DNA of 64,000 bases from an uncultured Solirubrobacteraceae bacterium. Its GTDB lineage: Bacteria; Actinomycetota; Thermoleophilia; Solirubrobacterales; Solirubrobacteraceae. A program made the position numbers and the translations under genes. The notes beneath the pieces are model-generated. The model had not been told where the DNA came from. It saw only the letters and a list, made by a program, of their open reading frames with translations, and did no database searches. The stretch spans positions 88,884 through 152,883 of the forward strand of contig CAVXBH010000014.1 of the NCBI GenBank assembly GCA_963759945.1. The letters are read 5' to 3'. This document shows, in pieces, positions 1 through 64,000 of the stretch (positions are counted from its first letter, which is position 1; every line of letters begins with the position of its first letter).

Positions 1-12
1 GGGAGGAGCTTC

Positions 13-2192
13 GTGTCCGTCGCGATAAGCGAAGGCCAGCTCGGCGCGAGCCTCCTCCGTGAGCTGCCGCCGCGCACGAGCGTCGAAGTCCGCGACGGCG
101 ACCGGGTCCTCGTGCGGACCGGCGACACCACCGGCGGCGACGACACGAGCTTTCAGGCTGGCGGGCGCCGCTTCGACACGCGCACGCACGTCCGGGCGCC
201 GACGGCGGGCCCGTGGCCCGCCGTTGTGCTCGGGCTCGGGCTGCTGCTCACCGCGCTGGTGGGTCTGACCTTGCTGGCCGGCCGGCGCCGCGAGCATTCC
301 CGGACCGTGGAGCGCGACGCGGAGCGCGACTTCTCCGCCGCCGTGCTCGCGGCGATGCCGGACGGTCTCCTGGTCCATGACGACACGACGGTGCTGGCGG
401 TCAACGACGCGCTCTGCGAGCTGAGTGGCTACGCACGCAAGGAGCTCATCGGCTCCACCGTGCCCTCGCGCCTGTGGCCGCCCGAGAGCCACCCGGACCT
501 CACCGACCTCGTCGCCGCGGCCGACCGGGGTGAGGAGGCCCAGGTCGAGACCGTGTTGCGGCGCAAGGACGGGAGTCTCCTCGAGGTGCTGCTCGGCGCG
601 AGCCCGGTCCGCGAGGTCAAGGGGAAGCGGATGCGCGTCGGCGTGATCAAGGACATCTCCGATCGCGTCGCGGCCGAGCGCGGCCTGCGCGAGTTCTCCG
701 ACGCCTCGGCGGAGGTGGTGGCCCGGCTGTCGATCGCCGAGCAGATCGAGTGGGTCTCCCCCTCCGCCCGCCAGGTCCTCGGACGTGAGCCCGGCCGAAC
801 TCGTCGGCAAGCGCTTCGGCGATCTCTTCGACGACAGCCCCGCCTCCGACGGCGCGATCCGCCGCGGCGGCGGGATCCGCCGCATCGAGCGGCCGGACGG
901 CTCCTCCATCCTCACGGAGACGACGCTCGCGCCCGCTGCGCAACGGCGAAGGCGAGGTCACGGGTATCCGCATCGCGCTGCGCGACGTCACCGAGCGCGA
1001 GACTGCGCGCCAGGCACTGGCGACGAGCGAGTCGCGGTACCGGACGCTGGTCGCCAACCTCCCGGAGGCACGGGTGATGATGGTCGACCGGGACGGCCGC
1101 TTCGTGTTCGCCGACGGCGACACCGATCTCAACCTCGGCCGCCAGGACTTCGAACCCATGTGGGCGACCGCCCTCACGGGCAGGCCGGGCGAGCTCGCCC
1201 ACTCAAGCGCGAACGGCCGCCACCATCTGCTGCGCTTCGTCCCCGTCCGCGACGCGGCCGGCGAAGTCGACGGCGCGATGTGCGTCGCCATCGACGTCAC
1301 GGTCATTCGCGAGCGCGAGGACGCCGCCCGGCGCGCCGACGCGCGCTTCCGCGCGATGTTCGAGCACGCCCCGACGGGCATCGGAATGGTCGACCGCGAC
1401 GGACGCATCGTCGAGGCCAACGAGACCTGGGCGCGAATGCTGGTCACCGACCCCGCCGAGCTGATCGGGCGGCGCCTCACGGACTTCGTCCACAGCGAGG
1501 ACCACGACGCGGTCAGGACCATCGCCGCGCTGGCCGCCGAGGGTGAGACGGAGACGACGGTCGAGCTGCGCCTGCGCGTCGACGGTCGCGAGGCGTGGGC
1601 GCTGATCTCCGCCTGCCGACTGCCCGACGCGGCCGACGCGCATCCGCGCGTGCTCTGCCAGGTGCAGGAGATCAGCGCGCGCAAGTCGCTCGAGTTCGAA
1701 CTGCGCGTCGCCGCCGACCACGACCCGCTCACCGGTGCGCTCAATCGGCGCGGCTTCGAGGCGCGGGCGCGCGAGCGGCTGAGCGAGCATCTGCGCCACG
1801 GCGGGACCAGCGCGGTGCTGATGGGCGACCTCGACGGCTTCAAGGCGGTCAACGACGACCTCGGCCACGCCGCCGGCGACACGCTCCTGCGGACGGTCTT
1901 CGCGGCCCTGTCGGTGACCATGCGCACGGAGGACCTGCTCGCCCGGCTGGGCGGCGACGAGTTCGCGATCCTCGTGCCGCACGCCGACGAGGTCGACCTC
2001 GACGTGCTCGCCGAGCGCGTGCAGGAGGCGCTGGCCGCCACGGCGCCGCCCGGCCACGAGGTCAGCGCGAGCATCGGCATCGCGATGCTGTCGCCCGACC
2101 GCACGCTCGAGTCGGCGCTCGAGGCGGCCGACGCCGCGCTCTACGTCGTCAAGGCGGCGGGCCGCGGCGGGCACCGGCACGCGCCGGCCTGA
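13..2192 (+). CDS. multi-PAS GGDEF diguanylate cyclase; reading frame broken near 780-790 and 950-1075
   Basis: GGGAGGA at 1-7, then GTG at 13. TM segment, PAS-like blocks (RYRTLVANLPE, RFRAMFEHAPTGIGMVD), C-terminal GGDEF domain with literal RLGGDEFAIL. Product must be stitched from track ORFs 13..1077, 785..1546 and 1074..2192. Confidence 0.8.
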
Positions 2193-2220
2193 TCGCTCGC
2201 TGGCACTACCGTCCGCCGCC

Positions 2221-3496
2221 GTGAAGCGCGTCCTGCTGCTTGCGTTCCTCCTGGCTGGTGTGATCCTCCGGCACACGCCCGGGCCGCGCCGTTGTCGACC
2301 TGCTTCTGGGAGGGGCCGATCTCCACCCAGCAGCCGTCCTCGCGCGGCTTCGACGGCCGCACGTTCAACTTCCCGGAGGAGTCCGCGACCTACTGGCTCG
2401 CCCGCTTCCACCTCGCCGAGGGACAGTCGCTCACGCTGCGCGGGCGCTACCCGCACGGGCGCTACATGTCGCTCAACGCGTACTCGGAAGGCGTGCCGAC
2501 CGATGCGCTCTCGGACGTCCTGATCGAGCCCGACGCCGGTGCCACCAACCCGTTCGTGGCCGGTCATCGGCGCGATCGCAAGCGGCGCGGCTGGACCGTC
2601 ACCGTGCGCAACGAGCCGCCGCCGGCCGAGGGACGAGCGCCGAACACGCTCTACGCGCAGCCCGACGGCGAGGCTGCCCATCGAGCTCGCCTATCGCGTC
2701 TACGAGCCCGACCGCGGGCGCGACCTGACCGGCGGCACCGGCCTCCCCGAGCCCGACCTCGACTGCGACGCGATCAACGACGCCAACCGCGACATCACCG
2801 TGCAGACGATCCAGCCCGCCCTGTGGCGCGCGGGCACCGCCTGCCGGCCCGGCCACCCCGCCTTCGACCCGGTGCGCTGGGAGCGCTTCTTCAACATCGA
2901 CTACGCGACCTCCGCGGTGCTCGCGGACTGCACCGCCGCGGGCTTCGTGGCCCGGCGGATGCTCAGCCCGGCGCAGCAGGGCGGCTTCTACTCCAACCGC
3001 GACTCGGCCTACATCTTCGCCCACCTGTCGCGGTTGCTCGGGGAGGTCGTCGTCGTGCGCGGCAAGCTCCCGCGCTTCCCCATCACCCGCGACGGCCGCC
3101 GCGCGCATGGGCCGAGGGCAACTGCGCTTCTGGTCGCTGTGCACGGGCGAGTCGCGCGTCACCACCCGCACGCCCGACTGCCTCGCCGACCGCCAGCTCG
3201 CGCTCGGCCGGCGGCGCGCCTACACCGTCGTCGTCTCCAAGCCGGAGGACCGGCCGGCCAACGCGCGCCGCCGGTGCGGCATCAGCTGGCTCGACATGGG
3301 CGACGGAGACGGCGACCAGCGGTCCGACTACGCCGTGCTGATCATGCGCAACATGCTCGTCGCGCCGACCTTCGAGCACGCCATCCAACGCGTGCCGCGC
3401 CCCGGCAGCGAGCCGCAGGTCATGGGCCCGTACTTCCCGCGCGCGCAGTACGCCGAGCGGGCCGACGTCGAAGCCCTGGGCTGCGGTCCTGTCTGA
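2221..3496 (+). CDS. secreted hypothetical protein, frame broken at least 3 times
   Basis: Signal-like MKRVLLLAFLLAGVIL at 2221. Protein-like text continues through ORFs 2292.., 2539.. and 3107..3496 (FWSLCTGESRV, YTVVVSKPEDRPANA). No family recognised. Confidence 0.45.
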
Positions 3497-3518
3497 TCCG
3501 ATCGAACTCTGGGAAGCG

Positions 3519-4337
3519 GTGCTGCTGGGCGCCGTCGAGGGGGTCACCGAGTTCCTGCCGATCTCGAGTACGGGCCACCTGACGATCGTCGAGCGACTGC
3601 TGGGCTACTCGACCGACGACCCGGACGTCACCGCCTTCACGGCGATCATCCAGGTCGGCGCTGTGCTCGCCACGCTGATCTTCCTGCGCCAGGACGCCAA
3701 GCGGCTGATCATCGCGGCGTGGCGAGGGCTGCGGTCCTCGGCCGAGCGCGACAACCCTGACTTCCGCTTCGCGCTCGCGGTCGTGATCGGGTCGATTCCG
3801 ATCGGCATCATCGGCCTGCTCTTCAAGGACACGATCGAGACCACGCTGCGCTCGCTGTGGTTCGTCGGCTCCGCCCTGATCCTCTGGAGCTTCGTGATGC
3901 GCTTCGCCGACACGCGCGCCACGCAGGAACGCGACGAGTCCGACGTCACCTGGAAGGACACGCTGATCATCGGCGTCACCCAGTGCCTCGCACTGATCCC
4001 TGGCGTCTCCCGCTCCGGCGCGACGATGTCCGCCGGCCTGCTGCGCGGCCTGGACCGCGTCACCGTCACGCGGCTGTCCTTCTTCCTCTCGATCCCGGCC
4101 CTGACCGCCGCCGGAATCCTGCAGGTCGCCGACGAGCACGACCGGATCGCCGACGGCGTCGGCTGGGCCCCGACCATCGTGGCCACCGCCGTCTCGTTCG
4201 TCGTCGCCTACGCCGCCGTCGCCTGGCTGCTGCGCTTCATCGCCGGCCACACGTACACGGTCTTCATCGTCTACCGCCTCGTGCTCGGCACCATCGTCCT
4301 GCTGCTCGTCGCCACGGGCGCCCTCGCCGCGACTTAG
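3519..4337 (+). CDS. uppP: undecaprenyl-diphosphate phosphatase (BacA/UppP)
   Basis: GTG start. LLGAVEGVTEFLPISSTGHL signature, PGVSRSGATM motif, polytopic membrane protein, intact 272 aa. Confidence 0.9.
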   Translation: MLLGAVEGVTEFLPISSTGHLTIVERLLGYSTDDPDVTAFTAIIQVGAVLATLIFLRQDAKRLIIAAWRGLRSSAERDNPDFRFALAVVIGSIPIGIIGLLFKDTIETTLRSLWFVGSALILWSFVMRFADTRATQERDESDVTWKDTLIIGVTQCLALIPGVSRSGATMSAGLLRGLDRVTVTRLSFFLSIPALTAAGILQVADEHDRIADGVGWAPTIVATAVSFVVAYAAVAWLLRFIAGHTYTVFIVYRLVLGTIVLLLVATGALAAT

Positions 4338-4604
4338 TCCCGTCTGCGCTTCAGGCGCCGCGACAGCTCGGCCGTAGCTAGCCGCTGGTGAGGGAGGGGA
4401 GCAGCCGGACACGCCGCGAGCTACCTCGAGTTCCGGCCGCAACCCTCCTCTGACGCCGGTCTGTGTCGCCTAGGTGCGCACATATCCCTCTAAGGCGACA
4501 CGAAGGCCACGACTCTCGGCAGGGTGGGCGCCGCTCCCCCTCCCTTACCAGCCGAATGGCTGCGGCGCGAGCGCTGCTCGCACAGATCAATTATTTTCCG
4601 GGCC

Positions 4605-5000
4605 ATGCTCGGACGCACGCTTCCCGCCGCCCTGCTCGCCGCCGCCGCCATGGCCGCGAGCCCTGCCCTGGCCGCTGCGCCGCCGGACGCGACGTACAAG
4701 GGCAAGACCAGCCAGAAGAAGAACGTGACGATCCTCACCGCGGGTGGGGACATCGACACGTTCTCGGTGAAGGTCAAGAACAACTGCGGCGCGACCAACC
4801 GGCCCCTGATCATCGGGTCCGACAGCGACATCCCGGTGAAGGCGAACGGGAAGTTCAACGTCAGCCTCGGGGAAGGCGCCTTCACGCTCAGCGGGCGCTT
4901 CACCGGACGCAAGGTCACCGGCAGGTTCCGCGAGCACTACGTCGACGAGCTGTTCGGCGACTGCGACACCAAGCAGGTCACCTTCAGCGCGCAACGCTGA
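4605..5000 (+). CDS. small secreted hypothetical protein
   Basis: ATG 4605 gives MLGRTLPAALLAAAAMAASPALAAAPP signal peptide, followed by a beta-rich 100-aa body. Confidence 0.5.
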   Translation: MLGRTLPAALLAAAAMAASPALAAAPPDATYKGKTSQKKNVTILTAGGDIDTFSVKVKNNCGATNRPLIIGSDSDIPVKANGKFNVSLGEGAFTLSGRFTGRKVTGRFREHYVDELFGDCDTKQVTFSAQR

Positions 5001-6291
5001 AGCGCACGGAGAAGCGCGCGCCGCCGCGCGAAGAGTCCGTCACGGTGACGGTCGCCCCATGCTCGCGGGCCTGCTGGGCGACGAGCGCGAGGCCGAGGCC
5101 GGAGCCGTCTCGCTCGGCCGCCTCGGGGAGTCGTTCGAAGGGCAAGAAGATGCGCTCGCGGTCGGCCTCGGGGACGCCTGTCCCGTCGTCGTCGACGGTC
5201 AGCTCGCCGGACTCGGTGAGCGCCACCCAGACGCCGCCACCGCCGTGGCGCTTCGCATTGGCGACGAGGTTGGCGACCAGCAGCCGCAGCCCCTCCTCCC
5301 AGCCCTGGACGATCACCGGTTCGTCCGGCAGCGCGAGCTCGGCGCCGGCTGCCGCGCGGGCCACCACCTCGGTGAGATCGACCGGCTCGAGCCGGGCGGC
5401 CATCGCGTCGCCACGCGCGAGGGCCTGGAGACCGTCGAGCAGCTCGACGAGCCGGCGCTGCTCGTCGAGTGCGTCGGCGAGCATCGCCGTGCGCTGCTCG
5501 GCCGGGACGTCGGGGTGCCGGTGCAGCGCCGACAGGGTGGCCTGCACCGTCGTCAACGGGGTGCGCAGCTCGTGCCCGGCGTCGAGGGTGAAGCGCCGGG
5601 TCGCGCCGACCGCCCGCGACAGTCGGCCGAGCATGCCGTTGAAGGACGCCGCCAGTTCGCGGACCTCGGCCGGGCCGTCGGTTTCGGAAACGCGCGTGTC
5701 GAGGTCGGCCTCGCCGGCGATCCGTCCCGTCGCGGCCCGCAGCCGACGCAGCGGGCCGAGGACGCCGACGGCGGCCGCGAACGTGCCGAGGCCGGCGATC
5801 AGCAGCGCCACCACGCCGTAGAGCAGCAGGCGCCGGTTGAGGTTCGCCTGGTTGCGCTCGAGAGTCGCCAGCGACTGAGTGACCTCCAGCGCCGCGTCGA
5901 GGTTGGAGTAGCGCACCGGCGTCACCAGTACGCGAAACCGCTCCCCGTCCTCCGTCACGGTGTGCAGGCCGGGCGATGGCGCATCGCCCGACACGAGCTC
6001 GGGACCGGCCACGAAGGCCGCGTTCCCGTTGAGCAGCACCCGCAACGAGGTCTTCGACGCGCCGAGCACGCGGTCCAGACGCTGCTGGGTGTCGGGGTCG
6101 AGCGTGGCTTCGGTGTTGAAGACGTCGAGCGCGGTGTCGCGCGAGAGGCGCGCCGTGTCGCGCAGGCGGTCGTCGAGTCCGTCGCGGGCGACCCGCTCGG
6201 TGTAGTTCGAGATCAACAGGCCGGCGACTCCGAGCACGACCACGATGACGAGGCCGACCCCCAGGCTCAGGCGGCCGCGGAGGCTGCGCAT
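4984..6291 (-). CDS. sensor histidine kinase (TM-HAMP-HisKA-HATPase)
   Basis: H-box HELRTPLTT, N/G boxes (NAKRHGGGG, DDDGTGVP, GSGLGLALV), N-terminal TM helix. Intact 435 aa. Confidence 0.85.
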   Translation of the reverse strand: MRSLRGRLSLGVGLVIVVVLGVAGLLISNYTERVARDGLDDRLRDTARLSRDTALDVFNTEATLDPDTQQRLDRVLGASKTSLRVLLNGNAAFVAGPELVSGDAPSPGLHTVTEDGERFRVLVTPVRYSNLDAALEVTQSLATLERNQANLNRRLLLYGVVALLIAGLGTFAAAVGVLGPLRRLRAATGRIAGEADLDTRVSETDGPAEVRELAASFNGMLGRLSRAVGATRRFTLDAGHELRTPLTTVQATLSALHRHPDVPAEQRTAMLADALDEQRRLVELLDGLQALARGDAMAARLEPVDLTEVVARAAAGAELALPDEPVIVQGWEEGLRLLVANLVANAKRHGGGGVWVALTESGELTVDDDGTGVPEADRERIFLPFERLPEAAERDGSGLGLALVAQQAREHGATVTVTDSSRGGARFSVRFSVAR

Positions 6292-6300
6292 CGGCTCAGG

Positions 6301-6982
6301 TTACGGCCGCAGGACGAAGCCGACGCCGCGCACCGTGTGCAGGACGCGCGGCTCGCCGCCGGCTTCGAGCTTGCGCCGCAGGTACCCGACGAACACGTCC
6401 GCGACGTTGGTCTTGGGATCGAAGTCGTAGCCCCAGACGTCCTCGTGCAGGCGTTCGCGCGACAGCACGTCGCCCGGGTTGCGCATGAAGAGGTCGAGCA
6501 GCTCGAGCTCGCGCGCGGTCAGCTCGAGGTCGCGCTCGCCGCGCAGCGCCCGATGACCCGGCCGGTCGAGGTACAGGTCACCGACGGTGATGTGCTCCGT
6601 GTCGGGGGCGGGCCGGCGGCGCAGCAGCGCGTGCAGGCGGGCGACGACCTCCTCGAGCGCGAACGGCTTGACCACGTAGTCGTCGGCTCCGGCCTCCAGG
6701 CCGTCGACGCGGTCGCCGATCTCGTCGCGCGCCGACAGCACGCACACCGGGAGGTCGTTGCCGGAGGCGCGTAGCCGGCGCAGGACCTCGAGGCCGTCGA
6801 GGTCGGGCATCGTCATGTCGAGCAGCATGATCGCGGGGTCGATCCGCTCGATCGCCTCGAGTGCGGCGCGGCCTCCGGAGGCCGGCACCACCTCGAAACC
6901 CTCGAGCGCCAGTCCCGCACCCGACCGCCTTGCGAATCCGCGCGTCGTCGTCGACCAGCAGGACGACGTGGCGTTCCGTCAT
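6301..6982 (-). CDS. OmpR-family response regulator, one frame break near 6895-6920
   Basis: [20 protein letters not shown] (frame of ORF 6578..7402) joins ORF 6301..6891 (receiver [12 protein letters not shown]; winged-helix [13 protein letters not shown]). The ATG overlaps the upstream stop as ATGA. Confidence 0.8.
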
Positions 6983-7362
6983 TCCGGCCGGATTGTTTCG
7001 CAGTCCTCGCCGACCGTGTCGGAGGCGTCGGCGAAGGCGACGTCGCGACGACCCGCCCCGCAGGAGAGGACGTCCGCGCCCAGGCCACCGCGCAGCAGGT
7101 CGTTGCCGGCACCGCCGAGCAGCGTGTCGTTGCCCGGGTTGCCGTAGAGCTTGTCGCGGCCGAGGTCGCCCGACAGGAGGTCGTCGCCGCCGCGGCCGCC
7201 GATGCGGTCGTTGCCGCCAAGGCCGCCGATGCGGTCGGGAGCGCGGGTCCCGACCAGCTTGTCCGGGCCGTCGGTGCCGACCCGGTCGACCGTGCGCGCG
7301 GCGCCGGAACCGGCGACAAGGGCGATCACGAACGTGAGAGTGAGAACAGCCAGGCGGCGCAT
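6979..7362 (-). CDS. secreted calcium-binding protein with RTX-like GGxGxD repeats
   Basis: MRRLAVLTLTFVIALVAGSGA signal, followed by repeated GGLGGNDRIGGRGGDDLLSGDLGRDKLYGNPGNDTLLGGAGNDLLRGGLGAD. Confidence 0.6.
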   Translation of the reverse strand: MRRLAVLTLTFVIALVAGSGAARTVDRVGTDGPDKLVGTRAPDRIGGLGGNDRIGGRGGDDLLSGDLGRDKLYGNPGNDTLLGGAGNDLLRGGLGADVLSCGAGRRDVAFADASDTVGEDCETIRPE

Positions 7363-8712
7363 CGGACCATTCAGGATGACGGACCCGCGGCCAAGGTGCC
7401 ATCGCATCTCACAGAACGCTCACGCGAGACGCGAGTACCGTCGAATACGTGCAGGAGATCGAGACAAGCGTCGCGGTGGTAGGGGCCGGGCCCGCCGGCT
7501 TCTACGCCGCGGAACGCCTGCTCACCGTCGAAGGCGTCGAGGTCGACCTGTTCGACCGCCTCCCGACGCCATGGGGCCTCGTGCGCGCCGGCGTCGCGCC
7601 GGATCACCCGAAGATCAAGCAGGTCACCAAGCGCTACGAGCAGACGGCTGCGCATCCGCGCTTCCGCTTCCACGGCGGCGTCGAGATCGGTGCGGTCATC
7701 ACCCACGAGGACCTGCTCGAGCACTTCCACGCGGTCATCTACACGACGGGCGCGGCGATCGGGCGAAGCCTCGACATCCCCGGCGAGGAGCTCGACGGCT
7801 GCGAGTCGGCCACCGACTTCGTCGCCTGGTACAACGGGCATCCCGACGGCGCCGACCATCACTTCGACCTGTCCAGCCATCGGGCCGTCGTGGTCGGCAA
7901 CGGCAACGTCGCGCTGGACGTCGCCCGCATGCTGATGCTGCCCGAGGCCAAGCTGCGCCAGACCGACGTCGCCGACCATGCGCTGGACAAGCTCGTCGGC
8001 GGAGCCATCCGCGAGGTCGTGATCCTCGGCCGTCGCGGCCCGGCCGAGGCGGCCTACACCACGCCCGAGCTGCGCGAGCTCGCCTCGTTCACGGACGCGA
8101 CGGTGATCGTCGATCCCGCAGGGCGGATCGCTCGAGACGCCCGAGGATGCCGAGACCCGCGTGCGGCGCAACCTCGAAGTGGTGCGCGAGTACGCGGCCA
8201 ACGAACAGCCGGCGGACGATCGCACGATCGTGCTGCGCTTCCTGACCAGCCCGGTCGCGGTGCTCGGCCACGACGAGGTCGAGGGCCTGCGCGTCGGCCG
8301 CAACGAGCTCGTGGACGGCCGGGCCCGTGCCACGGGCGACGAGGAGGAGATCGCATGCGGTCTGGTCATCTCCGCCGTCGGCTATCGCGGGCACCCGATC
8401 GCGGGCGTGCCGTTCGACGACTGCGAAGGGCACGATCCCCAACGACGACGGACGGGTCGGCGAACGGGTCTACGCCGCGGGCTGGGCCAAGCGCGGGCCG
8501 TCGGGCATCATCGGCACCAACAAGAAGGATGCGAACGAGACCGTCGCAAGGCTGCTGGCCGACCGCGAGTGCGGGCCAGTCGACGTGGCGGTCGAAGGAC
8601 CGGGCCAGCCTCGACGCGCTGCTCGAGCGCGCCGGCGCAATCGACTACGCGGGCTGGGAGCGCATCGACGCCCACGAGCGCGAGACCGGTGAGGCGCAGG
8701 GGCGCCCGCGGC

Positions 8713-13115
<4,403 letters not shown>

Positions 13116-13121
13116 CCTAGC

Positions 13122-13142
13122 AATCTGGAATGGTTCCAGATT
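13122..13142. promoter_or_regulatory. perfect 9-3-9 palindrome AATCTGGAA-TGG-TTCCAGATT, candidate FurA operator
   Basis: Read directly. Lies 7-16 nt upstream of the furA start, inside the furA/tyrosinase divergent intergenic region. Confidence 0.5.
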
Positions 13143-13159
13143 TCACGATTCGGTTTACG

Positions 13160-15378
13160 ATGCACCTTCTGTTCGTCCTTCGGCTCTGCTCGGTCCTCGC
13201 CGTCGCGTTCGTCCTCGCCCACCCGCCCGTCCCGGCGGCCGGTCAGGCGACCGTCCCCGCTCCGCCCCTCGGCGGCGACTGCACGGGCGCGCCGCCACGG
13301 CAGGAGGTGCGGGAGCTCACGCCGGATCAGTGGCAGAACTTCATCACCGCGATCCGCACGCTGCAGGCGCGCGCGACGCCGCAGACCGCCTCGGCCTACG
13401 ACCGGCTGTCGGAGATCCACAACCGCTTCGCCAACGCCGGCAGCATCCACCAGACCGCCGCGTTCCTGCCCTGGCACCGGCTGTTCCTGCGCGCCTACGA
13501 GTACGAGCTGCAGCAGATCGATCCCACCGTGACCGTCCCCTACTGGGACTGGACCCGCGACAGTCAGCGGCTGGCGAACGCTCCGTTCTGGAGCCCGTCG
13601 CTGTTCGGCACGAACGGCTTCGGCATCAACGGGGTCATCCGCGACGGCGCCTTCGCCGACTGGATCCCGTTCCGCGGACCCGGGCGTGAAGGGGCGCGAC
13701 TACGGACTGACCCGCCAGTGGGGCAACGACCTCGGCCTCGAGACCGCCGCGGCAGCACCTGCCATCGCCCGCGTGCTGACGCGGCGCCAAGCGCTACGAG
13801 GGCCTGCGCACGGGGATCGAGAGCGGTGGCCACGGCGACGTCCACATCGCCATCGGCGGCGACATGGCCAACTTCTTCTCTCCCAACGACCCGGTCTTCT
13901 ACCTGCACCACGCCTTCATCGACAAGCTGTGGGCGGACTGGCAGGCGCTGCCCGGCCACGATCCGATGGCCTACGGCGGGCCGACCGTCCGCGGGCCGGA
14001 CCGCGCGAAGCTCTCCGACGAACTACCCGGCTTCCCCGGGGTGCGGGTGCGCGACGTCATGCGCTCCTCGAACCTGTGCGTCGTCTACCAGGCGTCGACG
14101 ACGCCGATGAAGACCGTCACCACCCTGCGGGCCTCCGCCTCCACCGTGCGGCCGGACGACAAGGTGACCTACATCGCGACGATTTCGAGCGCGCTGAAGG
14201 GCACGGTCGACTTCGAGCGCACCTTCGGCGGCGGACCCGGGACGGCGCTGTGCACGAACGTCAAGCCGGTGTTCGCGGTGAACACGTGGACCGCGGCCTG
14301 CACGGTCAACGCGAAGCGCCTGCGGGACGGCACGGCGGTCAAGACGATCGAGGCGACCTACAAGGGCGGCGCGGGCGAGCTCGCGAGCACCGGCACGACC
14401 AAGCTGCGCGTCGACCCGAAGAACCCGACCGTGGTGTGGGCGCCAGACACGACATTCCAGTACGGCACGCCGCTCGGCGCGAACCTCGATGCGTTCGAGA
14501 GCGTGCCCGGGAGCAAGCGCTTCACCGTGCTGGCCGCGCCCGGCCCGGAGCGCGACGTGACGCGCGAGACCGTGCTCGAGTCCGGCTACCAGGTCCTGCG
14601 CCTTCGCTTCACGCCACGCAAGGGGCCGCCGCAGCTGCTCACCCGCCGCCTCGTGGTGACGCCGGGCACGCTGACGGTGATCCCGAGCAACCTGCAGATC
14701 AAGGCGGGCATGGCGACCCCGAAGCCCGAGTTCTCGGTCACCGGCTTCGTGGCCGGGGAGACGCCTGCTTCGCTGACCGGATTCGAGGAGCCGATCTGCC
14801 GCGTCGCCCGTCCAGAGGGCCTGGCGGAGGACGCGCCGCTGCCGCAGGGTGACTACACGATCTTCTGCGAGGGCGGCAGCTCGCTCAACTACCGCTTCGA
14901 CACGAGCATCACCGGCGTGCTGCAGGTGGTCTCGAGCGACAACCTCGAGCCGCCCGACCAGGAGTTGCCGCCGGTCGGCGCCGGCCCTGAGCGCCAGCGG
15001 CCCAAGCCGTGCACGTTCGACAGGGGCAATCGCCTGCTGTGCGGCGGGATCAAGCGGCGCCGCTCGGTCCAGCGCGTCCTCTTCGTGCGCAACCAGAAGG
15101 TGCTCGCACGCGCGCGGGCGGTACGCCGCGGCGACCTGCTCGAGCTGCGGGTCCGCCCGAAGGTCAAGCCGGGGCTCTACCTGCTGACGATCGTGCAGCG
15201 CAGCGGCAAGCGCCGGGAGGTCCTCATCCGCGTGCTCCGCGAGTCGGTCGCCCAGCGCGCCTCGGTGGCTGCCGGCGCCCGCACGTTCGTCTGCCAGTTG
15301 GGCGAGGCCCGCCGGATCGGATCACGCGTCCGCAACGGCGTCCGTGTCACCAGCTGGCACATTGTCCAGCGGCGCTAG
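13160..15378 (+). CDS. secreted tyrosinase-domain protein fused to Ig-like and MBG-like C-terminal domains, 2 frame breaks
   Basis: Signal [20 protein letters not shown]. CuA ([19 protein letters not shown]) and CuB ([24 protein letters not shown]) histidines. C-terminal Ig-like segment and MBG-like [17 protein letters not shown]...[16 protein letters not shown]...GVLQV. Confidence 0.75.
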
Positions 15379-15484
15379 ACGGCGCTGCCTGCGTTTCGGG
15401 GATGTCCACCTCGCCCTCGGGGTCGTGCACGGCGAACCGGTGGATGGCGTCCGCCCTGAAGCCGGCCATGCGTAGCCTCGACTG

Positions 15485-16399
15485 GTGCGCCTCTTCACGT
15501 GCGACGTGTGCAGCAGCCAGCTGTTCTTCGACAACAGCCACTGCCTGACGTGCGACACCCCGCAGGCCTTTCGGGCTTCGGACCTCTCGATGGCCGTGGT
15601 CGGAGACGCACGGCGCTGCGCGAACGCGGACCTCGCCGCATGTAACTGGCTCGCGGAGGACGGCGAGCTCTGCCCCTCCTGCGCGCTGACCGAGACGCGG
15701 CCCAACGACGACGACCCGGAGGGGCTCGTCGAATTCGGCCGGGCCGAAGCGGCCAAGCGGCGGCTGCTCTACGGCCTGCTCGCCCTCGGCCTACCGGTCG
15801 ACGACCGCATCTCCTTCGACCTGCTTTCGAGCAGCGCGGAGACGGTGATGACCGGGCACGCCGACGGCAAGGTGACGCTCGACCTCGCCGAGTCGGACCC
15901 CGCGACGCGCGAGCGCCGCAGGACCGAGATGGGCGAGATGTACCGGACCCTGCTCGGCCACTTCCGCCACGAGGTCGGCCACTTCTACCAGGGGGTGATC
16001 GTGGAGGGCGACTGGGATCGCTGCCGCGCGCTGTTCGGCGACGAGCGCGAGGACTACCAGGCCGCCATCGACCGGCATTACGCGCAGGGCCCGCCGCCGG
16101 ACTGGGCCCGGAAGTACGTGAGCGCGTACGCGACGATGCACCCGTGGGAGGACTGGGCGGAGACCTTCTCGCACTACCTGCACATGCGCGACACGCTCGA
16201 GACCGCGCACGCCTTCGGCTTCGCAGCGCAGCCCGACGTCAGCGCGATCGAGCCGATTGTCGCTGCATGGCTCCCGCTCACCACCGGCCTCAACGAGGTC
16301 AACCGCTCGATGGGGCAGGGCGACGTCTACCCGTTCGTCCTACCGGACCCGGTCGTGGCGAAGCTCGGCTACGTGCACGAGCGCATCGCGCTCAGCTGA
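15485..16399 (+). CDS. zinc-ribbon plus putative zinc-binding metallopeptidase family protein
   Basis: N-terminal FTCDVCSSQLFFDNSHCLTC zinc ribbon and an HEVGHFY (HExxH) motif. Intact 304 aa. Confidence 0.7.
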   Translation: MRLFTCDVCSSQLFFDNSHCLTCDTPQAFRASDLSMAVVGDARRCANADLAACNWLAEDGELCPSCALTETRPNDDDPEGLVEFGRAEAAKRRLLYGLLALGLPVDDRISFDLLSSSAETVMTGHADGKVTLDLAESDPATRERRRTEMGEMYRTLLGHFRHEVGHFYQGVIVEGDWDRCRALFGDEREDYQAAIDRHYAQGPPPDWARKYVSAYATMHPWEDWAETFSHYLHMRDTLETAHAFGFAAQPDVSAIEPIVAAWLPLTTGLNEVNRSMGQGDVYPFVLPDPVVAKLGYVHERIALS

Positions 16400-17022
16400 C
16401 GGCCGTCCGCGTCGAAGTTCGACGGGTCCAGCCAGCGCTCGAAGCGCGCGCGCCGATCGGGCCACTCGCCGTCGACGATCGAGTACCAGGCGGTGTCGCG
16501 GTTGCGGCCCTTGACGACCAGGTGCTGGCGGAACGTGCCTTCGTAGGTGAAGCCGAAGCGGTCGGCGGCGCGGCGGGAGGCCTCGTTGGCGGCGTTGCAC
16601 TTCCACTCGAGGCGGCGGTGGCCGAGCGTCTCGAAGGCGTGGCGCGCGAGCAGGAAGATGGCCTCCGTGGCGGCCGCCGTGCGGGAGAGGCCGGCGCCGA
16701 ACCAGATGTGGCCGATCTCGATCGAGCCGTGGGCGGCGTCGCAGCGCAGGAAGCTGACCACGCCCGCGGCGTGCCGTCACAGCGGGCGGACGGCGTAGAA
16801 GCGCGGGTCGCGAGAGCGCGCGGCGTCCTCCACCCATGCCGCCCAGTCCGCCGGGTCCGGCCACGGGCCGTAGGGCAGGAAGGTCCAGATCGCCTCGTCG
16901 GCGCCGGCGGCGTGCAGATCCGCGGCGTGCCCGAGGTCGAGCGGTTCGAGAACGACGAGCCGGCCCGAAAGCGTGTCGTCTCCCGGACACTCCGCGCCGG
17001 ACCAGCTCTCGAGATCCTCCAT
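16369..17022 (-). pseudogene. GNAT (RimJ/RimL-like) N-acetyltransferase interrupted by one in-frame TGA at 16777-16779
   Basis: ORFs 16777..17022 and 16369..16761 are in the same frame and read ...FYAVRPL*RHAAGVVSFLRCDAAHGSIEIGHIWF..RLEWKCNAANEASRRAADRFGF. Confidence 0.7.
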
Positions 17023-17121
17023 AGCTGCATCTCAGCACCGATCGGCTTCGTCTACTTCGCCGGTATGGCTCGCCTTCCGGGACGAGCACCTCGCCGCTCG
17101 AGGCACCGGCCTGGGGCTGAC

Positions 17122-17859
17122 TCAGGCAGCGGCCTCCTGCCGGGTGATCCGCCATGCACCGAGCAGGAGCGGAAGCACCATCCAGACGCCGAGCGACGTT
17201 GCGACCCGCGCCCACTGAGGGCCGGTCAGAACCTCCTGGGTCAGCGGACCGAGCGCGCGGTTGGTGTCGAGCCACGGTGCCACGCCGGCAAAGACCGGTA
17301 GTGAGGCGAGGGCCGTCCAACTGATCGGCAGGGCGAAGAGGGCGACGATCGCCGGCGTCGAGGAGAGCAGGAGCATCCCGAAAGCGACTCCGATGATCAT
17401 CCCGCCCACGAGGTAGACCGCGGCCTGGCCGATCAGCGGAACGACCCCGGCCCAGGTTCCCCCGCCGAGCAGGGCACCCGTCGCGATCAGCACCACGGCA
17501 ACGAAGAGCACCGCGAGGGCGATCGTGATGCTCGCGATGAGCTTGGCGCTGATGACCCGCGAGCGCACGGGCACCAGGGCGAACGTGATCATCCCGGTCC
17601 GCTGCGACCACTCCGAGGTGACGAGCAGGATGCCGATCAGCGGCATCAGGCCGGCCGCCGGCAACAGGCCGACGTAGAGGATCGACGCGAACGTGTGATC
17701 CGCTGCGTCGCCCGCAAGCGATCGGACGGCCACCACGATCAGGGTGAGCGCCACGATAGAGAACTGCAGCCAGAACCCGCCGCGGGTGTCGACCGTCTTT
17801 CCCATCTCCACGCGCACCAGCCGGCCCAGGCCGGGTCGCGCGCAATCGGCGGAGCTCAT
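17122..17859 (-). CDS. ABC-2 type exporter permease
   Basis: ATG 17859 overlaps the ATPase stop (ATGA). Six hydrophobic helices; intact. Confidence 0.7.
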   Translation of the reverse strand: MSSADCARPGLGRLVRVEMGKTVDTRGGFWLQFSIVALTLIVVAVRSLAGDAADHTFASILYVGLLPAAGLMPLIGILLVTSEWSQRTGMITFALVPVRSRVISAKLIASITIALAVLFVAVVLIATGALLGGGTWAGVVPLIGQAAVYLVGGMIIGVAFGMLLLSSTPAIVALFALPISWTALASLPVFAGVAPWLDTNRALGPLTQEVLTGPQWARVATSLGVWMVLPLLLGAWRITRQEAAA

Positions 17860-18580
17860 GCCGTCGCCGTCAGGTCGAGAAAGAGCTGTTCGAGGCCCTC
17901 GCCCTGCAACAGCCGCGTGTCGGTCTGTGGCAGCAGTTCGGCGCGGGTGCCCTGGGCCTGGATGCGACCGTCGCTGATGATGATCATCCGGTCGGCGATC
18001 GGCCTCGACCTCGGCGAGCAGGTGGGAGGAGAGCAGCACGGTGCCGCCGCGGTCGGCGAAGTCGCGCAGCAGTTGTCGCATCCAGCGCATGCCTTCGGGG
18101 TCGAGGCCGTTGGCGGGCTCGTCGAGGATCAGGACCTCAGGATCCCCGAGCAACGCGTGAGCGAGCCCGAGGCGCTGCCTCATCCCGAGCGAGTACCTGG
18201 CCGACCCGCCGGCCGGCGGCGGCCCGTCGAGGCCGACGAGGTCGAGCAGCGAGTCGATTCTCGCGTTCGGGATGCCCATCGTCCGGGCGGAGACGGCGAG
18301 CGCCTCGCGGCCTCGCCGCCCCGCGTGCTGGGCTGACGCGTCAAGCAGGATCCCGACGCGCCGGCCCGGGTTGGGCAGGTCGCGGTAGCGACCGCCGAAC
18401 ACCAGCGACCGACCGCCGTCGGGTCGCGAGAGCCCGACGAGCATTCGCATGGCCGTGGTCTTGCCGGCGCCGTTGGGTCCGAGGAAGCCAGTGATGGTTC
18501 CGGGCTCGCAGCGGAACGTGACGTCGGAGACGACGGTGCGGTCTTCCGCGACGCTTGGTGAGTCCTTCAGCAGCGATCAT
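17856..18580 (-). CDS. ABC transporter ATP-binding protein, 2 frame breaks
   Basis: MIAAEGLTKR at 18580. Signature YSLGMRQRLGLA, Walker B LILDEPANGLD, H-loop LLSSH. The Walker A region and the C-terminus (ADRMIIISDGRIQAQG) are in other frames. Confidence 0.75.
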
Positions 18581-19037
18581 GCGGGCACGCTCGCGACCGT
18601 TGACGGCTTCGACGCGGAGCCGCGTGTCGCCGATGATGCCGGCGCTCACCGCGAGGATCGCGACGAGGCCGACCCACTGGAGGGTGTCGCCCATGCCGTC
18701 GCCCCAGTAGGGCTTGGACGGTCCGACTTCCACCGGGACGAGGTGGAAGAACGTGAACGCGGCGATCTCGATCCAGGCGACGAACGCGGCGACACGGGAC
18801 GCCGACCGGTGCTGGAACGCCACCAGGAGCACCGCGGCCAGAACGGCGAGCAGGCTCGCGAGGTGCGGCGGCTTCGTGAAGGTCTCGATGAAGCCGGCGG
18901 ACGGGTCGACGCGAAGGTCGTCGAGGACCACGAGGTTGAGGATCAGGAGGGCCAGAAGTGAGCCGGTGAGGCCGAGCAACCGCCCGGGCCGAAGACCCGG
19001 AGGTCGTGTGGATGCGGGTGTTGTGGTGAGTGGTCAT
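18581..19037 (-). CDS. small polytopic membrane protein, first gene of the ABC operon (ends uncertain)
   Basis: MTTHHNTR start in ORF 18567..19037, joining the hydrophobic text of ORF 18341..18979. Confidence 0.35.
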
Positions 19038-19040
19038 GGG

Positions 19041-19065
19041 TCGAACATAACTTAGTTATGTTCGA
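19041..19065. promoter_or_regulatory. perfect 11-3-11 palindrome TCGAACATAAC-TTA-GTTATGTTCGA, candidate TetR operator
   Basis: Read directly. Fills the 45-nt divergent gap between the ABC operon and the TetR gene. Confidence 0.5.
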
Positions 19066-19082
19066 TCGTCAAGTCGGTTACG

Positions 19083-19682
19083 ATGCGCACGGTGCCGAGC
19101 TCGACGACAACGCGCGAGACACTTCTCGAAGCCGCACTGCGGCTGCTGGAAGACCGCGGTCCCGGCGCTCTGCGCGTTCGCGATCTGGCAGAGCTCACCG
19201 GCAAGTCGACGATGGGCGTCTACACCCATTTCGGCTCCAAGCAGGGCCTGCTCGAGCAGCTGTACCTGCACGGCTTCAGTCGCTTGGAAGAGCGGCTGAA
19301 GGACGTCCCTTCAGCGCGAAACGACAGGGAGGAGCTCCTGACGTTCGCTTCCGCCTACCGCGGGTTCGCGATCGACAACGAGGCGCTCTACGGGTTGATG
19401 TTCGAGCGCGCGACTCCTGACTTCGTCCCCTCCGACGAGAGCCGGATGGCGGGGCTGGCGACGTTCGAGATGCTCGTCGACCGCATCCGGGAGTGGCGGC
19501 CGGAGCTCGCCGACCCCGCGTCCCAGGCGCACCTGATCTGGGGGGCGATGCACGGCTTGGTCAGCATCGAGCTGACGCATCGACGCTGGGGTGGACCCCT
19601 CGTCGCCCACCTGCAGGGGGAGCCTGCGCGAAACTACGCCGCGGCGATCGGGTCTCTGCTCGTCGCACTCGAGCAGAGCTGA
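19083..19682 (+). CDS. TetR-family transcriptional regulator
   Basis: N-terminal HTH TRETLLEAALRLLEDRGPGALRVRDLAELTGKSTMGVYTHF. Intact 199 aa. Confidence 0.85.
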   Translation: MRTVPSSTTTRETLLEAALRLLEDRGPGALRVRDLAELTGKSTMGVYTHFGSKQGLLEQLYLHGFSRLEERLKDVPSARNDREELLTFASAYRGFAIDNEALYGLMFERATPDFVPSDESRMAGLATFEMLVDRIREWRPELADPASQAHLIWGAMHGLVSIELTHRRWGGPLVAHLQGEPARNYAAAIGSLLVALEQS

Positions 19683-19701
19683 TCGCGCTGCGCGTACCCG
19701 C

Positions 19702-21150
19702 TTATCCGTCGTCGGCGAACCGGACCACGCCGCCGAAGGTGCCGGCGTAGGCGGCTCCGTCCGGACCCAGCACCATCGCCCCGCCGAGGCTGTTGAAGCC
19801 GAGGCCCTCCCCGGCCAGGGCAGCGAAGCGCACCGCGCCGGTGCGCCAGTCGAGCGCCGCGAGGTTCCAGGTGTCGGGGAAGCCCGCCGGCTTGACGAGC
19901 GTGTAGAGCAGCCCGGTCCTGCGTGAGAGCACGGGCTGCGCGGACGGGGAGACCTGCTCGCTGGTCCAGCCGCGGCGGCAGTTGTGCCTCGTGACGACGA
20001 CGCGCGCGAGACCCCCGGCGGTGGTCCTGCCGCCCTCGGTCGACAGCTCGTTGGCGTAGCCGTAGGCGTTGGCGGCCACGATCGATCGGCCCGCGACGAC
20101 CAGCGGGGCCTCGATGCTGCCCTTTCCGGGAGTGAACACGGGTACGGCACAGAACAGGCGCGAGGCGGAGCGGCCTCGGATGCGGACCACGGTCACCCGG
20201 GGCGGGTTCAGGCCGTCGGCGACGGCGACGTAGCGGCCGGCGACGATGGCCGGAGCGGTGCCCGGGCCGAGGTGGGCGCGACCGGCGTTCATATCGGCTT
20301 CCGCCGACGGCAGCGGCTCGCGCCAGACGACGCGCGGCGTCCCGTCGGTGGCCGCGCGCAGGCGGTAGAGCGCCCTTCGCGTGACGACGTAGGTGCCCGA
20401 CCGATCGGTGGCGATGTCCTCCGCGATCGGCTCGTCAAGCCTTATCGAGCGCGGTTCGCCCCCGTCGCGGGGCACGGTGAGCACGGACCCGTCGGAGCCG
20501 ACGGCCCAGTCGCGGCCGTCGAAACCCGCTCCCACCGCGAACAGTCGCTCCTTGGGACCGAGCAGGCCGGACAGGTCGACGGCGCCCGTCTGTGTGAGCG
20601 TGTCGGAACCGACCGTCACGGTGGCGATGGAGCCCGAGGCGGTCGGGATCAGCAGCGTGCCGTCCGCGCGCTGGATGAAGTGCGTCCCGCCGGAGAGGTC
20701 GGCGCGATCGCCACCGGGAGCGGACGGCAGCGCCAGCGACGCGAGCGTCTCGAGCGTCGTCGGATCAAGCAGCCGCAGGTTGGCGGCCGCCGGTCCCTTG
20801 CAGACCGCGAGCAGCCGGCCCGTCGCGTCGAACGCCATCCCGGTGCACGTCCCCATCTGCACCGCGCTGGAGCTCGTCGTCCCGACGCCGAGCGGGCCGG
20901 GCAGGGGAGACACGTTGCCGTTGCCGGCCGCAAGCCCTGTGCCGCTGGAGCCGTTGGGCGCCAGCGCGGGGTTGCGGGGCGCGGACGGCGCTTGCAGCGG
21001 GCCGGCGCCTCGACCGCCTGCGCCCGTGAAGGTCGGCAGGGGTCCCTCGAGCGGGCTCGGGATCGGGGTCGGGCGGCGCCGCGGCGGCGGTCGCCGCGAG
21101 CATCAGCGAGAGGACGAGGCCAAGCGCCTGGAATCGACGGGCGGTAGGTG
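19702..21150 (-). CDS. secreted beta-propeller-like hypothetical protein, frame break near 20915-20950; start approximate
   Basis: Signal-like RRFQALGLVLSLMLAATAAAAPP upstream of ORF 19702..20913. Repeated short beta-strand/turn text. Confidence 0.5.
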
Positions 21151-21687
21151 CTGCGCGGCTCGCGGCGGTAGACCTGCACGGCGCAGCTCGCGGTGAGGGT
21201 GCGCCAGCTCGGCGGCGACCGCCTCGAGGTCGGCCGGCTCGCCGTCGGCCGGCGCGAAGACCGCGAGCTCGCCGAACGTCATGGGCTGCGGATCGCTGGC
21301 CAGCGGCGGGCTGAGGAAGTTCACGCCCGCGACCGCGCGCGTCGCGTACACGAGCTCGCCCGCGACCGGGGTCATCGCGTTCTCCACCTCCGCGAGCACG
21401 TCGTGTCCCGCCGGGGACGTGAAGTGAACGGCGACGAGCAGCTGCCTGCGATGGAGCTCCGGGTCGCGGTGCGACGCGTGCGTGAACGACGCCTCGAAGC
21501 GGCGCACGCCCGCCTCACGCAGCTTGTTGATCGCCAGGTAGTACGGGTTCAGCGTCATCGCCAGGAAGCGGCGGTGCGAGGGGTAGCTGACGATCAGCAG
21601 CTTGTCCGCCTGCTGCGCGCCCGTCACGGAGCGCTCGTGGCGGCCCATCCAGCGCACCCGACCGCCGACGGCGCTCAGCACCGGCAT
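21103..21687 (-). CDS. hypothetical protein (true N- and C-termini uncertain)
   Basis: MPVLSAVGGRVRWMGRHERS...LLIVSYPSHRRFLAMTLNPYYLAINKL. Protein-like, but no family recognised. Confidence 0.35.
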   Translation of the reverse strand: MPVLSAVGGRVRWMGRHERSVTGAQQADKLLIVSYPSHRRFLAMTLNPYYLAINKLREAGVRRFEASFTHASHRDPELHRRQLLVAVHFTSPAGHDVLAEVENAMTPVAGELVYATRAVAGVNFLSPPLASDPQPMTFGELAVFAPADGEPADLEAVAAELAHPHRELRRAGLPPRAAQHLPPVDSRRLASSSR

Positions 21688-21827
21688 GACTGAGCAGCGC
21701 GTACCAGCGGTAGCGCGGCGAAGCGGGACGTGCTGATGAGGTTGACGACGTCGAGCGGGCCGGGCAGGTCGCGCCGGGCGAACTCGACGAGCGGCGCGCG
21801 GGCGGATGCGGGCCAGCATCGACGGCC

Positions 21828-23594
21828 TCACGCGTGCAGCTCGCAGAAGTAGGCGCCTGCTCGACGGCGTGCTGGGCAGGGGATCCGCCGAGCCCGTTCT
21901 GGAGGCCGCCCTCGTAGAGGAACCTCGCCGGTTGGGGTTGGCTGGCCGGCACCGTCGCGTACGCGCCGGGCTGCGAGCCGACCCACGGGTTGGGCGGGCT
22001 CGCGTTCGTGGCGCCGGTGCTCGGGACCTCGGGCAGCTTCGTGATCGGCGCGCCCGGCCCGTACGGCCTGAGCGCGACCGGGACGAACAGCGCGTTCTCA
22101 CGCTCGTAGAGCCAGGCGAGCAGCTCCTTGGCGAGCCGCTGGTAGCCGGGATCGTTGGCGAGGTTGCGGATCTCGTACGGGTCCTCCCAGGTGTCGTAGA
22201 GCTCGTACTCCTGCTCGTGGACGATCTCCGTGCCGGCGAAGTGCTGATCCTCGACGGCGACGTAGCGCGCGAACTTGTAGCGGCCGTCGTAGATCGCCCG
22301 GATGTGGGCACGGATCGGGACGGCGTTGCCGGTGTTGTAGATCGGGATACTCGTCGATCCGGTACAGGACGCAGTCGCGCGGGCCGCGCGCGTTCGGCCG
22401 CTCGAGCGCGCCGACCAGGCTCACCCCACGCAGCCACGGCCAGCGTGTCGACGGGGTCTGCCTCACCGGCGATCTCGAGCAGCGTCGGCACGAGGTCGAT
22501 CCGCCTCGCCGAGCGCCTGCGAGCGACCCCCGCGCGGGAAGCGCTTCGGGTAGACGACGGTGAACGGGACGCGGTTCTGCTCGTCGTAGATCGTCGTGCC
22601 CTTGTTCTGCAGCCGGTGCGCCGAGCCGAGCTCGCCGTGGTCGGACGTCCGCACGATCACGGTGTCGTCGAGCACGCCCGCGTCGATGACGGCCTTCACC
22701 GCGGCGCCGAGCATCTCGTCGGTGCCGACGATCAGGTCGTAGTAGGTGTTGAGCTGCCCGCGCCAGTAGTCCTCGGAGTCCTGGACCTCGTTCGGCGTGC
22801 CGGCGACGAGCGAGGCGGCGTTGCGGAAGCGCGCCTGCGCGCTCGGCTTGTCGCCGAGGCCCGGCTCGGCGTAGAACGACGGCTCGATCTGCGGGTCGTA
22901 GTCGGGGCGCTTGAAGTCGGCGCGGAAACCACGCGGGTAGAACTGGATGTCGTGCGGGTTGAGCAGGCTCAGCACGCACAGCCACGGCTGCTCGTCGGCG
23001 GCGTGCTGCTTGAGCCAGTCGACGGCCTGCCCGGTCCAGATCGGGTCGTTCGTGTAGCCGTCGTTGTATCCGCCGACGTCCGCGGGCGGCGAGATCGCGG
23101 AGTGGTCGAAGCCGTAGCCGCCGAGCGGGTTGCCTGCGGCGAGGTCGAGCGCGCGCCTCGAGGTTGGTGGGCGGCTCCCCGGGAAACGAGAGGTGCCACT
23201 TGCCGAAGAACGCCGTCCGGTAGCCGACCTCCTTGAAGAGGTCGCCGATCGTCGGGATCGTCGGGTCCATCGTGAACTGCGTGCCGAGCGACGAAGGTGC
23301 CGAACATGCCCGGTCTGCGGCGCGTACATCCCCGTCCAGAAGCAGGCGCGGGAAGGCGAGCACGCCATCGACGACGTGTGGAAGCGGTCGATCCGCGTGC
23401 CGTTCGCGTCCAGCCAGCAGCGCACCGGCGTCGGCAGGTCGTCGGGCAGCCGGTCCTGGTGGCGCTCCTGATCGGTCATCAGGATCAGGACGTTGGGCGC
23501 CGGCGGCGTGGCCGCGCCGAGCGCCTGCGGGCGCGAGCGCGGCGAGACCGGTCGCGGCCGCGCCGGCGAGCAGACCGCGCCGGTCGATGGTCAT
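21828..23594 (-). CDS. Tat-signal arylsulfatase-family enzyme (copy 1), multiple frame breaks
   Basis: MTIDRRGLLAGAAATGLAAL Tat signal, NVLILMTDQ, canonical FGly motif ACSPSRACFWTG, FFGKWHLS, TSDHGE. C-terminus ...YFCELHA* at 21828. Confidence 0.8.
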
Positions 23595-23599
23595 GCGCT

Positions 23600-24528
23600 T
23601 CACCACGTCGATGCGCTCCGGTGAGCGCGTCCACCGTCCAGGCCCGGCCGCCTGCGACGGCGAGGCCGCGTGGCGCTCCGCCGACGCGGGTGCGACCGGC
23701 CGTGGCCGAGCGCGACGATCCTCCCGGCACCGCCGAGCGCGACGAGCGCGCGCCCGTGGCGCGACCACGCCACGCCGCTCGGCTGCCGGCCGGCGTCGTG
23801 TGCGGTGACGGCGCCGGTGCGCAGGTCGACGACGCTGACGCGGTCGGCGTGGGAGACGAGCAGCTTGTGTCCGTCCGGGGAAAGGGCGACGCGGTGGGGC
23901 GACCACGGCACGCGGAGGCGCTTGCGGACGCGGCCGGTGGGCAGGTCGATGCGCGCAAACGTGGTGGTCGCCGTTCAGCGCGACCCACGCCGCGTTCCCC
24001 GATCGCCGCGACCCCGCGCGGCACCGTGCCGATGTGGCGTGCTGCCGAGGATCTTGAGCGTGCGCGCGTCGAGCACGTGCGAGGTGCCCTGACTGCTCTC
24101 CGCCGGTGACGACCAGCCGCTCGCCACCGGGCGTGAAGGTCGACGTAGCTCGGCGCCGGACCGACCGCCACTGCGCCTGAGCAGCTTGCGCGTGCGCAGG
24201 TCCACGAGCGCGAGGCCGGGCTCGTCCCAGAACGCCGTCGTGACGGCGGCAAGCCGGCCGTCGGGCGAGACGGCGACATCGAGCGGCTGCCCGCCGACGT
24301 CGATGAGATGCGGGCGGCCGCGACCGCTGACGATCGCGATCGTGCGGCGACGGTCGTGCGCGACGACGACCCGGCGACCGGACGGCGCCACCGCGATCGC
24401 CCGGCCGCGGAGGACCGCCTCCTGCCGGGCGCGGTTCGGCGCGGTCCGGGCCGCGGCGTTCGCGGACGACCGCGGCAAGCGAGCCGAGCGCCGGTACCGG
24501 CGAGCAGCTCCCGTCGGGTCGCGGTCAT
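23600..24528 (-). CDS. Tat-signal YVTN-type beta-propeller repeat protein (copy 1), multiple frame breaks
   Basis: MTATRRELLAGTG. Repeats such as VAVSPDGRLAAVTTAFWDEPGLALVDLRTRKLL and ALSPDGHKLLVSHADRVSVVDLRTGAV. The ATG overlaps the sulfatase-2 stop (ATGA). Confidence 0.6.
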
Positions 24529-26320
24529 GCGGGCCCGAGCTCGCACAGGAACGACGCGCGTGCCGCGGCACGTGCCTCTGCCGCCGCGCGCGAGCTGTCG
24601 GCCGTCAGCGGTGCGCGTCCGGCACCGCCCTCGTAGACGGCGTCGACGAGGTGCGGGTCCGGACACGGGCAGCTGGACGTAGTCGCCTGGCGCGCCGCTC
24701 GCGCCGGTCGTGCCGGGCTCGAGCTGCTCCAGCACCGTGACCGGGCGCCCGAGCGGGTCGCGGCCGGATCACCTCGACCAGCGACGGGCCGCCGTAAGCC
24801 GGGACCTCGACCGGCGAGAAGTGCTCGTCCTCGAGCTCGCGCAGGCGCACGAGCATGTCGTCGAGCAGCGGCTTGTAGGCCTGGTCGCGCGCGAGGTTGC
24901 GCAGCTCGTAGGGGTCCTCGAGCAGGTCGTAGAGCTCGTACTCCTGGTCGTCTTTGAGCTCCGCCTGCGGCTTGCCCTTCATGCGCGACGTAGCGGGCGA
25001 TCTTGAAGCGCCCCGACAGCGCGGCGCGCACGTGGCGCTTCCAGGGCTCGCCCGTGCCCGCGAAGTCCTGCGGCGACCACACCTCGTCGCACGTGCTGAC
25101 CGTGAAGTCCTTGCCGGACGTGTGCACCGGATCCTTGATCGCGGGCACGAGCGAGCGGCCGCGCAGCCACGGGTAACGGGAGTTCGGGTCGCGCACGCCG
25201 GCGAGCTCGAGGCAGGTCGGGACGATGTCGACGGAGTCGGCCAGCGCGTTCGTGCGCGCGCCCTGCTGCCGGCCGAAGCGCTTCGGCCAGCCGATCGAGA
25301 GCGGCATCCGCAGCTGCTCCTCGTAGATCATCGGGCCCTTGCCGACGGCGCGGTGCGAGCCGCCCATCTCCCCGTGGTCGGCGGTCCGGATGACGACGGT
25401 GTCCTCCATGCCGCCGGACTCGTGCAGCGCCTTGATCACCGCGCCGTAGTTCTCGTCGGTGTTGACGATCAGGTCGCAGTACGTGTTCATCAGCCGCTTC
25501 CACGTCGCCAGTGTCGTCGTCGGCGATGCTGCCGCGGATCAGCGCGGCGCCGTCGGCGTACTGGCGGTGCACCTGCGGCTTGGTCGGCGGGTCGTCCTCG
25601 AAGTTGAGCGGCAGCTCGACCTCCCAGTCGGGGCGGGTGACGTCGGCGCTGAAGCCGCGCGGGAAGTACGCGATGTCGTGCGGGTTGAGCAGCGAGACGA
25701 CGCAGAACCACGGCTGGTCCCCGCCGCCGTGCTCCTTGCAGCCAGTCGATGCCCTGCTTGGTCCAGAGCGGGTCGTTGTAGACGCCGTCGTTGTATCCGG
25801 CGGGCTCCAGCGACAGCGACTGCTCGGAGTAGTCGAAGCCGTACTCGGCCAGGTAGTTGCCCTGCGCGTTGGCGCCCGCGCCCTCGGGCAGCGTCACGCC
25901 GGCCATGCTCAGGTGCCACTTGCCGAAGAAGGCCGTCTTGTAGCCCTGCTCGCGCATCAGGTCGCCGATCGTCGGGATGCGCGGGTCGAGCGAGAACTGC
26001 CAGCTCTGCAGGAAGTTGCCGAAGATCCCGTTCTGCGGCACGTACATGCCGGTCCAGAAGCACGCGCGGCTCGACGAGCACTGCACGGCGCTGTGATGGA
26101 AGCGATCGAAGCTCACGCCGCGGTCGTCGATCCAGTTGCGCGCCGGAAGCGGGCAGGTCCTTGGGCGTCCACTGCGGCAGGCGCTCCTGGTCGCACATCA
26201 GGATCAGGACGTTCGGCTTGCGAGCGGGGCGCGCGCACCGGCAGGCGCTGCCGTCAGCGCGGCGGCGCCGAGCGCGCCGGCGGCGCCGGCCTTCAGCGCC
26301 TCGCGGCGGGTCGTGCTCAT
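24525..26320 (-). CDS. Tat-signal arylsulfatase-family enzyme (copy 2) with non-canonical CSSSR motif, multiple frame breaks
   Basis: MSTTRREALKAGAAGALGAAAL, NVLILMCDQ, QCSSSRACFWTG, FFGKWHLS, TADHGEMGG. C-terminus ...SFLCELGPA*. Confidence 0.8.
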
Positions 26321-27317
26321 GCGTTCGCTCCGATGCGGATGCGATGCAGGTCGCCCGTGATCCCGTCGGCGACGATCGCGTGGCGGCCCGCGAGGGCGAC
26401 GGAGCGCGGCGCGCCCGAGGTTCTTGAACGTCCGGCGGCGGCGCCCGGTGCGGCCGTCGACCATCGCCACCGCGTGCGCGCCCATGAGCGCGACGAGCGG
26501 CGTGGCGGCCGGAGCGCGTGAAGACGACGTCGGTCGGGTCGCAGCCCGAGTTCGACCGGCTTGCGGGCGCGGCGCCGGTCCAGGTCGAGCGGAGTGACAG
26601 CCCGGCTGCGGAAGCCGTTGTGGGTGACGAATCCGCGCCTTCCGTCCGGGGAGAGCGCGACGCGATAGGGGAGCGCATCGGTGGCGATGCGGCGCACCTT
26701 GCCGGTGGCGACCGTGACGTAGGCGACCGCCGAATCGCCGTTGAGCGCCACGAGCACGTGCCGGTTGTGCCGGTCCACGGCGACCCCGCGCGGATGCGCG
26801 CCGACCTTGATGGCCGGATGAACACGGCCCGTCCTGAGGTCGACGCGGGTCAGCGTGCCTTCGGCGCCGCCGCCGGCCACCCACGCGACCTTGCCGCGGT
26901 GGGTGACGGTGCCGGGCTCGGGGCCGACGTCGAGGCGGTGGACACGGCCGTGTGCGCAGGTCGACGACGGCGAGGCCGGGCCGGTCGTAGTAGGCGGTCG
27001 TGACGAGCGCGTAGCGACCGTCGCGGGTGACGTCGACGTCGCAGGGCGCGCCGCCGACGTCGATGGAGTCGCGGCGCTTGAGCTTGCGGCCGCGATGCGC
27101 GGTGATGGTCGTCGCGCGTTGTCGGTGGTCCATGCCGTGCGGTGGTCGGGCGTGACGGAGAGCCCGTGGGTCCGGATGCCCGGGGCCTTCGGCGTGCAGG
27201 GTGGCGAGCTTCGGCGGCGGCGTCCGCCGGGCGCACGTCGAGTGCGAGAGCGAACCGCTCGACCGCCAGGCCGCCTACGAATCCGCGCCGCGTCGCGGCG
27301 ATCTCCCCTCCGAGCAC
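26317..27317 (-). CDS. YVTN-type beta-propeller repeat protein (copy 2), multiple frame breaks; start approximate
   Basis: VTRDGRYALVTTAYYDRPGLAVVDLRT and VALSPDGRRGFVTHNGF. Ends GITGDLHRIRIGANA*, with an ATGA overlap onto sulfatase 2. Confidence 0.55.
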
Positions 27318-27337
27318 GAGCGGCAGAGTACGCCTAC

Positions 27338-27368
27338 TGATGACAGCCTGTCAAGGTGGTTGTCATCA
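27338..27368. promoter_or_regulatory. inverted repeat TGATGACA-N15-TGTCATCA (inner GACAGcCTGTC) upstream of a TetR gene
   Basis: Read directly. About 20 nt upstream of the TetR start. Confidence 0.3.
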
Positions 27369-27388
27369 ACGTGCGGATTTCGGTTACC

Positions 27389-28036
27389 ATGCCGCCGCGA
27401 ATGAGCGTCGCCGCCCAGCGCACCAAGCGTCGTCAGCAGCGCGAGGAGACGCGCGCGCAGATCCTCGCGGCCGCGGAGGCGCTGCTGCGCGAGGGCTCGT
27501 TCCGCGATCTGACCGTCGACGCGGTGATGTCCGCCACCGGGCACACCCGGACCGTCTTCTACCGCCACTTCGACGACATCCCCACGCTGGTGCTCGCGCT
27601 GATGCAGGAGGTCGGCGGCGAGCTCGTGCGGGTGAGCGAGGCGTGGGCGCGAGACCGACCGGCTGGGTCCCGACGAGGCGCGCGCCCAGCTCGCCCTGTT
27701 CGTCGACTTCTACGCGCGCCACGGGCGCGCTCGTGCACGCGGTCGCCGAGGCCGCCCACCACGACGACGCCGTCGAGGAGGCCTACACGGCAATGGTCGA
27801 GGGCTTCATCGCGCTGACCACGCGCGCCATCCAGGCGCGCGTCGACTCCGGGACGGTGGCTCCGGTCGACGCGCCCGAGATCGCGCGCGCACTGGTGCGG
27901 ATGCTCAACGGCTACCTGGACGACGCGCTCGGCTCGCGGACGCGGACCGACCCCGAGCGCGTGCTCGACGCGGTGCGCGACCATCTGGTCGCGCACGCTC
28001 TTCGGAGAGGCGCCGGCCGCTGTCGGTGCTCGCTGA
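27389..28036 (+). CDS. TetR-family regulator, 1-2 frame breaks; stop inferred
   Basis: REETRAQILAAAEALLREGSFRDLTVDAVMSATGHTRTVFYRHF HTH. The C-terminal domain continues in the frame of ORF 27142..30603. Confidence 0.7.
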
Positions 28037-29356
28037 CGTCGGGCGCTGGGCCGCCGAGGACGGCGGCCCGCGGCGCCGCCAGTGCGTCCCGGGCTCGCTC
28101 GGTCTCGTTGCCGGAAGGCGGCTCGGGGTCGGCGCGACCCGCGACGCGCTCGGGACGACGATGGTCGTCCTGCGCGATCCGGGCGAGGTCTACGTCCTGC
28201 GTCACTCGCTGGGGCGGCGGCCGCTGGTGGACCCGGTCACCGCATGGGTCGAGCGGGTCGACCCCGAGACGCTGGCCGTCGTCGAGCGCTCGAGCGACCT
28301 GCCCGCCGGCCCGTTCTGGCCGGGCGGGCTGGCGGCCCACGCCGACGGCTCGCTGCACGTGGTCTTCGGCAACCACTGCCACCGGCTCTCGTCGCGGACT
28401 CGAGCTGCTCGCGACGCGCCGGTTGCCGGCGCCGCGGCCCTACAACTCGTTCGTCGTCCTGTCCGACGGAACGCTCGCCATGAAGGACTTCGACCGCGAC
28501 CTGCGCGAGCCGGCGCGGATCGTGCTGCTCGATCCCGACGACGCTCGAGCCACGCGGCGAACCGGTCGTCGACTCGGCGAGCCCTCCATCGCGCGGCTGA
28601 CCGCCGACGGCGACGACCTCTACGTCGTCGGCGCTCGCGCCGTCCACCGTCTGCGCTGGGACGGCGCCGTCCTGTCGCGCGACGCTCACTGGGGCGGCAC
28701 CTACCTGCAGGACGGCCACAGCTACGGCTGGGATCCCGTCGTCGCCGGCGGCCAGCTGTGGTTCATGGACAACGGCGCGCACGACGTTCGTCACGACGAT
28801 GCGCGGCGCAGGGGTGGCGCCGGGCCGGTGCAGCTGTGGCGATCTCGCTCGACGATCCCGCCGACTGGGAGGCGGTCGAGGTATGCGGCCTGCCGCACGG
28901 GGCGGTCACCGAATCCGCCGCTGTTCGACGCCGAGCGCCGGATCGCCGTCGCCTACGACTCCGCCAACGGCGTCGTGCAGGCCTTCCGCTTCGAGGGCGG
29001 CTCGACGCCGCTCTGGCGGCGCGAGCTCTCGCACGCCGCGCACATGATCCTGTTCACCGAGACCGGCGAGCTCGTGCTCCACGACTTCCACGGGCCGCGC
29101 TTCGGCCGCACCCGCGCCGGCGCGCGCCGCGAGGCGCCGCGCCACCTTCGTCATGCGCAGCGACCGGCTGCGCCGGCTGCGCGACCGGGCTCAGCCGCGA
29201 CGACGTCGTCGTGGTCGACATCGAGACCGGGCACCGAGCGTGGCCGCGCGACCGTCCCGACGCCTGATGCAGTCCGTGGTCTTCCCCGCGCCGGGCTTCG
29301 ACCGCGACCTCTACTGGTGCACGATGAGCACGCTCGCCCGGCTGGCGGTCGCGTGA
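28026..29356 (+). CDS. hypothetical beta-rich protein, at least 3 frame breaks
   Basis: Protein-like text in three frames (YNSFVVLSDGTLAMKDFDRDL, GQLWFMDNGAHD, AVAYDSANGVVQAFRFEGGS, ends FDRDLYWCTMSTLARLAVA*). Confidence 0.45.
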
Positions 29357-30035
29357 GTCTGCGCGACACGATCGGCCGCCGCGCTGATGCCCCGGACCGA
29401 TCGTCGGCGCTGTCGACGGTGCGCGGGCCCGCGGCGGGTGGCGGCGGCGCTCGCGCGCGCTCGGCCGGAACGCCGCAGGTGCGGCTGTTCGTCGCCTTCG
29501 ACGATCCCGCCAGCGCGGTCGCACTGCTCGGGCTGGTCGAAGGTTGGCGCGGCCGGCGCGTCGACCTGCTCGTGGAGCCGGTCGTCGCGCGCGGCATCCC
29601 GGGCGACCCGGCGGTCGAGGCCAAGCGCGCCTATGCGGTGGTCGACGCGCGCCGCCTCGCGCCGCGCGACGGGCTGGAGCTCGTGCGCGACGAGCCGGTC
29701 GACGCCGGCCGACACCGCGTTCCTGGCGGCGTGGGCCGCCGCGCTCGCCCGGCGACGCAGCGCACGACGTTCTGCGCGCGGCCGATGCGCCGCTCTGGTT
29801 CGAGTCCGACGGCCCGGTCGACCCGGCCGGCTTCGCTCGCGCTCTGGCACGCGCACCGGCAGCGAGCCGCCGACGCCGCGCCGACGACCTGCCCGGCGAG
29901 CGCGGCATGCGCCGGCGGCGCCTCTACGACACGCCGGTCGCCGTGCTTCGCGGGCCAGTGGTTCTTCGCCCACGAGCGCCTCGCCGCAGATCGAGCACGC
30001 GCTCGACGAGCTGGGGTGGACGGCAGCGCGCATGA
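29353..30035 (+). CDS. DsbA-like (2-hydroxychromene-2-carboxylate isomerase family) paralog, frame breaks
   Basis: GTG overlaps the upstream TGA. VRLFVAFDDPASAVAL...GQWFFAHERLAQIEHALDELGW. Confidence 0.45.
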
Positions 30036-30611
30036 CCGCGCAGCTGGACTTCTTCTTCTCCTTCCGCAGCCCGTACTCGTACCTGGCCGGGCCGCGCGCG
30101 TTCGCGCTGGCCGACCGCTACGACGTGGAGGTCGTCTTCCGCGGCGTCATCCCGATGGCCATGCGAGGCCAGTCGGTGCCGATGGCCAAGCGCCTGCACA
30201 CGCTGCGCGACGTCAAGCGCGAGTCCGACGCGCCTCGGCATGCCGTTCGGCCGGATCCACGACCCGATCGGCGACGGCGCGATGCGCTGCCTGCTGGTCG
30301 TCCGAGCACGCCGCGGACGCCGGCCGCGTGCGGGAGTTCGTGCTCGAGGCCAGCCGCGGCATCTGGGCGGAGGCGATCGACGTCGCCGCGCGACGAGCGG
30401 TCTGCGCGCCGTCTGCGAGCGCGCCGGCCTCGACTGGGCGACCTGCCGCAGCGGCGCTCGAGGATCCGGCGATCCGCGCAGCGCGTCGACGCCAACACCG
30501 CACGCGCTCGCCGAGCACGGCCACTGGGGCGTGCCCGTGTTCGTCCTCGACGGCGAGCTGTACTGGGGCCAGGACCGGATCGAGGACGTCGAGCGCGCAC
30601 TGACTCACTAG
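30032..30611 (+). CDS. DsbA-like 2-hydroxychromene-2-carboxylate isomerase family protein, frame breaks
   Basis: MTAQLDFFFSFRSPYSYLAG and C-terminal HGHWGVPVFVLDGELYWGQDRIEDVE. Confidence 0.65.
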
Positions 30612-30633
30612 CGCAGCCCGCCGCCCCACAACT

Positions 30634-31362
30634 TCAACCAGGGGCCCGTCCCTTTTTTGAAGCGCTTCGCAGCTCCCGCTGTTTGGTCAGACGCCCGTAC
30701 ACGGCGCGACCCGTGATGTCGAGGACCGCAGCGAGCGTTGGCACCGGGATCGAATAGTCGTCGACGGCCTCGGCGATCCATCGATCCGCGTCGACTATGC
30801 GCAACTCCTCGATCAGCTCGTGATCGTCCAGCGCGACGAGACTGCGGTAGCGCGCGGTGGCTTCGCTGCCACCGAGCAATTCTTGTACCGCATCCACGGC
30901 CAGGAATTCCGGAGCCGGCGACAGTCCGGCCAGAGCCGGATGCGCGCTCCAACGCCAATCAATCGGGTGGGCGCAAAGTCCCGCGGCCACAGGGTTGCGA
31001 GCGATGTACCGCAGCACGGCCAGGAGGTGCGCATCCGATCTCACCAGCGTGTACGACGGACCGTTGCTGAACAGCGTGCCGTGCTCGCCCCACTTGCGGT
31101 TGAACTCCACCGCGTACTGCTCATGGACCGGCTTGAGACCGTCACCGAGATCGAGGTCCGGCCCTTGAAGCAGCTGGTGCCCGTGGGTGCCGAGCAGGCA
31201 ATAGCTGTACAGGACCCATCGACGCCGCCTCATCTCCATCGCGAGCAGCTCGAGGTACCGGTCGCGGTCGGCATCGTCGCGAAACAGCTGGCGTAGGGCC
31301 GGCGCTCGGAACGTCACGTGGTAGATGGCGTCGGGGTCTGGGACCTGCCTTCTGCGCGGCAT
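30634..31362 (-). CDS. IS200-like Y1 (HUH) transposase of the REP-associated (RAYT) type with C-terminal HTH; intact
   Basis: HUH THGHQLL, catalytic Tyr context LAVLRYIARNPVAAGL, 242 aa with no frame break. Its last codons lie in a flanking hairpin. Confidence 0.8.
   Translation of the reverse strand: MPRRRQVPDPDAIYHVTFRAPALRQLFRDDADRDRYLELLAMEMRRRRWVLYSYCLLGTHGHQLLQGPDLDLGDGLKPVHEQYAVEFNRKWGEHGTLFSNGPSYTLVRSDAHLLAVLRYIARNPVAAGLCAHPIDWRWSAHPALAGLSPAPEFLAVDAVQELLGGSEATARYRSLVALDDHELIEELRIVDADRWIAEAVDDYSIPVPTLAAVLDITGRAVYGRLTKQRELRSASKKGRAPG
30639..30656. repeat. REP-like hairpin arm (GGGGCCCGTCCCTTTTTT), inverted copy of 31421-31439
   Basis: The reverse complement contains the exact 15-mer AAAAGGGACGGGCCC found at 31421-31435. 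Confidence 0.5.
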
Positions 31363-31420
31363 GGGCAGATGAAAACCTCCGCGAGGAGGAGACAGGACCT
31401 TTTGCGCACTTCTGCTTCAG

Positions 31421-31439
31421 AAAAGGGACGGGCCCTTTT
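31421..31439. repeat. REP-like hairpin AAAAGGG-ACGGG-CCCTTTT
   Basis: Self-complementary 7-bp stem. Flanks the other side of the Y1 transposase gene. Related GGACCTTTTG lies at 31396-31405 and AAGGGACGGG again at 31464-31473. Confidence 0.5.
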
Positions 31440-31469
31440 GTGAAGCGGTGCGATGTGTACTGGAAGGGA

Positions 31470-31513
31470 CGGGAGCGACGGGACTCGAACCCGCGACCTC
31501 CGGCGTGACAGGG
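31470..31513 (-). pseudogene. tRNA-Asp(GTC) 3' fragment: anticodon loop to discriminator, no convincing 5' half (att-like remnant)
   Basis: Minus strand reads CCCTGTCAC-GCCGG-AGGTC-GCGGG-TTCGAGT-CCCGT-CGCTCCC-G. That is an Asp anticodon loop, variable loop, T arm, acceptor 3' strand and G73. The upstream 30 nt do not fold as D arm or anticodon stem. Confidence 0.6.
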
Positions 31514-31529
31514 TGACCAAGCGTGCCCA

Positions 31530-31800
31530 CTAAGGCCTCCCAAAGACGCTACCGAGCCAAGGATTCGAGCCGCATGGATCACGAAGGACCTGGCGATCAA
31601 CCCCGCATGTTGCCGCAGGGTTGCCACGGAGCGGCCACCAACCACGACATGAAGAACTGGACCGGACACGGAGTGCCCGACGCGCGCGATGAACTCGCGG
31701 CGGTTGACTGAGCGCAGCCCCAGGCCTACCGCGCTCTCGAGCTCCTCGGTTACGCTCGGCCCGCATCCACCAGCCCACGGGGTCGTTGCGCGCGTCTTCT
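31530..31800 (-). pseudogene. decayed 3' end of a tyrosine recombinase (integrase) gene abutting the tRNA fragment
   Basis: Minus-strand text VATLRQHAGLIARSFVIHAARILGSVASLGGLSGH resembles the integrase C-terminus (..ATLLLQAG......LGHSSVATTL.TYSH). No intact ORF. Confidence 0.45.
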
Positions 31801-32275
31801 ATCCACGGGATGTCAGCTGTCGCAACAAACCGGCGCCTGCGCTCGAGCCAACCGTACTCCTGAAGTGGGCGTCGTGGCGGTCACGCCGTCCAGCTCCAAT
31901 GGGGGTTGGATCCGCAACAGCGCTGCCGCCAGGAGGGTCGAGTGGCGCCCCGGACGCGACGGGAACTCGCTCGAGCCCTTCTAAGCGCTGTTCAGCAGCG
32001 CAGGGGGCAGAGCAGCTCCAAAACGACGAAGGCCCGGCGGATGCCGGGCCTTCGACCGAGTCAACGATCCATAGGAACGATGCCTCAGTGGTTGCGGGCC
32101 TCAGTAAAGCGCGTCACGGGTCCGGCCGCAGAGATTTTGTACATCGTGAGATCCCCCTTGTCCACGTGGCCAAGGTGCATTCTGCAACTTAGTCCAGATG
32201 AACAAACGATCAGTCGGCGCGCCACCGCACACTCGTGAGGCACCGTAATCGACACCAGAAAGGAGTCGTGATCGC

Positions 32276-32374
32276 GTGGGCGATGCCTCAGTGGTTGCTC
32301 TGGCGCTTGCCCTCGTTGTCGCGCTACTGCTGATCGGTCTGCTGATCGTCATGCAGTTCATGCGCCGGCGCTGA
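32276..32374 (+). CDS. possible 32-aa hydrophobic peptide (VGDASVVALALALVVALLLIGLLIVMQFMRRR)
   Basis: AAAGGAG lies 10 nt upstream of a GTG. Single TM helix plus basic tail. Below the ORF-track length cutoff. Confidence 0.25.
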   Translation: MGDASVVALALALVVALLLIGLLIVMQFMRRR

Positions 32375-32822
32375 GGAAACCCGGGAACGGCCCGTCTCTC
32401 GCTCAGGGAGGCGGGTCACCCGCTCCTTCCGACCGTCTGAGGCGCCGTCACTGACCTCCCTTGCTTCGTGAGATGGATCAGCCTGAGCCGAGTCTCGTCT
32501 GTTGCGCTTAGGAACCGAGGCGGGCTACGACCTAATCCCGAGGGGCAGGCGGTCTGCCGACCGGCCGAGCGGTGAAACGCGGCGCCCGTAGCCCGAGCTG
32601 GAAGGATGAAGCCGGAGATCGAAGCCGAACTACGACAGACAACTGGATGGAACTCCAACGCCTCTACAGAAGTTGCGAACCGGACCAGGGCCGGACAGTC
32701 TCCCGCGCCTACCAAGCACCCAGCTACCGAGGAGGAGCTGACCCGAACCCCGGGGGCCGCGCGACTCCACGGGCGGATCCTTGCAGATAACAAGCGCGCC
32801 GTGCTTAGCTGAGGCGGTGGGC

Positions 32823-33296
32823 GTGAACCTGAGTGCCATCTGTCTAAACGCACACGGCGTGAAGCTGGCATTGGCAGCGGACCGGGGCGAGCTCAGTGCA
32901 GACCGGGACATTCTTTTTGAGCTCGAGCAGAGCTACGAGAGTTGGTGGGGCGAAGACAAATCGTTCGACGCGATGCACTGGGCACTGACCGGGCGTTCCA
33001 GCTCGGAGCCCGATTGGCGACTCTTCGGCGCCGAGTCGATGCGTGGACAGGGAATTGGCGAGTGGACCGCTCTCCTCGAGCCAAGCCAGGTCATCACCCT
33101 CGAGGCGCAGCTTCGAGAGGTCCGGGAGGACGCGATGTACGAACGCCTGTCATGCATCCCGGCCGGCACCTACGGCGGGGACTACTACTCCGACGCTGCA
33201 GAGCACGCCGCGGTCGTAGCAGACGCGCAACGCTTCGTGAAACTCTTGAAGAATTGCGCCGCCGACGGTGGCTGGCTGCTTCTATCCGTCGGTTGA
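32823..33296 (+). CDS. YfbM/DUF1877-like protein (tentative), convergent with the immunity candidate
   Basis: GTG 32823. DAMHWALTGRSS...ends GGWLLLSVG, recalling the YfbM family from memory. Its 3' end overlaps 33282..33848 by 15 nt. Confidence 0.5.
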   Translation: MNLSAICLNAHGVKLALAADRGELSADRDILFELEQSYESWWGEDKSFDAMHWALTGRSSSEPDWRLFGAESMRGQGIGEWTALLEPSQVITLEAQLREVREDAMYERLSCIPAGTYGGDYYSDAAEHAAVVADAQRFVKLLKNCAADGGWLLLSVG

Positions 33297-33848
33297 CAGC
33301 AGCCGCGCCGCAACCCGATGCTGAAGCTGAACGACAGCGTGCAGCCGGTCGGCCTTGAGCGTCCCCTCGCCTCCTATGGCGATCGCGGATGCTACGGACG
33401 TGACGCACACCCACAACGGACTCCAATATGTGGATCCCAAGCGAAGCGCCGGCCAGTTCAGTTCGGAGTGAGGTCGTCTCTCTGGATCGATACCCCACTG
33501 GAAGCGGGGATCGACACGCATCGCTTCCTCGGCTACCGCGAACGTCAGACCGTCTTGAAAGCTTGCCTTCAGTAGACGGTCCCGGTCCCCCGGCTCGCAC
33601 CACAGCGGATGCCGAGGTTTTACATCGCGCCTTCCGAAATTCCACCGTTTAGCGCTGCGTCGGGAGGAGCCCCGGACGCCGAGCCGTCTGAGCACTTCGG
33701 GCCATAAGGCCGTAAGCGGCTGCTCAGCGCTTCGCCACGTCGTGCCTACCGCTTCATCGAGCCACGAGATTGCAGTTGAGCGTGACGCGACGTAGCCCTC
33801 GAGGAACTCCTGTGCCTCGGACTCAGACATAGATGCGAAGTCGATCAA
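33282..33848 (-). CDS. candidate immunity protein for the adjacent nuclease toxin
   Basis: Starts (TTG 33848 or ATG 33830) within 25 nt of the toxin stop at 33852-33854, on the same strand. 188 aa, no signal peptide, no family recognised. Confidence 0.55.
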   Translation of the reverse strand: MIDFASMSESEAQEFLEGYVASRSTAISWLDEAVGTTWRSAEQPLTALWPEVLRRLGVRGSSRRSAKRWNFGRRDVKPRHPLWCEPGDRDRLLKASFQDGLTFAVAEEAMRVDPRFQWGIDPERRPHSELNWPALRLGSTYWSPLWVCVTSVASAIAIGGEGTLKADRLHAVVQLQHRVAARLLSTDG

Positions 33849-33851
33849 CGG

Positions 33852-36800
33852 CTAGGGAAAATAGACGTGGTAGGGGATGCTGAGCTCGGTGAGCAGCCTC
33901 TGAACATCGGCGCAAGGAGCCAGTCGCATTCTCGCGGTGCCTGCGGGACCGGGAACCGTATTCGCAGTGAAGTGATATTCGACCTGCGGGGATTTGTTTT
34001 TCTCGAAGAGATAGTGATCGCGCACGATCTCCGCGCGGGTAGCGGCGCCGCAGCCTCTGCCGTTCTTGATCTCGTGGACTGCGATGGCATCTCCGTTGCC
34101 GTCCCTAACGACCACGTCGGGCCGGCGGTTCGCTACCGGCTGCGGAACGCGGCTACCCGTGGGGCCGGTGGCGATGTCCAGCGCTCTGTACCGATCGGCT
34201 AGCTCGAGCCGATCTGCGTCATTCAGTCGATAGATCATCTGCTCGCTTCCGCCCAAGGCGGTTGCGAAGGTGTTCTGGGCGTCGCTTGCGCTGGTGAACT
34301 CTCGCACTGGCGTGCCGTCCGGCATCACACGACCGACCGATACTGCGTTGTCGAGGAAGTCGGCGAAGCGGACCATGTCTCCCGTGTCGCCGACGCGAAG
34401 TAGCGCCACAACATCGTCGGTGATCCCGTCGTGTCGGGCGAGTCGCTGGAGGGCTTCGGGCGGCACGCCCTCGACCTGTTCGAGGACGGCGCGGGCCGAG
34501 CCTGACGGGAACCATCGCGAGTTGAGCACCGCTCGAACCGCCGCACGCGATTTCTCAGGCACCCGCCGCACGAAGCGAACGACCTTCGCAATAGAGGCGG
34601 GGACGTCGCCAAACACAGGCACAAGTCCGGCAAGGGACAGTCCCGCACTCACGATGTCGCCGTGAGCAAGACCGACGAAGAAGGCGCCGACGTCGCTGAC
34701 GCCGATCACTCCCCCGGCAAGATCGCCCATGAGAAAGGCGATCGTGTCGCCTTGCCCGATGAGACCGCCGGTGAGGCCCTGGGAGAATTCGCGGAGGTAT
34801 GTGAGCCGCCCGATCTGCTCGTCAGGTACGAGGGGATCGAAGCCGAGATCCAGCTTGCGGTCCTCCTCGAGGTCGGTCAGTCCGTCGGCGTCGGTGTCCG
34901 CCAGCCGAGGATCCGTACCGAGCGTCTCTTCGTAGACGTCGTTAGCGCCATCACCGTCGATGTCATTCGAGCGGGGACTGCTGCCGCGGTCGTACTCGTC
35001 GAGGTCGTCGAGGTTGTCGGCGTCCGAGTCGATTGCCATCGGGTCTGAGACGACGTTGAAGATGGGCTTCGTTCCGACCTGCACGGCGAGGTTTGTGCCG
35101 AACTGCTCGACGTCGGTTGTGTTGAGCCGGTGGCCGAGTTCTTCGCCGTCGAGCAGACCGTCGCCGTCGGTGTCGTCGGTGTGCGGGTCCGAGAAGAACA
35201 GTCGCCCGGTGGCGGCGTCGAGTGCTCCGTCGCTTTCGTCGCAATCGCCGACGCCGTCGTCGTCGAAGTCGCCGTTGACCTCGTAGCGGGTGACGCGGGA
35301 TGCGACGAGCGGAACGTCGGCGGTCGTTCGGACTTGATGGAAGCGCCCGCCGGTGCGTTGTGCGATCTCTCGCAGCTTCGCCTCTCGTACTGAGTCGCCG
35401 ATCGCGATGGGAAAGATCGCGACGTTGCCGAGGTTCGACTGCGCGACTGCGGCGTCGATCTGACTGTCGAAGTTGCCCCAGCCCGCGGTCAGCAAGATCA
35501 TGGCTCGCGCGCGGTTCTCCTCGCGGGGAGCTGCTCGAAGGACCGAGTTGCCGCCGTGGATGACCTGGCCAAGATCGGCTGGCCGGTTGTAGAACTCGAG
35601 TTGCTGCAGGCCTGGCTCTAGCCGGGAGTGGTCCGCGGTGAGGGCGGTGATGATGCGGGTGCTGTCATCCGTTTCTGAGATGCCCGCTCGGTCTTGAGTG
35701 TCGAGTGCGCCGAAGAATGCCCTTGCCACGGCTTTGCGCAGCGTGAAGCCAGGGTCGTTGTCCATGGTCTGGACGCCGACGTCGATCGCGACGGCGAGAT
35801 CGAGCGTCGGCGGGTTGCCCTGGCAGCCGGGGACGGTGGTGGTCCAGCGCTGCTTCCAGGTGACGATGTTGAACAGCGTGTAAACGGAGAAGTGATCGAC
35901 CGTTGCGGTGACGGTGCCGGCCAGTTCGTCGACTTCCTGTGACGTCGACGACGGCATCCATGCGCCGTGCACGTCGTCCCAGGTGAACACGCGAAGGTTC
36001 GCGCGTTCCTCAAGGGGAACGCTGCTTGGGATCGGCAGCGACACATTTGCGCTTTCGAACGTGGCGTCATCCAGTTTCTGTTCGTCGAGGTGTATGTCCC
36101 ACGAAGGAGCGACTTGAGCGAGCTCGGCCGCGGCGAGAGGGCCACCGGTTCCCAGGCTTGTGACCTGCAGTGCGCCGGCGACATCGCCTCGGCCGCTGAT
36201 CGCGACCGTGACGCCGTCGGTGAACTCTCGAGTCGTCGTTGTGATCTCATCGCCGTCCGAGACACCGTCCGCGTCGCTGTCTTCGACTAGCGGGTTGGTG
36301 CTCCCGTCGGCTTCGCTTGCATCGCGAAGGCCGTCGCCGTCCGTGTCTGAAGCGCGCGGGTTCGTTCCGATCTGGCGTTCGCGTGCGTCGACCAGGCCGT
36401 CCGAGTCGGTGTCCTTTGACATCGGGTCCGATCCGAATTGCTCCTCCTGCTCGGCTGTAAGGGAGTCGCCGTCGGCGTCTTCGAGGCCGTCCACGGTGCC
36501 GTCAGCGTCTGAGTCGGCCTGATCAGGGAGGGCTGCCGGGTAGCCGAACCGAATTTCGAAGCCGTCCGTCAGCCCGTCGCCGTCTTCGTCCTGGGCCGAG
36601 CCTCCGTCGAGGGAGTAGTCGAACTCGGCGACGTCAGCGACCTCGTCGTCGTCGGTGTCGAGCGTGGCCAAGTCGAACGGCAGCTCAAGATCATCAGTGA
36701 GACCAACGATGCGGGTCTTCGTGAGGGACTGGGCGCTCGCTTTGGCTCCGGCTGGAAGGGTCGCGGGGTTGACTTCGACGACGTACTCGCCGGGGATCAG

Positions 36801-39047
36801 GTCGGTCCGGTAGCGACCGTCGGCGTCGGTCGAGGTAGTCACCAGGGCCAGCGGCACGGCCACGCCCGCGATCACCGGCTTGAAGCCGACTTCGACGGCG
36901 CTAGCCGGTGCCCCTCGATCGAGGCCGAGAGAGGCCTTCGCTTCGAAGCTGACTCGACCCTTCACGCGTGCGAGGCGTTGGCTGGCGAGGATCGAGCGGG
37001 TCGTGGAGGTCGTGCTGACGTACCCGTCGGTAACGACGATTCGGTACGCCACGTCTGAGCGCCCGACGTCTTCCTTCGGGATCACAACGCTGAACTGCTC
37101 GAGGCCGGTCGCGGAGCGGACCTCCGGCGGCGCGGCGCTGAGGTCGAGCGGCACCTCTTGCATCGGAACGGAGGTCCACGTTCCGTCGCCAGTTGTGTAG
37201 CTGAGTTCCGCGTTGCAGCTGCCGGCACCGCAAACCACGAACGTGTCGACGGGAACGTCCTCTCCGAGCTTCAATGCCGACCTTGGGTCGATCGGCAACA
37301 CCTCTGGTGCCGATCGAACGTCCGTCATCCAGGCCAAATCGATTCCGGTATCAACTGCGGGCTGCGGCTGCGGCGATCCACCTGGCAGGGAGGTATCTGG
37401 GCGCAGGTTCAGCTGGATCGGCGACGAGGTGATAGCGCCGGGTCGCTCGTCTCCGATCGGGAGCGGACCGCCGAGGTAGGGGGTCCCGGGGGAGAAGGTG
37501 CTCAGATGGCCGTCGCTGCCGCGGATGAACCAAGAGAGACCGGCCGTCGTGACGTCGTCAGGCGGGACGAACGCCTCGTAGACGGTGACCCGGCCCAGCA
37601 GGTCAATCGAGGGACGCTGCGCAATCGGCTGCATTGGAACGCGCTGATAGCTGCCGCTTCGGGCGGGCGCGCCAGGCGCATAGAACAGATCGGCGCTGCA
37701 CTGTTGGGTGACGCAGCTGACGGTCGCCCGTACTCGATACGGCAAGGAAGGCGCTGTGCTCGGCGACGCCTGCGGCAGGATGTGCGGCGGCTCGAGGACG
37801 CGGATATGCCCGTACCCGACCCGGGTGCCGTCGATCGACACGTACCCATCCACGCTCGAGGTTCCGGGCCACCATGCGGTTCGTGAGCCGTCGGTGACGG
37901 AAAAGAAGTAGTCGACGCCTCGCGTGGTCGCGGCGCTAGCCGGGATCGTGCCGCGCGCTTCGATAGCGTCGAGAGGCCCCACCAGCCGCCGGGATACGGT
38001 CATCGGGACACTGGCAAACGTGGAGTCCGGATCGAGGAGGAGTCCGTTGCCGACCCGGTAGTAGAGCCTTGCCGTGCACGTCCGGCTCGGCGCGCAAGTC
38101 GCCGTGCCGCTGATGTCGATTGGTCGCTGGTAGAGGGCGGCGGCAGTCGGGGTGTGAACGATCCGGGGCGCCTCAACCACGTGGACGTGGTGCCACAAGG
38201 TCTCGACTCGCTCGAAGAGCTCGTCGTCGTAGAGCCTGCCCGGGCCGGGCGACCAGCTGATTGCGTTGCCGTCGGTGAGGCGAATCGCGTAGTCGACTCC
38301 GCGAGTGTCGACCGCCGACGCTGGAATCGTCGCTGCGAAGCCCTTGTTGCCAAGACCAAGCGCGGAGCTGGCGACGGAGAGCGGGGCCGCGGTCATCCCG
38401 ACGTTCGCCCAAAACTTGGGGCCGCCCTGGCCCCGAATGGTCTCCTCGAGGGCCGTCTCCCGCGTGGGGCTGTAAAAGAGCCGGGCCTGGCAATCGGGGT
38501 TCTCGCAACGAGCGTCGAAGTCGATCCGAAGCGGCTTGTCAGCAACGGCAAACGGCGGCGGAGCATGGACCAGCCCGGGGTCCTGCAAGACCCGGACGAC
38601 GTGAGGTGATTGCGTCGGGTTCTGGGCCGGATCGCTAACGGCGGTCGCGCCGTCAAGCGTTTCGATGTAGTACTCGAACGTCTCCCCGACGACGAACTCC
38701 GCGGGGATATCGCCGGCAAGGCTGGTGACTCCGGCTAGCTCCGACGCTCTAGCAAGTGAGAACGCACGCCATGGCATGCCGGGGGCTCGGCGTACGACCA
38801 CTCGAGCCGAACAAGACTCCTGGCACCTCATCGAGACGGAAACCGGAACGTCCTGTCCGTATCTAGCAACCGCCACGGGTGCGTGCACCGCGCTGCCCTG
38901 GGCTAGGGCGGTATCAGACGTCCACAGCCCCACCCCAACAACCGTGACGAGCCAAGTGGAAAGCCAGCGCGCGAGCCGACCATGATTGATGCCGAGCATG
39001 AAGGCCCTATCGGGGAGTTCACATATGTCCTCCAGCCCAATAGACAT
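33852..39047 (-). CDS. 1731-aa secreted polymorphic toxin: 5 novel Cys-pair repeats, CnaB-like domain, TSP3 repeats, vWA, TSP3 repeats, Gly-rich pre-toxin segment, PD-ExK nuclease-like tip
   Basis: Intact ORF. Signal MLGINHGRLARWLSTWLVTVVGVGLWTSDTALA (internal Met 17). Many DxDxDGxxDxxE repeats, vWA text AMILLTAGWG...IAQRTGGRF, and C-terminal RRPDVVV...AVHEIKNG. Confidence 0.85.
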   Translation of the reverse strand: MSIGLEDICELPDRAFMLGINHGRLARWLSTWLVTVVGVGLWTSDTALAQGSAVHAPVAVARYGQDVPVSVSMRCQESCSARVVVRRAPGMPWRAFSLARASELAGVTSLAGDIPAEFVVGETFEYYIETLDGATAVSDPAQNPTQSPHVVRVLQDPGLVHAPPPFAVADKPLRIDFDARCENPDCQARLFYSPTRETALEETIRGQGGPKFWANVGMTAAPLSVASSALGLGNKGFAATIPASAVDTRGVDYAIRLTDGNAISWSPGPGRLYDDELFERVETLWHHVHVVEAPRIVHTPTAAALYQRPIDISGTATCAPSRTCTARLYYRVGNGLLLDPDSTFASVPMTVSRRLVGPLDAIEARGTIPASAATTRGVDYFFSVTDGSRTAWWPGTSSVDGYVSIDGTRVGYGHIRVLEPPHILPQASPSTAPSLPYRVRATVSCVTQQCSADLFYAPGAPARSGSYQRVPMQPIAQRPSIDLLGRVTVYEAFVPPDDVTTAGLSWFIRGSDGHLSTFSPGTPYLGGPLPIGDERPGAITSSPIQLNLRPDTSLPGGSPQPQPAVDTGIDLAWMTDVRSAPEVLPIDPRSALKLGEDVPVDTFVVCGAGSCNAELSYTTGDGTWTSVPMQEVPLDLSAAPPEVRSATGLEQFSVVIPKEDVGRSDVAYRIVVTDGYVSTTSTTRSILASQRLARVKGRVSFEAKASLGLDRGAPASAVEVGFKPVIAGVAVPLALVTTSTDADGRYRTDLIPGEYVVEVNPATLPAGAKASAQSLTKTRIVGLTDDLELPFDLATLDTDDDEVADVAEFDYSLDGGSAQDEDGDGLTDGFEIRFGYPAALPDQADSDADGTVDGLEDADGDSLTAEQEEQFGSDPMSKDTDSDGLVDARERQIGTNPRASDTDGDGLRDASEADGSTNPLVEDSDADGVSDGDEITTTTREFTDGVTVAISGRGDVAGALQVTSLGTGGPLAAAELAQVAPSWDIHLDEQKLDDATFESANVSLPIPSSVPLEERANLRVFTWDDVHGAWMPSSTSQEVDELAGTVTATVDHFSVYTLFNIVTWKQRWTTTVPGCQGNPPTLDLAVAIDVGVQTMDNDPGFTLRKAVARAFFGALDTQDRAGISETDDSTRIITALTADHSRLEPGLQQLEFYNRPADLGQVIHGGNSVLRAAPREENRARAMILLTAGWGNFDSQIDAAVAQSNLGNVAIFPIAIGDSVREAKLREIAQRTGGRFHQVRTTADVPLVASRVTRYEVNGDFDDDGVGDCDESDGALDAATGRLFFSDPHTDDTDGDGLLDGEELGHRLNTTDVEQFGTNLAVQVGTKPIFNVVSDPMAIDSDADNLDDLDEYDRGSSPRSNDIDGDGANDVYEETLGTDPRLADTDADGLTDLEEDRKLDLGFDPLVPDEQIGRLTYLREFSQGLTGGLIGQGDTIAFLMGDLAGGVIGVSDVGAFFVGLAHGDIVSAGLSLAGLVPVFGDVPASIAKVVRFVRRVPEKSRAAVRAVLNSRWFPSGSARAVLEQVEGVPPEALQRLARHDGITDDVVALLRVGDTGDMVRFADFLDNAVSVGRVMPDGTPVREFTSASDAQNTFATALGGSEQMIYRLNDADRLELADRYRALDIATGPTGSRVPQPVANRRPDVVVRDGNGDAIAVHEIKNGRGCGAATRAEIVRDHYLFEKNKSPQVEYHFTANTVPGPAGTARMRLAPCADVQRLLTELSIPYHVYFP

Positions 39048-39112
39048 TCGTTCGAAGCAACATTGCTCAGGAAGAGGTCAAGTCGCCGGACGAAGCGGTC
39101 GATTCGGAATGC

Positions 39113-39676
39113 GTGATGTGCCTGTTCCGGATCGTCTCATTGCTCCTCACGGTTGGATGGGTCACGGCCTGCGGGGCTTCGTCAACAGAGCCCGACTCGC
39201 TGCGCCCGACAGCCGCAGCGCATGACGACGGCCGCCCCGCGACGGGTCCGACAGACCAACGGGTTGAGACGGGCCGGACTCATGCAATGCCCGGACGTTT
39301 CCGAACATTCATCGACGCTGCCGGGGATTCTCGCGTCGCAGCGCGCGATCTCATTTCGGCCTCAGTGGGCAGCCGAGGCAATGACGCGGTCGCCGTGATA
39401 TCCGCGACACGCTGGGTTCCGGGGGAGACGGTCCGACTGCGGCTTGAATCGCGATCGGCGGACGCGCGCCTTAAGTCGAGCGATGCTTGGACTGTGTCGG
39501 CCGCCGCCGACACCGCTCGGACGAACACCGCCGATGAGCTGATCATCGAAATGAAGGGCACCCGTCCTGAATCCGTCCTCTCCGTTCAGCTGATCGAGAA
39601 CGGTCGGGCGGTCGACGAACTCCAGCTCGATGGCACCGAGCCTGCCGGCGACGCTGCAGCTGGCGCGAGCTGGTGA
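39113..39676 (+). CDS. lipoprotein, hypothetical
   Basis: MMCLFRIVSLLLTVGWVTAC lipobox-like signal. Divergent from the toxin gene. Confidence 0.6.
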   Translation: MMCLFRIVSLLLTVGWVTACGASSTEPDSLRPTAAAHDDGRPATGPTDQRVETGRTHAMPGRFRTFIDAAGDSRVAARDLISASVGSRGNDAVAVISATRWVPGETVRLRLESRSADARLKSSDAWTVSAAADTARTNTADELIIEMKGTRPESVLSVQLIENGRAVDELQLDGTEPAGDAAAGASW

Positions 39677-39769
39677 TCATCGTCCCTCGCTAGCCCGGGC
39701 TTCCACTTAGTCGACCCACCCAGAAGAATTCAGCCGCACAGGAAGGCCGGACGCTTCCTGCCAGTGTCG

Positions 39770-40260
39770 ATTCAGACCTTCAAAGGCCGCTGCAGAGCCA
39801 AAGAGCTAACCCGCGCGGATCGCAAAGGTCCTGTCAAACCACCCGGCATGTTGCCGCAGTGTTGCCACCTGCCGCTGCCTTGCGGACCCCGGCACGACGG
39901 AGACGTGGACCGAGTGGGGCCGCACCACAATCGAAATCGAAGGGTCGCGAGGCGCCTCCTTCGACGGTCCGTAAACCGCAAGGCTACGACAGACGAACGG
40001 ACCGAACAGCGGGCCGGACACCCTCTCCAGGCGGCTGCGGTCGCCCACGCCGAGATCCTCCACGAGACTGGGATCGATCCGGCCACGGTCGTCGAACACG
40101 CGTTCAGCGACCTGCTCTCGATCTGCGCGCTCCCTCACGGCGCGGCGCGGGTCAAGCACGACTCGTCTTCCCAAGCTCGTGATGCCCGGCGATCACCCGT
40201 CGCTTGTTGAGCTCGCTAAGTCCAGCGGCGCCGTCGGCATCCGCCTGCGCCAAGCCACGA
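39770..40260 (-). pseudogene. second decayed tyrosine recombinase C-terminal region (stops and frame breaks)
   Basis: Minus-strand text ...GKTSRA* / RRVVLDPRRAV...VATLRQHAGWFDRTFAIRAG* / LFGSAAAFEGLNRH. Shares about 100 nt with 31540-31640, including the exact GCATGTTGCCGCAG. Confidence 0.45.
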
Positions 40261-40445
40261 GACGACTCGCTCTCGCGTCCCTGAGCATGAGGTCAGGCTG
40301 CCACCGCTTCTGAGCTCACAGTGGGGGCATAACCGCTCGCCGCTGGATTGTCACCTTCCACGGGGCTCTCACCAACCCAGGCGCGGCTCAAACCGCCTCT
40401 GGGTGCCAGGCCGGCCCGCGACATACGTCGCAGGCCGGAACTGGG

Positions 40446-40652
40446 CTATTCGCCTGGCCGCGAAAGCGGGCCGATGTCTCCCGCCTCATACATCAGCGCC
40501 GTCGCGGTTTCTGCCGGGCTGGCCTCGAGCACGACAATGTCAGACTCCCTCGGCCGGTCAGCTCCACCGGCTGACTTCGCTGCGACGGCGGCTAACGCAG
40601 CCAAGATGCCGAGCGCGAGGACCAGGTGACGTCTGCGAGTGAGGGCTTGCAT
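40446..40652 (-). CDS. small secreted hypothetical protein
   Basis: MQALTRRRHLVLALGILAALAAVAA signal; 68 aa. Confidence 0.4.
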   Translation of the reverse strand: MQALTRRRHLVLALGILAALAAVAAKSAGGADRPRESDIVVLEASPAETATALMYEAGDIGPLSRPGE

Positions 40653-40860
40653 CCCGTTAGCTCACCGTAGAACTCGTGTTCTTGCAACTGAGTGTGCGCG
40701 AGCCCTGGCCGGTGCAGTCCCAGCCGCCACCCAGCTTGCCGAATCCCCAGAACTTGTTCGGGCTGTTCGTAGTCAGGGACACAAAGCCGCGCGCATAGTG
40801 TGGAGTTCCCCCGTTTCGCCGGACAGGGTTGAGCTTTCGGGGTCATCTTCTCTCTGATCT

Positions 40861-41772
40861 TCATTTGGTGGGGGTGCCGGCGAAGCCGGCAAGATCAGAA
40901 GGTGAGTCTGTGAGAGTGCCGTTCTCGTAGTCGATGGGCGAGAGCATCCCGAGCGTGGAGTGTCGGCGCCGCGGGTTGTAGAACGCTTCGACGTAGTCGA
41001 AGATTTCCGACGTCAGCTCGCGCCGAGTCGGCCAGGACTGGCGGTGGACGAGCTCCTTCTTGAGCGTCGCGAAGAAGCTCTCGGCGACGGCGTTGTCGTA
41101 GCAGTCGCCCTTGGATCCCATCGATTGGGCGATGCCGGCGTCGCGGCAGGCCTGGCCGAAGCCCAGCGCCACGAACTGACTGCCCTGGTCGCTGTGGAAG
41201 ACCAGCCCGGGCTGGGGCCGGCGTCGCTGGACGGCCATGTTGAGCGCGTCGACGACGAGCTCTGCGCGCATGTGATCGGCCATCGACCAGCCGACGATCC
41301 GACGCGAGTAGGCGTCCTGGACGGCGGCGAGGTAGAGCCAGCCTTGCCAGGTCCTGAGGTAGGTGATGTCAGCGATCCAAAGCACGTTCGGCGCAGCCGG
41401 TCGGAAGCGCCGCTCGACGAGATCGTCGGCGACGCGGACGCCGGGCACCCGGATCGTCGTGCGGCCGCGCTTCTTGGCGACCAGGCCGGAGATGCCGGCC
41501 TGGCGCATCAATCGCTCGACGCGCTTGCGACCGACGTTGATGCCTTCGGCGAGACGCAGTTCGGCGTGGATCCTGGGCGCGCCGTAGACCTTGCGATTGG
41601 TCGCCCAGATCTCCTTGATCTTCTCGAGCAGCCAGGCGTCGGTGAGCGCGCGATCAGACGGGACGCGGCCAGACCATTCGTAATAGCCCGAGCGGCTGAC
41701 GCCGAGCAGGTTGCAACACATCGAGACCGGGGTGCGGGCCTTCTCCGCCGAGATGAACCGGTAGACGCTCAC
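40861..41772 (-). CDS. IS3-family transposase OrfB (DDE integrase core)
   Basis: WIADITYLRT, HSDQGSQF and the CYDNAVAESFF..LK motif. GTG overlaps the orfA TGA (GTGA). Confidence 0.9.
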   Translation of the reverse strand: MSVYRFISAEKARTPVSMCCNLLGVSRSGYYEWSGRVPSDRALTDAWLLEKIKEIWATNRKVYGAPRIHAELRLAEGINVGRKRVERLMRQAGISGLVAKKRGRTTIRVPGVRVADDLVERRFRPAAPNVLWIADITYLRTWQGWLYLAAVQDAYSRRIVGWSMADHMRAELVVDALNMAVQRRRPQPGLVFHSDQGSQFVALGFGQACRDAGIAQSMGSKGDCYDNAVAESFFATLKKELVHRQSWPTRRELTSEIFDYVEAFYNPRRRHSTLGMLSPIDYENGTLTDSPSDLAGFAGTPTK

Positions 41773-42074
41773 CGGATCTCGGTCTCTGCTGCGAAGAAGG
41801 CCGCGGCTCGCTTGAGCAGATCACGCTCCTGCCTCAAGCGTGCATTCTCGCGCCTCAACTGACGCAGCTCCTCGAGCTCGCTGGTGGTCGGGCCGTCGTC
41901 TCGCTCATGGCGGTCACGCTGGTCCTGGCGGCGCCAGTTGCGGAGCGTCTGCTCCGAGCAACCGAGCGCGTCAGCCAGCTCTCGCGGCGACCGTCCCGCG
42001 CGCAACATCTGCACCGCCTCCCGGCGGAACTCATCCGGATACGCAGGTCTCGTCTTGGGCATGGCGGACACCAT
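41769..42074 (-). CDS. IS3-family transposase OrfA (HTH plus leucine zipper)
   Basis: PDEFRREAVQMLRAGRSPRELADALGCSEQTLRNW and ELRQLRRENARLRQERDLLKRAAAFF. Confidence 0.9.
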   Translation of the reverse strand: MVSAMPKTRPAYPDEFRREAVQMLRAGRSPRELADALGCSEQTLRNWRRQDQRDRHERDDGPTTSELEELRQLRRENARLRQERDLLKRAAAFFAAETEIR

Positions 42075-42139
42075 CCTTTCGCGGCTCGCGCTCGCAAGCC
42101 ATCAGGTGTCCGGAAAAGCGGGGGAACTCCAGGTGGGCT

Positions 42140-42382
42140 ATGGCGTGCAGCATCTCGCTCCTCATTTGTGGGGTCCTCGGACTCGGCCTTCTTGAAGCGG
42201 TGGCAACCGTCGAACCGGCCGATTCGGCGTGGAAGGATGTCTTCTCCGCGGTTGACGTGCTGGTGACCGGGCTCGCTGTGGGCGCGGGAACCAAGCCCCT
42301 CCACGATCTGATCTCGCGTATCGAGAAGTCCAAGAACAACGCGGATCCGGCCACAGCGGCCGCGACCACGCCCGTCGGATAG
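42140..42382 (+). CDS. small membrane protein, hypothetical
   Basis: MACSISLLICGVLGLGLL TM helix, high third-position GC. Begins 8 nt outside the IS end. Confidence 0.4.
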   Translation: MACSISLLICGVLGLGLLEAVATVEPADSAWKDVFSAVDVLVTGLAVGAGTKPLHDLISRIEKSKNNADPATAAATTPVG

Positions 42383-42556
42383 CCGCCGGAGCGTCGCGGC
42401 ACGCGGAAACCCTCCGAGACCCGTCCGTGTTGCCGCCGGCAATCCCGTTACGGCTTCGGCTCCGCCGCCAGCGACTGGTTCGCCCTGAGGCCTGCCTGCT
42501 GGTATTTGGCCGGATCCGGCGTCACCAAATCGGAGATGCCGGTATAAGCGCGATGC

Positions 42557-43108
42557 GTGCCCGACGAGGTCGTTTGGCATGATGTGGCGGTGCCTCCCCC
42601 TCGCAAAGCAGCAGCTGACCAAGGACTGTCCCTCGAGCGAGCGTTCGGCGCCTTCGAGGCGGACGTCCGGGCCTCACTGGAGCAGGAGGCGCGGCGATCG
42701 GTCGACGAAGCGCTGCAACGAATCTCTCACTCCGGCGGGCCCTACCGCATCACCTCGTTTGAGTTCGACATCGTGATCCGCGATGTGAACGTGTCCCTCA
42801 GCACGACGCAGGGCTCTCAGGCGGAGCACACCGCGGCGCCCCGGCGACGCGCAAAGCGCAAACCGGCGGCTCGTCCCGCCGGCGCTACCGGGCGGCCTCC
42901 AGGGCCTGTTCGCACCGCGCTTACCGAGATCTTCGCTTCAGCGGACTCCGAACTCACCACGGACGACATTCGCGAGCAGCTTGACCAGCGGGGCGTCGAG
43001 ACCACGAGCGACAACCTCAATCAACAGCTGCGGCGGCTCAGCGCGAGCGGCACGCTCGAGCGGGTGGGACGTGGCTCCTATCGCCGGTCAGCTCAGTCCA
43101 CGACTTAG
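42557..43108 (+). CDS. hypothetical protein with C-terminal winged-helix-like segment
   Basis: LTTDDIREQLDQRGVETTSDNLNQQLRRLSASGTLERVGRGSYRR. Confidence 0.45.
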   Translation: MPDEVVWHDVAVPPPRKAAADQGLSLERAFGAFEADVRASLEQEARRSVDEALQRISHSGGPYRITSFEFDIVIRDVNVSLSTTQGSQAEHTAAPRRRAKRKPAARPAGATGRPPGPVRTALTEIFASADSELTTDDIREQLDQRGVETTSDNLNQQLRRLSASGTLERVGRGSYRRSAQSTT

Positions 43109-43182
43109 CTCCGCGACGAAGACCGAAATCGCTGTCGCTGGACAACCCGTTCGTCTTCACGAATCGTGGTCGCGTCAGCGAC

Positions 43183-43785
43183 TCAACCAAGCTGCCCATG
43201 AGAAGGACACGCCTGACGCGGTCGGAGCCTGCCCGTCCGCGGCGACGCGGCCACGAGCCGCAACTGCCCGATCGCAAGTCGTCGTACGAACTCCTGCCCC
43301 TGCGCCAGCGTCGCATCCAGATCCACAGGATCGACCCCACTGACCGAAGCGCGCAGGAAGCTGTCCTCGCTCCTGATCCTCACGCACACGAGCTCGCGGC
43401 CCTCTGCATGCTCAACCAGCGACACCAGCTCAGACACGGTCACCGTCAGGCGGCCCCCGGATCGGTCGCTGTAGACGCCGACGAGTTCCGTGCTTGTGCG
43501 ATCTAGCGTCATCCGCACCTTCCAGTCCCGCTCCTGGAGCGACTGGCCGGCAACGGGACGTAGATCGCGAAGCTCCATGTAGCTAAGAGCCACAACTCGC
43601 GAACTTGTGACGAGCGCAATGAGATCCGCGCATGAGCGGGCCGTCCCAGCGGGATGCAACACCCGAAGACCAGACGGCCGGCGGCGCTCAGAACGGGGCG
43701 ACTGACTCAGCCGGAAAGTTCGGCCTATCGCATCGCCGCGCGTCATCTCCAATGCGTTCAGCCGGGTCCGGGCTTGGGCGAGCAC
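43183..43785 (-). CDS. hypothetical protein (start uncertain)
   Basis: ORF only; convergent with 42557..43108. Confidence 0.3.
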   Translation of the reverse strand: MLAQARTRLNALEMTRGDAIGRTFRLSQSPRSERRRPSGLRVLHPAGTARSCADLIALVTSSRVVALSYMELRDLRPVAGQSLQERDWKVRMTLDRTSTELVGVYSDRSGGRLTVTVSELVSLVEHAEGRELVCVRIRSEDSFLRASVSGVDPVDLDATLAQGQEFVRRLAIGQLRLVAASPRTGRLRPRQACPSHGQLG

Positions 43786-43822
43786 ACGGAGCGCGCCGCC
43801 GCGTCAGGTGCCCGTCGGTGCC

Positions 43823-44338
43823 TCATCGGCTCGGTGTCCACCCTCGGCGCTGGGCGTATCGCACCTCCCTTCGATGACTCGCGAAACACTCGGCGAGCTC
43901 AGCCGGAACCATCGGACCGCTTCCCCGAAGGTGCGGCCAGTAGGCCATGGCGTCCAAGACCTTCCGACCCAGACGGAGCCGACGGTGCTGCGCGACCGCG
44001 CGCGACCATTGACAGCGGGCATTCGCTTCCAGCACCGGCCCGATGTGGGCCACCGGGACTTCTCCCGCTTCCTCCCACCGAATGCCGTTGAAATTCCCGC
44101 CAGACGGAAGCGGCAGGTGAAGCTGGAGCCGCTCGGTGAGTTGTCGCGCTTGTCTCGCACTCAGCACGGCCGGGCCCCAGGAACTCGGCACGTAGTTCCC
44201 CCGAGCTTTCGCCAGCGCCATGACACCCGGCCGCCCCGGACCAGCGGCTGACGCCGGTGGTTGGGACGGCCCAAGCCCCAAGGCGCCGGTGATGCCGAGC
44301 GCCACCAGGGCGCTCGGCATCACCAGGCGGCGGGTCAT
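43823..44338 (-). CDS. secreted hypothetical protein
   Basis: MTRRLVMPSALVALGITGALGLG signal. The ATG overlaps the upstream stop. Confidence 0.45.
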   Translation of the reverse strand: MTRRLVMPSALVALGITGALGLGPSQPPASAAGPGRPGVMALAKARGNYVPSSWGPAVLSARQARQLTERLQLHLPLPSGGNFNGIRWEEAGEVPVAHIGPVLEANARCQWSRAVAQHRRLRLGRKVLDAMAYWPHLRGSGPMVPAELAECFASHRREVRYAQRRGWTPSR

Positions 44339-44727
44339 CGCCGCAGTCGACCGTCGTGCGGATCCGTCGTGCCGTCCAGCGTCTTGCCTCGCAGCACGAA
44401 GCAATCTGTCGGCAACCCTCCTCCGAAAAGCTGGTGGAAGGTCGTGTCGCCGCCGCTGATCGTCGTGCTACCGCGCTGGGAGTAGTCGCTGCAACGGTTG
44501 GCAGACAGCACCGTGGTCTTCGTCAGGTTGGTGACCCAACGGAAGTCCGCTGACCCGTCGCCGTCGGAACTGATGTGGTAGTTCGTCCCGCCGCCGTAGG
44601 TCTTCCAGCTCTCATTGAGCGACCAGTTCGTAACGTCGGAGGTAAAGAACGCTTGCGCGGTCGGAGCGCCGATGCAGGTAGCGGCCAGCGCGACGCTGAC
44701 GGCTACGCGCCACAGGCGTCGATTCAT
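44335..44727 (-). CDS. small secreted hypothetical protein
   Basis: MNRRLWRVAVSVALAATCIGAPTAQA signal; beta-rich, 2 Cys. Confidence 0.5.
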   Translation of the reverse strand: MNRRLWRVAVSVALAATCIGAPTAQAFFTSDVTNWSLNESWKTYGGGTNYHISSDGDGSADFRWVTNLTKTTVLSANRCSDYSQRGSTTISGGDTTFHQLFGGGLPTDCFVLRGKTLDGTTDPHDGRLRR

Positions 44728-44875
44728 GATGGTTCCTCTCGTAGATGTCGGGAACCGGGCGCGCGCTCGGTGACCCTGAGAGCCACAAGTCGCTCGCCGT
44801 GTGACGAGCCGGTCTGCCTAACTGACCAAATCGACGCTCTGCTGGCGCGTCGAGGCTCTAGCCTCGCGGGGGCTG

Positions 44876-45475
44876 ATGCTCCTCGTGTTCGGCGTGTTGG
44901 GCGGCGATCGCTCGTGCCTGCTGGTCCGATCCCGCACGGACCCCGACGCCTACGCCGACTTCTACGACGCCTACGCCGACCGTCTGCTCGGCTACCTCGC
45001 TGCCCGAGTGCTCGATGTCGAGGTCGCACTTGACATCGCCTCCGAGTCGTTCGCCATCGCTCTGCAGCGACGGCACCAGTTCCGCGGGTCGACGCCCGAG
45101 GAGGAGCGGTCGTGGCTGTTCGCGATAGCGACCAGCGAGTTGACCCGCTACTGGCGTCAAGGCGGGATCGAGAGCCGCGCTCTCAACCGGATCGGGGTGT
45201 CCGTCGTCGGTCTCTCCGACCCCGCTCTGGAGCGCATCGAGGAGCGGCTCGGAGTGCTCGCCATAGCCGCGCAGCTGCGGGACCAACTCGATGGGCTCCC
45301 GGAGGAGCAGAGCCGCGCCGTCATCATGCGTGTCGTGGAGGAACGCTCCTACGAGGCACTGGCCGACGAGCTCGGCGTCACCGCGCAAGTCGCCAGAGCC
45401 CGGGTCTCGCGCGGGCTCCGAGCACTGGCGGCGGGGCTCAGGAAGCAGGGCATCGCCATGGAGGACGTCGCGTGA
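44876..45475 (+). CDS. ECF-type sigma-70 family factor (copy 1)
   Basis: Region 2 (FYDAYADRLLGYLAARV...SWLFAIATSEL) and region 4 (LPEEQSRAVIMRVVEERSYEALADELGVTAQVARARVSRGL). Confidence 0.8.
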   Translation: MLLVFGVLGGDRSCLLVRSRTDPDAYADFYDAYADRLLGYLAARVLDVEVALDIASESFAIALQRRHQFRGSTPEEERSWLFAIATSELTRYWRQGGIESRALNRIGVSVVGLSDPALERIEERLGVLAIAAQLRDQLDGLPEEQSRAVIMRVVEERSYEALADELGVTAQVARARVSRGLRALAAGLRKQGIAMEDVA

Positions 45476-46152
45476 GCGACCAGCAAGACCCGCACGTCCA
45501 GATGCGCGAGCGATTCCGCGAGGCCGCCGCGCGTCAGATCGAATCCGAGCAGAGCAAGCGCGGCCTGGGGCGCTTGAAGCATTTCCGCACGCTCGCCGTC
45601 CTGCTCGGCTTGGGAGTGACCGGCGCCGGCGCCGCGACGGCGGTCGAACTGATCTCCGTCGGCAAGGATCGACCGGACGTTGTCGAGGATCGGCCAGATC
45701 GCTACAGCCCGTCTACCGAGGAAGGGCCTGTGGTGGCCCTGACGGCTAACGACCCCGAGCAGAAACTCCCATGGGGAGTCGCGGTCTACGAATCGCCGGC
45801 GGGCGAGAACTGCGTGCTCGTCGGCCACGCGCTCGGTCCCAAGCTCGGTGAGATCAAAGACGGCGAATTCCGCCCATTCGAGCCGGGAACCGGGGGGCCT
45901 TGCGGCAACAATATGGAGCGGCCCCTCTTTCTCCAGAGTGGGCCGGTCGACGGCCGGTTCCTGATCTATGGTCGCGCGCGCGAAGACGTGGACACGCTCG
46001 AGATTCGTGCTGGTGCGCAGAGCTTCCGAGCCGACACGGGAACCGGCGGCGCGTTTCTTTTCGTCTTCGATGAGGAGCCTCGCCAACCACAGCTGCGCCT
46101 GTTCGACTTCCGCGGTCGCGAGATCCCGCTCACAGCAGCTCGCGACAGTTGA
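45472..46152 (+). CDS. single-pass membrane protein, putative anti-sigma factor
   Basis: GTGA overlap with the sigma stop. Cytoplasmic N-terminus, TM FRTLAVLLGLGVTGAGAATAV, extracytoplasmic domain. Confidence 0.55.
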   Translation: MSDQQDPHVQMRERFREAAARQIESEQSKRGLGRLKHFRTLAVLLGLGVTGAGAATAVELISVGKDRPDVVEDRPDRYSPSTEEGPVVALTANDPEQKLPWGVAVYESPAGENCVLVGHALGPKLGEIKDGEFRPFEPGTGGPCGNNMERPLFLQSGPVDGRFLIYGRAREDVDTLEIRAGAQSFRADTGTGGAFLFVFDEEPRQPQLRLFDFRGREIPLTAARDS

Positions 46153-46377
46153 CCGATCGCCCGCTGCGTAGCGGTTACGCGGTCTATCTCCCCGCCCATC
46201 CGCGGCCACCTGAAGACAGGACAATCGACGCGCTTAGCAGCCAGCGCGCGGAAGCCCTTATGTAACTGTCCTGACACATCGAACCGATTCGCGACAGAAT
46301 CCGGCCGCTCTGACCGTTGCGTTCCCAGAATAATCCGAGGCAACACAGGCTTCGGCGGCAACGAACGGAGAATCGAA

Positions 46378-47775
46378 ATGATCGGCTCGATAGCCAGAAC
46401 GGCAAAGCTCGCACCGCGGTTAGGGCGGTTGCTCTCGGCGTTGCTCATGCTTTGCGTCAGCGCGTTGATCGGAGCGGGGCAGGCGCGAGCGGTCGACCGG
46501 ACGCTTCTCGATTCGGGTTCGACGAGCCTGCCGGAGCCGATGGAGCGTCCGGCGCCCGAAGCGGCCGAAGTGCAGCTCACAATGGACGAAGCGCTCGACA
46601 AGGTTCCGGCGGAGGCCGTCGAGTCTTACGTCAAGCGGTTTGACGTGCCTTCGGCGGAAGCTGAGAGACGGATAGCCGTCCAGATCGTTTCGCCCGGCGT
46701 GCGGGAACGGCTTCGCGACAGTCTTGGGAACGGGCTAACCGACGTATGGTTCGACAACCGAGCGGGCGAGATCGTGGTCGCAACCACGAAGGATGTGGCG
46801 CCGGAGCGACTCGACGCCCTGATGGGTCAGCAACAACTAGCAGGCAGCTATCGAGTCGAGATCGCATCCTTCGAATTCGACGAAATGGTTGCAGTGGCCG
46901 AACGCCTTCGGATCGATCTGAGCGACCTCTTCGCTAAGGGTGACGTGATCGTCTCGTGGGGCGCCGGAAGGGTCGAGATCGAGCAGAGCGCGAGCATCGG
47001 AGCAGCCGACCTGAGAACCGTCGACGAGGCGGTGGCGGGCGCCCGCGAGCGCTCTTCGGTGACCATCACCCGCACCACCGGCCGCGACACCCTCGCCACG
47101 GTGCCCGCGCTCTCGTGCTCCTTCCCCTTCTGCGACCGTCTCCTCGGCGGCGTCAAGTGGGAGCCATCGACTCAGAACGGCTACTGCACGACCTCGGTTC
47201 CCGCTGACCTCGCCGGCTACCGCGTCCTCTTGACCGCTGGCCATTGTGTCTCCGCGTACGGCAACGGGCTAGCCGTCGGATCGAGGACCTCCCCCACGGG
47301 TGCTTACAAGCCGATCGGGAACATCTACCTCGGGTTCAACGACGCAAATGGGGATTGGGGGTGGATTCTGCCTTCATCGCCTTGGCCTTCGGCGTTTGGC
47401 TCCGGCCCGATTCTCGGCTGGTTCAATTGGCAACCGGCCCCCGCAACGAGTGAGAGCACGCAGTATGCACGCTTGACATCGACCGTCCCGTACGGATACG
47501 TCGTCTGTCATAACGGCGCGACCACCGGCACCAACTGCGGTTACGCCACGGGCGTAAGCGGCCCGTTTCAGTGGTCCGTAAGCCAGTTCAACTGCGGCGG
47601 CGACAGCGGCGGCGAGGTCCACCAGCCGGGTGGTGGCGCCGTCGGCATCGACGTCTTCAGAAACGACCCCTGGGGCAACCAGTGCGGCAACGAGATGGGA
47701 TTCACGACGCTCATGAGCATCAAGTCCTGGGCCAACTCGGCCGGCTATACGTTCACCATCCCGCTCGCGATCTGA
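46378..47775 (+). CDS. secreted S1-family (alpha-lytic/streptogrisin-like) serine protease with pro-region
   Basis: Signal peptide, LTAGHCV (His), CGGDSGG (Ser). Intact 465 aa. Confidence 0.85.
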   Translation: MIGSIARTAKLAPRLGRLLSALLMLCVSALIGAGQARAVDRTLLDSGSTSLPEPMERPAPEAAEVQLTMDEALDKVPAEAVESYVKRFDVPSAEAERRIAVQIVSPGVRERLRDSLGNGLTDVWFDNRAGEIVVATTKDVAPERLDALMGQQQLAGSYRVEIASFEFDEMVAVAERLRIDLSDLFAKGDVIVSWGAGRVEIEQSASIGAADLRTVDEAVAGARERSSVTITRTTGRDTLATVPALSCSFPFCDRLLGGVKWEPSTQNGYCTTSVPADLAGYRVLLTAGHCVSAYGNGLAVGSRTSPTGAYKPIGNIYLGFNDANGDWGWILPSSPWPSAFGSGPILGWFNWQPAPATSESTQYARLTSTVPYGYVVCHNGATTGTNCGYATGVSGPFQWSVSQFNCGGDSGGEVHQPGGGAVGIDVFRNDPWGNQCGNEMGFTTLMSIKSWANSAGYTFTIPLAI

Positions 47776-47951
47776 CCGATACGGCGCGCCTTCGCCCAAG
47801 CGGAGGCGCGCCGAAGGCGGTCGACCCGTAGGACTTGAGTTTGTGCGGTCGCGTCGTCCCCGACGCACGGGTTGCGGATCCGCCGCAACCATCTGACGAC
47901 CGAATTGTTTTAGCGAACGAACACGCATGCTCCATATGAAGGGAACTTCAG

Positions 47952-48440
47952 ATGACCGAACTGAACAAACGACGCCTCCAGCGCCTGGTTGTCGCCTCTG
48001 GCTTCGGGTTAGTACTCGCGGCTCCCGGACTGGCTAAGGGGACCGATCCGCCCGAGGCGCAGCCGGCCCAGGCCTCCCCGATGACCGTGGCATGGATGCC
48101 CTACTCGATCCTCGGCGAGAAGCCCAGGCGCCCCTCCAAAGACGCGCGCAAAATTCGCATTGTCTATGGCGTGGGCGGTTGCGTCGAAGCCGACGGCACC
48201 ACCACACAAGTGGAGGAACTCGACCACATCGCCGTGCAGCGGCGCACCGGGCACGTCACCATCACCGTGCACACTCGTTCCATTGAGCGACAAGGCCCGG
48301 CCGGTCCCTACGGCGATCTCTGCGCTGGCATTGGAATCAACAAGCAAGCGACTGTCTCAATGCGGGGCCGGCTCGGTAAGCGCGCCGTCCGGGACGGCCA
48401 CTTCACCCCGCCGCGGGTTGTATGGAAGGCGCGTCGCTGA
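47952..48440 (+). CDS. secreted hypothetical protein
   Basis: RRLQRLVVASGFGLVLAAPGLA signal. Confidence 0.45.
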   Translation: MTELNKRRLQRLVVASGFGLVLAAPGLAKGTDPPEAQPAQASPMTVAWMPYSILGEKPRRPSKDARKIRIVYGVGGCVEADGTTTQVEELDHIAVQRRTGHVTITVHTRSIERQGPAGPYGDLCAGIGINKQATVSMRGRLGKRAVRDGHFTPPRVVWKARR

Positions 48441-49327
48441 CCCGCGTCCTCCGCACCACGCTTGACAGCAGCCCCTAGCGCGTGGAAGAGCGGAGACTTC
48501 TAGCTCGCGCGGAGACCTCCCTCGACGAGCGCGCGCGGCGGCATCGCCATCGCCTGAAGGAGGGAGAGTCTCCTCGGTGAACACCCCAGGCATCCAGCTA
48601 GGAGACTTCGCCGTCACGGCAGGGAAGCCCCGGGGGATGGGACCTGAGGTGGCCTCAACTCGTGGCGCCGCTGCCGCAGACGATTCTCCGCCGCCGGAAG
48701 GCCCTCGTGCCAAGCATTCTCAGGTCACCCGCCTCGGACGTGCCGTCGACATCGCGGGGAAACGATCCGCGAGGTGCTTCCGTCTCATAGACCCCGTGCC
48801 GAAGCCACGCTCCGCCGCCGGGGGCTGGTTAGCCGGCCCAGATCGCGCCGGCCTGACGCTGCTCCTCTGGTCCGTCGCGCGAGTGCCCGGACGGCGCCAG
48901 GCTTCCTACCGGAACAGCCACCTCTCGGCCTCAGCCTCGAGCTCTTGGTCGTCGAGCGTGTCGGCCCCCTCCGCGGCCGGGTCAGGCGCTCCAACGCGCT
49001 CAGGCGATTCCTCGCCGCTGTCACAGTCACCGGCCGGGGCTCGTGCAGGCCTTTCTGCGCGCGCATTGGGTAGGGCTCCCCCCTGGGCGCCGCCGGCGGC
49101 ATGAACCGGACGGACACGCGGCACACCCACGTCCGACCGCGCGCTTCAGCCACGTGCGCCGCGGCTGCGGCGGCGAACGCCACCTGGGCGGACACGTATC
49201 CCAGGATCCGTGCCATCGCCTGGCGCCTCCCGCGGTCTGATTCAAGCGAACCCACCACCTCAAGCTCGGCGCCTTCTCCGCCGCGTTCGGCTCCGATGAC
49301 GGGACGCCCGCAACGTTCGCAGCGGTT

Positions 49328-49362
49328 TTCCCAACTGGTTGCACGCAGCCCGTGCATTACCG
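49328..49362 (+). promoter_or_regulatory. repeated 5' element TTCCCAACTG-N8-CAGCCCGTGCATTACCG, copy 1; ends 3 nt before an ATG
   Basis: The same two blocks with the same spacing occur at 61844-61878. In both copies an ATG follows after exactly 3 nt. Confidence 0.4.
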
Positions 49363-49620
49363 GATATGCGATGCCCTTTCGGCACGCGGGACGTGACCCA
49401 CTCCGGGTCGCTCACCGTCTGCGCCCCAGCTTCGGCTGGCGCGCACGCGACGCGCTCTTTTGAGCGTGAGAGCTCCGGGCTGGTTCAAGTCCACCGCGGG
49501 TCTTCTCCCCGCGTTCGTGCTCTCCCGTCGCCAGCGGTCCTGCGGCCCACCTCTGTGGTGGATCGCGTCTCGCGGACTGTCGGGTCCGCACGTCAGAACG
49601 CAAAACAACCAGAAGGAGAA

Positions 49621-50031
49621 GTGATCGCGGTGAACTCCGTGCAGCTGATCGGCAACCTCACCAAGGACCCCGAGTCCCGTGCCACCACCGGTGGCACGGA
49701 CGTGTGCTCGTTCCGCGTGGCGGTCAACAACCGCCGCAAGCAGGGCGAGAAGTGGGTCAACAAGCCCGGCTACTTCGACGTGACGGTGTTCGGCAACCTC
49801 GCCACCGTCTGCGCCGAGTACCTGGGCAAGGGCCGCAAGGTCGCCATCTCCGGTCGCCTGGACTACCAGGAGTGGACCACCGAGAACGACCAGAAGCGTT
49901 CCAAGGTCGAGGTGATCGCAAGCGAGGTCAGCTTCCTGTCCCCCGCCCCCGAGGCGAGCGACGAGGAGCCGGCGGCCGAGGAGACGACCAAGTCCAGCGG
50001 ACGCAAGTCCAAGGAGAAGGCCGCCGCCTAG
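49621..50031 (+). CDS. ssb: single-stranded DNA-binding protein, short, non-canonical basic C-terminus
   Basis: AGAAGGAGAA RBS then GTG. NSVQLIGNLTKDPE OB-fold text. Ends SGRKSKEKAAA. Confidence 0.85.
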   Translation: MIAVNSVQLIGNLTKDPESRATTGGTDVCSFRVAVNNRRKQGEKWVNKPGYFDVTVFGNLATVCAEYLGKGRKVAISGRLDYQEWTTENDQKRSKVEVIASEVSFLSPAPEASDEEPAAEETTKSSGRKSKEKAAA

Positions 50032-50044
50032 GCACTCGCGCCAC

Positions 50045-50080
50045 CGGCGGGTCCGCGGCTCTCACGAGTCGCGGGCCCGC
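50045..50080 (+). terminator. GC-rich hairpin after ssb copy 1
   Basis: GGCGGGTCCGCG-N12-CGCGGGCCCGCC, a 12-bp stem with one G.T pair and no U-tract. Confidence 0.4.
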
Positions 50081-50307
50081 CACCCACTTGCTCCCTCCAT
50101 CGCTTCAGACCGATGCCCCCACCCACGTCCAATCACCCCTGCCCGAGCGCCCGCACGACAGCTCTCGTCACAGCTTTCGCCGCTTCGGTCCCTCCTTCGC
50201 GTGCGACCGATGGCGGCACCGACACGTCGGCCGCAGAACAGCGGCTGCGAGCCAGCCACCATTCACTCACAATCGCCCGCCGGCTGAGGGCGCTGAAAGG
50301 AGGGCGG

Positions 50308-50688
50308 ATGAACTCCGTCCAGCTGATCGGGAACCTCACCCGCGACCCGGAGCTGCGCTCCACCAAGTCCGGCACAGCCGTGTGCGGTCTGCGCCTGGCC
50401 GTCAACGGCCGCCGCAAGACCAGCGACGGCGCCTGGGAGGAGGTGCCCAACTACTTCGACGTCAGCGCCTTCGGGCGGCTGGCCGAGACGTGCTCCGAGC
50501 ACCTCGAGAAGGGCCGCAAGGTCGCCATCACCGGCCGCCTCGAGTTCCGCGAGTGGACCACCGACGAAGACCAGAAGCGCTCGGCCGTCGAGGTCGTCGC
50601 CGGTACCGTCGACTTCCTCTCAAGCGGCGGCCAGATCATCGGCCTGCCCGCCGCGGAGGACGAGGAGTTCGAGCCGGCGCTCGCCTAG
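50308..50688 (+). CDS. ssb: single-stranded DNA-binding protein paralog
   Basis: GAAAGGAGGG RBS then ATG. MNSVQLIGNLTRDPELR. Ends AAEDEEFEPALA. Confidence 0.85.
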   Translation: MNSVQLIGNLTRDPELRSTKSGTAVCGLRLAVNGRRKTSDGAWEEVPNYFDVSAFGRLAETCSEHLEKGRKVAITGRLEFREWTTDEDQKRSAVEVVAGTVDFLSSGGQIIGLPAAEDEEFEPALA

Positions 50689-50817
50689 GCGAGCGCTCGC
50701 ACGTTCGCCCGGCGCGGACGCCCGGCGTCCCCATCTTGGCACCGCCTGGCGGCGGTGCGGTGGGGACCGCCCGGGCGGCCGCGGCCGGCGGCGCCCGCAG
50801 ACCAGGGAAGGAACCTG

Positions 50818-51150
50818 ATGCGCCCAGCCTCCATCGCCCAGCTCCAGCAGCTCGGCTACCCAATCGCCGACGACGGCATGATGCGGATGCCGCCCGCGCC
50901 GCGATGGCCTGTCGATCCGCCGCCGCTTGAGGAGCAGTTCGCCGCGCTGTTTTCGATGACCCCCGCCGAGCGCGTGGCGGCGATGTACCGCGGCGAGCTC
51001 ACCTACACCCAGCTGTGCAAGTGGGCGGCGCGCTATCCGAGCGAGCTGGCGCTCGTCGACGGCGAGTTCGTCTTCATCGCCGCCCAGCTGCCCGACTACG
51101 AGGACTCGCCCACCGTCCGCGTGAGCGTGCCGACCGCGCAGGCAGCTTGA
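50818..51150 (+). CDS. hypothetical protein
   Basis: GGAAGGA RBS 5 nt upstream of the ATG. The stop overlaps the primase ATG. Confidence 0.5.
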   Translation: MRPASIAQLQQLGYPIADDGMMRMPPAPRWPVDPPPLEEQFAALFSMTPAERVAAMYRGELTYTQLCKWAARYPSELALVDGEFVFIAAQLPDYEDSPTVRVSVPTAQAA

Positions 51151-52190
51151 TGAGTGGCCTCTCGCGCTACGGCACCCCGGGCGATGTCCGCAGCTTCTAT
51201 GCCCAACTGGGCGTCGAGCTGCCGGGCTGGTCACGGCGGGAGGCGCCGGTGCGGTGCTTCGCCGACCCCGAATCGCACGCCAGAGGTGACCGTGACCCAT
51301 CGTGCTCGGTGAACCTCGCTTCGGGCGCCTGGTCCTGCCACGGCTGCGGCTCAAGCGGCGGCGCCTACGACGCCGCACTGCTCCACGGCCGCAACGCGCG
51401 CGAGGCGATCGACCTGATGATCGACTGCGGCCTCACCCAACGCCGCGACCCCTCCCGGAACCGGACGGGCACTCCACGCACAGCCAGCCAACCCGCTCGC
51501 CGGCCACGCGGCGCGGCGATAACCCAGCCGCGATCCTCGAAATCCGCGCCCGGACCGCGGGCCTCCGAGCCCGAGCTCGCAGCGTGGGCTCGGCGGCTAC
51601 TCGGCGACCAGCCGCTGCTTGATCGCCTCGCGCGCGGGCGCGCGTGGAGCGAGGACGTCATCGAGCGCCACGGCGTCGGCTGGGACGGCACGCACATCAT
51701 CCTCCCCGTGCGCGACCTCGAGCGGCGCCTGGTCGCGGTGGCGCGCTACGCGCCGCCGTGGCTACGCGGCGATGAACCGAAGCTGCGAGCCCTGCCCGGC
51801 TCGCGCCAGTATCTATTTCCCTCCCCCGCCGCCCTCAAGGCGCCGACCATCTGGATCGTCGAGGGCCACCCCGACGCGCTCGCCGCCCTTTCAGTGGGCC
51901 TGCACGCGATGGCCGTGCCCGGCGTGTGGGGCTGGAGCTCGCGGTGGGCCCCGGTGCTTGCCGACCGTGACGTGATCGTCTGCATGGACTGCGACGCCGA
52001 AGGCCGACGGGCGGCGATGCGGATCTCCGCCGATCTGATCGCGCCGGCGCGCACTGTGCGGGTGCTCGACCTCGATCCCGACCGCGACGACGGCTACGAC
52101 CTCACCGACCTGATCCTCGAACTGCGCCAGGCAGGCCTGGCGCTCGGCACCGAACTGCCCAGGCGGGCGTTCTCCGTTGAGCCACGCTGA
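51150..52190 (+). CDS. mobile-element DNA primase-like protein (CHC2-like zinc finger plus TOPRIM)
   Basis: CFADPESH...CSVNLASGAWSCHGCGSSGG, then TOPRIM IWIVEGHPDALA and VCMDCDAEG. Intact. Confidence 0.7.
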   Translation: MSGLSRYGTPGDVRSFYAQLGVELPGWSRREAPVRCFADPESHARGDRDPSCSVNLASGAWSCHGCGSSGGAYDAALLHGRNAREAIDLMIDCGLTQRRDPSRNRTGTPRTASQPARRPRGAAITQPRSSKSAPGPRASEPELAAWARRLLGDQPLLDRLARGRAWSEDVIERHGVGWDGTHIILPVRDLERRLVAVARYAPPWLRGDEPKLRALPGSRQYLFPSPAALKAPTIWIVEGHPDALAALSVGLHAMAVPGVWGWSSRWAPVLADRDVIVCMDCDAEGRRAAMRISADLIAPARTVRVLDLDPDRDDGYDLTDLILELRQAGLALGTELPRRAFSVEPR

Positions 52191-52232
52191 CCGTCCCGGG
52201 CCGTCCCCGGCGGGTGGTAGCGTCGCGAGACC

Positions 52233-52613
52233 ATGCGTGTCCGGTCGCTGCCCGCCGTTCGCATCTTCGTCGACGGCGTCGAGCTCACCGGCGCGCACAC
52301 CGCGATCGGCCAGCTCGGCGGCTACGACCTCACGGTGGCCACCACCGTCGGCCCCTACGCCCTCGACGTACGGACCAGCGTCCTCGGTCACCCCGCCACC
52401 GAGACTGCGGTGTCGCATCTCGTCCGCGGACCCGGCCTGGCCGAGTGCATCGCCGAGCTCAAGCCCGCCGGAGGGCTGGCCGACGCCACCGGCAATTCGC
52501 GGCGGCTGCTTGATCACTTCGCGCAGGTCCAGGCGGCCCTTGAGCGGCTCGCCGAGGGCGCAGTGCGGATCGAGCTCGACGACGCCGCGCTCGGCCTCCC
52601 CCTGTTTGGCTGA
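52233..52613 (+). CDS. hypothetical protein
   Basis: Intact ORF with coding-like composition. Confidence 0.45.
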   Translation: MRVRSLPAVRIFVDGVELTGAHTAIGQLGGYDLTVATTVGPYALDVRTSVLGHPATETAVSHLVRGPGLAECIAELKPAGGLADATGNSRRLLDHFAQVQAALERLAEGAVRIELDDAALGLPLFG

Positions 52614-52705
52614 CCCGCCCTGTGGCTGACCGGGCTGCGCGTGGCGGCCTCGGCTTCGCCGGGTGAAGGCCGCCATGCTCACCCGCTCAAACAAGGAAGA
52701 ACCGC

Positions 52706-52906
52706 TTGATCCCCGTCGCACCTCGGGCCCGGCTGCTGCTCGCCGCCGTGACCCTCGCAATCGGGCTGTCTTCATCGGTGACCTTGCTCGCCGGCGCGCC
52801 CGATTCCCTGCCTGGTGTCGCGCTTGGGTCTGAGGTGCTGCTGCACGCCGAGCGCGTCGTGGCGTTTACCGCGGCCCTCGTCGTGCTGCTGTCTGTCGTC
52901 GCCTAG
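52706..52906 (+). CDS. small two-helix membrane protein
   Basis: Hydrophobic 66-aa ORF. Confidence 0.35.
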   Translation: MIPVAPRARLLLAAVTLAIGLSSSVTLLAGAPDSLPGVALGSEVLLHAERVVAFTAALVVLLSVVA

Positions 52907-53216
52907 GCCGCTGCAGGCCACCTGCCGACCCAGTTGCCACCGGCCTGGGATATGAGAACGACCAGGCGATTCAACAGCAACTAGCCAATCCAAGAGCAGA
53001 TCGACCGATTGTCAACGCTTGTCGCCGACCTGATGGAGGACTAGACCGTGACCGTTCCCGAAGCTAAAATGCCTTCCGTGGCGACCACCAAGAAGCTGGC
53101 TCCCAGGAGCGCGTCGAAGCGCTTTGGCGCATCCATCAGCTCCGCGCTGACAACGAGCGTCTCCGCCGCAAGGTCTGGCACAACATCGCGCGCATGAAGC
53201 GCGCGGCCGGCCGCGC

Positions 53217-53375
53217 CTAGGCCACGTCGTCGGCCTCCACGGCCGTCTCATCGAGGTTGATCCATGGCTCCTCGACGCTGTCGCTGCGCAGCAGCATCGC
53301 ATCGCAATGCGGACACCACGTCGACAGCTCGCGATTCACCGGGACCGGCCTCTGGCACTGCGGGCAAAAATTCAC
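53217..53375 (-). CDS. 52-aa zinc-ribbon protein (not in the ORF track)
   Basis: My own translation: VNFCPQCQRPVPVNRELSTWCPHCDAMLLRSDSVEEPWINLDETAVEADDVA*. Two CxxC pairs. Confidence 0.35.
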   Translation of the reverse strand: MNFCPQCQRPVPVNRELSTWCPHCDAMLLRSDSVEEPWINLDETAVEADDVA

Positions 53376-53556
53376 CGCGTTAGCGTTACATGGCCAGGCA
53401 CGATCGTCTAGCCGCTGGCGGAGTCGCTCCGCTCTATGCCGAGCTGCTTTACGCGGACCACACTGTGGCGGTCATGGCGCGAGGCGATTCGCCGCCGGCT
53501 ACGAGCTCCTTGCGACCGCCTGTAACGCCACGGGCCGCCATGGACATACTCTTGTA

Positions 53557-54099
53557 GTGCCCGATCTCGCTGACCGGACCGCAGCACTTCGCCGTTTCGG
53601 CGAAGTCTTTGAGCATCTCGGGGCTGTCGTGTCCTACGCGCGCCGCCGCGGCGCGGAGGACTCGGAAGGCATCGCGGCCGAGGTGATGACAATCGCGTGG
53701 AGGCGGTTGCCGGACCTGCCACCGGGCGACCCCCGACCCTGGCTGTTCTCAACGGCCCGCAATCTCGTGTTCGCGGAATGGCGTAGAGGCGAACGAGAGC
53801 GAAGCGCAACCCTGCGATCCGTTTGGGGCAACGATACGGAGGCACCGGCCCCAACGCTCGAACTCGAACCGGACTTGGAAGCAGCACTTCGCGCGTTGTC
53901 CTTGACAGACCGGGAAGCGCTACTGCTGATCGCTTGGGAAGAACTTACGCCAGCCGAGGCGGCCCGGAGCCTCGACGTTTCGCCGCTTGCCTTCCGCGTG
54001 CGGCTTCATCGGGCACGCAAGCGCCTACAAGCCGGCCTACCTAGCGCTAACGGCCAGCGCCCACCAACAACCACCCTCTCAAGGAGCAACAGTGCCTAG
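53557..54099 (+). CDS. ECF-type sigma-70 family factor (copy 2)
   Basis: GIAAEVMTIAWRRL, PWLFSTARNLVFAEWRR, LTDREALLLIAWEELTPAEAARSLDVSPLAFRVRLHRARKRL. GTG start chosen inside ORF 53257..54099. Confidence 0.75.
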   Translation: MPDLADRTAALRRFGEVFEHLGAVVSYARRRGAEDSEGIAAEVMTIAWRRLPDLPPGDPRPWLFSTARNLVFAEWRRGERERSATLRSVWGNDTEAPAPTLELEPDLEAALRALSLTDREALLLIAWEELTPAEAARSLDVSPLAFRVRLHRARKRLQAGLPSANGQRPPTTTLSRSNSA

Positions 54100-54913
54100 G
54101 AACCACACTGCCCTGGCTCGACTCCGCGACGCGAATCCGCATCGTTCGGAACGGCTCTCCGACGAAAGGCTCAAGGATCACATCGTGTCGCTCGACACCA
54201 ACTGGGAAGCACATTCACTGGCGGTGGCGGGCGAGCGAGGAGATAGGGTCACGCCCAAATTCCGACCCAAGCCCCAGCTCGTTATCGTCGCCGTTGCCCT
54301 TGCGCTCACGCTAATGGCGAGCGGCCTCCTGTCGGGCTCCGATTCGAGAATTGCGCAGGCGTTTCCCGTTCTTCAAAGTTCAACCGAACTGACGCCTGCC
54401 GCCCTGCAGCAATCCCCGGCACTGAAGACTTACGGTTTCGGGCCGGAAACAGCTCGAAGTTTCGATATAGAAGCCGGACACCCCGTCAAAACTCCATGGG
54501 GAACGGGGTACGTCTTGCAGAGCTCACAGGGCCTTTTGTGCATCGTCGCTCCCGGACTCAATTCCGTCGATTGGGGCGGCAGTTGCGCATCTGATGACAT
54601 CGCGGCCGCGGAGGGCACCCGCTTGACGGCTTACGCCCGCGAGGATGCGAAGGGTGAGGCGCGCGTGCTTGCGCTGCTTCCTCGGGGAGCTAGTGCCACA
54701 ATACGCGCTGGGGAAGGAGCGGCGCATGAAGTCGACGTCCGGGACGGGGTTCTGGCGACTCTTATCACTTCCCCGGTCCAAATCGTAATCACCACCGACA
54801 GCGCAACACGGTCCTATCAGGTATCGCCCAGAACAGCCCTCAAAGCTGCTGATCCTGAAAACGCCCCAGCTGCGTTAGATGGCGTTGGAGAGGCTACGGC
54901 CGGGGGCGGTTGA
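54092..54913 (+). CDS. single-pass membrane protein, putative anti-sigma factor (copy 2)
   Basis: AAGGAG 5 nt upstream of GTG 54092. Overlaps the sigma stop. TM LVIVAVALALTLMASGLL. Confidence 0.5.
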   Translation: MPRNHTALARLRDANPHRSERLSDERLKDHIVSLDTNWEAHSLAVAGERGDRVTPKFRPKPQLVIVAVALALTLMASGLLSGSDSRIAQAFPVLQSSTELTPAALQQSPALKTYGFGPETARSFDIEAGHPVKTPWGTGYVLQSSQGLLCIVAPGLNSVDWGGSCASDDIAAAEGTRLTAYAREDAKGEARVLALLPRGASATIRAGEGAAHEVDVRDGVLATLITSPVQIVITTDSATRSYQVSPRTALKAADPENAPAALDGVGEATAGGG

Positions 54914-54953
54914 GGCCGGATCGGGTCCGAGACGGACGAACTAGACCGCTTCA

Positions 54954-55076
<123 letters not shown>

Positions 55077-55211
55077 TCAAGAGCGTCTTTGTGTCCGATC
55101 ACGAACCCGGGGTTTGACCATCATCGGTCCGGACTGGTAGAAGCTGCTCTGAGGGAAGTGTCAGATCGACGGCTCGGTTCGGACATGTGTCGTCAGACAG
55201 AAAGGGCGCAT

Positions 55212-55877
55212 ATGAAGTACATGCTCGGTCGGAAGCCCCGACTCCAAACCGTTGCGACAGCCGTCGTGCTAGGGGTTCTGCCCCTGGCAGTGATCGTGGC
55301 CCCGAGCAGCGAGGCGAGCTCCAAGGCGAAGCGTCAAGCCGCAGAGCCGCTTGTGCAAGTTTGTCACGCAGCATTGGGGCCGGCAGTCGACGGCCAACCC
55401 TCTCCGGTACTCGATACGGGGTGCTTCCGAGCGACTGAGGCGCAGGCCGATGCCTACACCGAGACAGGAATCGGCGCCGAAGCAGCAAGAAGGAAAAAGG
55501 GGCCGAAGGCGCGAGCGAGCGCCACCTACGATCTCGCACTTATGTGGAAAGACACGCAGGGCAACGGTTCGCGGTACGTCTTTACGACAACGTCCTCCTG
55601 CGAGCTAAACGGAAGGTACTTCGAGGCAACCGACTTTGGCAACAGTTCAAAGTGGGGCGTCACATGGCTTAACAATAACGTTGAGTCAGATGTACCGAGT
55701 GCGACCTTCGCCCAATGCTATCGAAATATTCTCTTCGACAACGCCCAACTCACGGGTGACGCAGCGAACTGCGACAGGGAGGACACCATCGTAGGCTCGA
55801 CTTGCTGGTACGGAATTACCAGCAGCATGAACAACCGCGCCAGCTCGGCACGCTTCAAGTGGGGGAGCGGGCACTAG
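55212..55877 (+). CDS. secreted protein with beta/gamma-crystallin / inhibitor-I36-like C-terminal motif
   Basis: MKYMLGRKPRLQTVATAVVLGVLPLAVIVAPSSEA signal. C-terminal CWYGITSSMNNRASSARF resembles the N(D/N)RASS strand of that fold. Confidence 0.55.
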   Translation: MKYMLGRKPRLQTVATAVVLGVLPLAVIVAPSSEASSKAKRQAAEPLVQVCHAALGPAVDGQPSPVLDTGCFRATEAQADAYTETGIGAEAARRKKGPKARASATYDLALMWKDTQGNGSRYVFTTTSSCELNGRYFEATDFGNSSKWGVTWLNNNVESDVPSATFAQCYRNILFDNAQLTGDAANCDREDTIVGSTCWYGITSSMNNRASSARFKWGSGH

Positions 55878-56347
55878 CGCGATAGATGGGACAACACCTG
55901 GGGCCATCCGACTATCGGATGGCCCCGCGGTAGTGCTGGCGGACTGTCAATCCGAGGTCCGTGAACCGCGCGCCCGCCGGCAACGGTTTCCGAGACGTCC
56001 TGCGGGGACCGGCGCGCTCCAGAAACGGTCCGGCAGCTCGAGCCGTGAGGACCGCGAGAACGTCAATCCGAACGAACGGGGCCGACGAGCACCTCGACGA
56101 AACGCGTCCTTCCGTGCGTCCGCGTGACGGTCAGCGCGAGCCACCATCCAGGCGCCCCGGTTAGGGCGCCGCAACTAGGGCATGGCTCGCGTAATGGCCG
56201 CCGCGGTGAGAGAATTCAGCCTCGACGTCGGAGAGTCGCCTTCTACGGAGGCTCGCCGGAACCACTGGAGCGCGCGGCCGCCGGAAGTGTTCGTACGAAG
56301 AACCGGTGGGCGATGGTGTCACCTGGCCAGCGCGAATGCTGGCGTTC

Positions 56348-56539
56348 CTAGTCGGTTTCGGCGTGGTCCACGAGCCCGGCGTTGCGAGCGCTGCCCGCAC
56401 ACCAGTGATACGAGCGCGGCGGATAACCGAACTCGCTGTGCCAATGCTTGACCGCTGCGACGATCGCGTCGCGGGACCAGGTGTGCCGGGCGGCGTAGTG
56501 ATGGACGTTGCCGTTGCGGCGGCGCGTCGGCATGCCCAT
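56348..56539 (-). pseudogene. fragment with a homing-endonuclease-associated repeat (W.R..I..A...W....G.PP....W)
   Basis: HTWSRDAIVAAVKHWHSEFGYPPRSYHW. The surrounding 56.5-56.9 kb reads only in pieces. Confidence 0.3.
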
Positions 56540-56879
56540 CGATTACGGCATCCCGGAACGGCGTCCTTGATCGTCGTTTCCAGGCGGCGAAGCATGCACG
56601 ACGTTCGTGAGCTGAGCACCTCGGACAATGCCTCAGCCCTGCGCGGTGGTCCCCGACGTTCGCCTGTCAGCGTGCAAGCCTCGCCGCGTGCCGTTCGCAA
56701 GCTCTGCCTCGGATGTGAGCACTGGGCGCCCGCTGAGGCGTGGCGGTCGCTTGGCCGCGCAGGTTTCAGGAGGCATTTCCCGGTTGCGGCGCCGGTTACG
56801 ACGTTGCCGAGCTCGAGACATGCCTGGCGGTGGATCTCGGAAGGGGTGCGCCGCCGCCGGCGAGGTCGTAGGCGCGATG

Positions 56880-57639
56880 CGCGGCTCACGTAGCGATCCG
56901 TCGGCGTCTTCGCGGGAGTAGACGATCGTCACGCTCGCCCCGGGTCGGCCGTGGCTGACTCGATTGGTGAGCGCGACGACGCGCCGACCGTCGACGTCGC
57001 AGATGGCGTGCAGCTTGCCGCCGCGGCCGCGGATGACGGTTCTCAACTGGCCTTGGACGGCGTGGCGGGCTTTGTGCTTTCGCCAGCTCGAGCAGCGTCC
57101 GGCACGGTAGGTAGAGCGCGGGCGCTCGAGGATCGAGCCCTCGAAGCCCAGCTCGACGAGCTCGGCGTGGGTGCTCGGCTTGGCCGGCAGGTTGTCGATG
57201 GTGCGGATCCGCGTTGAGGAGAGGTCCAGCTGCCGCAGGCGCTGATCGCGGTCCTGCCACGGCTCGCGGCGGACGTCGGCGCCGGCGTCAGCGACCAGGT
57301 CGAAGACGACCAGCGCCAACCGGTCGGCGCCGCGGCGGTAGCGTCCGAACACGCCGCGGCCGACGGCGGCGAAGTCCTGCGCAGGCCGGCGGTCGCGGTC
57401 CCCTACTGCGACGAGCTCGCCGTCAAGGACGGTGCCCGCGGCCAGGTGTTCGAGGCCTCGCAGGAGGTCGCCGACCCTGTCGGTCAGGTCGGTGTTGTGG
57501 CGTGAGCGGGCCCGGACATGGCCGTGGGTGTCGACGTGCACGAAAAAGCGGTAGCCGTCCCACTCGGCTGCAGGATCCAGTCGTCGCCGTCGGGCCATTC
57601 GCGGGCGGGAGCACTGAGCATCGCTTCCCATCGAGCCAT
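56880..57639 (-). CDS. ATP-dependent DNA ligase (short LigC/LigD-ligase type), frame break inside the motif I lysine codon; 3' end approximate
   Basis: MARWEAMLSAPAREWPDGDDWILQP | (K)WDGYRFFV, DGELV, FEGSILERP, WRKHK, DGSLREPR. Confidence 0.7.
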
Positions 57640-57676
57640 GAGGCGAGGCTAGATCGCGCTGCCAGTGCGTGGGCCA

Positions 57677-57748
57677 TGCCCGCCCCGACTGTGGCACGCC
57701 TGGCGGCGTGCGGCCGGGGTCGGGACAGGCCCCGCACCGGGCGGGGCC
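57677..57748 (+). promoter_or_regulatory. two-hairpin repeated leader element, copy A (upstream of comM)
   Basis: GCACGCC-TGGC-GGCGTGC, then GGCCCCGC-ACCGG-GCGGGGCC. About 72 nt, near-identical to 59302-59374. RBS and ATG follow within 25 nt. Confidence 0.6.
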
Positions 57749-57772
57749 GCCCTGCGAGAAGGAGCAGAGCAC

Positions 57773-59284
57773 ATGCTGGCATCAGTCACGTCGTTCGCTA
57801 TCGACGGTGTCCAGTCGCGGCGGGTGACCGTCGAGGTCGATGTCCGTCGCGGCCTGCCCGCGTTCACCGTGATCGGCTTGGCCGACGCGTCGGTGCGCGA
57901 GGCGCGCGAGCGGGTCCGTTGCGCGATCGAGAACGCCGGCTTCACGTTCCCCGCGGGGCGGGTCACCGCGAACATCGCGCCGGCGTACCTGCGCAAGTCC
58001 GGCCCCCACTTCGACCTCGCGCTCGCCGTCGCCGTGCTGGTGGCCAGCGGACAGCTCGACACCGCGGCGATCGCCGGGTGTGCGTTCGTCGGCGAGCTCT
58101 CGTTCGAGGGGGCGGTGATGCCGGTGCGGGGTGCGCTGCCGATCTCCCAGGCCGCCGCTCGGACCGGTGTCGCCAAGCTGGTGGTGCCCGCGTCGCGGGC
58201 CGCTGAGGCCGCGCTCGCCGGGGGCGTGGAGATCCTGGGCGTGCAGTCGCTTCCCCACGCCGTCGGCGTGCTGCAGGGCCAGACCGAGCCGGTGAGTCCG
58301 AGCGCGGGCGTCTGCCTGTCGGCCGACGACGAGCCCGACCTGTCAGACATCCGCGGCCACACCGCACTGATCGAGCCGCTGACTGTCGCCGCCGCGGGCG
58401 GCCACAACGTCCTGCTGCAGGGCCCGGCCGGTTCGGGGAAGACGATGCTCGCCCGCCGGATCCCTTCGCTCCTGCCGCCCCTGTCCGAGGAAGAGGCGCT
58501 CGAGGTCACGGCCATCCATTCCGTCGCCGGCGTCGGTGACCGCGGCCAGCTGGTCACGCGCCGGCCGTTTCGCGCACCTCACCACCTGGTCTGCCCCGCC
58601 GCCCTGGTCGGCGGTGCCGCGGCCGCGCTGCCCGGTGAGGTCACGCTGGCGCACCGGGGCGTGCTGTTTCTCGACGAGCTGACGGAGTTCAGTCGCAACA
58701 GCCTCGAGGCTCTGCGTCAGCCGCTTGAGGACGGCCGCGTCGTGGTGGTCCGGGCGCAGCGGGTCATGGTGTTCCCGACCCGGGTGATGCTCATCGCCGC
58801 CGCAGCGCTGTGCCCGTGCGGGCTCGGCGAGCCGTCGTGCCGCTGCACCGGAGCCGAGCGCGCCCGCCACCACCGGCGGCTGTCCGGTCCGCTGCTGGAT
58901 CGCGTCGACATGGCGTTGCAGGTGCCGCGCCCCTCGGCGGGCCAGCTGCACGACCATGCGCCGAGCTCGTCGTCGGTGCGCGAGCGCGTGGTTGCCGCCC
59001 GGGCGCTGCAGACCGAGCGGCTGGCCGGGACGGGCGCGAAGTGCAACGCGCAGATGACGCCGGCGATGCTGCGCGAGCTGGCGCGGGTCACGCCTTCGGC
59101 GCGGCGGCGGTTGTACGACATGCACGACGTCGACGCGCTCACCGCGCTCGGCCACCACCGGTTGCTGCGGGTCGCACGCACCATCGCCGACCTGGCCCAG
59201 TCGCCCGACGTCGAGCCCGGTCACGTCGACCAGGCGATGTCGCTTACGTCGCCTCCGAGGGTGGAGGTGGCGGCGGCGTCGTGA
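57773..59284 (+). CDS. comM: ComM/YifB-family Mg-chelatase-like AAA+ protein; intact
   Basis: GAAGGAG RBS. MLASVTSFAIDGV, Walker A GPAGSGKT, Walker B VLFLDE, CPCG...C zinc module. Confidence 0.9.
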   Translation: MLASVTSFAIDGVQSRRVTVEVDVRRGLPAFTVIGLADASVREARERVRCAIENAGFTFPAGRVTANIAPAYLRKSGPHFDLALAVAVLVASGQLDTAAIAGCAFVGELSFEGAVMPVRGALPISQAAARTGVAKLVVPASRAAEAALAGGVEILGVQSLPHAVGVLQGQTEPVSPSAGVCLSADDEPDLSDIRGHTALIEPLTVAAAGGHNVLLQGPAGSGKTMLARRIPSLLPPLSEEEALEVTAIHSVAGVGDRGQLVTRRPFRAPHHLVCPAALVGGAAAALPGEVTLAHRGVLFLDELTEFSRNSLEALRQPLEDGRVVVVRAQRVMVFPTRVMLIAAAALCPCGLGEPSCRCTGAERARHHRRLSGPLLDRVDMALQVPRPSAGQLHDHAPSSSSVRERVVAARALQTERLAGTGAKCNAQMTPAMLRELARVTPSARRRLYDMHDVDALTALGHHRLLRVARTIADLAQSPDVEPGHVDQAMSLTSPPRVEVAAAS

Positions 59285-59301
59285 CCGCCGGTGCGGAGCG
59301 C

Positions 59302-59374
59302 TGCCCGACCCCGACTTTGGCACGCCTTACGGCGTGCTGCGGGGGCCGGGACAGGCCCCGCACCGGGCGGGGCC
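59302..59374 (+). promoter_or_regulatory. two-hairpin repeated leader element, copy B (upstream of the ParB-like gene)
   Basis: Same stems as copy A. The loop of hairpin 1 differs (TTAC vs TGGC) while the stem is kept. Confidence 0.6.
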
Positions 59375-59392
59375 ACTCGCAACAAAAGGGAG

Positions 59393-61201
59393 ATGACCAT
59401 CGTGTCAATCGCCACCACCGTTTTCACCGAGCACGTCGAGCAGCAGCTCGTGCCCCTGGCGTCTGTTATCGCCGCCGGCAACGTCCGCGATCTCGACCTC
59501 GAGCACGTCGAACGACTTGGCCGCGTCGATCGCGCTTCGCGGCCTGATCAGCCCGCTCACTGTCAAGCCGACCGAGGACGGCTCGTTCGAGCTGGTGGCC
59601 GGCTTCCATCGCCACGCCGCCTGCACCAAGCTCGGCCTCGAACGAGGTGCCGGTGACCGTCCGCACCCACGAGGGCACGTCCGCCGACTCGGCCGCCGAG
59701 AACGTCCTGCGCAAGCAGCTGACGCCGCTTGAGGAGGCGCGCGCGGTGCAGGCGATGCTCGACGAGGGCTACACCCTCGACGGCGCCGCCGACCGTGCTC
59801 GGGCTGGAGCCGCGCACTCGTGACGGCGCGCGCGAAGATCCTCGAGCTGCCGGAGCAGGCGCAGTTGCTCGTCGGGGCCGGGCAGATCCCGGTGTCGGCG
59901 ATCGACTCGCTGCTGACGCATCAACACGGTCTCGCCGGAGCTCACCGCGGCGCTGGCCAACGGCGATCGTCGAGGGCGACGTCGCGCGGCACCGACCTGC
60001 GCGGCAACCTCGGCTGGGCGCTCGGCCGCGCGATGGGTCATGCCCCGAAGGGCACGTTCGCCGCGTACCTCAACACGCTGTCGACGCGCGAGATCGAGCC
60101 GCTCAAGCTCGGCAAGCGCGTCGACGGCGCAGCTCGAGCAGGCCGCAGGCGCTCTACAAGGCAGCTCGACCAGTACGCCTACGGGCTGCCGACGATCCGC
60201 TTCACCGAGGAGCACGTCGACCAGGCCCGCGCCGCCGGCGTCCTCATCGAGCTCGACGGATGCCGCCGCCGATCATCGTCGACCGGCCGCTCTACCGCGA
60301 GCTGGCCAAGGCGGCGATCGAGCAACACCGTCGCGGAGCTCGAGGAGCGCAAGCAGCGCAAGGCCGAGCAGCAGACCCAGCTGCGCGCGGAGTCCGCCGC
60401 GCGGCCCAAGACGCCGCGGGACGAGCTCGACGTCGAGCACCGCGCGCAGGCCCGCGAGTTCGCCCGCCGCGCGCACGGCGTCAACCTCGACCTCGGCGCG
60501 GCGCTGCTGAACGGCCTGCTCCATCGTCGACCCGGCCGACATGGACGTCGCGCGGTTCTTCGCGCTGCGGGCCTGCTCGGGCCGGAGCGCTCCAACCACC
60601 TCGGCAGCGCCGACAACGTCGCCCGCACCCTCGCCGCCAACGGCATCCGGCTCGTCCTCGACGAGTTCCGCACCACCGAGACCCCGACGCTGAAGTCCGG
60701 CAAGCCGGGCAAAACGAAGGTCACCTACGGCGAGGTCGACGACGCACAGGCGTGGCTGTGGAAGTTCGTCAACGGGCGCCAAGACCGCCGGCGAGCTCTA
60801 CGGCCGCGCGCTCGTCGTCTACGCCGCCCAGCACTACGCGCTGCAGATCGCGCTGCCCAACAGCCAGCGCCGCGGCGTCGTCGCGCCCGCCTCGCAGAAG
60901 GACATCGCGAGGAAGGCGCTGGAGAAGCTGGCCAAGCCGGTGCTGCCCGACACCTACAAGCAGCTCACGCGCGCGATCGCGCGCGAGGCGACCGGCTACC
61001 GCAAGTCCATCGAGGACCTCGAGCAGAAGGAACGCGAGGCCCGTGACGCCGCCCGCAAGGAGCCGCCGAGGCCACCGATGCCGCGGCCGGGCACTGCCAC
61101 CGAGGCCCGAGGTCGACGAGGAAGCGGCCGGGCTGGACGTCGACGAGCTCGCCGAGGCCTTCGACGCGGAGGAGCTCGACTCCGAGGAGGCGCTCGCCTG
61201 A
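59393..61201 (+). CDS. long ParB/Srx-fold N-terminal domain protein, several frame breaks
   Basis: LISPLTVKPTEDGSFELVAGFHRHAAC, ENVLRKQLTPLEEARA. Continues through ORFs 59820.. and 59729... Acidic tail EELDSEEALA*. Confidence 0.7.
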
Positions 61202-61776
61202 TGGGCGAGTTCGCGCTCTACGGCCCCGAGCAGATCAAGATCGGGACCTGCGAGGACCTCTACTACCTGCGCCCCGAACAGGCGCAGGTGGTGCGGCCTG
61301 TCGACGTCGCCGGCGAGTTCGACTGGTCGGTCTACCGGTTCCGCTTCCCGTGGCCCGACGAGGACCACGTCGCTCCCGGGGACTTCGACGACTTCGACAA
61401 GGGCTGGCTGCTGCAGCTACCGCCCACCGAAGGCGTCGAGCATCAGCCGGTGGAGTTCCGAAACACCAACATCGGCTACCGGGTGCATCTCCCATGTCCG
61501 GAGACCCGCGGCGACAACGGTCTCGATGTCGTCCGCAGCCGGTTCACCGGACCGGTTCATCTCGTCCAGCAGCGGCTGTGGGACGGATGCCTGGTGCCGG
61601 TGCTGCGCTGCGTGTGCGGGACGCGGTGGCGCCTTGAGACGATCGACGACTGCCTCGAGCTCCTCGCCGAGTTGCAACGGCAGGACTTCCTCGGCGACGA
61701 GTGGGCCGACGAGATCCACCGGCGAATTGTGCGCGGCTTCGATCGCAGGTATGTGCGCGCCATCGGGCTCGCCTGA
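61201..61776 (+). CDS. hypothetical protein
   Basis: The ATG overlaps the upstream TGA. Intact 191 aa, Cys-containing. Confidence 0.55.
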   Translation: MGEFALYGPEQIKIGTCEDLYYLRPEQAQVVRPVDVAGEFDWSVYRFRFPWPDEDHVAPGDFDDFDKGWLLQLPPTEGVEHQPVEFRNTNIGYRVHLPCPETRGDNGLDVVRSRFTGPVHLVQQRLWDGCLVPVLRCVCGTRWRLETIDDCLELLAELQRQDFLGDEWADEIHRRIVRGFDRRYVRAIGLA

Positions 61777-61803
61777 CCATCCCCGTCATCGGTCGTTTCG
61801 GTT

Positions 61804-61829
61804 GAGAGGCCCGCCCTGGTGGGCCTCTC
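61804..61829 (+). terminator. hairpin GAGAGGCCC-N8-GGGCCTCTC
   Basis: Perfect 9-bp stem 28 nt after the stop at 61776. Confidence 0.45.
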
Positions 61830-61843
61830 GTCGTGGCGTCGGA

Positions 61844-61878
61844 TTCCCAACTGAGCGGCGCCAGCCCGTGCATTACCG
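61844..61878 (+). promoter_or_regulatory. repeated 5' element, copy 2 (see 49328-49362)
   Basis: TTCCCAACTG-N8-CAGCCCGTGCATTACCG, followed by AGC then the ATG at 61882. Confidence 0.4.
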
Positions 61879-61881
61879 AGC

Positions 61882-62634
61882 ATGGCCCGCCGATCCGCTC
61901 CGTCAGCGTTCGAGATCTCCGACGAGCCCGATGAGGACACGGACTTCGACGCCACACTGCCCCCGCTTGCCGCTCCGCTCGTTGCCTCCCCCTCTCTCGG
62001 TGAACGGGGCGGCGAGCAGCTCGACGACTTCTCGTCGCGTTCCACGCGTCGCGAGCGGCTATCGGCGCGCGCCGGCGCTTCACGCCCGTCGATGCCGGCG
62101 CCGCTGGCGCCGTTGCTCGAGGATCGTCGCCGGCTCGCCGCGGCGGCCGCCGCGTTCGCCGTCGCGTCACTGATCGTCGTGGTGCTTATGGGCGGCGGGC
62201 AGGGCGCTCCGCAGACCGGGACTGCCGCGCGCTCGCCAGAGCCGATTGCCCAGCCGGAGCAGAAGAAACCCGGCAAGCGTCCTGGTCCTCCGGTTGCTCC
62301 GGCGGCTGCCCGGCGCGTGGCGGCCCGGGCGAGTCCGGTTGCCGGCGGGCGTCCGCAAGCGGCGCGTCCGTCGCAGCCGGTGAAAGTGCCGGCCTCCCCG
62401 TCGCGCCAGGAGGACGACCGCCGCGAGCGCTCCGAGCGCGAGCGTCGGACCCACCAGCGCGAGCGCGAAGCCCAGCGCGCGGCCGAGACCGCCCCGGTGC
62501 TCGCCGCGCCGCCGCCGGCGCCGTCGACGCCGGTGGTGCCCGCCCCGGTGGCTCCTGCAGCGCCTGCCTCTCCCCCGCCGCCGCCTTCGTCTCCCGCCAG
62601 CGAATACGACCAGGAGTTCGGTCTCGATGGCTGA
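61882..62634 (+). CDS. proline-rich single-pass membrane protein
   Basis: TM AAAAAAFAVASLIVVVLMGG, then a Pro/Ala/Arg-rich tail. Confidence 0.5.
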   Translation: MARRSAPSAFEISDEPDEDTDFDATLPPLAAPLVASPSLGERGGEQLDDFSSRSTRRERLSARAGASRPSMPAPLAPLLEDRRRLAAAAAAFAVASLIVVVLMGGGQGAPQTGTAARSPEPIAQPEQKKPGKRPGPPVAPAAARRVAARASPVAGGRPQAARPSQPVKVPASPSRQEDDRRERSERERRTHQREREAQRAAETAPVLAAPPPAPSTPVVPAPVAPAAPASPPPPPSSPASEYDQEFGLDG

Positions 62635-63477
62635 GCCCGCCGTCGCCATGGACCGCACGTCCCTGTCTGCCGCGCGCCGCAGGGCGCTGCTGCCGCGCCG
62701 GGCGTTTCTGACCGTCGTCGGGTTGTTCTGCGTTCTCGGCGTGAAGGAACTACTTGCCCCGACGCCTGAGCCGGTCGCACAGGCCGCCGCGGCGCCGATC
62801 GTCGACGACGTCTCCTCCACGGGGTTCGCCGAGGCCTTCGCGCGTGCCTACCTGACCTGGGACCCCGCCGACCCGGAGCGCCACGCCATCGACCTGGCGC
62901 CGTTCCTCGGGCCTGACGTCGACGTCGACGCCGGCCTGCCCGTGCCCGTCCGAGGGCGAGTCGCAGCGGGTGACGTGGACCGCGGCGATCGAGCGACGTC
63001 GACACCGACCCGGGCCGTACCGTGGTCACCGTCGCGGTCGCGGTCGAGGGAGAGCTCGCGGCTGCGCTACCTGGCCGTGCCGGTGGCCGCGCCGACAACG
63101 GCGGGCTGGCCGTGGCCGACTACCCGGCGCTGCGTCGGCGCGCCGCGTCCGGCGCCGAGCTCGCCGGCCGCGACGGCGACGACGATCGACGACGCCGACC
63201 TGGTCGACGGTGGTGCGGCGGGCGCTGGGCAACTACCTCGCCGGCGCCGCCGACAACCTGCGCGCCGACCTCGCCCCGGACGCGCGTGCTGTCGCTGCCC
63301 GCGCCGGCGCTCTCGCCTCGACGACGTCGTCTCGCTGCAGTGGGCGGGGCGCGACCGCGGCCGCGTGAGCGCGGTGGTGGTCGCCCCGATGCGGCGGGCG
63401 TCGCCTACACGCTGCGCTACGAGCTCGCGGTCGCCAGGCGCGACCGCTGGTACGTGGCGGAGATCAACCCCCCATGA
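62627..63477 (+). CDS. TcpC-like conjugal transfer protein, frame breaks
   Basis: N-terminal TM FLTVVGLFCVLGV, GFAEAFARAYLTWDP, C-terminus AYTLRYELAVARRDRWYVAEINPP*. Confidence 0.5.
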
Positions 63478-63494
63478 CTCGAAAGGAGTCCTCC

Positions 63495-63840
63495 ATGAAG
63501 GCATCCTCACCGTCCTCCGGCGCTCGCCGCGATGCTGGCGGCCCACCGCTGGCCGCGCTGGCGCTCGCGCTGCTGCTGGTGCTCGCGGTCTGCGCCGACG
63601 CGCAGCGCCGCCGCCGACGTCAAGAACGCCGGCAAGAACATCGCCGCCACCCTCAAGACGTGGGCCGCGGCGCTGTTCGGCGGCGTCACCGGGATCATGG
63701 CGCATCTACTTCCTGATGCGCGCAAGGTCGGCCCCGCGCTCGGGTTCTGCGCGCTGGCGATGCTCGTCGGCGCGTTCGTCTTCGCGCCCGGCGCTGATGG
63801 GCGAACGTCTCGAGAGACATCGCCAAGACGATCTTGAAGT
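63495..63840 (+). CDS. small secreted two-TM protein (possible pilin-like transfer component), frame breaks
   Basis: Signal LAALALALLLVLAVCADA, then IAATLKTWAAALFGGVTGIMA and GFCALAMLVGAFVF. Confidence 0.3.
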
Positions 63841-63844
63841 AGCC

Positions 63845-64000
63845 GTGCGCGCGCCCGCGTCACTGGTCGGTTCGAGAGCAGCTCGAGATCCGCTCGTTTC
63901 GCGTCGTCTTCGCGCTCGAGCGGCGGCTGTTCCGCATCGACCGGTGGCGGCTGCCGCTCCCGTACGGCGTCCCCGTGCGCGGCATCGGCTACGCCGCCGC
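63845..64000 (+). CDS. TcpE-like transfer protein, 5' part only (runs off the window)
   Basis: FRVVFALERRLFRIDRWRLPLPYGVPVRGIGY matches the TcpE-family N-terminal pattern as I recall it. The start is not resolved. Confidence 0.35.
   Translation, partial: MRAPASLVGSRAARDPLVSRRLRARAAAVPHRPVAAAAPVRRPRARHRLRRR

Follow-up and report, generated by a model that had tools for sequence, protein, structure and literature searches.

The window, i.e., the whole stretch of 64,000 nucleotides of Solirubrobacteraceae DNA analysed here, contains a broad region rich in interrupted reading frames (positions 1-30611), a block without frame switches, and a second, shorter region of dense interruptions (Table 1). 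The genes of the first region encode, among others, a PAS-PAS-GGDEF protein, an FprA-like FAD oxidoreductase, the catalase-peroxidase gene product KatG, a tyrosinase-domain protein, and two sulfatases. The switch-free block comprises a lower-GC island with genes for a Y1 transposase-like protein, a 1731-aa TSP3/VWA protein, an IS3 element, AbiEi, ECF sigma factors, two SSB proteins, and a Toprim protein, and it also includes a host-like ligase gene and comM.

Table 1. Features of the window and the state of their reading frames (junction positions are accurate to about 15 nt; a dot in the strand column denotes a block).
Feature	Position	Strand	State	Basis
PAS-PAS-GGDEF gene	31-2162	+	three frames; junctions near 779, 932	Viterbi
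Unnamed coding stretch	2161-3481	+	4-5 switches (about 2169, 2277, 2673, 3092, 3482)	Viterbi
Block with BacA/UppP, histidine kinase, response regulator, and RTX-repeat protein	3483-7416	.	mostly clean	orthologues, Pfam
BacA	3483-4331		one frame	
Histidine kinase	4990-6282		one frame	
FprA-like FAD oxidoreductase gene	7449-8750	+	four frame pieces	tblastn, Pfam
Small ABM-like gene	9487-9794	+	three frames; junctions about 9581, 9653	tblastn
katG	10475-12742	-	four frame pieces; breaks about 11607, 11316, 10831	tblastn of 7 intact orthologues
Fur	12699-13139		one frame	
Tyrosinase-domain gene	13139-15369	+	three frames; junctions about 13673, 13782	Pfam, Viterbi
Peptidase_Mx	15482-16393		one frame	
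GNAT-like gene	16384-17013	-	in-frame TGA at 16777-16779	tblastn against L037
First TetR	19062-19676		one frame	
Reading frame 19708-21075	19708-21075		one frame	
Block with two sulfatases, second TetR, and unnamed genes up to 30596	19701-30611	.	error-dense	Viterbi, tblastn
Sulfatase 1	21866-23510	-	compensated frame excursions with stops	tblastn
Sulfatase 2	24522-26228	-	at least 5 pieces	tblastn
Second TetR	about 27201-27999	+	match 27350-27649 between frame switches	Pfam
Block with lower-GC island (62-67% GC)	30612-59300	.	switch-free	composition, ORFs, Pfam, junction tally
1731-aa ORF	33852-39047		intact	ORF
IS3 orfA / orfB	41769-42101 / 40861-41772		intact	
Ligase ORF	56633-57772			
comM	57665-59284		intact; 73% GC, within clean block	
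Second block	59390-63995	+	error-dense; 14 switches	Viterbi
ParB_N fragment	59511-59639		flanked by frame switches	Pfam

Reading frames were followed with a codon-usage Viterbi tracker trained on 861 long open reading frames (ORFs) of the same genome. In positions 1-30611, it identified 65 frameshift-like junctions (49 of the +1 type and 16 of the -1 type), i.e., 2.1 frame switches per kb, with about 15-20% of tracker junctions expected to be false positives. Positions 19701-30611 accounted for 39 switches (3.6 per kb), and 14 were found in 59301-64000. No switch was detected in 30612-59300, about half of which was called coding. The same tracker returned 0.12-0.35 junctions per kb in every GC bin of control DNA from relatives and metagenomes (182-194 kb) and 0.17-0.23 per kb at the relatives' loci. 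The analysis confirmed that the frame breaks are truly present in the deposited sequence, far above chance. The preliminary description, made from the sequence alone, had claimed that most core genes are frame-broken, and the tracker count together with orthologue and Pfam confirmation at the named genes bears this out.

The core of the window showed little synteny with five genomes of the genus, so that orthologues were available for some genes only. The relatives are soil metagenome-assembled genomes (MAGs) of Solirubrobacteraceae, many of them from a Nanopore-only catalogue. Comparison with orthologues, a check that the preliminary description had proposed, displayed the breaks against intact genes of these relatives, with no same-species reference among the scanned contigs. 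Intact orthologues agreed (tblastn) that katG, the FprA-like gene, the ABM-like gene, and both sulfatase genes are broken. For example, the intact orthologue L012 (471 aa) matched the FprA-like gene in frames 3, 1, 2, and 3, with junctions at about 8112, 8423, and 8570, all of the +1 type, and Pyr_redox_2 was found in the first piece only (Pfam). Likewise, the 176-aa ORF of L004/L014 matched the ABM-like gene in frames 1, 2, and 3 (tblastn). DNA alignment of katG with relatives revealed one extra base at each of the breaks at 11607 and 10831, neither in a homopolymer, and placed the indel at 11316 in a variable stretch. The intact orthologues used for the error-dense block 19701-30611 were L035, L049, L050, and L051 (tblastn). 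Pfam supported the breakage claimed for the tyrosinase, PAS-GGDEF, and ParB-like genes: positions 2-86 of the Tyrosinase profile were matched in 13139-13672 and positions 170-213 in 13780-15369, in different frames; one PAS domain was situated in 31-780, and a PAS plus the GGDEF domain in 933-2162; and the ParB_N fragment of the second block covered profile positions 29-70 only. The unnamed stretch behind the GGDEF gene had no Pfam match, and the breaks there are indicated by codon usage.

Other core genes were found in a single frame (Table 1). Throughout the block 3483-7416, orthologue matches were single-frame (tblastn) and domains full-length (Pfam), the response regulator showing one break near 6923, with profile positions 1-18 missing from its frame (Pfam). 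The GNAT-like gene, which shares 74% identity with L037, bears its TGA within the alignment, adjoining a one-residue gap. This was the one in-frame stop seen, and almost no other lesions were observed.

The island genes had been described as uninterrupted, and the 1731-aa ORF, IS3 orfA/orfB, the two SSB genes, the Toprim gene, and comM do read through. Their intactness is documented mainly by long ORFs and full-length Pfam domains and not by the tracker, which made no call for about half of the island even when retrained on lower-GC ORFs. Some details of the preliminary description were not confirmed. For the 1731-aa protein, called a toxin there, the Pfam matches were to TSP3 and, weakly, VWA, and none was to a toxin domain; among the island ORFs tested, none matched a family of serine proteases (E <= 0.01), so that the label of an S1 protease found no confirmation; and the breakage claimed for the ligase ORF was not demonstrable.

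Across the 4.02 Mb of the whole genome (53 contigs), frameshift-like junctions numbered 4,819, corresponding to 1.2 per kb and to about 4,000 breaks above background. The rpoB gene, with a sole match in the genome, was in pieces and changed frame at least 5 times, and rpoC lay in at least 3 pieces. Compared to relatives (85-96% DNA identity), rpoBC, at C42:120300-128100, carried about 15 insertions and about 4 deletions of a single base, together with one two-base insertion, that are present in this genome (G000) alone. Orthologue identity held at 60-86% through successive frame pieces of katG and the sulfatases (68-82% for katG pieces and 71-86% for sulfatase pieces; tblastn), and short out-of-frame excursions went back to the original frame. 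The 4.0-Mb genome, in 53 contigs, has a completeness of 65.97%, compared to 91-96% for relatives of the same size; the unpublished genome G015 figured solely in the underlying table and supports no claim here. In G011, a second genome of the genus with few contigs and 68% completeness, katG was broken too, at other places.

Insertions outnumbered deletions by 2:1 genome-wide and by about 4:1 in rpoBC, and the indels were mostly single-base. GC- or homopolymer-dependent errors had been named as the likeliest cause, and the GC part of that proposal stands: at 64-68% GC, junction density was 0.37-0.53 per coding kb, and above 75% GC it was 2.8-4.3. The homopolymer part does not, since runs of 4 or more bases within 12 nt of junctions were no commoner than at GC-matched control sites, and the indels resolved to the base in rpoBC and katG, roughly 20 in number, all lay in runs of 3 or fewer. 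For 4- to 6-mers within 15 nt of junctions, enrichment reached at most 1.6-2.4 fold, in a test weakened by the uncertainty of the junction positions, and no slippery heptamer or homopolymer tract marked the shift sites. GATC was considered as a motif or methylation cause owing to its enrichment by eye in the rpoBC list and was rejected, as the genome-wide k-mer test showed none. The junctions were strongly clustered. A two-state model gained 855 log-likelihood units over a uniform rate and assigned 2.7 junctions per kb to 34% of the genome and 0.44 to the remainder; median block lengths were 3-6 kb, dirty blocks of 3-35 kb were seen, clean and dirty stretches alternated sharply, and the lag-1 correlation of junction density was 0.42. 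Additionally, GC at 1-5 kb distance predicted junction density independently of local GC (scikit-learn regression). The insertion bias and the kb-scale blocks are features absent from the preliminary description, and the blocks exceed what GC alone accounts for.

Environmental DNA was also considered. One soil sequencing run matched with only 6% of sampled words (a share of 0.06), and its contigs, which may stem from another strain, were short, mostly 90-99% alike, and from relatives. Soil-metagenome contigs (95-98% alike) were without one base at 17999 and 23309, exactly the predicted junctions; this backs these two junctions only and does not decide the question. Many apparent joints with the soil run had sides of 21-45 letters in the metagenome and were treated as cross-matches. 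No same-species reference was found among metagenome contigs with a sulfatase piece as query (best 84-86% protein identity) or among genome contigs with an rpoB piece (best 91%).

Taken together, we regard the frame breaks as technical consensus indel errors of a draft metagenome-assembled genome and not as pseudogenes, with a probability of roughly 0.93. A technical cause had already been preferred to mass pseudogenisation, and the genome-wide extent of the breaks, rpoB and rpoC included, strengthens that choice. Mostly single extra bases, less often missing ones, would have entered at sites where long reads were too few or too noisy for consensus. Every gene class is struck, few-kb error stretches alternate with nearly clean ones, and the errors are more frequent where kb-scale G+C is richer. 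The genes of the island and the adjoining comM read through because they lie in a clean stretch. Some single breaks could be genuine and would look the same as the errors. As for platform and depth, a low-coverage Nanopore-only or other long-read assembly is likely; assembly of the catalogue of relatives relied on Flye followed by one round of Medaka, and Nanopore-linked errors were reported in its low-coverage MAGs (PMC12313526). However, the insertion-biased, non-homopolymer signature is unlike what has been published on residual errors in long-read assemblies of good coverage, and for this reason platform and cause are only what we infer.

It is possible, although we do not favour it, that the blocks have another technical origin: short-read polishing or bridging of a long-read draft, in which GC-rich stretches received too little short-read coverage and stayed uncorrected, or co-existing strains that confused the consensus and spared a recently acquired clonal island. 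Such an origin fits a density that tracks kb-scale GC and not local sequence context, the sharp alternation of clean and dirty stretches, and the documented under-representation of high-GC DNA in short reads (PMC10182627). However, coverage gaps of short reads are typically shorter than the dirty blocks (3-35 kb), comM at 73% GC belongs to the clean block, the sequence itself gives no sign of which polishing was used, and the closest related catalogue is Nanopore-only. A very improbable reading is that the kb-scale error blocks mark dense base or backbone modification that disturbed long-read base calling, the foreign island being unmodified and read cleanly; if this were true, the error map would trace, indirectly, where Solirubrobacteraceae DNA carries a patchy, GC-linked modification.

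Mass pseudogenisation, housekeeping genes such as katG included, would likewise place real breaks in the deposited sequence, where they are indeed found. It is nevertheless highly improbable and close to refuted by the single-copy essential genes rpoB (5 or more frame changes) and rpoC (3 or more). The sheer number of breaks above background also stands against it, as do the absence of decay (identity is equal on both sides of breaks, and excursions are compensated), the near absence of lesions other than the one in-frame stop, the clustering of breaks by position and not by gene, and the same defect at other sites in the low-completeness assembly G011. Least credible of all is that the broken genes are expressed by means of transcriptional slippage or programmed ribosomal frameshifting. 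In its favour, IS3 orfA/orfB, the window's one natural example, does employ a frameshift of this type, as is established for the IS3 family. Against it, the junctions lack a homopolymer or slippery motif and combine +1 and -1 shifts, several per gene, and we know of no bacterial precedent at such a scale.

Consensus error as the preferred reading has practical rather than biological value, as technical breaks that reach even rpoB and rpoC are uninformative on the biology of the organism. Gene calls, pseudogene counts, pathway inferences, and protein families derived from this genome are corrupted, the burden being about one break per gene and rising to about 3 per kb over a third of the genome. 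At 71% GC, out-of-frame stop codons are few, and frameshifts therefore produce long chimeric ORFs and not short ones, so that neither coding density nor ORF length exposes the problem. Split, fused, or 'novel' proteins from the GC-rich parts of this genome call for caution, and the lower-GC island genes are more trustworthy. The same defect probably affects other MAGs of this kind, such as G011, with few contigs, low completeness, and high GC.

When compared to known systems, reductive genome evolution with many pseudogenes, e.g., in Mycobacterium leprae, shares the many interrupted frames. In contrast to that process, essential genes are hit here as often as others and the breaks cluster by position; decay of the sequence and large deletions are absent, and nonsense codons are very few. 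Residual errors of well-covered PacBio and Nanopore assemblies resemble the present ones in that indels exceed substitutions and GC content plays a role. However, those described with ARAMIS in high-GC PacBio genomes are G/C deletions in homopolymers (PMC8574707) and those of Nanopore R10.4 are homopolymer indels (PMC9262707), whereas insertions without homopolymer context prevail here at a far higher rate, up to 3-4 per kb. Gene-fragmenting long-read indels are detected and corrected by proovframe (bioRxiv 10.1101/2021.08.23.457338) and Kastor (PMC12007338), and the Microflora Danica long-read catalogue (PMC12313526) mentions them in MAGs of low coverage. In that catalogue, visible errors were tied to low GC and long homopolymers (PMC12313526), unlike the mostly inserted bases outside homopolymers whose density rises with GC in our genome, and its coding-density check would presumably not flag this genome, out-of-frame stop codons being rare at 71% GC. 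The likeness to long-read (meta)genome errors lies in single-base indels that split conserved genes genome-wide, marker genes included, and lower the completeness estimate of a genome that is contiguous (N50 above 100 kb) yet poorly scoring.

The frame breaks that run through the core genes of positions 1–30611 belong to the deposited sequence and not to the organism. Owing to its high GC content, the window carries long open reading frames (ORFs) in all frames, so ORF lists alone cannot decide on frame breaks, and three independent lines were used: a GC3 phase plot followed by a codon-usage frame tracker (Viterbi decoding, with 861 long ORFs of the source draft genome, G000, as training set), intact orthologues found in genomes of the genus or on soil metagenome contigs, and Pfam. 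The window is C14:88884-152883 of G000. Defining a junction as a frame change on the same strand with no stop at the junction, the tracker called 65 junctions in 1–30611, none in 30612–59300, and 14 in 59301–64000; the right-hand flank (59.4–64 kb), including the ParB-like gene, is thus junction-dense once more. Tracker junctions coincided with homology-defined breaks, for example at 10823, 11310, and 11609 in katG, which validates the tracker. All three lines bear out the broken core genes of the preliminary description; many are indeed split, but BacA, the histidine kinase, Fur, Peptidase_Mx, one TetR, and the gene at 19708–21075 each occupy a single frame.

Features of the window and the state of their reading frames
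Feature	Position	Strand	Observation
PAS-PAS-GGDEF gene			Three frames (Pfam)
Response regulator			First 18 profile positions missing in frame (Pfam)
FprA-like gene	7449–8750		Frames 3, 1, 2, 3 against intact orthologue
Small ABM-like gene			Frames 1, 2, 3 against intact orthologue
Stretch just downstream of katG	10408–10473		Recurs on at least eight other G000 contigs (C11, C18, C36, C48, C46, C6, C34, C16)
katG	10475–12742	minus	Frames -1, -2, -3, -1 against seven intact orthologues
fur-family regulator	12699–13139	minus	Directly upstream of katG
Tyrosinase domain			Split across frames (Pfam)
GNAT-like gene	16384–17013	minus	In-frame TGA at 16777–16779 beside a one-residue gap against a 74%-identical orthologue
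Sulfatase 1	21866–23510		Two out-of-frame excursions returning to frame, stops between (orthologue comparison)
Sulfatase 2	24522–26228		At least five pieces (orthologue comparison)
Second TetR			Between junctions (Pfam)
Y1 transposase-like gene	30634–31362		
1731-aa ORF	33852–39047	minus	Uninterrupted
IS3-family element	40861–42101	minus	orfA (HTH_Tnp_1) and orfB (rve) in different frames
SSB gene	49339–50031	plus	Full-length SSB domain, GC-richer part of island
SSB gene, adjacent to first	50113–50688	plus	Full-length SSB domain, GC-richer part of island
ORF upstream of Toprim gene	50689–51150		Overlaps Toprim start in another frame
Toprim protein	51015–52190		After the two SSB genes
ParB_N fragment (ParB-like gene, right-hand flank)			Between junctions (Pfam)

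The same tracker called 4,819 junctions in the whole of G000 (4.02 Mb, 71% GC, 53 contigs), or 1.2 per kb, distributed over all larger contigs, against 0.12–0.35 per kb at any GC in control sequences (relatives' loci and Illumina-type metagenome contigs). The sole junction-rich control locus, with 12 junctions in 5.6 kb, was G011:C6:79861-85451, from a genome of the same genus (40 contigs, 68% complete) whose katG lies in at least six frame pieces, broken at sites other than those of G000; G005, 62% complete in 3 contigs, is a possible third case. The marker-gene completeness of G000 is 65.97% (contamination 1.53%), while same-genus genomes of the same size reach 91–96%. RNA polymerase provides the strongest argument for a technical origin: the single rpoB match in G000 is fragmented, with five or more frame changes, rpoC is broken into three or more pieces, and a cell with such an rpoB would not be viable. 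Over 7.8 kb aligned with relatives at 85–96% DNA identity, the rpoBC indels private to G000 comprised approximately 15 one-base insertions, one two-base insertion, and approximately 4 one-base deletions. Orthologue identity is equal before and after each break, indicating no decay in the broken genes, and lesions other than frame breaks are nearly absent. The only one seen, the TGA of the GNAT-like gene, has the look of a substitution error or of two neighbouring indels that compensate each other, and recoding seems less likely. These findings reject mass pseudogenisation, and the technical origin that had been preferred from the sequence proved right, given the genome-wide excess over controls and the broken rpoB and rpoC. 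All other inferences from G000 call for caution on this account.

A single public run, a soil metagenome of 2024, contained any of the window (0.06 share of the sampled words), and over 10001–30000 it provided short contigs, mostly from relatives. Nearly all small indels listed there were bases absent from the soil contigs relative to the window; for instance, contigs 95–98% alike are one base short at each of the predicted junctions 17999 and 23309. These missing bases agree with insertion errors in the window, short of read-level proof. Same-species DNA was not found in metagenome-contig and genome-contig searches with sulfatase and rpoB pieces.

Regarding the island (30.6 to ~57 kb, 62–67% GC, with a GC-richer portion at 49–53 kb), GC is 70–76% in the first 30.6 kb of the window and returns to 70–75% beyond 57 kb. 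No interruption occurs in the 1731-aa ORF, IS3 orfA and orfB, both SSB genes, or the Toprim gene, all with full-length domains, nor in the adjoining comM (73% GC), which bears out the description of several long island genes as intact. The frame difference between orfA and orfB is the natural programmed frameshift of the family and not an error. Some labels were not confirmed: the supposed toxin, the 1731-aa protein, matches only a bacterial TSP3 repeat and, weakly, VWA and CarboxypepD_reg in Pfam, without a toxin domain, and is more suggestive of a large adhesion or surface protein; none of the tested ORFs matches any serine protease family; and a break was not demonstrable in the ligase ORF. 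Together, comM and the island form one essentially error-free block of ~29 kb, a length inside the range of clean blocks elsewhere in G000, with no junctions in the ~13.5 kb called coding, where ~5–6 would be expected at the GC-matched rate, ~2 of them background. The block fits lower GC, with which few errors go all over G000, and possibly higher depth. The ORF overlapping the Toprim start may be a gene in its own right, or else mark the only frameshift of the island.

The furA-katG arrangement is known from actinobacteria, and the fur-katG pairing is kept in relatives' loci. Downstream of katG, a stretch of ~30–50 nt recurs at 81–100% identity in G000. It is possibly a short repeat dispersed in the genome and perhaps REP-like, which would be in keeping with the presence of the Y1 transposase-like gene.

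The errors are biased towards insertions, with 3,280 junctions of +1 type and 1,539 of -1 type in the whole of G000, 49 and 16 in the first 30.6 kb of the window, and a ratio of ~4:1 in rpoBC. Of the two dependences proposed at the outset, that on GC stands, as junction density climbs steadily across G000 from 0.37–0.53 per coding kb at 64–68% GC to 2.8–4.3 above 75%. A homopolymer cause is ruled out: the longest runs within 12 nt of junctions are distributed as at GC-matched control sites, and where indels were resolved to the base, in katG and rpoBC, none lies in a run longer than three bases. No short motif, GATC included, was enriched at junctions. Junctions are clustered (variance-to-mean ratio ~1.8 within GC strata, lag-1 correlation 0.42), and a two-state model, with 2.7 per kb in 34% of G000 and 0.44 per kb in the remainder, outperforms a uniform rate by 855 log-likelihood units; its blocks are typically 3–6 kb long, reaching 35–69 kb. 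Density is also predicted by the GC of DNA 1–5 kb away, independently of the bin's own GC. Given this kilobase-scale clustering, the predictive value of distant GC, and the lack of local context, the cause operates at the length scale of long reads and not on local sequence.

The error-rich stretches would be those where the consensus rests on very few or poor reads; uneven short-read polishing and strain mixtures are possible alternative technical causes. The genomes nearest to G000 by a search with an rpoB piece are Solirubrobacteraceae/Solirubrobacterales soil metagenome-assembled genomes (MAGs), many of them named MFD…bin… with Flye-style contig names. For many related MAGs the source is a Nanopore-only catalogue, built with Flye and a single Medaka round, in which Nanopore-linked errors are reported for low-coverage MAGs (PMC12313526). 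In well-covered assemblies, the residual errors of PacBio are G/C deletions in homopolymers (PMC8574707) and those of Nanopore are homopolymer indels (PMC9262707), and the error signature of G000 differs from both.

Follow-up and report, generated by a model that had tools for sequence, protein, structure and literature searches.

A candidate secreted polymorphic toxin with a TSP3-VWA stalk and an adjacent candidate immunity gene in a low-GC island of an uncultured Solirubrobacteraceae bacterium

The candidate toxin gene and its surroundings

The window analysed in this work is a stretch of 64,000 nucleotides from contig CAVXBH010000014.1 of an uncultured Solirubrobacteraceae bacterium. It contains a long reverse-strand reading frame which starts with ATG and is uninterrupted, with no stop codon or frameshift within its 5.2 kb, as a first-pass annotation made from the sequence had claimed. 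GC content by codon position follows a coding-type pattern both in codons 1-1400 (34848..39047; 0.68/0.50/0.78) and in the last 331 codons (33852..34847; 0.71/0.47/0.74). It is followed on the same strand by a shorter reading frame (33282..33848), the likely start of which is the ATG at 33830. The features of both genes are collected in Table 1.

The N-terminus was expected to be a signal peptide and reads as one. Translation from M17 would provide it with a basic n-region (R24, R27), a 15-residue hydrophobic core (WLSTWLVTVVGVGLW) and a predicted signal peptidase I site, A47-L48-A49/Q50. Relatives of the toxin likewise begin with signal peptides or a lipobox. The public gene call starts at M91, which is located inside the first of five N-terminal repeats. 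Repeats 2-5 are homologous to the repeat cut by this start, so that the true start is to be placed upstream of aa 53. Because public gene calls begin at M91, an exact look-up of the 1731-aa product returned no match. Among the 1.84 billion representatives covered by an exhaustive HMMER search (query aa 1401-1731), only the protein itself is >50% identical. Scanning for promoters and terminators near the toxin gene gave none above chance.

The toxin gene and its downstream neighbour sit in a mobile-element-like low-GC island (62-68% GC vs 70-75% in the flanks). Most of the neighbouring genes had been described as decayed; this was not confirmed. Genes of the island which look intact encode two SSBs, an ECF sigma factor, a Toprim protein and an IS3 transposase pair. 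When all six frames of the window were scanned with HMMs, no further copies of the C-terminal tip, the pre-toxin (PT) module or the immunity gene came up, and neither Rfam nor tRNA scans gave a match in it.

Table 1. Features of the toxin gene and of the candidate immunity gene (coordinates refer to the window).
Feature	Residues	Coordinates	Strand	Basis
Toxin ORF, whole, 1731 aa + stop codon	1-1731	33852..39047	-	ORF reading, coding-type codon-position GC
Predicted signal peptide	1-49 (17-49 if start = M17)	38901..39047	-	sequence reading, hydropathy peak aa 25-43
Five tandem repeats, no family assigned	53-700	36948..38891	-	leave-one-out HMM
Transthyretin/CnaB-like beta domain	~700-790	36678..36950	-	weak CarboxypepD_reg match
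TSP3 block A, calcium-binding type, 5 exact motifs	797-935	36243..36659	-	motif count, Pfam
Unassigned domain between TSP3 block A and VWA	936-1075	35823..36242	-	conserved columns, family alignment A1
VWA domain, MIDAS degenerate	1080-1250	35298..35810	-	Pfam, family alignment
TSP3 block B, 4 exact motifs	1260-1396	34860..35270	-	motif count
PT module, glycine-rich hydrophobic helices	1402-1500	34548..34844	-	alignment A5, hydropathy
Helical linker with conserved LxxxGxSDxxIxRL element	1501-1584	34296..34547	-	family alignments
Toxic tip, predicted PD-(D/E)xK-like	1585-1731	33855..34295	-	alignments A2/A4, AlphaFold, Foldseek
Predicted catalytic-motif codons	D1644; E1659; K1661	34116-34118; 34071-34073; 34065-34067	-	predicted
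Candidate immunity gene, 182 aa, ATG 21 nt past toxin stop		33282..33830	-	synteny, homology

Stalk, pre-toxin module and shared scaffold

The five tandem repeats are about 125 aa each, and every one of them includes a C-x3-5-C pair. Self-BLAST of the N-terminal region missed them; they were detected by anchored alignment combined with leave-one-out HMMs, in which they scored 27-56 bits vs at most 8.4 bits for shuffled sequences (165-194 scored). None of the five has a match in Pfam. The CnaB-like domain recognised earlier by the stretch GRYRTDLIPGEYVVEV falls inside a weak CarboxypepD_reg match (aa 726-760, E = 0.004, below the cut-off); relatives carry strong PEGA/CarboxypepD_reg domains.

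The two TSP3 blocks contain nine exact DxDxDGxxDxxE motifs, split 5 + 4, and the TSP3_bac model of Pfam scores 29.8 bits on the window protein (cut-off 25). The domain which separates the first block from the VWA domain (aa 936-1075) gave only a sub-threshold Pfam match. The VWA domain itself is weak in the window protein (19.5 bits, cut-off 27), while the same aligned region reaches up to E = 1e-21 in homologues. D-V-G-V-Q occupies its MIDAS position instead of DxSxS; relatives have DSSGSM there.

The stalk is followed by a glycine-rich hydrophobic segment (aa 1420-1495) which accounts for two of the three 19-residue windows with the highest hydrophobicity in the whole protein; Kyte-Doolittle means of the stretches aa 1443-1461 and 1472-1490 are 1.77 and 1.53. 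In 28 aligned members (alignment A5) G, D and PxxGD of this PT module are invariant. The first-pass annotation called the segment pre-toxin-like. Its role as a part of a toxin scaffold is supported by the relatives described below, while the likeness to the Pfam PT-TG profile is not: PT-TG, PT-HINT and PT-VENN match neither the window segment nor the 28 PT segments at E <= 10, and no Pfam model fits the module. DUF4112, a membrane protein family, weakly matches 3 of the 28 segments.

HMMER search with aa 1401-1731 retrieved 158 representatives at E <= 1e-3, so that the PT segment is common to about 158 clusters (50% identity). The order TSP3-VWA-TSP3-PT-linker-tip is conserved throughout the 48-member full-length alignment (A1), with TSP3_bac detected in 44 of the 48 members and VWA models in up to 18. 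The first-pass annotation did not recognise this domain order from any described toxin family. The family is indeed uncurated, but the order is conserved and widespread rather than unique to this gene.

The tip of the window type is found on 108 of the best 150 scaffold members. Other scaffold relatives end with AHH (PF14412; 50.5 bits, cut-off 22.3, E = 2e-13) or Colicin_D (PF11429; 52.5 bits, cut-off 25, E = 6.5e-14), and one (P0105) has a weak CDI_toxin_EC869_like tip. Since these other tips are preceded by the same helical linker, the linker belongs to the scaffold as well. The C-terminal toxin domain thus varies behind a shared scaffold, as in polymorphic toxins (Zhang et al., 2012). The relatives with AHH or Colicin D, together with the homologous ORF that follows the tip, speak for the original reading of the gene as a Sec-type polymorphic toxin. 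Further scaffold tails look deaminase-type or REase-type by eye alone, without profile confirmation; hhalign of the tip profile against the other REase-looking tails gave probabilities of at most 1.5%.

The C-terminal tip and the gene downstream

The tip has the expected RRPD motif at aa 1641-1644, followed by E1659-I-K1661. Conserved positions of the tip family comprise E (helix 1), RxxD, ExKxG, QIxKD, WHFF and IHxP. D, E and G are invariant, while R, K, D of "KD", W, H and F are each at least 90% conserved; K reaches 97% and the helix-1 E 92%. Structure prediction, suggested by the first-pass annotation, produced confident AlphaFold models (pLDDT 89.4 for the window tip, 94.0 for a canonical member). 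The modelled topology consists of a helix, a strand starting at D, a strand with ExK, a helix, a strand, a helix and a strand. D and ExK are located on adjacent predicted strands, as in the PD-(D/E)xK motif, and the position of the helix-1 acidic residue is taken by Q1591 in the window protein.

Support for a nuclease fold, which the first-pass annotation had made a condition of its reading, is indirect: profile searches of the tip against Pfam, NCBIfam and PDB gave no match, and the motif, the topology and the structural neighbours are what speaks for such a fold. Models of the PT module and of the immunity protein are likewise missing from both Pfam and NCBIfam, and searches of PDB sequences gave nothing but noise and, for the linker, a repeat-summed BurrH match. 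Nothing significant came out of three Foldseek searches (best E 0.03 in PDB and 0.0076 in the viral library; TM-scores 0.40-0.48 and up to 0.60, respectively). The PDB neighbours with the highest query-TM are mostly PD-(D/E)xK nucleases (EndoMS, Cdn1, AF1548, Can2, OkrAI and the R2 restriction-like endonuclease domain), and the viral-library neighbours with top TM are proteins named restriction endonuclease, endonuclease I, Cas4-like or RecB-like. Rossmann-like alpha/beta proteins are interspersed among the top neighbours. Because of the invariant D...ExK, the predicted topology and the PD-(D/E)xK enrichment among the best structural neighbours, we consider the modelled tip fold likely to be that of a PD-(D/E)xK nuclease.

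The tip of a genuine toxin-immunity pair could also be something other than a DNase, i.e., an RNA-targeting (e.g., tRNA) PD-(D/E)xK enzyme or an alpha/beta fold with a coincidental D...ExK. Some PD-(D/E)xK-fold CdiA C-terminal toxins are tRNases, e.g., that of Burkholderia pseudomallei 1026b, and this precedent agrees with such a reading, as do the Rossmann-like proteins mixed into the top Foldseek matches and the fact that neither fold nor substrate is settled by a significant match in sequence or structure. However, conservation within the tip family is highest at D, E, K and the glutamate of the upstream helix, which occupy the expected PD-(D/E)xK active site in the models, and the longest alignments to named structural neighbours are those with PD-(D/E)xK nucleases. 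A non-DNase tip seems unlikely to us.

A word-indexed protein search found no matches with the window C-terminus or with the 40-member tip alignment; the 6-member alignment did yield matches, and locus scans with it have located the tip at two genome loci and five metagenome loci. The tip is also present on other carriers: a 246-aa Bacillus pumilus protein with a signal peptide, which has neither the stalk nor the hydrophobic segment, and fragments labelled filamentous hemagglutinin by JGI.

The gene downstream (33282..33830) is also called in an independent assembly. Its GC content by codon position (0.65/0.53/0.68) constitutes a weak coding signal. Its product is homologous to that of the ORF which directly follows the tip gene at another locus, L007 (BLASTP E = 1e-8 over ~160 aa; Smith-Waterman score 105 vs 31.9 +/- 5.4 for shuffled sequences, z = 13.6, reached by 0 of 1000 shuffles). 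The L007 ORF in turn matches the profile of 340-390-aa downstream proteins from Leifsonia poae, Salinibacterium and three metagenome loci (E = 6e-8), as well as the ORFs located after the Vibrio plasmid toxin (E = 1e-7) and after the B. pumilus toxin (E = 1e-7). The immunity profile built without the window protein scores it at only 0.5 bits, and the window ORF is therefore tied to the family through L007 alone.

Homologous ORFs follow the tip in the window, at L002-L009, on the Vibrio nigripulchritudo plasmid and in Bacillus pumilus, and the toxin and the downstream gene are the only genes conserved across the tip loci. This recurrence directly after the same tip favours the earlier suggestion that 33282..33848 harbours a putative immunity gene. 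Among known immunity families (Imm49, SUKH/SMI1_KNR4, Imm54 and others) the window protein has no Pfam match at E <= 1; its relatives match DUF6278 at E = 0.1 and nothing else in Pfam.

At 8 of the 21 columns that are highly conserved in the family, the window copy of the tip has another residue (E->Q1591, Q->E1673, W->Y1691, F->T1694, S->N1696, G->A1710, H->Y1729, L->F1561); it is also the lowest-scoring of the seven seed members behind the first tip profile. Because of these departures, including Q1591, Y1691 and Y1729, the window copy could be weakened. The tip may even be dead, the gene being a relic on a mobile island with a stalk that perhaps serves as an adhesin and with a drifting immunity gene. 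The lost MIDAS motif of the VWA domain, the weak coding signal of the immunity ORF together with its match to one relative only, and the lack of any other >50% identical protein among the 1.84 billion representatives would agree with such decay. On the other hand, the 5.2-kb ORF has neither a stop nor a frameshift, the tip retains the codon-position GC pattern of the gene, and R1641, D1644, E1659, K1661, G1663, D1677, H1692 and F1693 are kept. A few other family members likewise have Q in place of the helix-1 E, and a few have E in place of the conserved Q; in Tox-REase-8, a REase toxin family described earlier, the equivalent position reads GxxxQ (PMC3482391). We regard an attenuated or dead tip as improbable.

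Comparison with known systems and proposed function

The window protein resembles the Sec/T2SS-type toxins described by Zhang, de Souza, Anantharaman, Iyer and Aravind in 2012 (PMC3482391) in having a signal peptide, a repeat/adhesion centre and a pre-toxin segment; in that class, likewise, a variable C-terminal toxin is placed on a shared scaffold and the immunity gene is located directly downstream. The carrier, however, differs from those of the survey (RHS, filamentous haemagglutinin, ALF, LXG, MafB-N, PrsW and others). TSP3 and VWA are mentioned neither in this survey nor in the domain list of a 2022 preprint on toxin discovery (10.1101/2021.10.19.465003).

Conserved positions of the tip family come in the same order as in Tox-REase-1 to -10: GxxGE on helix 1, RxxD, ExK and Q on the next helix. 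By motif description the nearest are Tox-REase-1 (E, D, ExK, Q), Tox-REase-6 (E, D, ExK, Q, Y) and Tox-REase-7 (GxxxE, IxD, ExK, Q) (PMC3482391), the comparison with -1 and -6 being by description only. The tip family differs from them in its extra signatures KVG, QIxKD, WHFF and the C-terminal IHxP. The Pfam models of Tox-REase-2, -3, -5, -7 and -9 gave no significant score for any tip-family member; for Tox-REase-7 (PF15649), none of the 48 full-length members matched at E <= 0.01, and one of 40 tips did at E = 0.2. Imm49, Imm-PA2201, Imm23, Imm54 and HEAT, the reported immunity partners of Tox-REase toxins, were not detected in the downstream proteins.

The EC869-like CdiA-CT (PF21111) and the T6SS VRR-Nuc effector TseV (PMC9635880) also combine a C-terminal PD-(D/E)xK-type toxin with an adjacent immunity gene. 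These effectors are delivered by T5SS or T6SS, whereas the window protein has a Sec signal and a TSP3-VWA stalk, and its tip shows no detectable sequence relationship to CdiA-CT or T6SS nuclease effectors.

A close parallel is encoded by plasmid pA of Vibrio nigripulchritudo, a conjugative plasmid of a Gram-negative host. WP_022609716.1 combines TSP3, VWA and PT with the same tip (A2 profile E = 3e-23) and is followed by WP_013610274.1, a 196-aa homologue of the immunity family. The toxin-like protein of this pair is 1083 aa long, carries a lipoprotein signal (LSAC) and has no counterpart of the five N-terminal repeats of the window protein. The two proteins are annotated as "VWA domain-containing protein" and "hypothetical protein", not as a toxin.

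TSP3 arrays and VWA on a secreted or surface protein are also found in Myxococcus CglD (NF033765) and MtsD (NF047639), described in NCBIfam as a gliding-motility lipoprotein and a cell-cell cohesion protein, respectively. Identity with either was rejected: the scores (40.8 bits vs 400 and 16.8 bits vs 800) come from the repeats only, and PT, linker and tip match neither. A non-toxic TSP3/VWA adhesin or motility protein of this kind, with the hydrophobic segment as an anchor and the last domain in signalling or housekeeping, would fit these best, far sub-threshold NCBIfam matches, the two hydrophobic stretches and the weak DUF4112 matches, but is very improbable given that the likeness is confined to the TSP3 repeats, that in relatives the same PT and linker lead into AHH and Colicin D toxin domains, that the tip is followed by a small homologous gene across several phyla and carriers, and that the secreted Bacillus protein carries the tip with neither stalk nor hydrophobic segment.

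Most likely, the gene encodes a secreted weapon with a calcium-binding adhesive stalk and a swappable, probably nucleic-acid-cutting tip, and the candidate antidote gene comes next. The 1731-aa protein would be exported via Sec, as its signal peptide suggests. The stalk of cysteine-paired beta repeats, a transthyretin-like domain and TSP3 blocks around VWA would be displayed extracellularly and, by its domain types, probably binds the target cell. The PT module and the linker presumably serve for membrane insertion, translocation or processing of the last domain. The last ~150 aa, a predicted nuclease with a likely PD-(D/E)xK fold, would cut DNA or RNA in the cytoplasm of the target. The candidate 182-aa immunity protein may neutralise the tip in the producer, as conserved synteny and homology suggest. 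Taken with all these steps, a two-gene polymorphic toxin-immunity module in a mobile-element-like low-GC island is in our opinion a probable account of the locus.

Polymorphic toxins are a main currency in bacterial competition, and their surveys anchor on known carrier, pre-toxin and toxin domains. The family described here has none of the anchors used by such surveys, and named public records of its members read "VWA domain-containing protein" or "hypothetical protein". Systems of this kind are well known, but the present stalk, tip and antidote family are found neither in curated databases nor in the literature searched. If scaffold, PT module, tip and immunity family were recognised, four uncurated families could be annotated together; the general view of how polymorphic toxin systems work would stay unchanged.

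We speculate, tentatively and with considerable reserve, that the TSP3-VWA-TSP3 stalk and the PT module form an unrecognised Sec-only toxin platform, in which PT acts as an autonomous translocator and which shares a new nuclease/immunity pair with several other carriers. If recognised, this would be a new carrier type for which Sec export alone is needed. The small putative toxin-antidote pair occurs in Actinobacteria, Firmicutes and on the plasmid of a shrimp-pathogenic Vibrio. A platform of this kind would be common to single-membrane Microbacteriaceae and the double-membrane Vibrio (on its plasmid). The tip and the antidote would also circulate on filamentous-haemagglutinin-type carriers and on small secreted Bacillus carriers.

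The predicted toxin gene and its stalk

The predicted toxin is encoded by one unbroken ORF, 1731 codons long and beginning with ATG. Codon-position GC (0.68/0.50/0.78) is typical of a genuine gene, a pattern that continues through the final 331 codons (0.71/0.47/0.74). The signal peptide, read from the sequence and its hydropathy, includes a basic n-region from M17, the hydrophobic core WLSTWLVTVVGVGLW and then A47-L48-A49/Q50. The public gene call of 1641 aa is too short: it starts at M91, within repeat 1, and so loses the signal peptide. M1 lacks a clear Shine-Dalgarno sequence; a weak AGGG is found 8-11 nt before M17.

The five N-terminal repeats (about 125 aa apiece) are each arranged round one C-x3-5-C pair. 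Self-BLAST of the toxin protein missed them; in leave-one-out HMMs the left-out repeat scored 27-56 bits, and no shuffle exceeded 8.4 bits. The CnaB-like element, GRYRTDLIPGEYVVEV, is located inside a weak CarboxypepD_reg match (E = 0.004). The stalk has nine exact copies of DxDxDGxxDxxE in blocks of five and four, and Pfam TSP3_bac is above its cut-off. The VWA domain lies between both blocks; it is sub-threshold in the window protein and its aligned region is strong in relatives. The MIDAS is degenerate here (D-V-G-V-Q-T-M for DxSxS, aa 1088-1094), elsewhere reading DSSGSM in many relatives and D-E-T-x-S in the closest subgroup. The intact ORF, signal peptide, five repeats, CnaB-like element, TSP3 blocks and VWA domain had been named in the first-pass annotation and were found again.

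Coordinates of features in the window and, in the last rows, in fetched loci (locus numbering)
Feature	Coordinates	Strand	Remark
Toxin ORF	33852..39047	-	1731 aa
N-terminal part up to public start M91	38775..39047	-	
VWA MIDAS	35766..35786	-	
Linker, aa ~1533-1565	34353..34451	-	
Immunity candidate	33282..33830	-	182 aa
Convergent ORF	32781..33296	+	
No clear coding signal	31400-32780		
Low-GC stretch (approximate)	30000..56000		62-68% G+C
IS200-like ORF	30634-31362		weak
IS3 transposase pair	40861-42074		
AbiEi-like ORF	42557-43108		
ECF sigma factor	44876-45475		
SSB genes	49339-50031 and 50113-50688		two genes
Toprim protein	51015-52190		
L002, Leifsonia poae P4 (NZ_CP192580.1)	2693..6510		toxin ORFs 2693-5596 and 5494-6510
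L006	501..2546		two tandem immunity genes after one tip gene
L010, Vibrio nigripulchritudo plasmid pA (NC_015156.1)	3820..7702		
L011, Bacillus pumilus (CP126081.1)	3001..5584		

A scaffold with exchangeable tips

A word-indexed protein search with the C-terminal 332 aa of the toxin returned no matches. Among 1.84 billion cluster representatives, searched exhaustively with HMMER, 158 proteins matched at E <= 1e-3; none but the toxin itself exceeded 50% identity. Most alignments were limited to query residues 2 to ~150, i.e., the hydrophobic segment and linker, a picture suggestive of a constant pre-toxin ahead of changing tips. The order TSP3, unassigned domain, VWA, TSP3, pre-toxin (PT), linker, tip is conserved throughout a 48-member full-length alignment (TSP3_bac in 44 members, VWA models in up to 18), and the N-terminal domains vary (fn3, PEGA, PKD, lectin). 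The domain order, which the first-pass annotation did not recognise from a described toxin family, is therefore shared beyond this gene and defines a family.

A profile built from a few full-length matches detected the window-type tip in 108 of the 150 best relatives. Many of the 42 proteins without it are truncated or frameshifted copies. Several non-truncated ones carry unrelated C-termini after the same PT and linker: an AHH nuclease (Pfam, 50.5 bits, cut-off 22.3), a Colicin D tRNase (52.5 bits, cut-off 25), a weak Pfam match to CDI_toxin_EC869_like and, judged by eye, deaminase-like and other D...ExK-like tails. This argues that the scaffold is a polymorphic toxin scaffold, tip swapping being the defining behaviour, and shows, at the level of sequence, that aa 1402-1584 are a true pre-toxin module. 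As first described, aa 1420-1495 are glycine-rich and hydrophobic, and two of the protein's three most hydrophobic 19-residue stretches lie there. The family alignment of the module has invariant G, D and PxxGD positions; neither the window segment nor 28 family members matched the Pfam pre-toxin models PT-TG, PT-HINT and PT-VENN at E <= 10.

The linker belongs to the scaffold, since unrelated tip types are also preceded by it (e.g., in the relatives P0036 and P0131). At aa ~1533-1565 it reads LQRLARHDGITDDVVALLRVGDTGDMVRFADFLD, with the family consensus LxxxGxSDxxIxRL...L. This stretch matches all 33-aa repeats of the TALE-like BurrH (PDB 4cja, 4cj9) with a summed E = 3.6e-15, which is not independent evidence because no single repeat scores above 8.6 bits.

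The predicted protein would work in the same way as the polymorphic toxins of Sec type surveyed by Zhang et al. 2012 (PMC3482391), and the original Sec-type reading is upheld by the three hallmarks of such systems that sequence analysis can check. TSP3 or VWA as a carrier domain is absent from that survey and from the list of a 2022 toxin-discovery preprint, and a full-text literature search found no paper describing the TSP3-VWA-TSP3-PT architecture as a toxin. In the papers and curated databases searched, the carrier is undescribed, and the pre-toxin, tip and immunity families are uncurated.

The predicted nuclease tip

The tip (aa 1585-1731) has the RRPD motif ending at D1644 followed by E1659-I-K1661, as already noted. 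Across 40 aligned tips there is no variation at D1644, E1659 and G1663; conservation is 97% at R1641, K1661 and D1677 and 92% at the glutamate of the preceding helix; WHFF and the C-terminal IHxP are also strongly conserved. AlphaFold2 models with family alignments as input (pLDDT 89.4 for the window tip modelled together with its linker, 94.0 for a canonical member's core) place a helix, a strand from D, a strand with ExK, a helix, a strand, a helix and a strand in succession, which as modelled is the PD-(D/E)xK arrangement.

Profile support for a nuclease fold did not materialise: Pfam gave no match (a single tip of 40 reached E = 0.2 with Tox-REase-7), PDB sequence profiles gave nothing relevant, and hhalign of the tip profile with the family's other D...ExK-like tails was negative. 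The best E-values from Foldseek of the tip models were 0.03 for PDB and 0.0076 for a viral library. Nine of the top 50 PDB matches have a query TM-score of 0.40 or more, and eight of these are PD-(D/E)xK nucleases (EndoMS and OkrAI with two chains each, Cdn1, AF1548, Can2 and the R2 restriction-like endonuclease), and most named whole-domain matches in the viral library are restriction endonucleases, endonuclease I, Cas4-like or RecB-like nucleases. The proposed restriction-endonuclease fold thus stands on motif, topology and enrichment of structural neighbours and lacks a significant profile or structure match; we consider it probable that the tip adopts the PD-(D/E)xK fold. The survey tables list ten REase toxin families (PMC3482391). 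In its motif order, GxxxE, D, ExK, Q, the tip family is similar to the descriptions given for Tox-REase-1, -6 and -7 (PMC3482391), Tox-REase-1 and -6 being compared by description only; none of the Pfam Tox-REase models searched recognises the family as a member.

Of the 21 columns highly conserved in the family, the window tip is off-consensus at 8, with helix-1 E replaced by Q1591, helix-2 Q by E1673, an otherwise invariant W by Y1691 and the C-terminal H by Y1729, and has two private insertions. That the window toxin is an attenuated relic nevertheless appears unlikely: as the catalytic residues D, E and K are retained and nothing interrupts the ORF, a presumably active toxin is kept as the main reading.

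The candidate immunity gene, other carriers and the island

The suggestion that the next gene confers immunity gains from homologues that directly follow the tip elsewhere. The candidate begins 21 nt after the toxin and was independently called as a gene in another assembly. Tip-encoding loci were fetched from Leifsonia poae, Salinibacterium and five metagenome contigs. In five fetched loci the next genes are mutually homologous, coding for 340-390 aa when complete (the L004 copy runs off the contig end), and three loci have a shorter downstream protein. In L006 one tip gene precedes two tandem long (~370 aa) immunity genes. The window protein aligns with the short L007 protein over ~160 aa (BLASTP E = 1e-8); their Smith-Waterman score of 105 was reached by none of 1000 shuffles (31.9 +/- 5.4). 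The L007 protein in turn matches the long-form profile (E = 6e-8) and the ORFs after the Vibrio nigripulchritudo plasmid toxin and the Bacillus pumilus tip protein (E = 1e-7 each). A profile built without the window protein does not detect it, and its apparent family membership depends on the single link to L007. No downstream-protein member matches Pfam immunity families. Only the toxin and the downstream gene are conserved across loci, and on sequence grounds the pair forms a genuine toxin-immunity module, intact and of a kind already known.

In L. poae P4 the toxin homologue is split into two overlapping ORFs (a frameshift, pseudogene or sequencing error), and the immunity gene behind is intact.

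The same tip occurs on other carriers. WP_022609716.1 of plasmid pA is a 1083-aa lipoprotein with TSP3, VWA and PT; the annotation of it and its partner goes no further than "VWA domain-containing protein" and, for the immunity homologue WP_013610274.1, hypothetical protein. In B. pumilus a 246-aa protein comprises a signal peptide, an acidic Gly/Pro-rich spacer and the tip, and its gene is followed by one for a 210-aa immunity homologue. Two tip fragments on short contigs are named filamentous hemagglutinin by JGI alone. Tip and downstream partner, seemingly moving together among carriers, look like a toxin-immunity cassette. Plasmid pA is conjugative and its host is a shrimp pathogen. In the B. 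pumilus locus, a SUKH/SMI1_KNR4 immunity gene lies ~350 bp past the 210-aa homologue, beyond a small oppositely oriented ORF, and a TIR-domain gene begins at the locus edge.

The toxin ORF lies in a low-GC stretch between flanks of 70-75% G+C, which resembles an integrative, conjugative or plasmid-derived element. Its neighbours had been described as mostly decayed, which the analysis does not bear out: the IS3, IS200-like, AbiEi-like, ECF sigma factor, SSB and Toprim ORFs appear intact. The window contains no orphan tip or immunity cassettes and no RNA genes. The convergent ORF, which overlaps the immunity gene by 15 nt and is also gene-called in the Logan contig L001, shows a good coding signal (GC 0.66/0.48/0.74); its match to DUF1877 is sub-threshold (E = 0.0013).

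Follow-up and report, generated by a model that had tools for sequence, protein, structure and literature searches.

A conserved, strongly base-paired hairpin module stands before establishment genes (coding for ParB-like, ArdC, primase and ComM proteins) in a family of type-IV-secretion conjugative elements (ICEs) of Solirubrobacterales. This element probably controls when these genes are switched on, and we tentatively propose that it is a promoter or priming site embedded in a hairpin.

Three copies of the element lie in the establishment block of the window

The 64-kb window, that is, the whole stretch of DNA analysed, comes from an uncultured Solirubrobacteraceae bacterium. The initial annotation had pointed to two look-alike stretches on the plus strand, one before comM and one before a ParB-like gene, and both were indeed found in the sequence at these places (Table 1). 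Their near-identity is real, since copies A and B, of 88 nt each, are 82% identical without gaps and about 90% identical with one indel pair; the repeat search extended the repeat 16 nt further 5' than the boundaries first given (57677 and 59302). The last 27–30 nt of the two copies, GGGACAGGCCCCGCACCGGGCGGGGCC, are identical, and the terminal 27-mer has two exact occurrences in the window, compared to none expected from 100 dinucleotide shuffles. Covariance-model matches cover 57651–57775 for copy A (78.7–82 bits, E about 1e-14) and 59277–59395 for copy B (103–110 bits, E about 1e-19). A start codon had also been placed within about 25 nt of each copy. This holds for copy A, with the comM ATG 24 nt past its end, and for an ATG at 59393, 18 nt past the end of copy B; however, judging by the orthologues and by where the RBS lies, translation of the ParB-like gene probably begins at the GTG at 59402, 27 nt past the end.

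Beyond these two, a third copy (copy C) is present in the window. It reaches from 20 nt past the second SSB stop codon to 22 nt before the ATG at 50818; its centre reads TTGGCACCGCC-TGGC-GGCGGTGC and its 3' hairpin GCCGC-GGCCG-GCGGC. The window carries two SSB genes, a Toprim primase gene and the ParB-like gene, nearly all on one strand. The ParB-like gene appears to be broken by about 17 single-base insertions and, when read through these frameshifts, belongs to a large Solirubrobacterales family found inside ICEs. Its ParB-like homologues number roughly 900. The comM gene of the window is an extra copy: in relatives the chromosomal comM (65% identity) sits in a tight yraN-comM-dprA cluster, and no hairpin was found upstream of these chromosomal orthologues. 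No further copy of the element was detected in the other 60 kb of the window or at two chromosomal comM loci (L056 and L057). Copies A and B are best explained by a recent event in which the ParB-leader copy was duplicated and came to stand before a captured comM.

Table 1. Coordinates of the hairpin element, its parts and the neighbouring genes in the window.
Feature	Position	Strand	Remarks
Copy A of the element	57661..57748	+	Upstream of comM; repeat comparison, fold, covariance-model match
Copy B of the element	59287..59374	+	Between the comM stop codon (59282–59284) and the ParB-like gene
Copy C of the element, diverged	50708..50795	+	E 9e-4 with a covariance model built without copy C
ANNNT motif	57688..57692 (copy A); 59314–59318 (copy B); 50733–50737 (copy C)	+	ACTGT; ACTTT; ATCTT
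Central hairpin H1	57694..57711 (copy A); 59319–59338 (copy B)	+	GCACGCC-TGGC-GGCGTGC
Alternative 3' hairpin H2	57728..57748 (copy A); 59354–59374 (copy B)	+	GGCCCCGC-ACCGG-GCGGGGCC
Two tandem SSB genes	49630..50688	+	PF00436; upstream of copy C, same establishment-gene block
110-aa ORF	50818–51150	+	Downstream of copy C
Toprim primase-like gene	51150–52190	+	After the 110-aa ORF, downstream of copy C
ATP-dependent DNA ligase gene	56633..57639	-	Frameshifted; divergent from comM; start 21 nt from copy A
comM/YifB-family AAA+ gene	57773..59284	+	503 aa, intact, GC3 0.90
ParB-like gene	59402..61201	+	ParB_N and HTH_ParB, about 560–600 aa; orthologues mark the ICE family

The element is shared by related ICEs and tied to the start codon of the next gene

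In the window and five related loci we found 11 solid and two weak copies of the element. Every copy is oriented as the gene that follows and ends 19–27 nt before its start codon, the position being fixed relative to this downstream start codon and not to the upstream stop codon. The genes following the solid copies encode ParB-like proteins (six cases), ArdC (two), a primase or a primase-adjacent ORF (two) and ComM (one); one weak copy precedes ArdC, and the other (L062, 6578) an ATG with no annotated gene. The related loci are T4SS ICEs with genes for VirB4-like, T4CP, Replic_Relax, ArdC, SSB, primase and methylase proteins, and a single conjugative element carries three to four copies, every one of them linked to a start codon. 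Placement, in the copies added by our search as in the original pair, is fixed and not random. Upstream, the neighbours vary between the end of a co-directional gene, a divergent helicase gene, an IS21 and a GmrSD-like gene, and the loci compared suggest an element independent of its upstream context.

The 15-mer CCCGCACCGGGCGGG is identical in seven copies located upstream of ParB-like genes and comM. The ParB copies of loci L061 and L062 are alike and so are their ArdC copies; orthologous copies group by gene and not by element, which argues for long vertical inheritance under selection. Three other related elements (L063, L074 and L072) have long hairpins at the same place that are not homologous to the family, and no ANNNT loop (see below) was evident by eye in those of L063 and L074.

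The initial annotation had not recognised the repeat as a known motif, and our searches agree with it. Rfam cmscan of 55000–64000 returned four unrelated weak matches at E≤10, none of them on the element, and copy B had no blastn match at E≤0.01 among 72,556 PLSDB plasmids; with tblastn, the ParB-like protein likewise had no close relative there. In viral contigs the exact 27-mer had no match, a degenerate hairpin-2 pattern had eight unrelated matches, and an alignment search with the ParB-like protein reached relatives at 35% identity only. Scans with a 19-mer from the element gave 26 matches in 185,579 genomes and 29 in JGI metagenomes, all considered chance matches because just 19–24 nt were matched (in one case 30 nt at 93%). 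We found no description of such an element in the literature.

Two mutually exclusive folds both show compensatory changes

Each copy had been described as a pair of hairpins. Both stems are present, one of 7/8 bp (GCACGCC/GGCGTGC) and one of 8 bp (GGCCCCGC/GCGGGGCC), and the loop of the first hairpin does differ as reported (TGGC versus TTAC). The two-hairpin fold, however, is an alternative conformation; at minimum energy each copy folds into a single nested hairpin about 84 nt long with about 31 bp (z-scores of -3.2 and -4.8 for copies A and B), which in copy A spans 57661–57742. The outer stem of this long hairpin uses the 5' strand of the second hairpin (H2), making the two structures mutually exclusive. 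Predicted stabilities of these GC-rich hairpins range from -47 to -65 kcal/mol; with DNA parameters, minimum free energies lie between -26 and -41 kcal/mol for both strands of the 11 copies.

Covariation was assessed on the 11 homologous copies from six loci. MAFFT alignments led to contradictory RNAalifold consensus structures, and for this reason we used covariance-model alignments together with explicit pair counts. In the long hairpin 87% of the cells are paired, compared to 38–48% in slid controls, and compensatory double changes occur in 15 of the 31 pairs, a level reached in none of 500 shuffles. The central hairpin H1 (helix 2) is 89.8% paired with three doubly changed pairs, and a U·G pair at its foot is kept in 9 of the 11 copies. 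H2 is 93% paired, with 3 of its 8 pairs compensated and two more in a weaker copy. The 3' half of the element is better conserved than the 5' half; terminal loops of 3 or 4 nt (TGGC, TTAC, TGAC, TAC, TTC) and bulges differ between copies. The counts in both structures substantiate the selection on structure that the initial annotation had proposed, and with far more weight than a pair of copies would allow. Moreover, the four L062 copies have different stems, each of them internally compensated, which fits base pairing and not a protein reading two half-sites. That the element works via base pairing, and not as a repeated protein-binding word, is the best explanation of these data.

The invariant positions form an ANNNT core in an internal loop

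The only A and T invariant in all 11 copies (alignment columns 40 and 44) form an A-N3-T core within an asymmetric internal loop. In Mycobacterium smegmatis, ANNNT is the -10 core of 79% of the promoters, and there a -35 consensus is absent (PMC6448022). In the element the core is always without a T at -12 (VANNNT). ANNNT is the same on both strands and so gives no indication of the acting strand; the loop is located about 9 bp from the terminal loop and not at the stem base, so that no -35 is rebuilt on the template-strand hairpin.

Several other signals were considered. The promoter scan revealed no sigma-70 consensus -35/-10 pair, and the candidate -35 in register with ANNNT, GTGCGG, is found 13–16 nt away depending on the copy and is unconvincing. 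The centre TGGCACG resembles the -24 box of a sigma-54 promoter, but the -12 TTGC is absent, and to our knowledge Actinomycetota have no sigma-54. An ECF-type -35/-10 pair was discarded as well, the conserved 3' block being one continuous 23-nt palindrome and not two boxes. Finally, both copies are open in frame with the gene that follows, yet a leader peptide or N-terminal extension was rejected because the copies differ in their distance to the start codon by numbers of nt not divisible by 3 and the RBS comes after the element.

With regard to strand preference, the mismatches in the stems comprise 17 G·U, 13 A·C and 30 others, a DNA-like spectrum in which wobble pairs are not enriched. The antisense (template) hairpin is the more stable one in 7 of 11 copies with RNA parameters and in 8 of 11 with DNA parameters; with the latter the strand difference has a mean of -0.9 kcal/mol, which is not significant, and the phylogenetic relatedness of the copies brings the effective n of this comparison below 11.

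A possible promoter or priming site on single-stranded DNA

The genes of a conjugative element, together with the hairpin before ArdC and primase genes in relatives, point to the paradigm of single-strand promoters and priming sites known from Frpo and sso. Our tentative proposal, which we put forward as plausible, is that the element is a functional analogue of these, active while the ICE is single-stranded, either during or just after conjugative transfer or in rolling-circle replication. The hairpin of about 31 bp would rebuild duplex DNA around a pre-melted -10 core, the invariant A-N3-T in its internal loop, and the host RNA polymerase could initiate there while the second strand is still missing. 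On this model the strand complementary to the genes would be the first to enter, the genes lying close to the leading end. Transcription would yield an early mRNA for the gene 19–27 nt downstream, a primer RNA for second-strand synthesis, or both. The conserved 3' arm and tail would also form the 5' end of the mRNA and fold as H2, which would explain both the covariation of H2 and the better conservation of the 3' half. The family, its placement, both covarying structures, the ANNNT invariants and the ICE context are observed, whereas promoter activity, its dependence on single-stranded DNA, the acting strand and the transcription start are what we infer here. A pair of mutually exclusive covarying structures is a classic signature of RNA switches and counts against this proposal, as do the lack of a sigma-70 consensus pair and of a T at -12, the location of the core near the terminal loop, the small strand difference with DNA parameters and the non-homologous hairpins of L063, L074 and L072.

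Frpo1 and Frpo2 of plasmid F are directly repeated hairpins, 92% identical, which lie upstream of ssb and other leading genes and are active as single-stranded DNA only (PMC9849209; PMC11541004). Like the Frpo/ssi sequences of F, ColIb-P9 and related plasmids, the element is a long imperfect hairpin, and according to the minimum free energies with DNA parameters and the covariation over 31 pairs it is a long and stable one. Both occur as several similar direct repeats, the identity of copies A and B (about 90%) being close to that of Frpo1 and Frpo2. Both stand just upstream of co-oriented establishment genes of the ssb, ParB-like, anti-restriction and primase type in a T4SS conjugative element, and both have a -10 region that is not fully paired; the gene classes downstream of our element and their co-orientation fit leading-region genes. 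On the other hand, the element resides in Actinomycetota, and it has no sequence similarity to Frpo/ssi as judged by the PLSDB blastn search, a collection expected to include F-type and IncI plasmids. Its stem of about 31 bp has roughly 75% G+C, and the consensus scan found no stem that would rebuild a canonical -35 (TTGACA) and -10 (TATAAT), only the ANNNT core. This core is near the terminal loop, leaving no -35 to be rebuilt, whereas that of Frpo is near the stem base.

Long hairpins that are strand-specific serve as single-strand origins in rolling-circle plasmids (ssoA) and in ICEBs1 (sso); there RNA polymerase starts a primer within the stem and moves towards the loop. The plus strand of the element has a similar geometry, with ANNNT on the 5' arm and a start expected in the central hairpin. 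In contrast, RS_B and CS-6 (TAGCGT in the loop) are absent from it, its terminal loops being those listed above, and it occurs in three or four copies bound to start codons, for which an sso has no need. The hairpin promoters of the phage N4 virion RNA polymerase have stems of 5–7 bp and are read by a polymerase that the phage encodes. Both these promoters and our element are small families of conserved DNA hairpins before early genes, which are used, or in our element would be used, in single-stranded or extruded form and with SSB involved, but no N4-type polymerase was identified among the annotated genes.

Alternative explanations

A sense-strand RNA leader or intercistronic switch in the mRNA, with the long hairpin and H2 as alternative folds, is the main rival and a live one, which we regard as possible and only somewhat less probable than the proposal above. 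Such a leader could be cut by RNase III in the long stem, whereupon the downstream fragment would refold into H2 as a protective 5' stem-loop; it could also act by attenuation or antitermination, or be recognised by an RNA-binding regulator that coordinates the establishment genes. Conserved hairpins beside an RBS are most often RNA leaders, and the two mutually exclusive structures with compensatory changes in both, the fixed orientation always 19–27 nt 5' of a start codon and the retention of the U·G pair at the foot of the central hairpin are all in line with this reading. So is the fact that about half of the copies are flanked by genes of one direction, in some cases directly at the stop codon of the upstream gene (copy B and L058). 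The long intercistronic RNase III hairpins of phage T7 early genes lie immediately 5' of the next RBS, and there as here the downstream RNA would keep a small protective hairpin after cleavage, although the mismatch spectrum and the strand comparison of our element disfavour sense RNA. A leader, attenuator or processing site had been among the candidates of the initial annotation, and what weakens it is that G·U is not enriched over A·C and other mismatches, that the antisense strand folds as well or better, with the sense strand being the less stable in 7 of 11 copies, and that the element contains an invariant, -10-like ANNNT loop which an RNA leader leaves unexplained. In addition, U-tracts are absent after both hairpins, the terminator scan was empty, the RBS is unsequestered in either fold, there is no matching Rfam family, and the copies behind divergent genes show no conserved promoter on their upstream side, where copy A has just 21 nt of room.

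The remaining explanations are much less probable. A double-stranded operator for the ParB-like (KorB-like) protein or another regulator, with the central or 3' palindrome as a parS- or OB-like site, was also suggested at first; we now consider it quite improbable. It would agree with the fact that the element precedes both the ParB-like gene and further genes in its block, a placement that recalls the KorB OB sites of plasmid RK2, and with the invariance of the 15-mer in the ParB-like and comM copies. KorB OB sites too are palindromes repeated upstream of several operons in a conjugative element that encodes a ParB-family protein. Nevertheless, OB and parS are sites of 13–16 bp with fixed sequence and spacing, whereas the compensated pairing of the element runs over about 31 bp and exceeds every known ParB or HTH site by a wide margin, its central spacer is 3 or 4 nt long depending on the copy, its bulges differ and the stems of the four L062 copies are different and internally compensated. 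Improbable as well is a selfish or recombinational palindromic repeat (MITE- or REP-like) or a cassette boundary, which would mark insertions and have no role in expression. The extra gene comM does lie between two direct copies about 90% identical, the element is an imperfect palindrome and the 30 identical nt could support homologous recombination. Yet the copies precede only particular gene classes with constant orientation and start-codon distance, orthologous copies group by gene and not by element, no target-site duplication is visible, the other 60 kb of the window and the loci L056 and L057 hold no further copies, and the scans with a 19-mer yielded chance matches alone. The three copies in the 64 kb are all in the establishment block and 19–27 nt from a start codon, which is not the distribution of a dispersed repeat. 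Integron attC sites share with the element an imperfect palindrome (60–140 nt), a promoterless gene at the flank and, on our proposal for the element, function as a folded single strand; however, the R'/R'' boxes with the RYYYAAC/GTTRRRY cores are absent from the element, which ends in GCCGGTGCGG ... CCGCACCGGGCGGGGCC with no AAC/GTT and instead keeps a constant spacing to the start codon of the gene on its 3' side, and no integron integrase was seen among the genes examined.

An origin of transfer, in which a relaxase would bind the hairpin and the nick site would adjoin or lie in the loop of the 3' hairpin, is very improbable. The arm beside the conserved tail is the better conserved one, as at many oriT sites, and genes of the ParB-like, ArdC and SSB kinds typically occupy the leading region beside oriT (PMC11541004), but three to four copies per element, each bound to a start codon, do not fit this function. 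There is also no adjacent relaxase gene; about 7 kb separate the element from the Replic_Relax gene of L059, and a distinct perfect inverted repeat lies closer to that gene. Most doubtful of all is a factor-independent terminator or an insulator between genes. The hairpins are very stable and GC-rich, and several come right after a stop codon; against this, no copy has a U-tract and the scan finds none (the tails of copies A and B read ACTCGCAAC... and GCCCTGCGAG...), in four cases the upstream neighbour is a divergent gene or an IS and there is nothing to terminate, and the position is set by the downstream start codon and not by the upstream stop.

Implications for conjugative elements of Actinomycetota

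The expression of anti-restriction, SSB, primase and ParB-like functions within the first minutes of entry is understood for a few proteobacterial plasmids only, via Frpo, and nothing comparable has been described for actinobacterial type-IV-secretion ICEs, elements that are barely characterised. A covarying, multi-copy hairpin at establishment genes is a concrete and easily testable candidate control point, and its covariance model provides a search handle for establishment regions in soil Actinomycetota. If the element is an RNA leader instead, it would still represent a structured cis-regulatory family not described before, able to fold in two ways and defining a regulon on a mobile element. 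Somewhat more guardedly than for the proposal itself, we suggest that this could be the first family of single-strand-active promoter or priming hairpins outside the Frpo and sso lineages and the first in Actinomycetota, a portable G+C-rich module ahead of each establishment gene, with no -35, with ANNNT in a pre-melted loop and a 3' arm that doubles as the 5' hairpin of the mRNA. If this is true, conjugation would generally include early 'zygotic' expression from the single strand that enters, a convergently evolved trait and not a peculiarity of plasmids of enterobacteria.

A repeated element precedes comM and the ParB-like gene

A repeat search of the window recovered an 88-nt direct repeat (57661-57748 and 59287-59374, copies A and B), which bears out the near-identical repeats that the initial annotation had placed before comM and the ParB-like gene. 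The two copies are 82% identical without gaps and about 90% identical when one indel pair is allowed, their final 30 nt being the same, and a 27-mer common to both is present at just two sites in the 64 kb (70% G+C), with none expected from 100 dinucleotide shuffles. The Rfam scan returned nothing at E<=10, in agreement with the earlier remark that the element was not recognised as a known motif, and consensus scans detected neither a sigma-70 promoter nor a terminator at either copy. Both copies are also open in frame with the next gene and would encode similar peptides (..RPRLWHA.RRAAG.GTGPAPGGA..), so that gene callers may extend comM and the ParB-like gene across them. A coding role is opposed by the RBS located 3' of the element and by the variable distance in other copies.

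Features of the window and of related loci (window positions unless a locus, L, is named)
Feature	Position	Description
Copy A	57661-57748	Inside the 133-nt gap from the divergent, frameshifted ATP-dependent ligase gene (start 57639) to comM (ATG 57773)
Copy B	59287-59374	Begins 3 nt past the comM stop codon; ParB-like gene next
Third copy in window (C, diverged)	50708-50795	5' of a small ORF plus primase
Further copies, L061, L062, weakly L059		5' of ArdC
Further copy, L062		5' of primase
Extra weak copy, L062
In-frame openings, copies A and B	57665-57772; 59291-59392
ATP-dependent DNA ligase gene (PF01068)	56633-57639 (-)	Divergent from comM; just 21 nt separate its start from copy A; frameshifted at least once, near 57560, with the KWDGYR motif there in another frame
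ParB-like gene	59511-60770	Stretch of the gene with ~17 single-base insertions
Non-homologous hairpins	L063 7900-8000; L074 7870-7970; L072 7880-7970	Unrelated sequence, e.g. CCGTCCGTGGTGTCGCG..CGCGGACACCGCGCGGACGG
Paralogous stretches	22500-27100	Two, 72-80% identical, ~2.73 kb between (families D3-D8, D15, D16), indicating tandem gene duplication
Broken-up GC3 trace	24-30 kb	Suggests more frameshifts
Region of lower G+C	30000-48000	Falls from ~72% to 62-68%; probably belongs to the same mobile element, as its variable part or cargo
1,740-aa protein with bacterial TSP3 repeat	33852-39077	In 30000-48000 region
IS3-family transposase	40861-42101	In 30000-48000 region
AbiEi-like gene	42548-43108	In 30000-48000 region
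Inverted repeat	~44284-44330	Near-perfect, 18-20 bp, GGTGATGCCGAGCGCC-ACCAG-GGCGCTCGGCATCACC; z = -4.0, strongest local fold of the window apart from the element family; ~500 nt 5' of ECF sigma gene
ECF sigma gene	44822-45475	In 30000-48000 region
Tandem SSB paralogues	49630-50688	Two; repeat family D2, 72% identity over 177 nt, spacing 681 nt
Tandem 9-nt unit	54939-55064	~12 copies of CACCGGCGA, immediately 5' of ORF 55065-55877
Inverted repeat, L059	15490-15525	Perfect, 14 bp, CGCGCGAGGTGTCC-TGAACG-GACACCTCGCGCG; 5' of coupling-protein/Replic_Relax operon; candidate oriT or operator of the L059 element

The neighbouring genes point to a conjugative element

Exact-word scans of genome, metagenome and viral collections for further copies gave chance matches only, and relatives were reached through the adjacent proteins. 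The window comM protein has relatives that are only 65% identical, all in Solirubrobacterales. Their comM occupies its usual place in a yraN-comM-dprA cluster, where no gaps separate the genes, and the window comM is therefore an additional copy that was captured. The ParB-like gene is not readable as a single ORF, and a read-through translation guided by the GC3 frame trace was used as the query. It matched 890 proteins at E<=1e-5, defining a family of ~555-aa ParB_N+HTH_ParB proteins in Solirubrobacterales with a best match of 81% identity. The contigs of these relatives contain type-IV-secretion conjugative elements, with genes that include those for a VirB4-like ATPase, lytic transglycosylase, coupling protein, Replic_Relax, ParA, ArdC, SSB, DnaG-type primase, ECF-like sigma factor and DNA methylase. 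The window has a comparable block, almost entirely on the + strand, in which comM and the ParB-like gene are accompanied by two SSB genes, a Toprim primase-like gene and ECF sigma genes. The region containing this block has a lower G+C and includes an IS3 transposase as well.

Compared with its 81%-identical orthologue at locus L058, the ParB-like gene shows ~17 single-base insertions (~1 per 70 nt, also outside homopolymers) and zero single-base deletions, while comM next door is an uninterrupted 503-aa ORF with no such insertions. This one-sided pattern looks more like a local long-read assembly or consensus error than natural pseudogene decay. The related contigs have Flye-style names. Copies A and B are unaffected, since their sequence is corroborated by L058.

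The element belongs to a family of gene-proximal hairpins

In five of the relatives' loci (L058, L059, L073, L061 and L062) the element lies immediately 5' of the ParB-like start codon, and the 15-mer CCCGCACCGGGCGGG is identical across these leader copies; in L058 the comM 3' end sits just before it, as in the window. With the diverged copies detected by a sliding MFE scan and by two covariance models, the family comprises 11 solid and 2 weak copies. Each shares the strand of the gene that follows and stops 19-27 nt 5' of its start codon, with space for an RBS only, while the sequence on the 5' side differs (gene end, divergent helicase, IS21 or GmrSD-like gene). Orthologous copies are closer to each other than copies sharing one element, which indicates that the copies are old and kept by selection. 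This does not hold for copy A, whose nearest neighbours are the ParB copies B and L058, pointing to a recent duplication linked to the insertion of comM. Three more members of the element family (L063, L074 and L072), whose ParB-like orthologues are 59-61% identical, carry long hairpins of non-homologous sequence at this place, and the site seems to need some hairpin rather than one specific sequence.

Two mutually exclusive folds show compensatory changes

Two successive hairpins had been proposed for the element. The second of these (H2, GGCCCCGC-ACCGG-GCGGGGCC) exists as an alternative, but the best fold is one long nested hairpin, with MFEs of -73 and -70 kcal/mol and z-scores of -3.2 and -4.8 for copies A and B. 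H2 is composed of the 3' arm of the long hairpin plus an 8-nt tail and is therefore an alternative fold, 1-10 kcal/mol costlier than the MFE. On a model-based alignment of the 11 copies, 87% of the cells of the 31 long-hairpin pairs are paired, versus 38-48% with partners slid by 1-3 columns, and 93% for the 8 pairs of H2, versus 39-64% in the slid controls. Changes on both sides affect 15 of the 31 pairs (32 cells; matched by 0/500 shuffles), while in H2 three pairs each show one compensatory change, C-G to U-A, G-C and A-U, each in a separate copy (reached by 2/500 shuffles), counts drawn from a small number of related copies in an alignment fitted to the long hairpin. The weak L062 copy adds two more swapped H2 pairs, and in copy L062:4140 the 5' arm (GTGCGTGG) and the tail (CGTG) both carry changes that match a C-to-A substitution in the 3' arm. 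Such double matching, together with the compensated pairs of both folds, suggests that both are under selection although they exclude each other, and the earlier claim of structural selection on the stems is supported.

A single-strand promoter is the tentative best fit

The initial annotation had also considered a protein-binding operator. The central loop of 3 or 4 nt, the bulges that vary among copies, and the stems that differ yet compensate within a single element argue against duplex DNA being read as an operator by a dimeric protein. Whatever probability the two readings discussed below leave is divided among an operator, a selfish repeat, an oriT and a terminator. By sequence-based and box-based criteria the element did not fall into the Frpo/ssi, ssoA, attC or parS/OB classes, nor was it an intrinsic terminator or a member of any Rfam family. 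As to an RNA leader or processing switch, which we consider the main rival and only somewhat less likely than the best fit, non-Watson-Crick cells comprise 17 G.U (9 of them at one single position), 13 A.C and 30 others, roughly what unselected mutation would produce. The antisense hairpin is as stable as the sense one or more so: it is favoured in 7 of 11 copies with RNA parameters (mean difference -3.75 kcal/mol) and in 8 of 11 with DNA parameters (mean -0.9 kcal/mol, not significant). These results are not decisive, but they are unlike what a typical sense-strand RNA structure would give.

The only invariant A and T of the whole element (alignment columns 40 and 44) form an A-N3-T in an asymmetric internal loop directly 5' of the central hairpin; the two weak copies have it as well. 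In M. smegmatis, 79% of the mapped promoters have ANNNT as their -10 core and a -35 consensus is absent (PMC6448022), and the motif is a candidate RNA-polymerase entry point within the hairpin. In the leading regions of F and ColIb-P9, Frpo/ssi hairpins restore a promoter on the single strand as it enters, and ssb, psiB, ardA and neighbours are thereby expressed early and transiently; plasmid F has two Frpo copies, 92% identical, a few kb apart (PMC9849209; PMC11541004). Our element resembles these in gene classes, co-orientation, multi-copy layout, unpaired -10 core and apparent independence of upstream context. Unlike Frpo, it lacks canonical boxes and its ANNNT loop is close to the terminal loop, so that a -35 cannot be rebuilt; ANNNT is strand-symmetric, and as read on the + strand the geometry instead resembles an ssoA-type priming site. 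We tentatively regard an Frpo/ssi-like hairpin, with a promoter rebuilt on the incoming single strand, as the best fit. Transcription starting in the stem of the template-strand hairpin would place the mRNA 5' end a few nt before H2, which would account for the H2 covariation and for the better-conserved 3' half of the element.

In the literature searched, no such hairpin has been described in Actinomycetota or in this element family. Altogether, we treat the element as a gene-proximal hairpin of the establishment region of a conjugative element.
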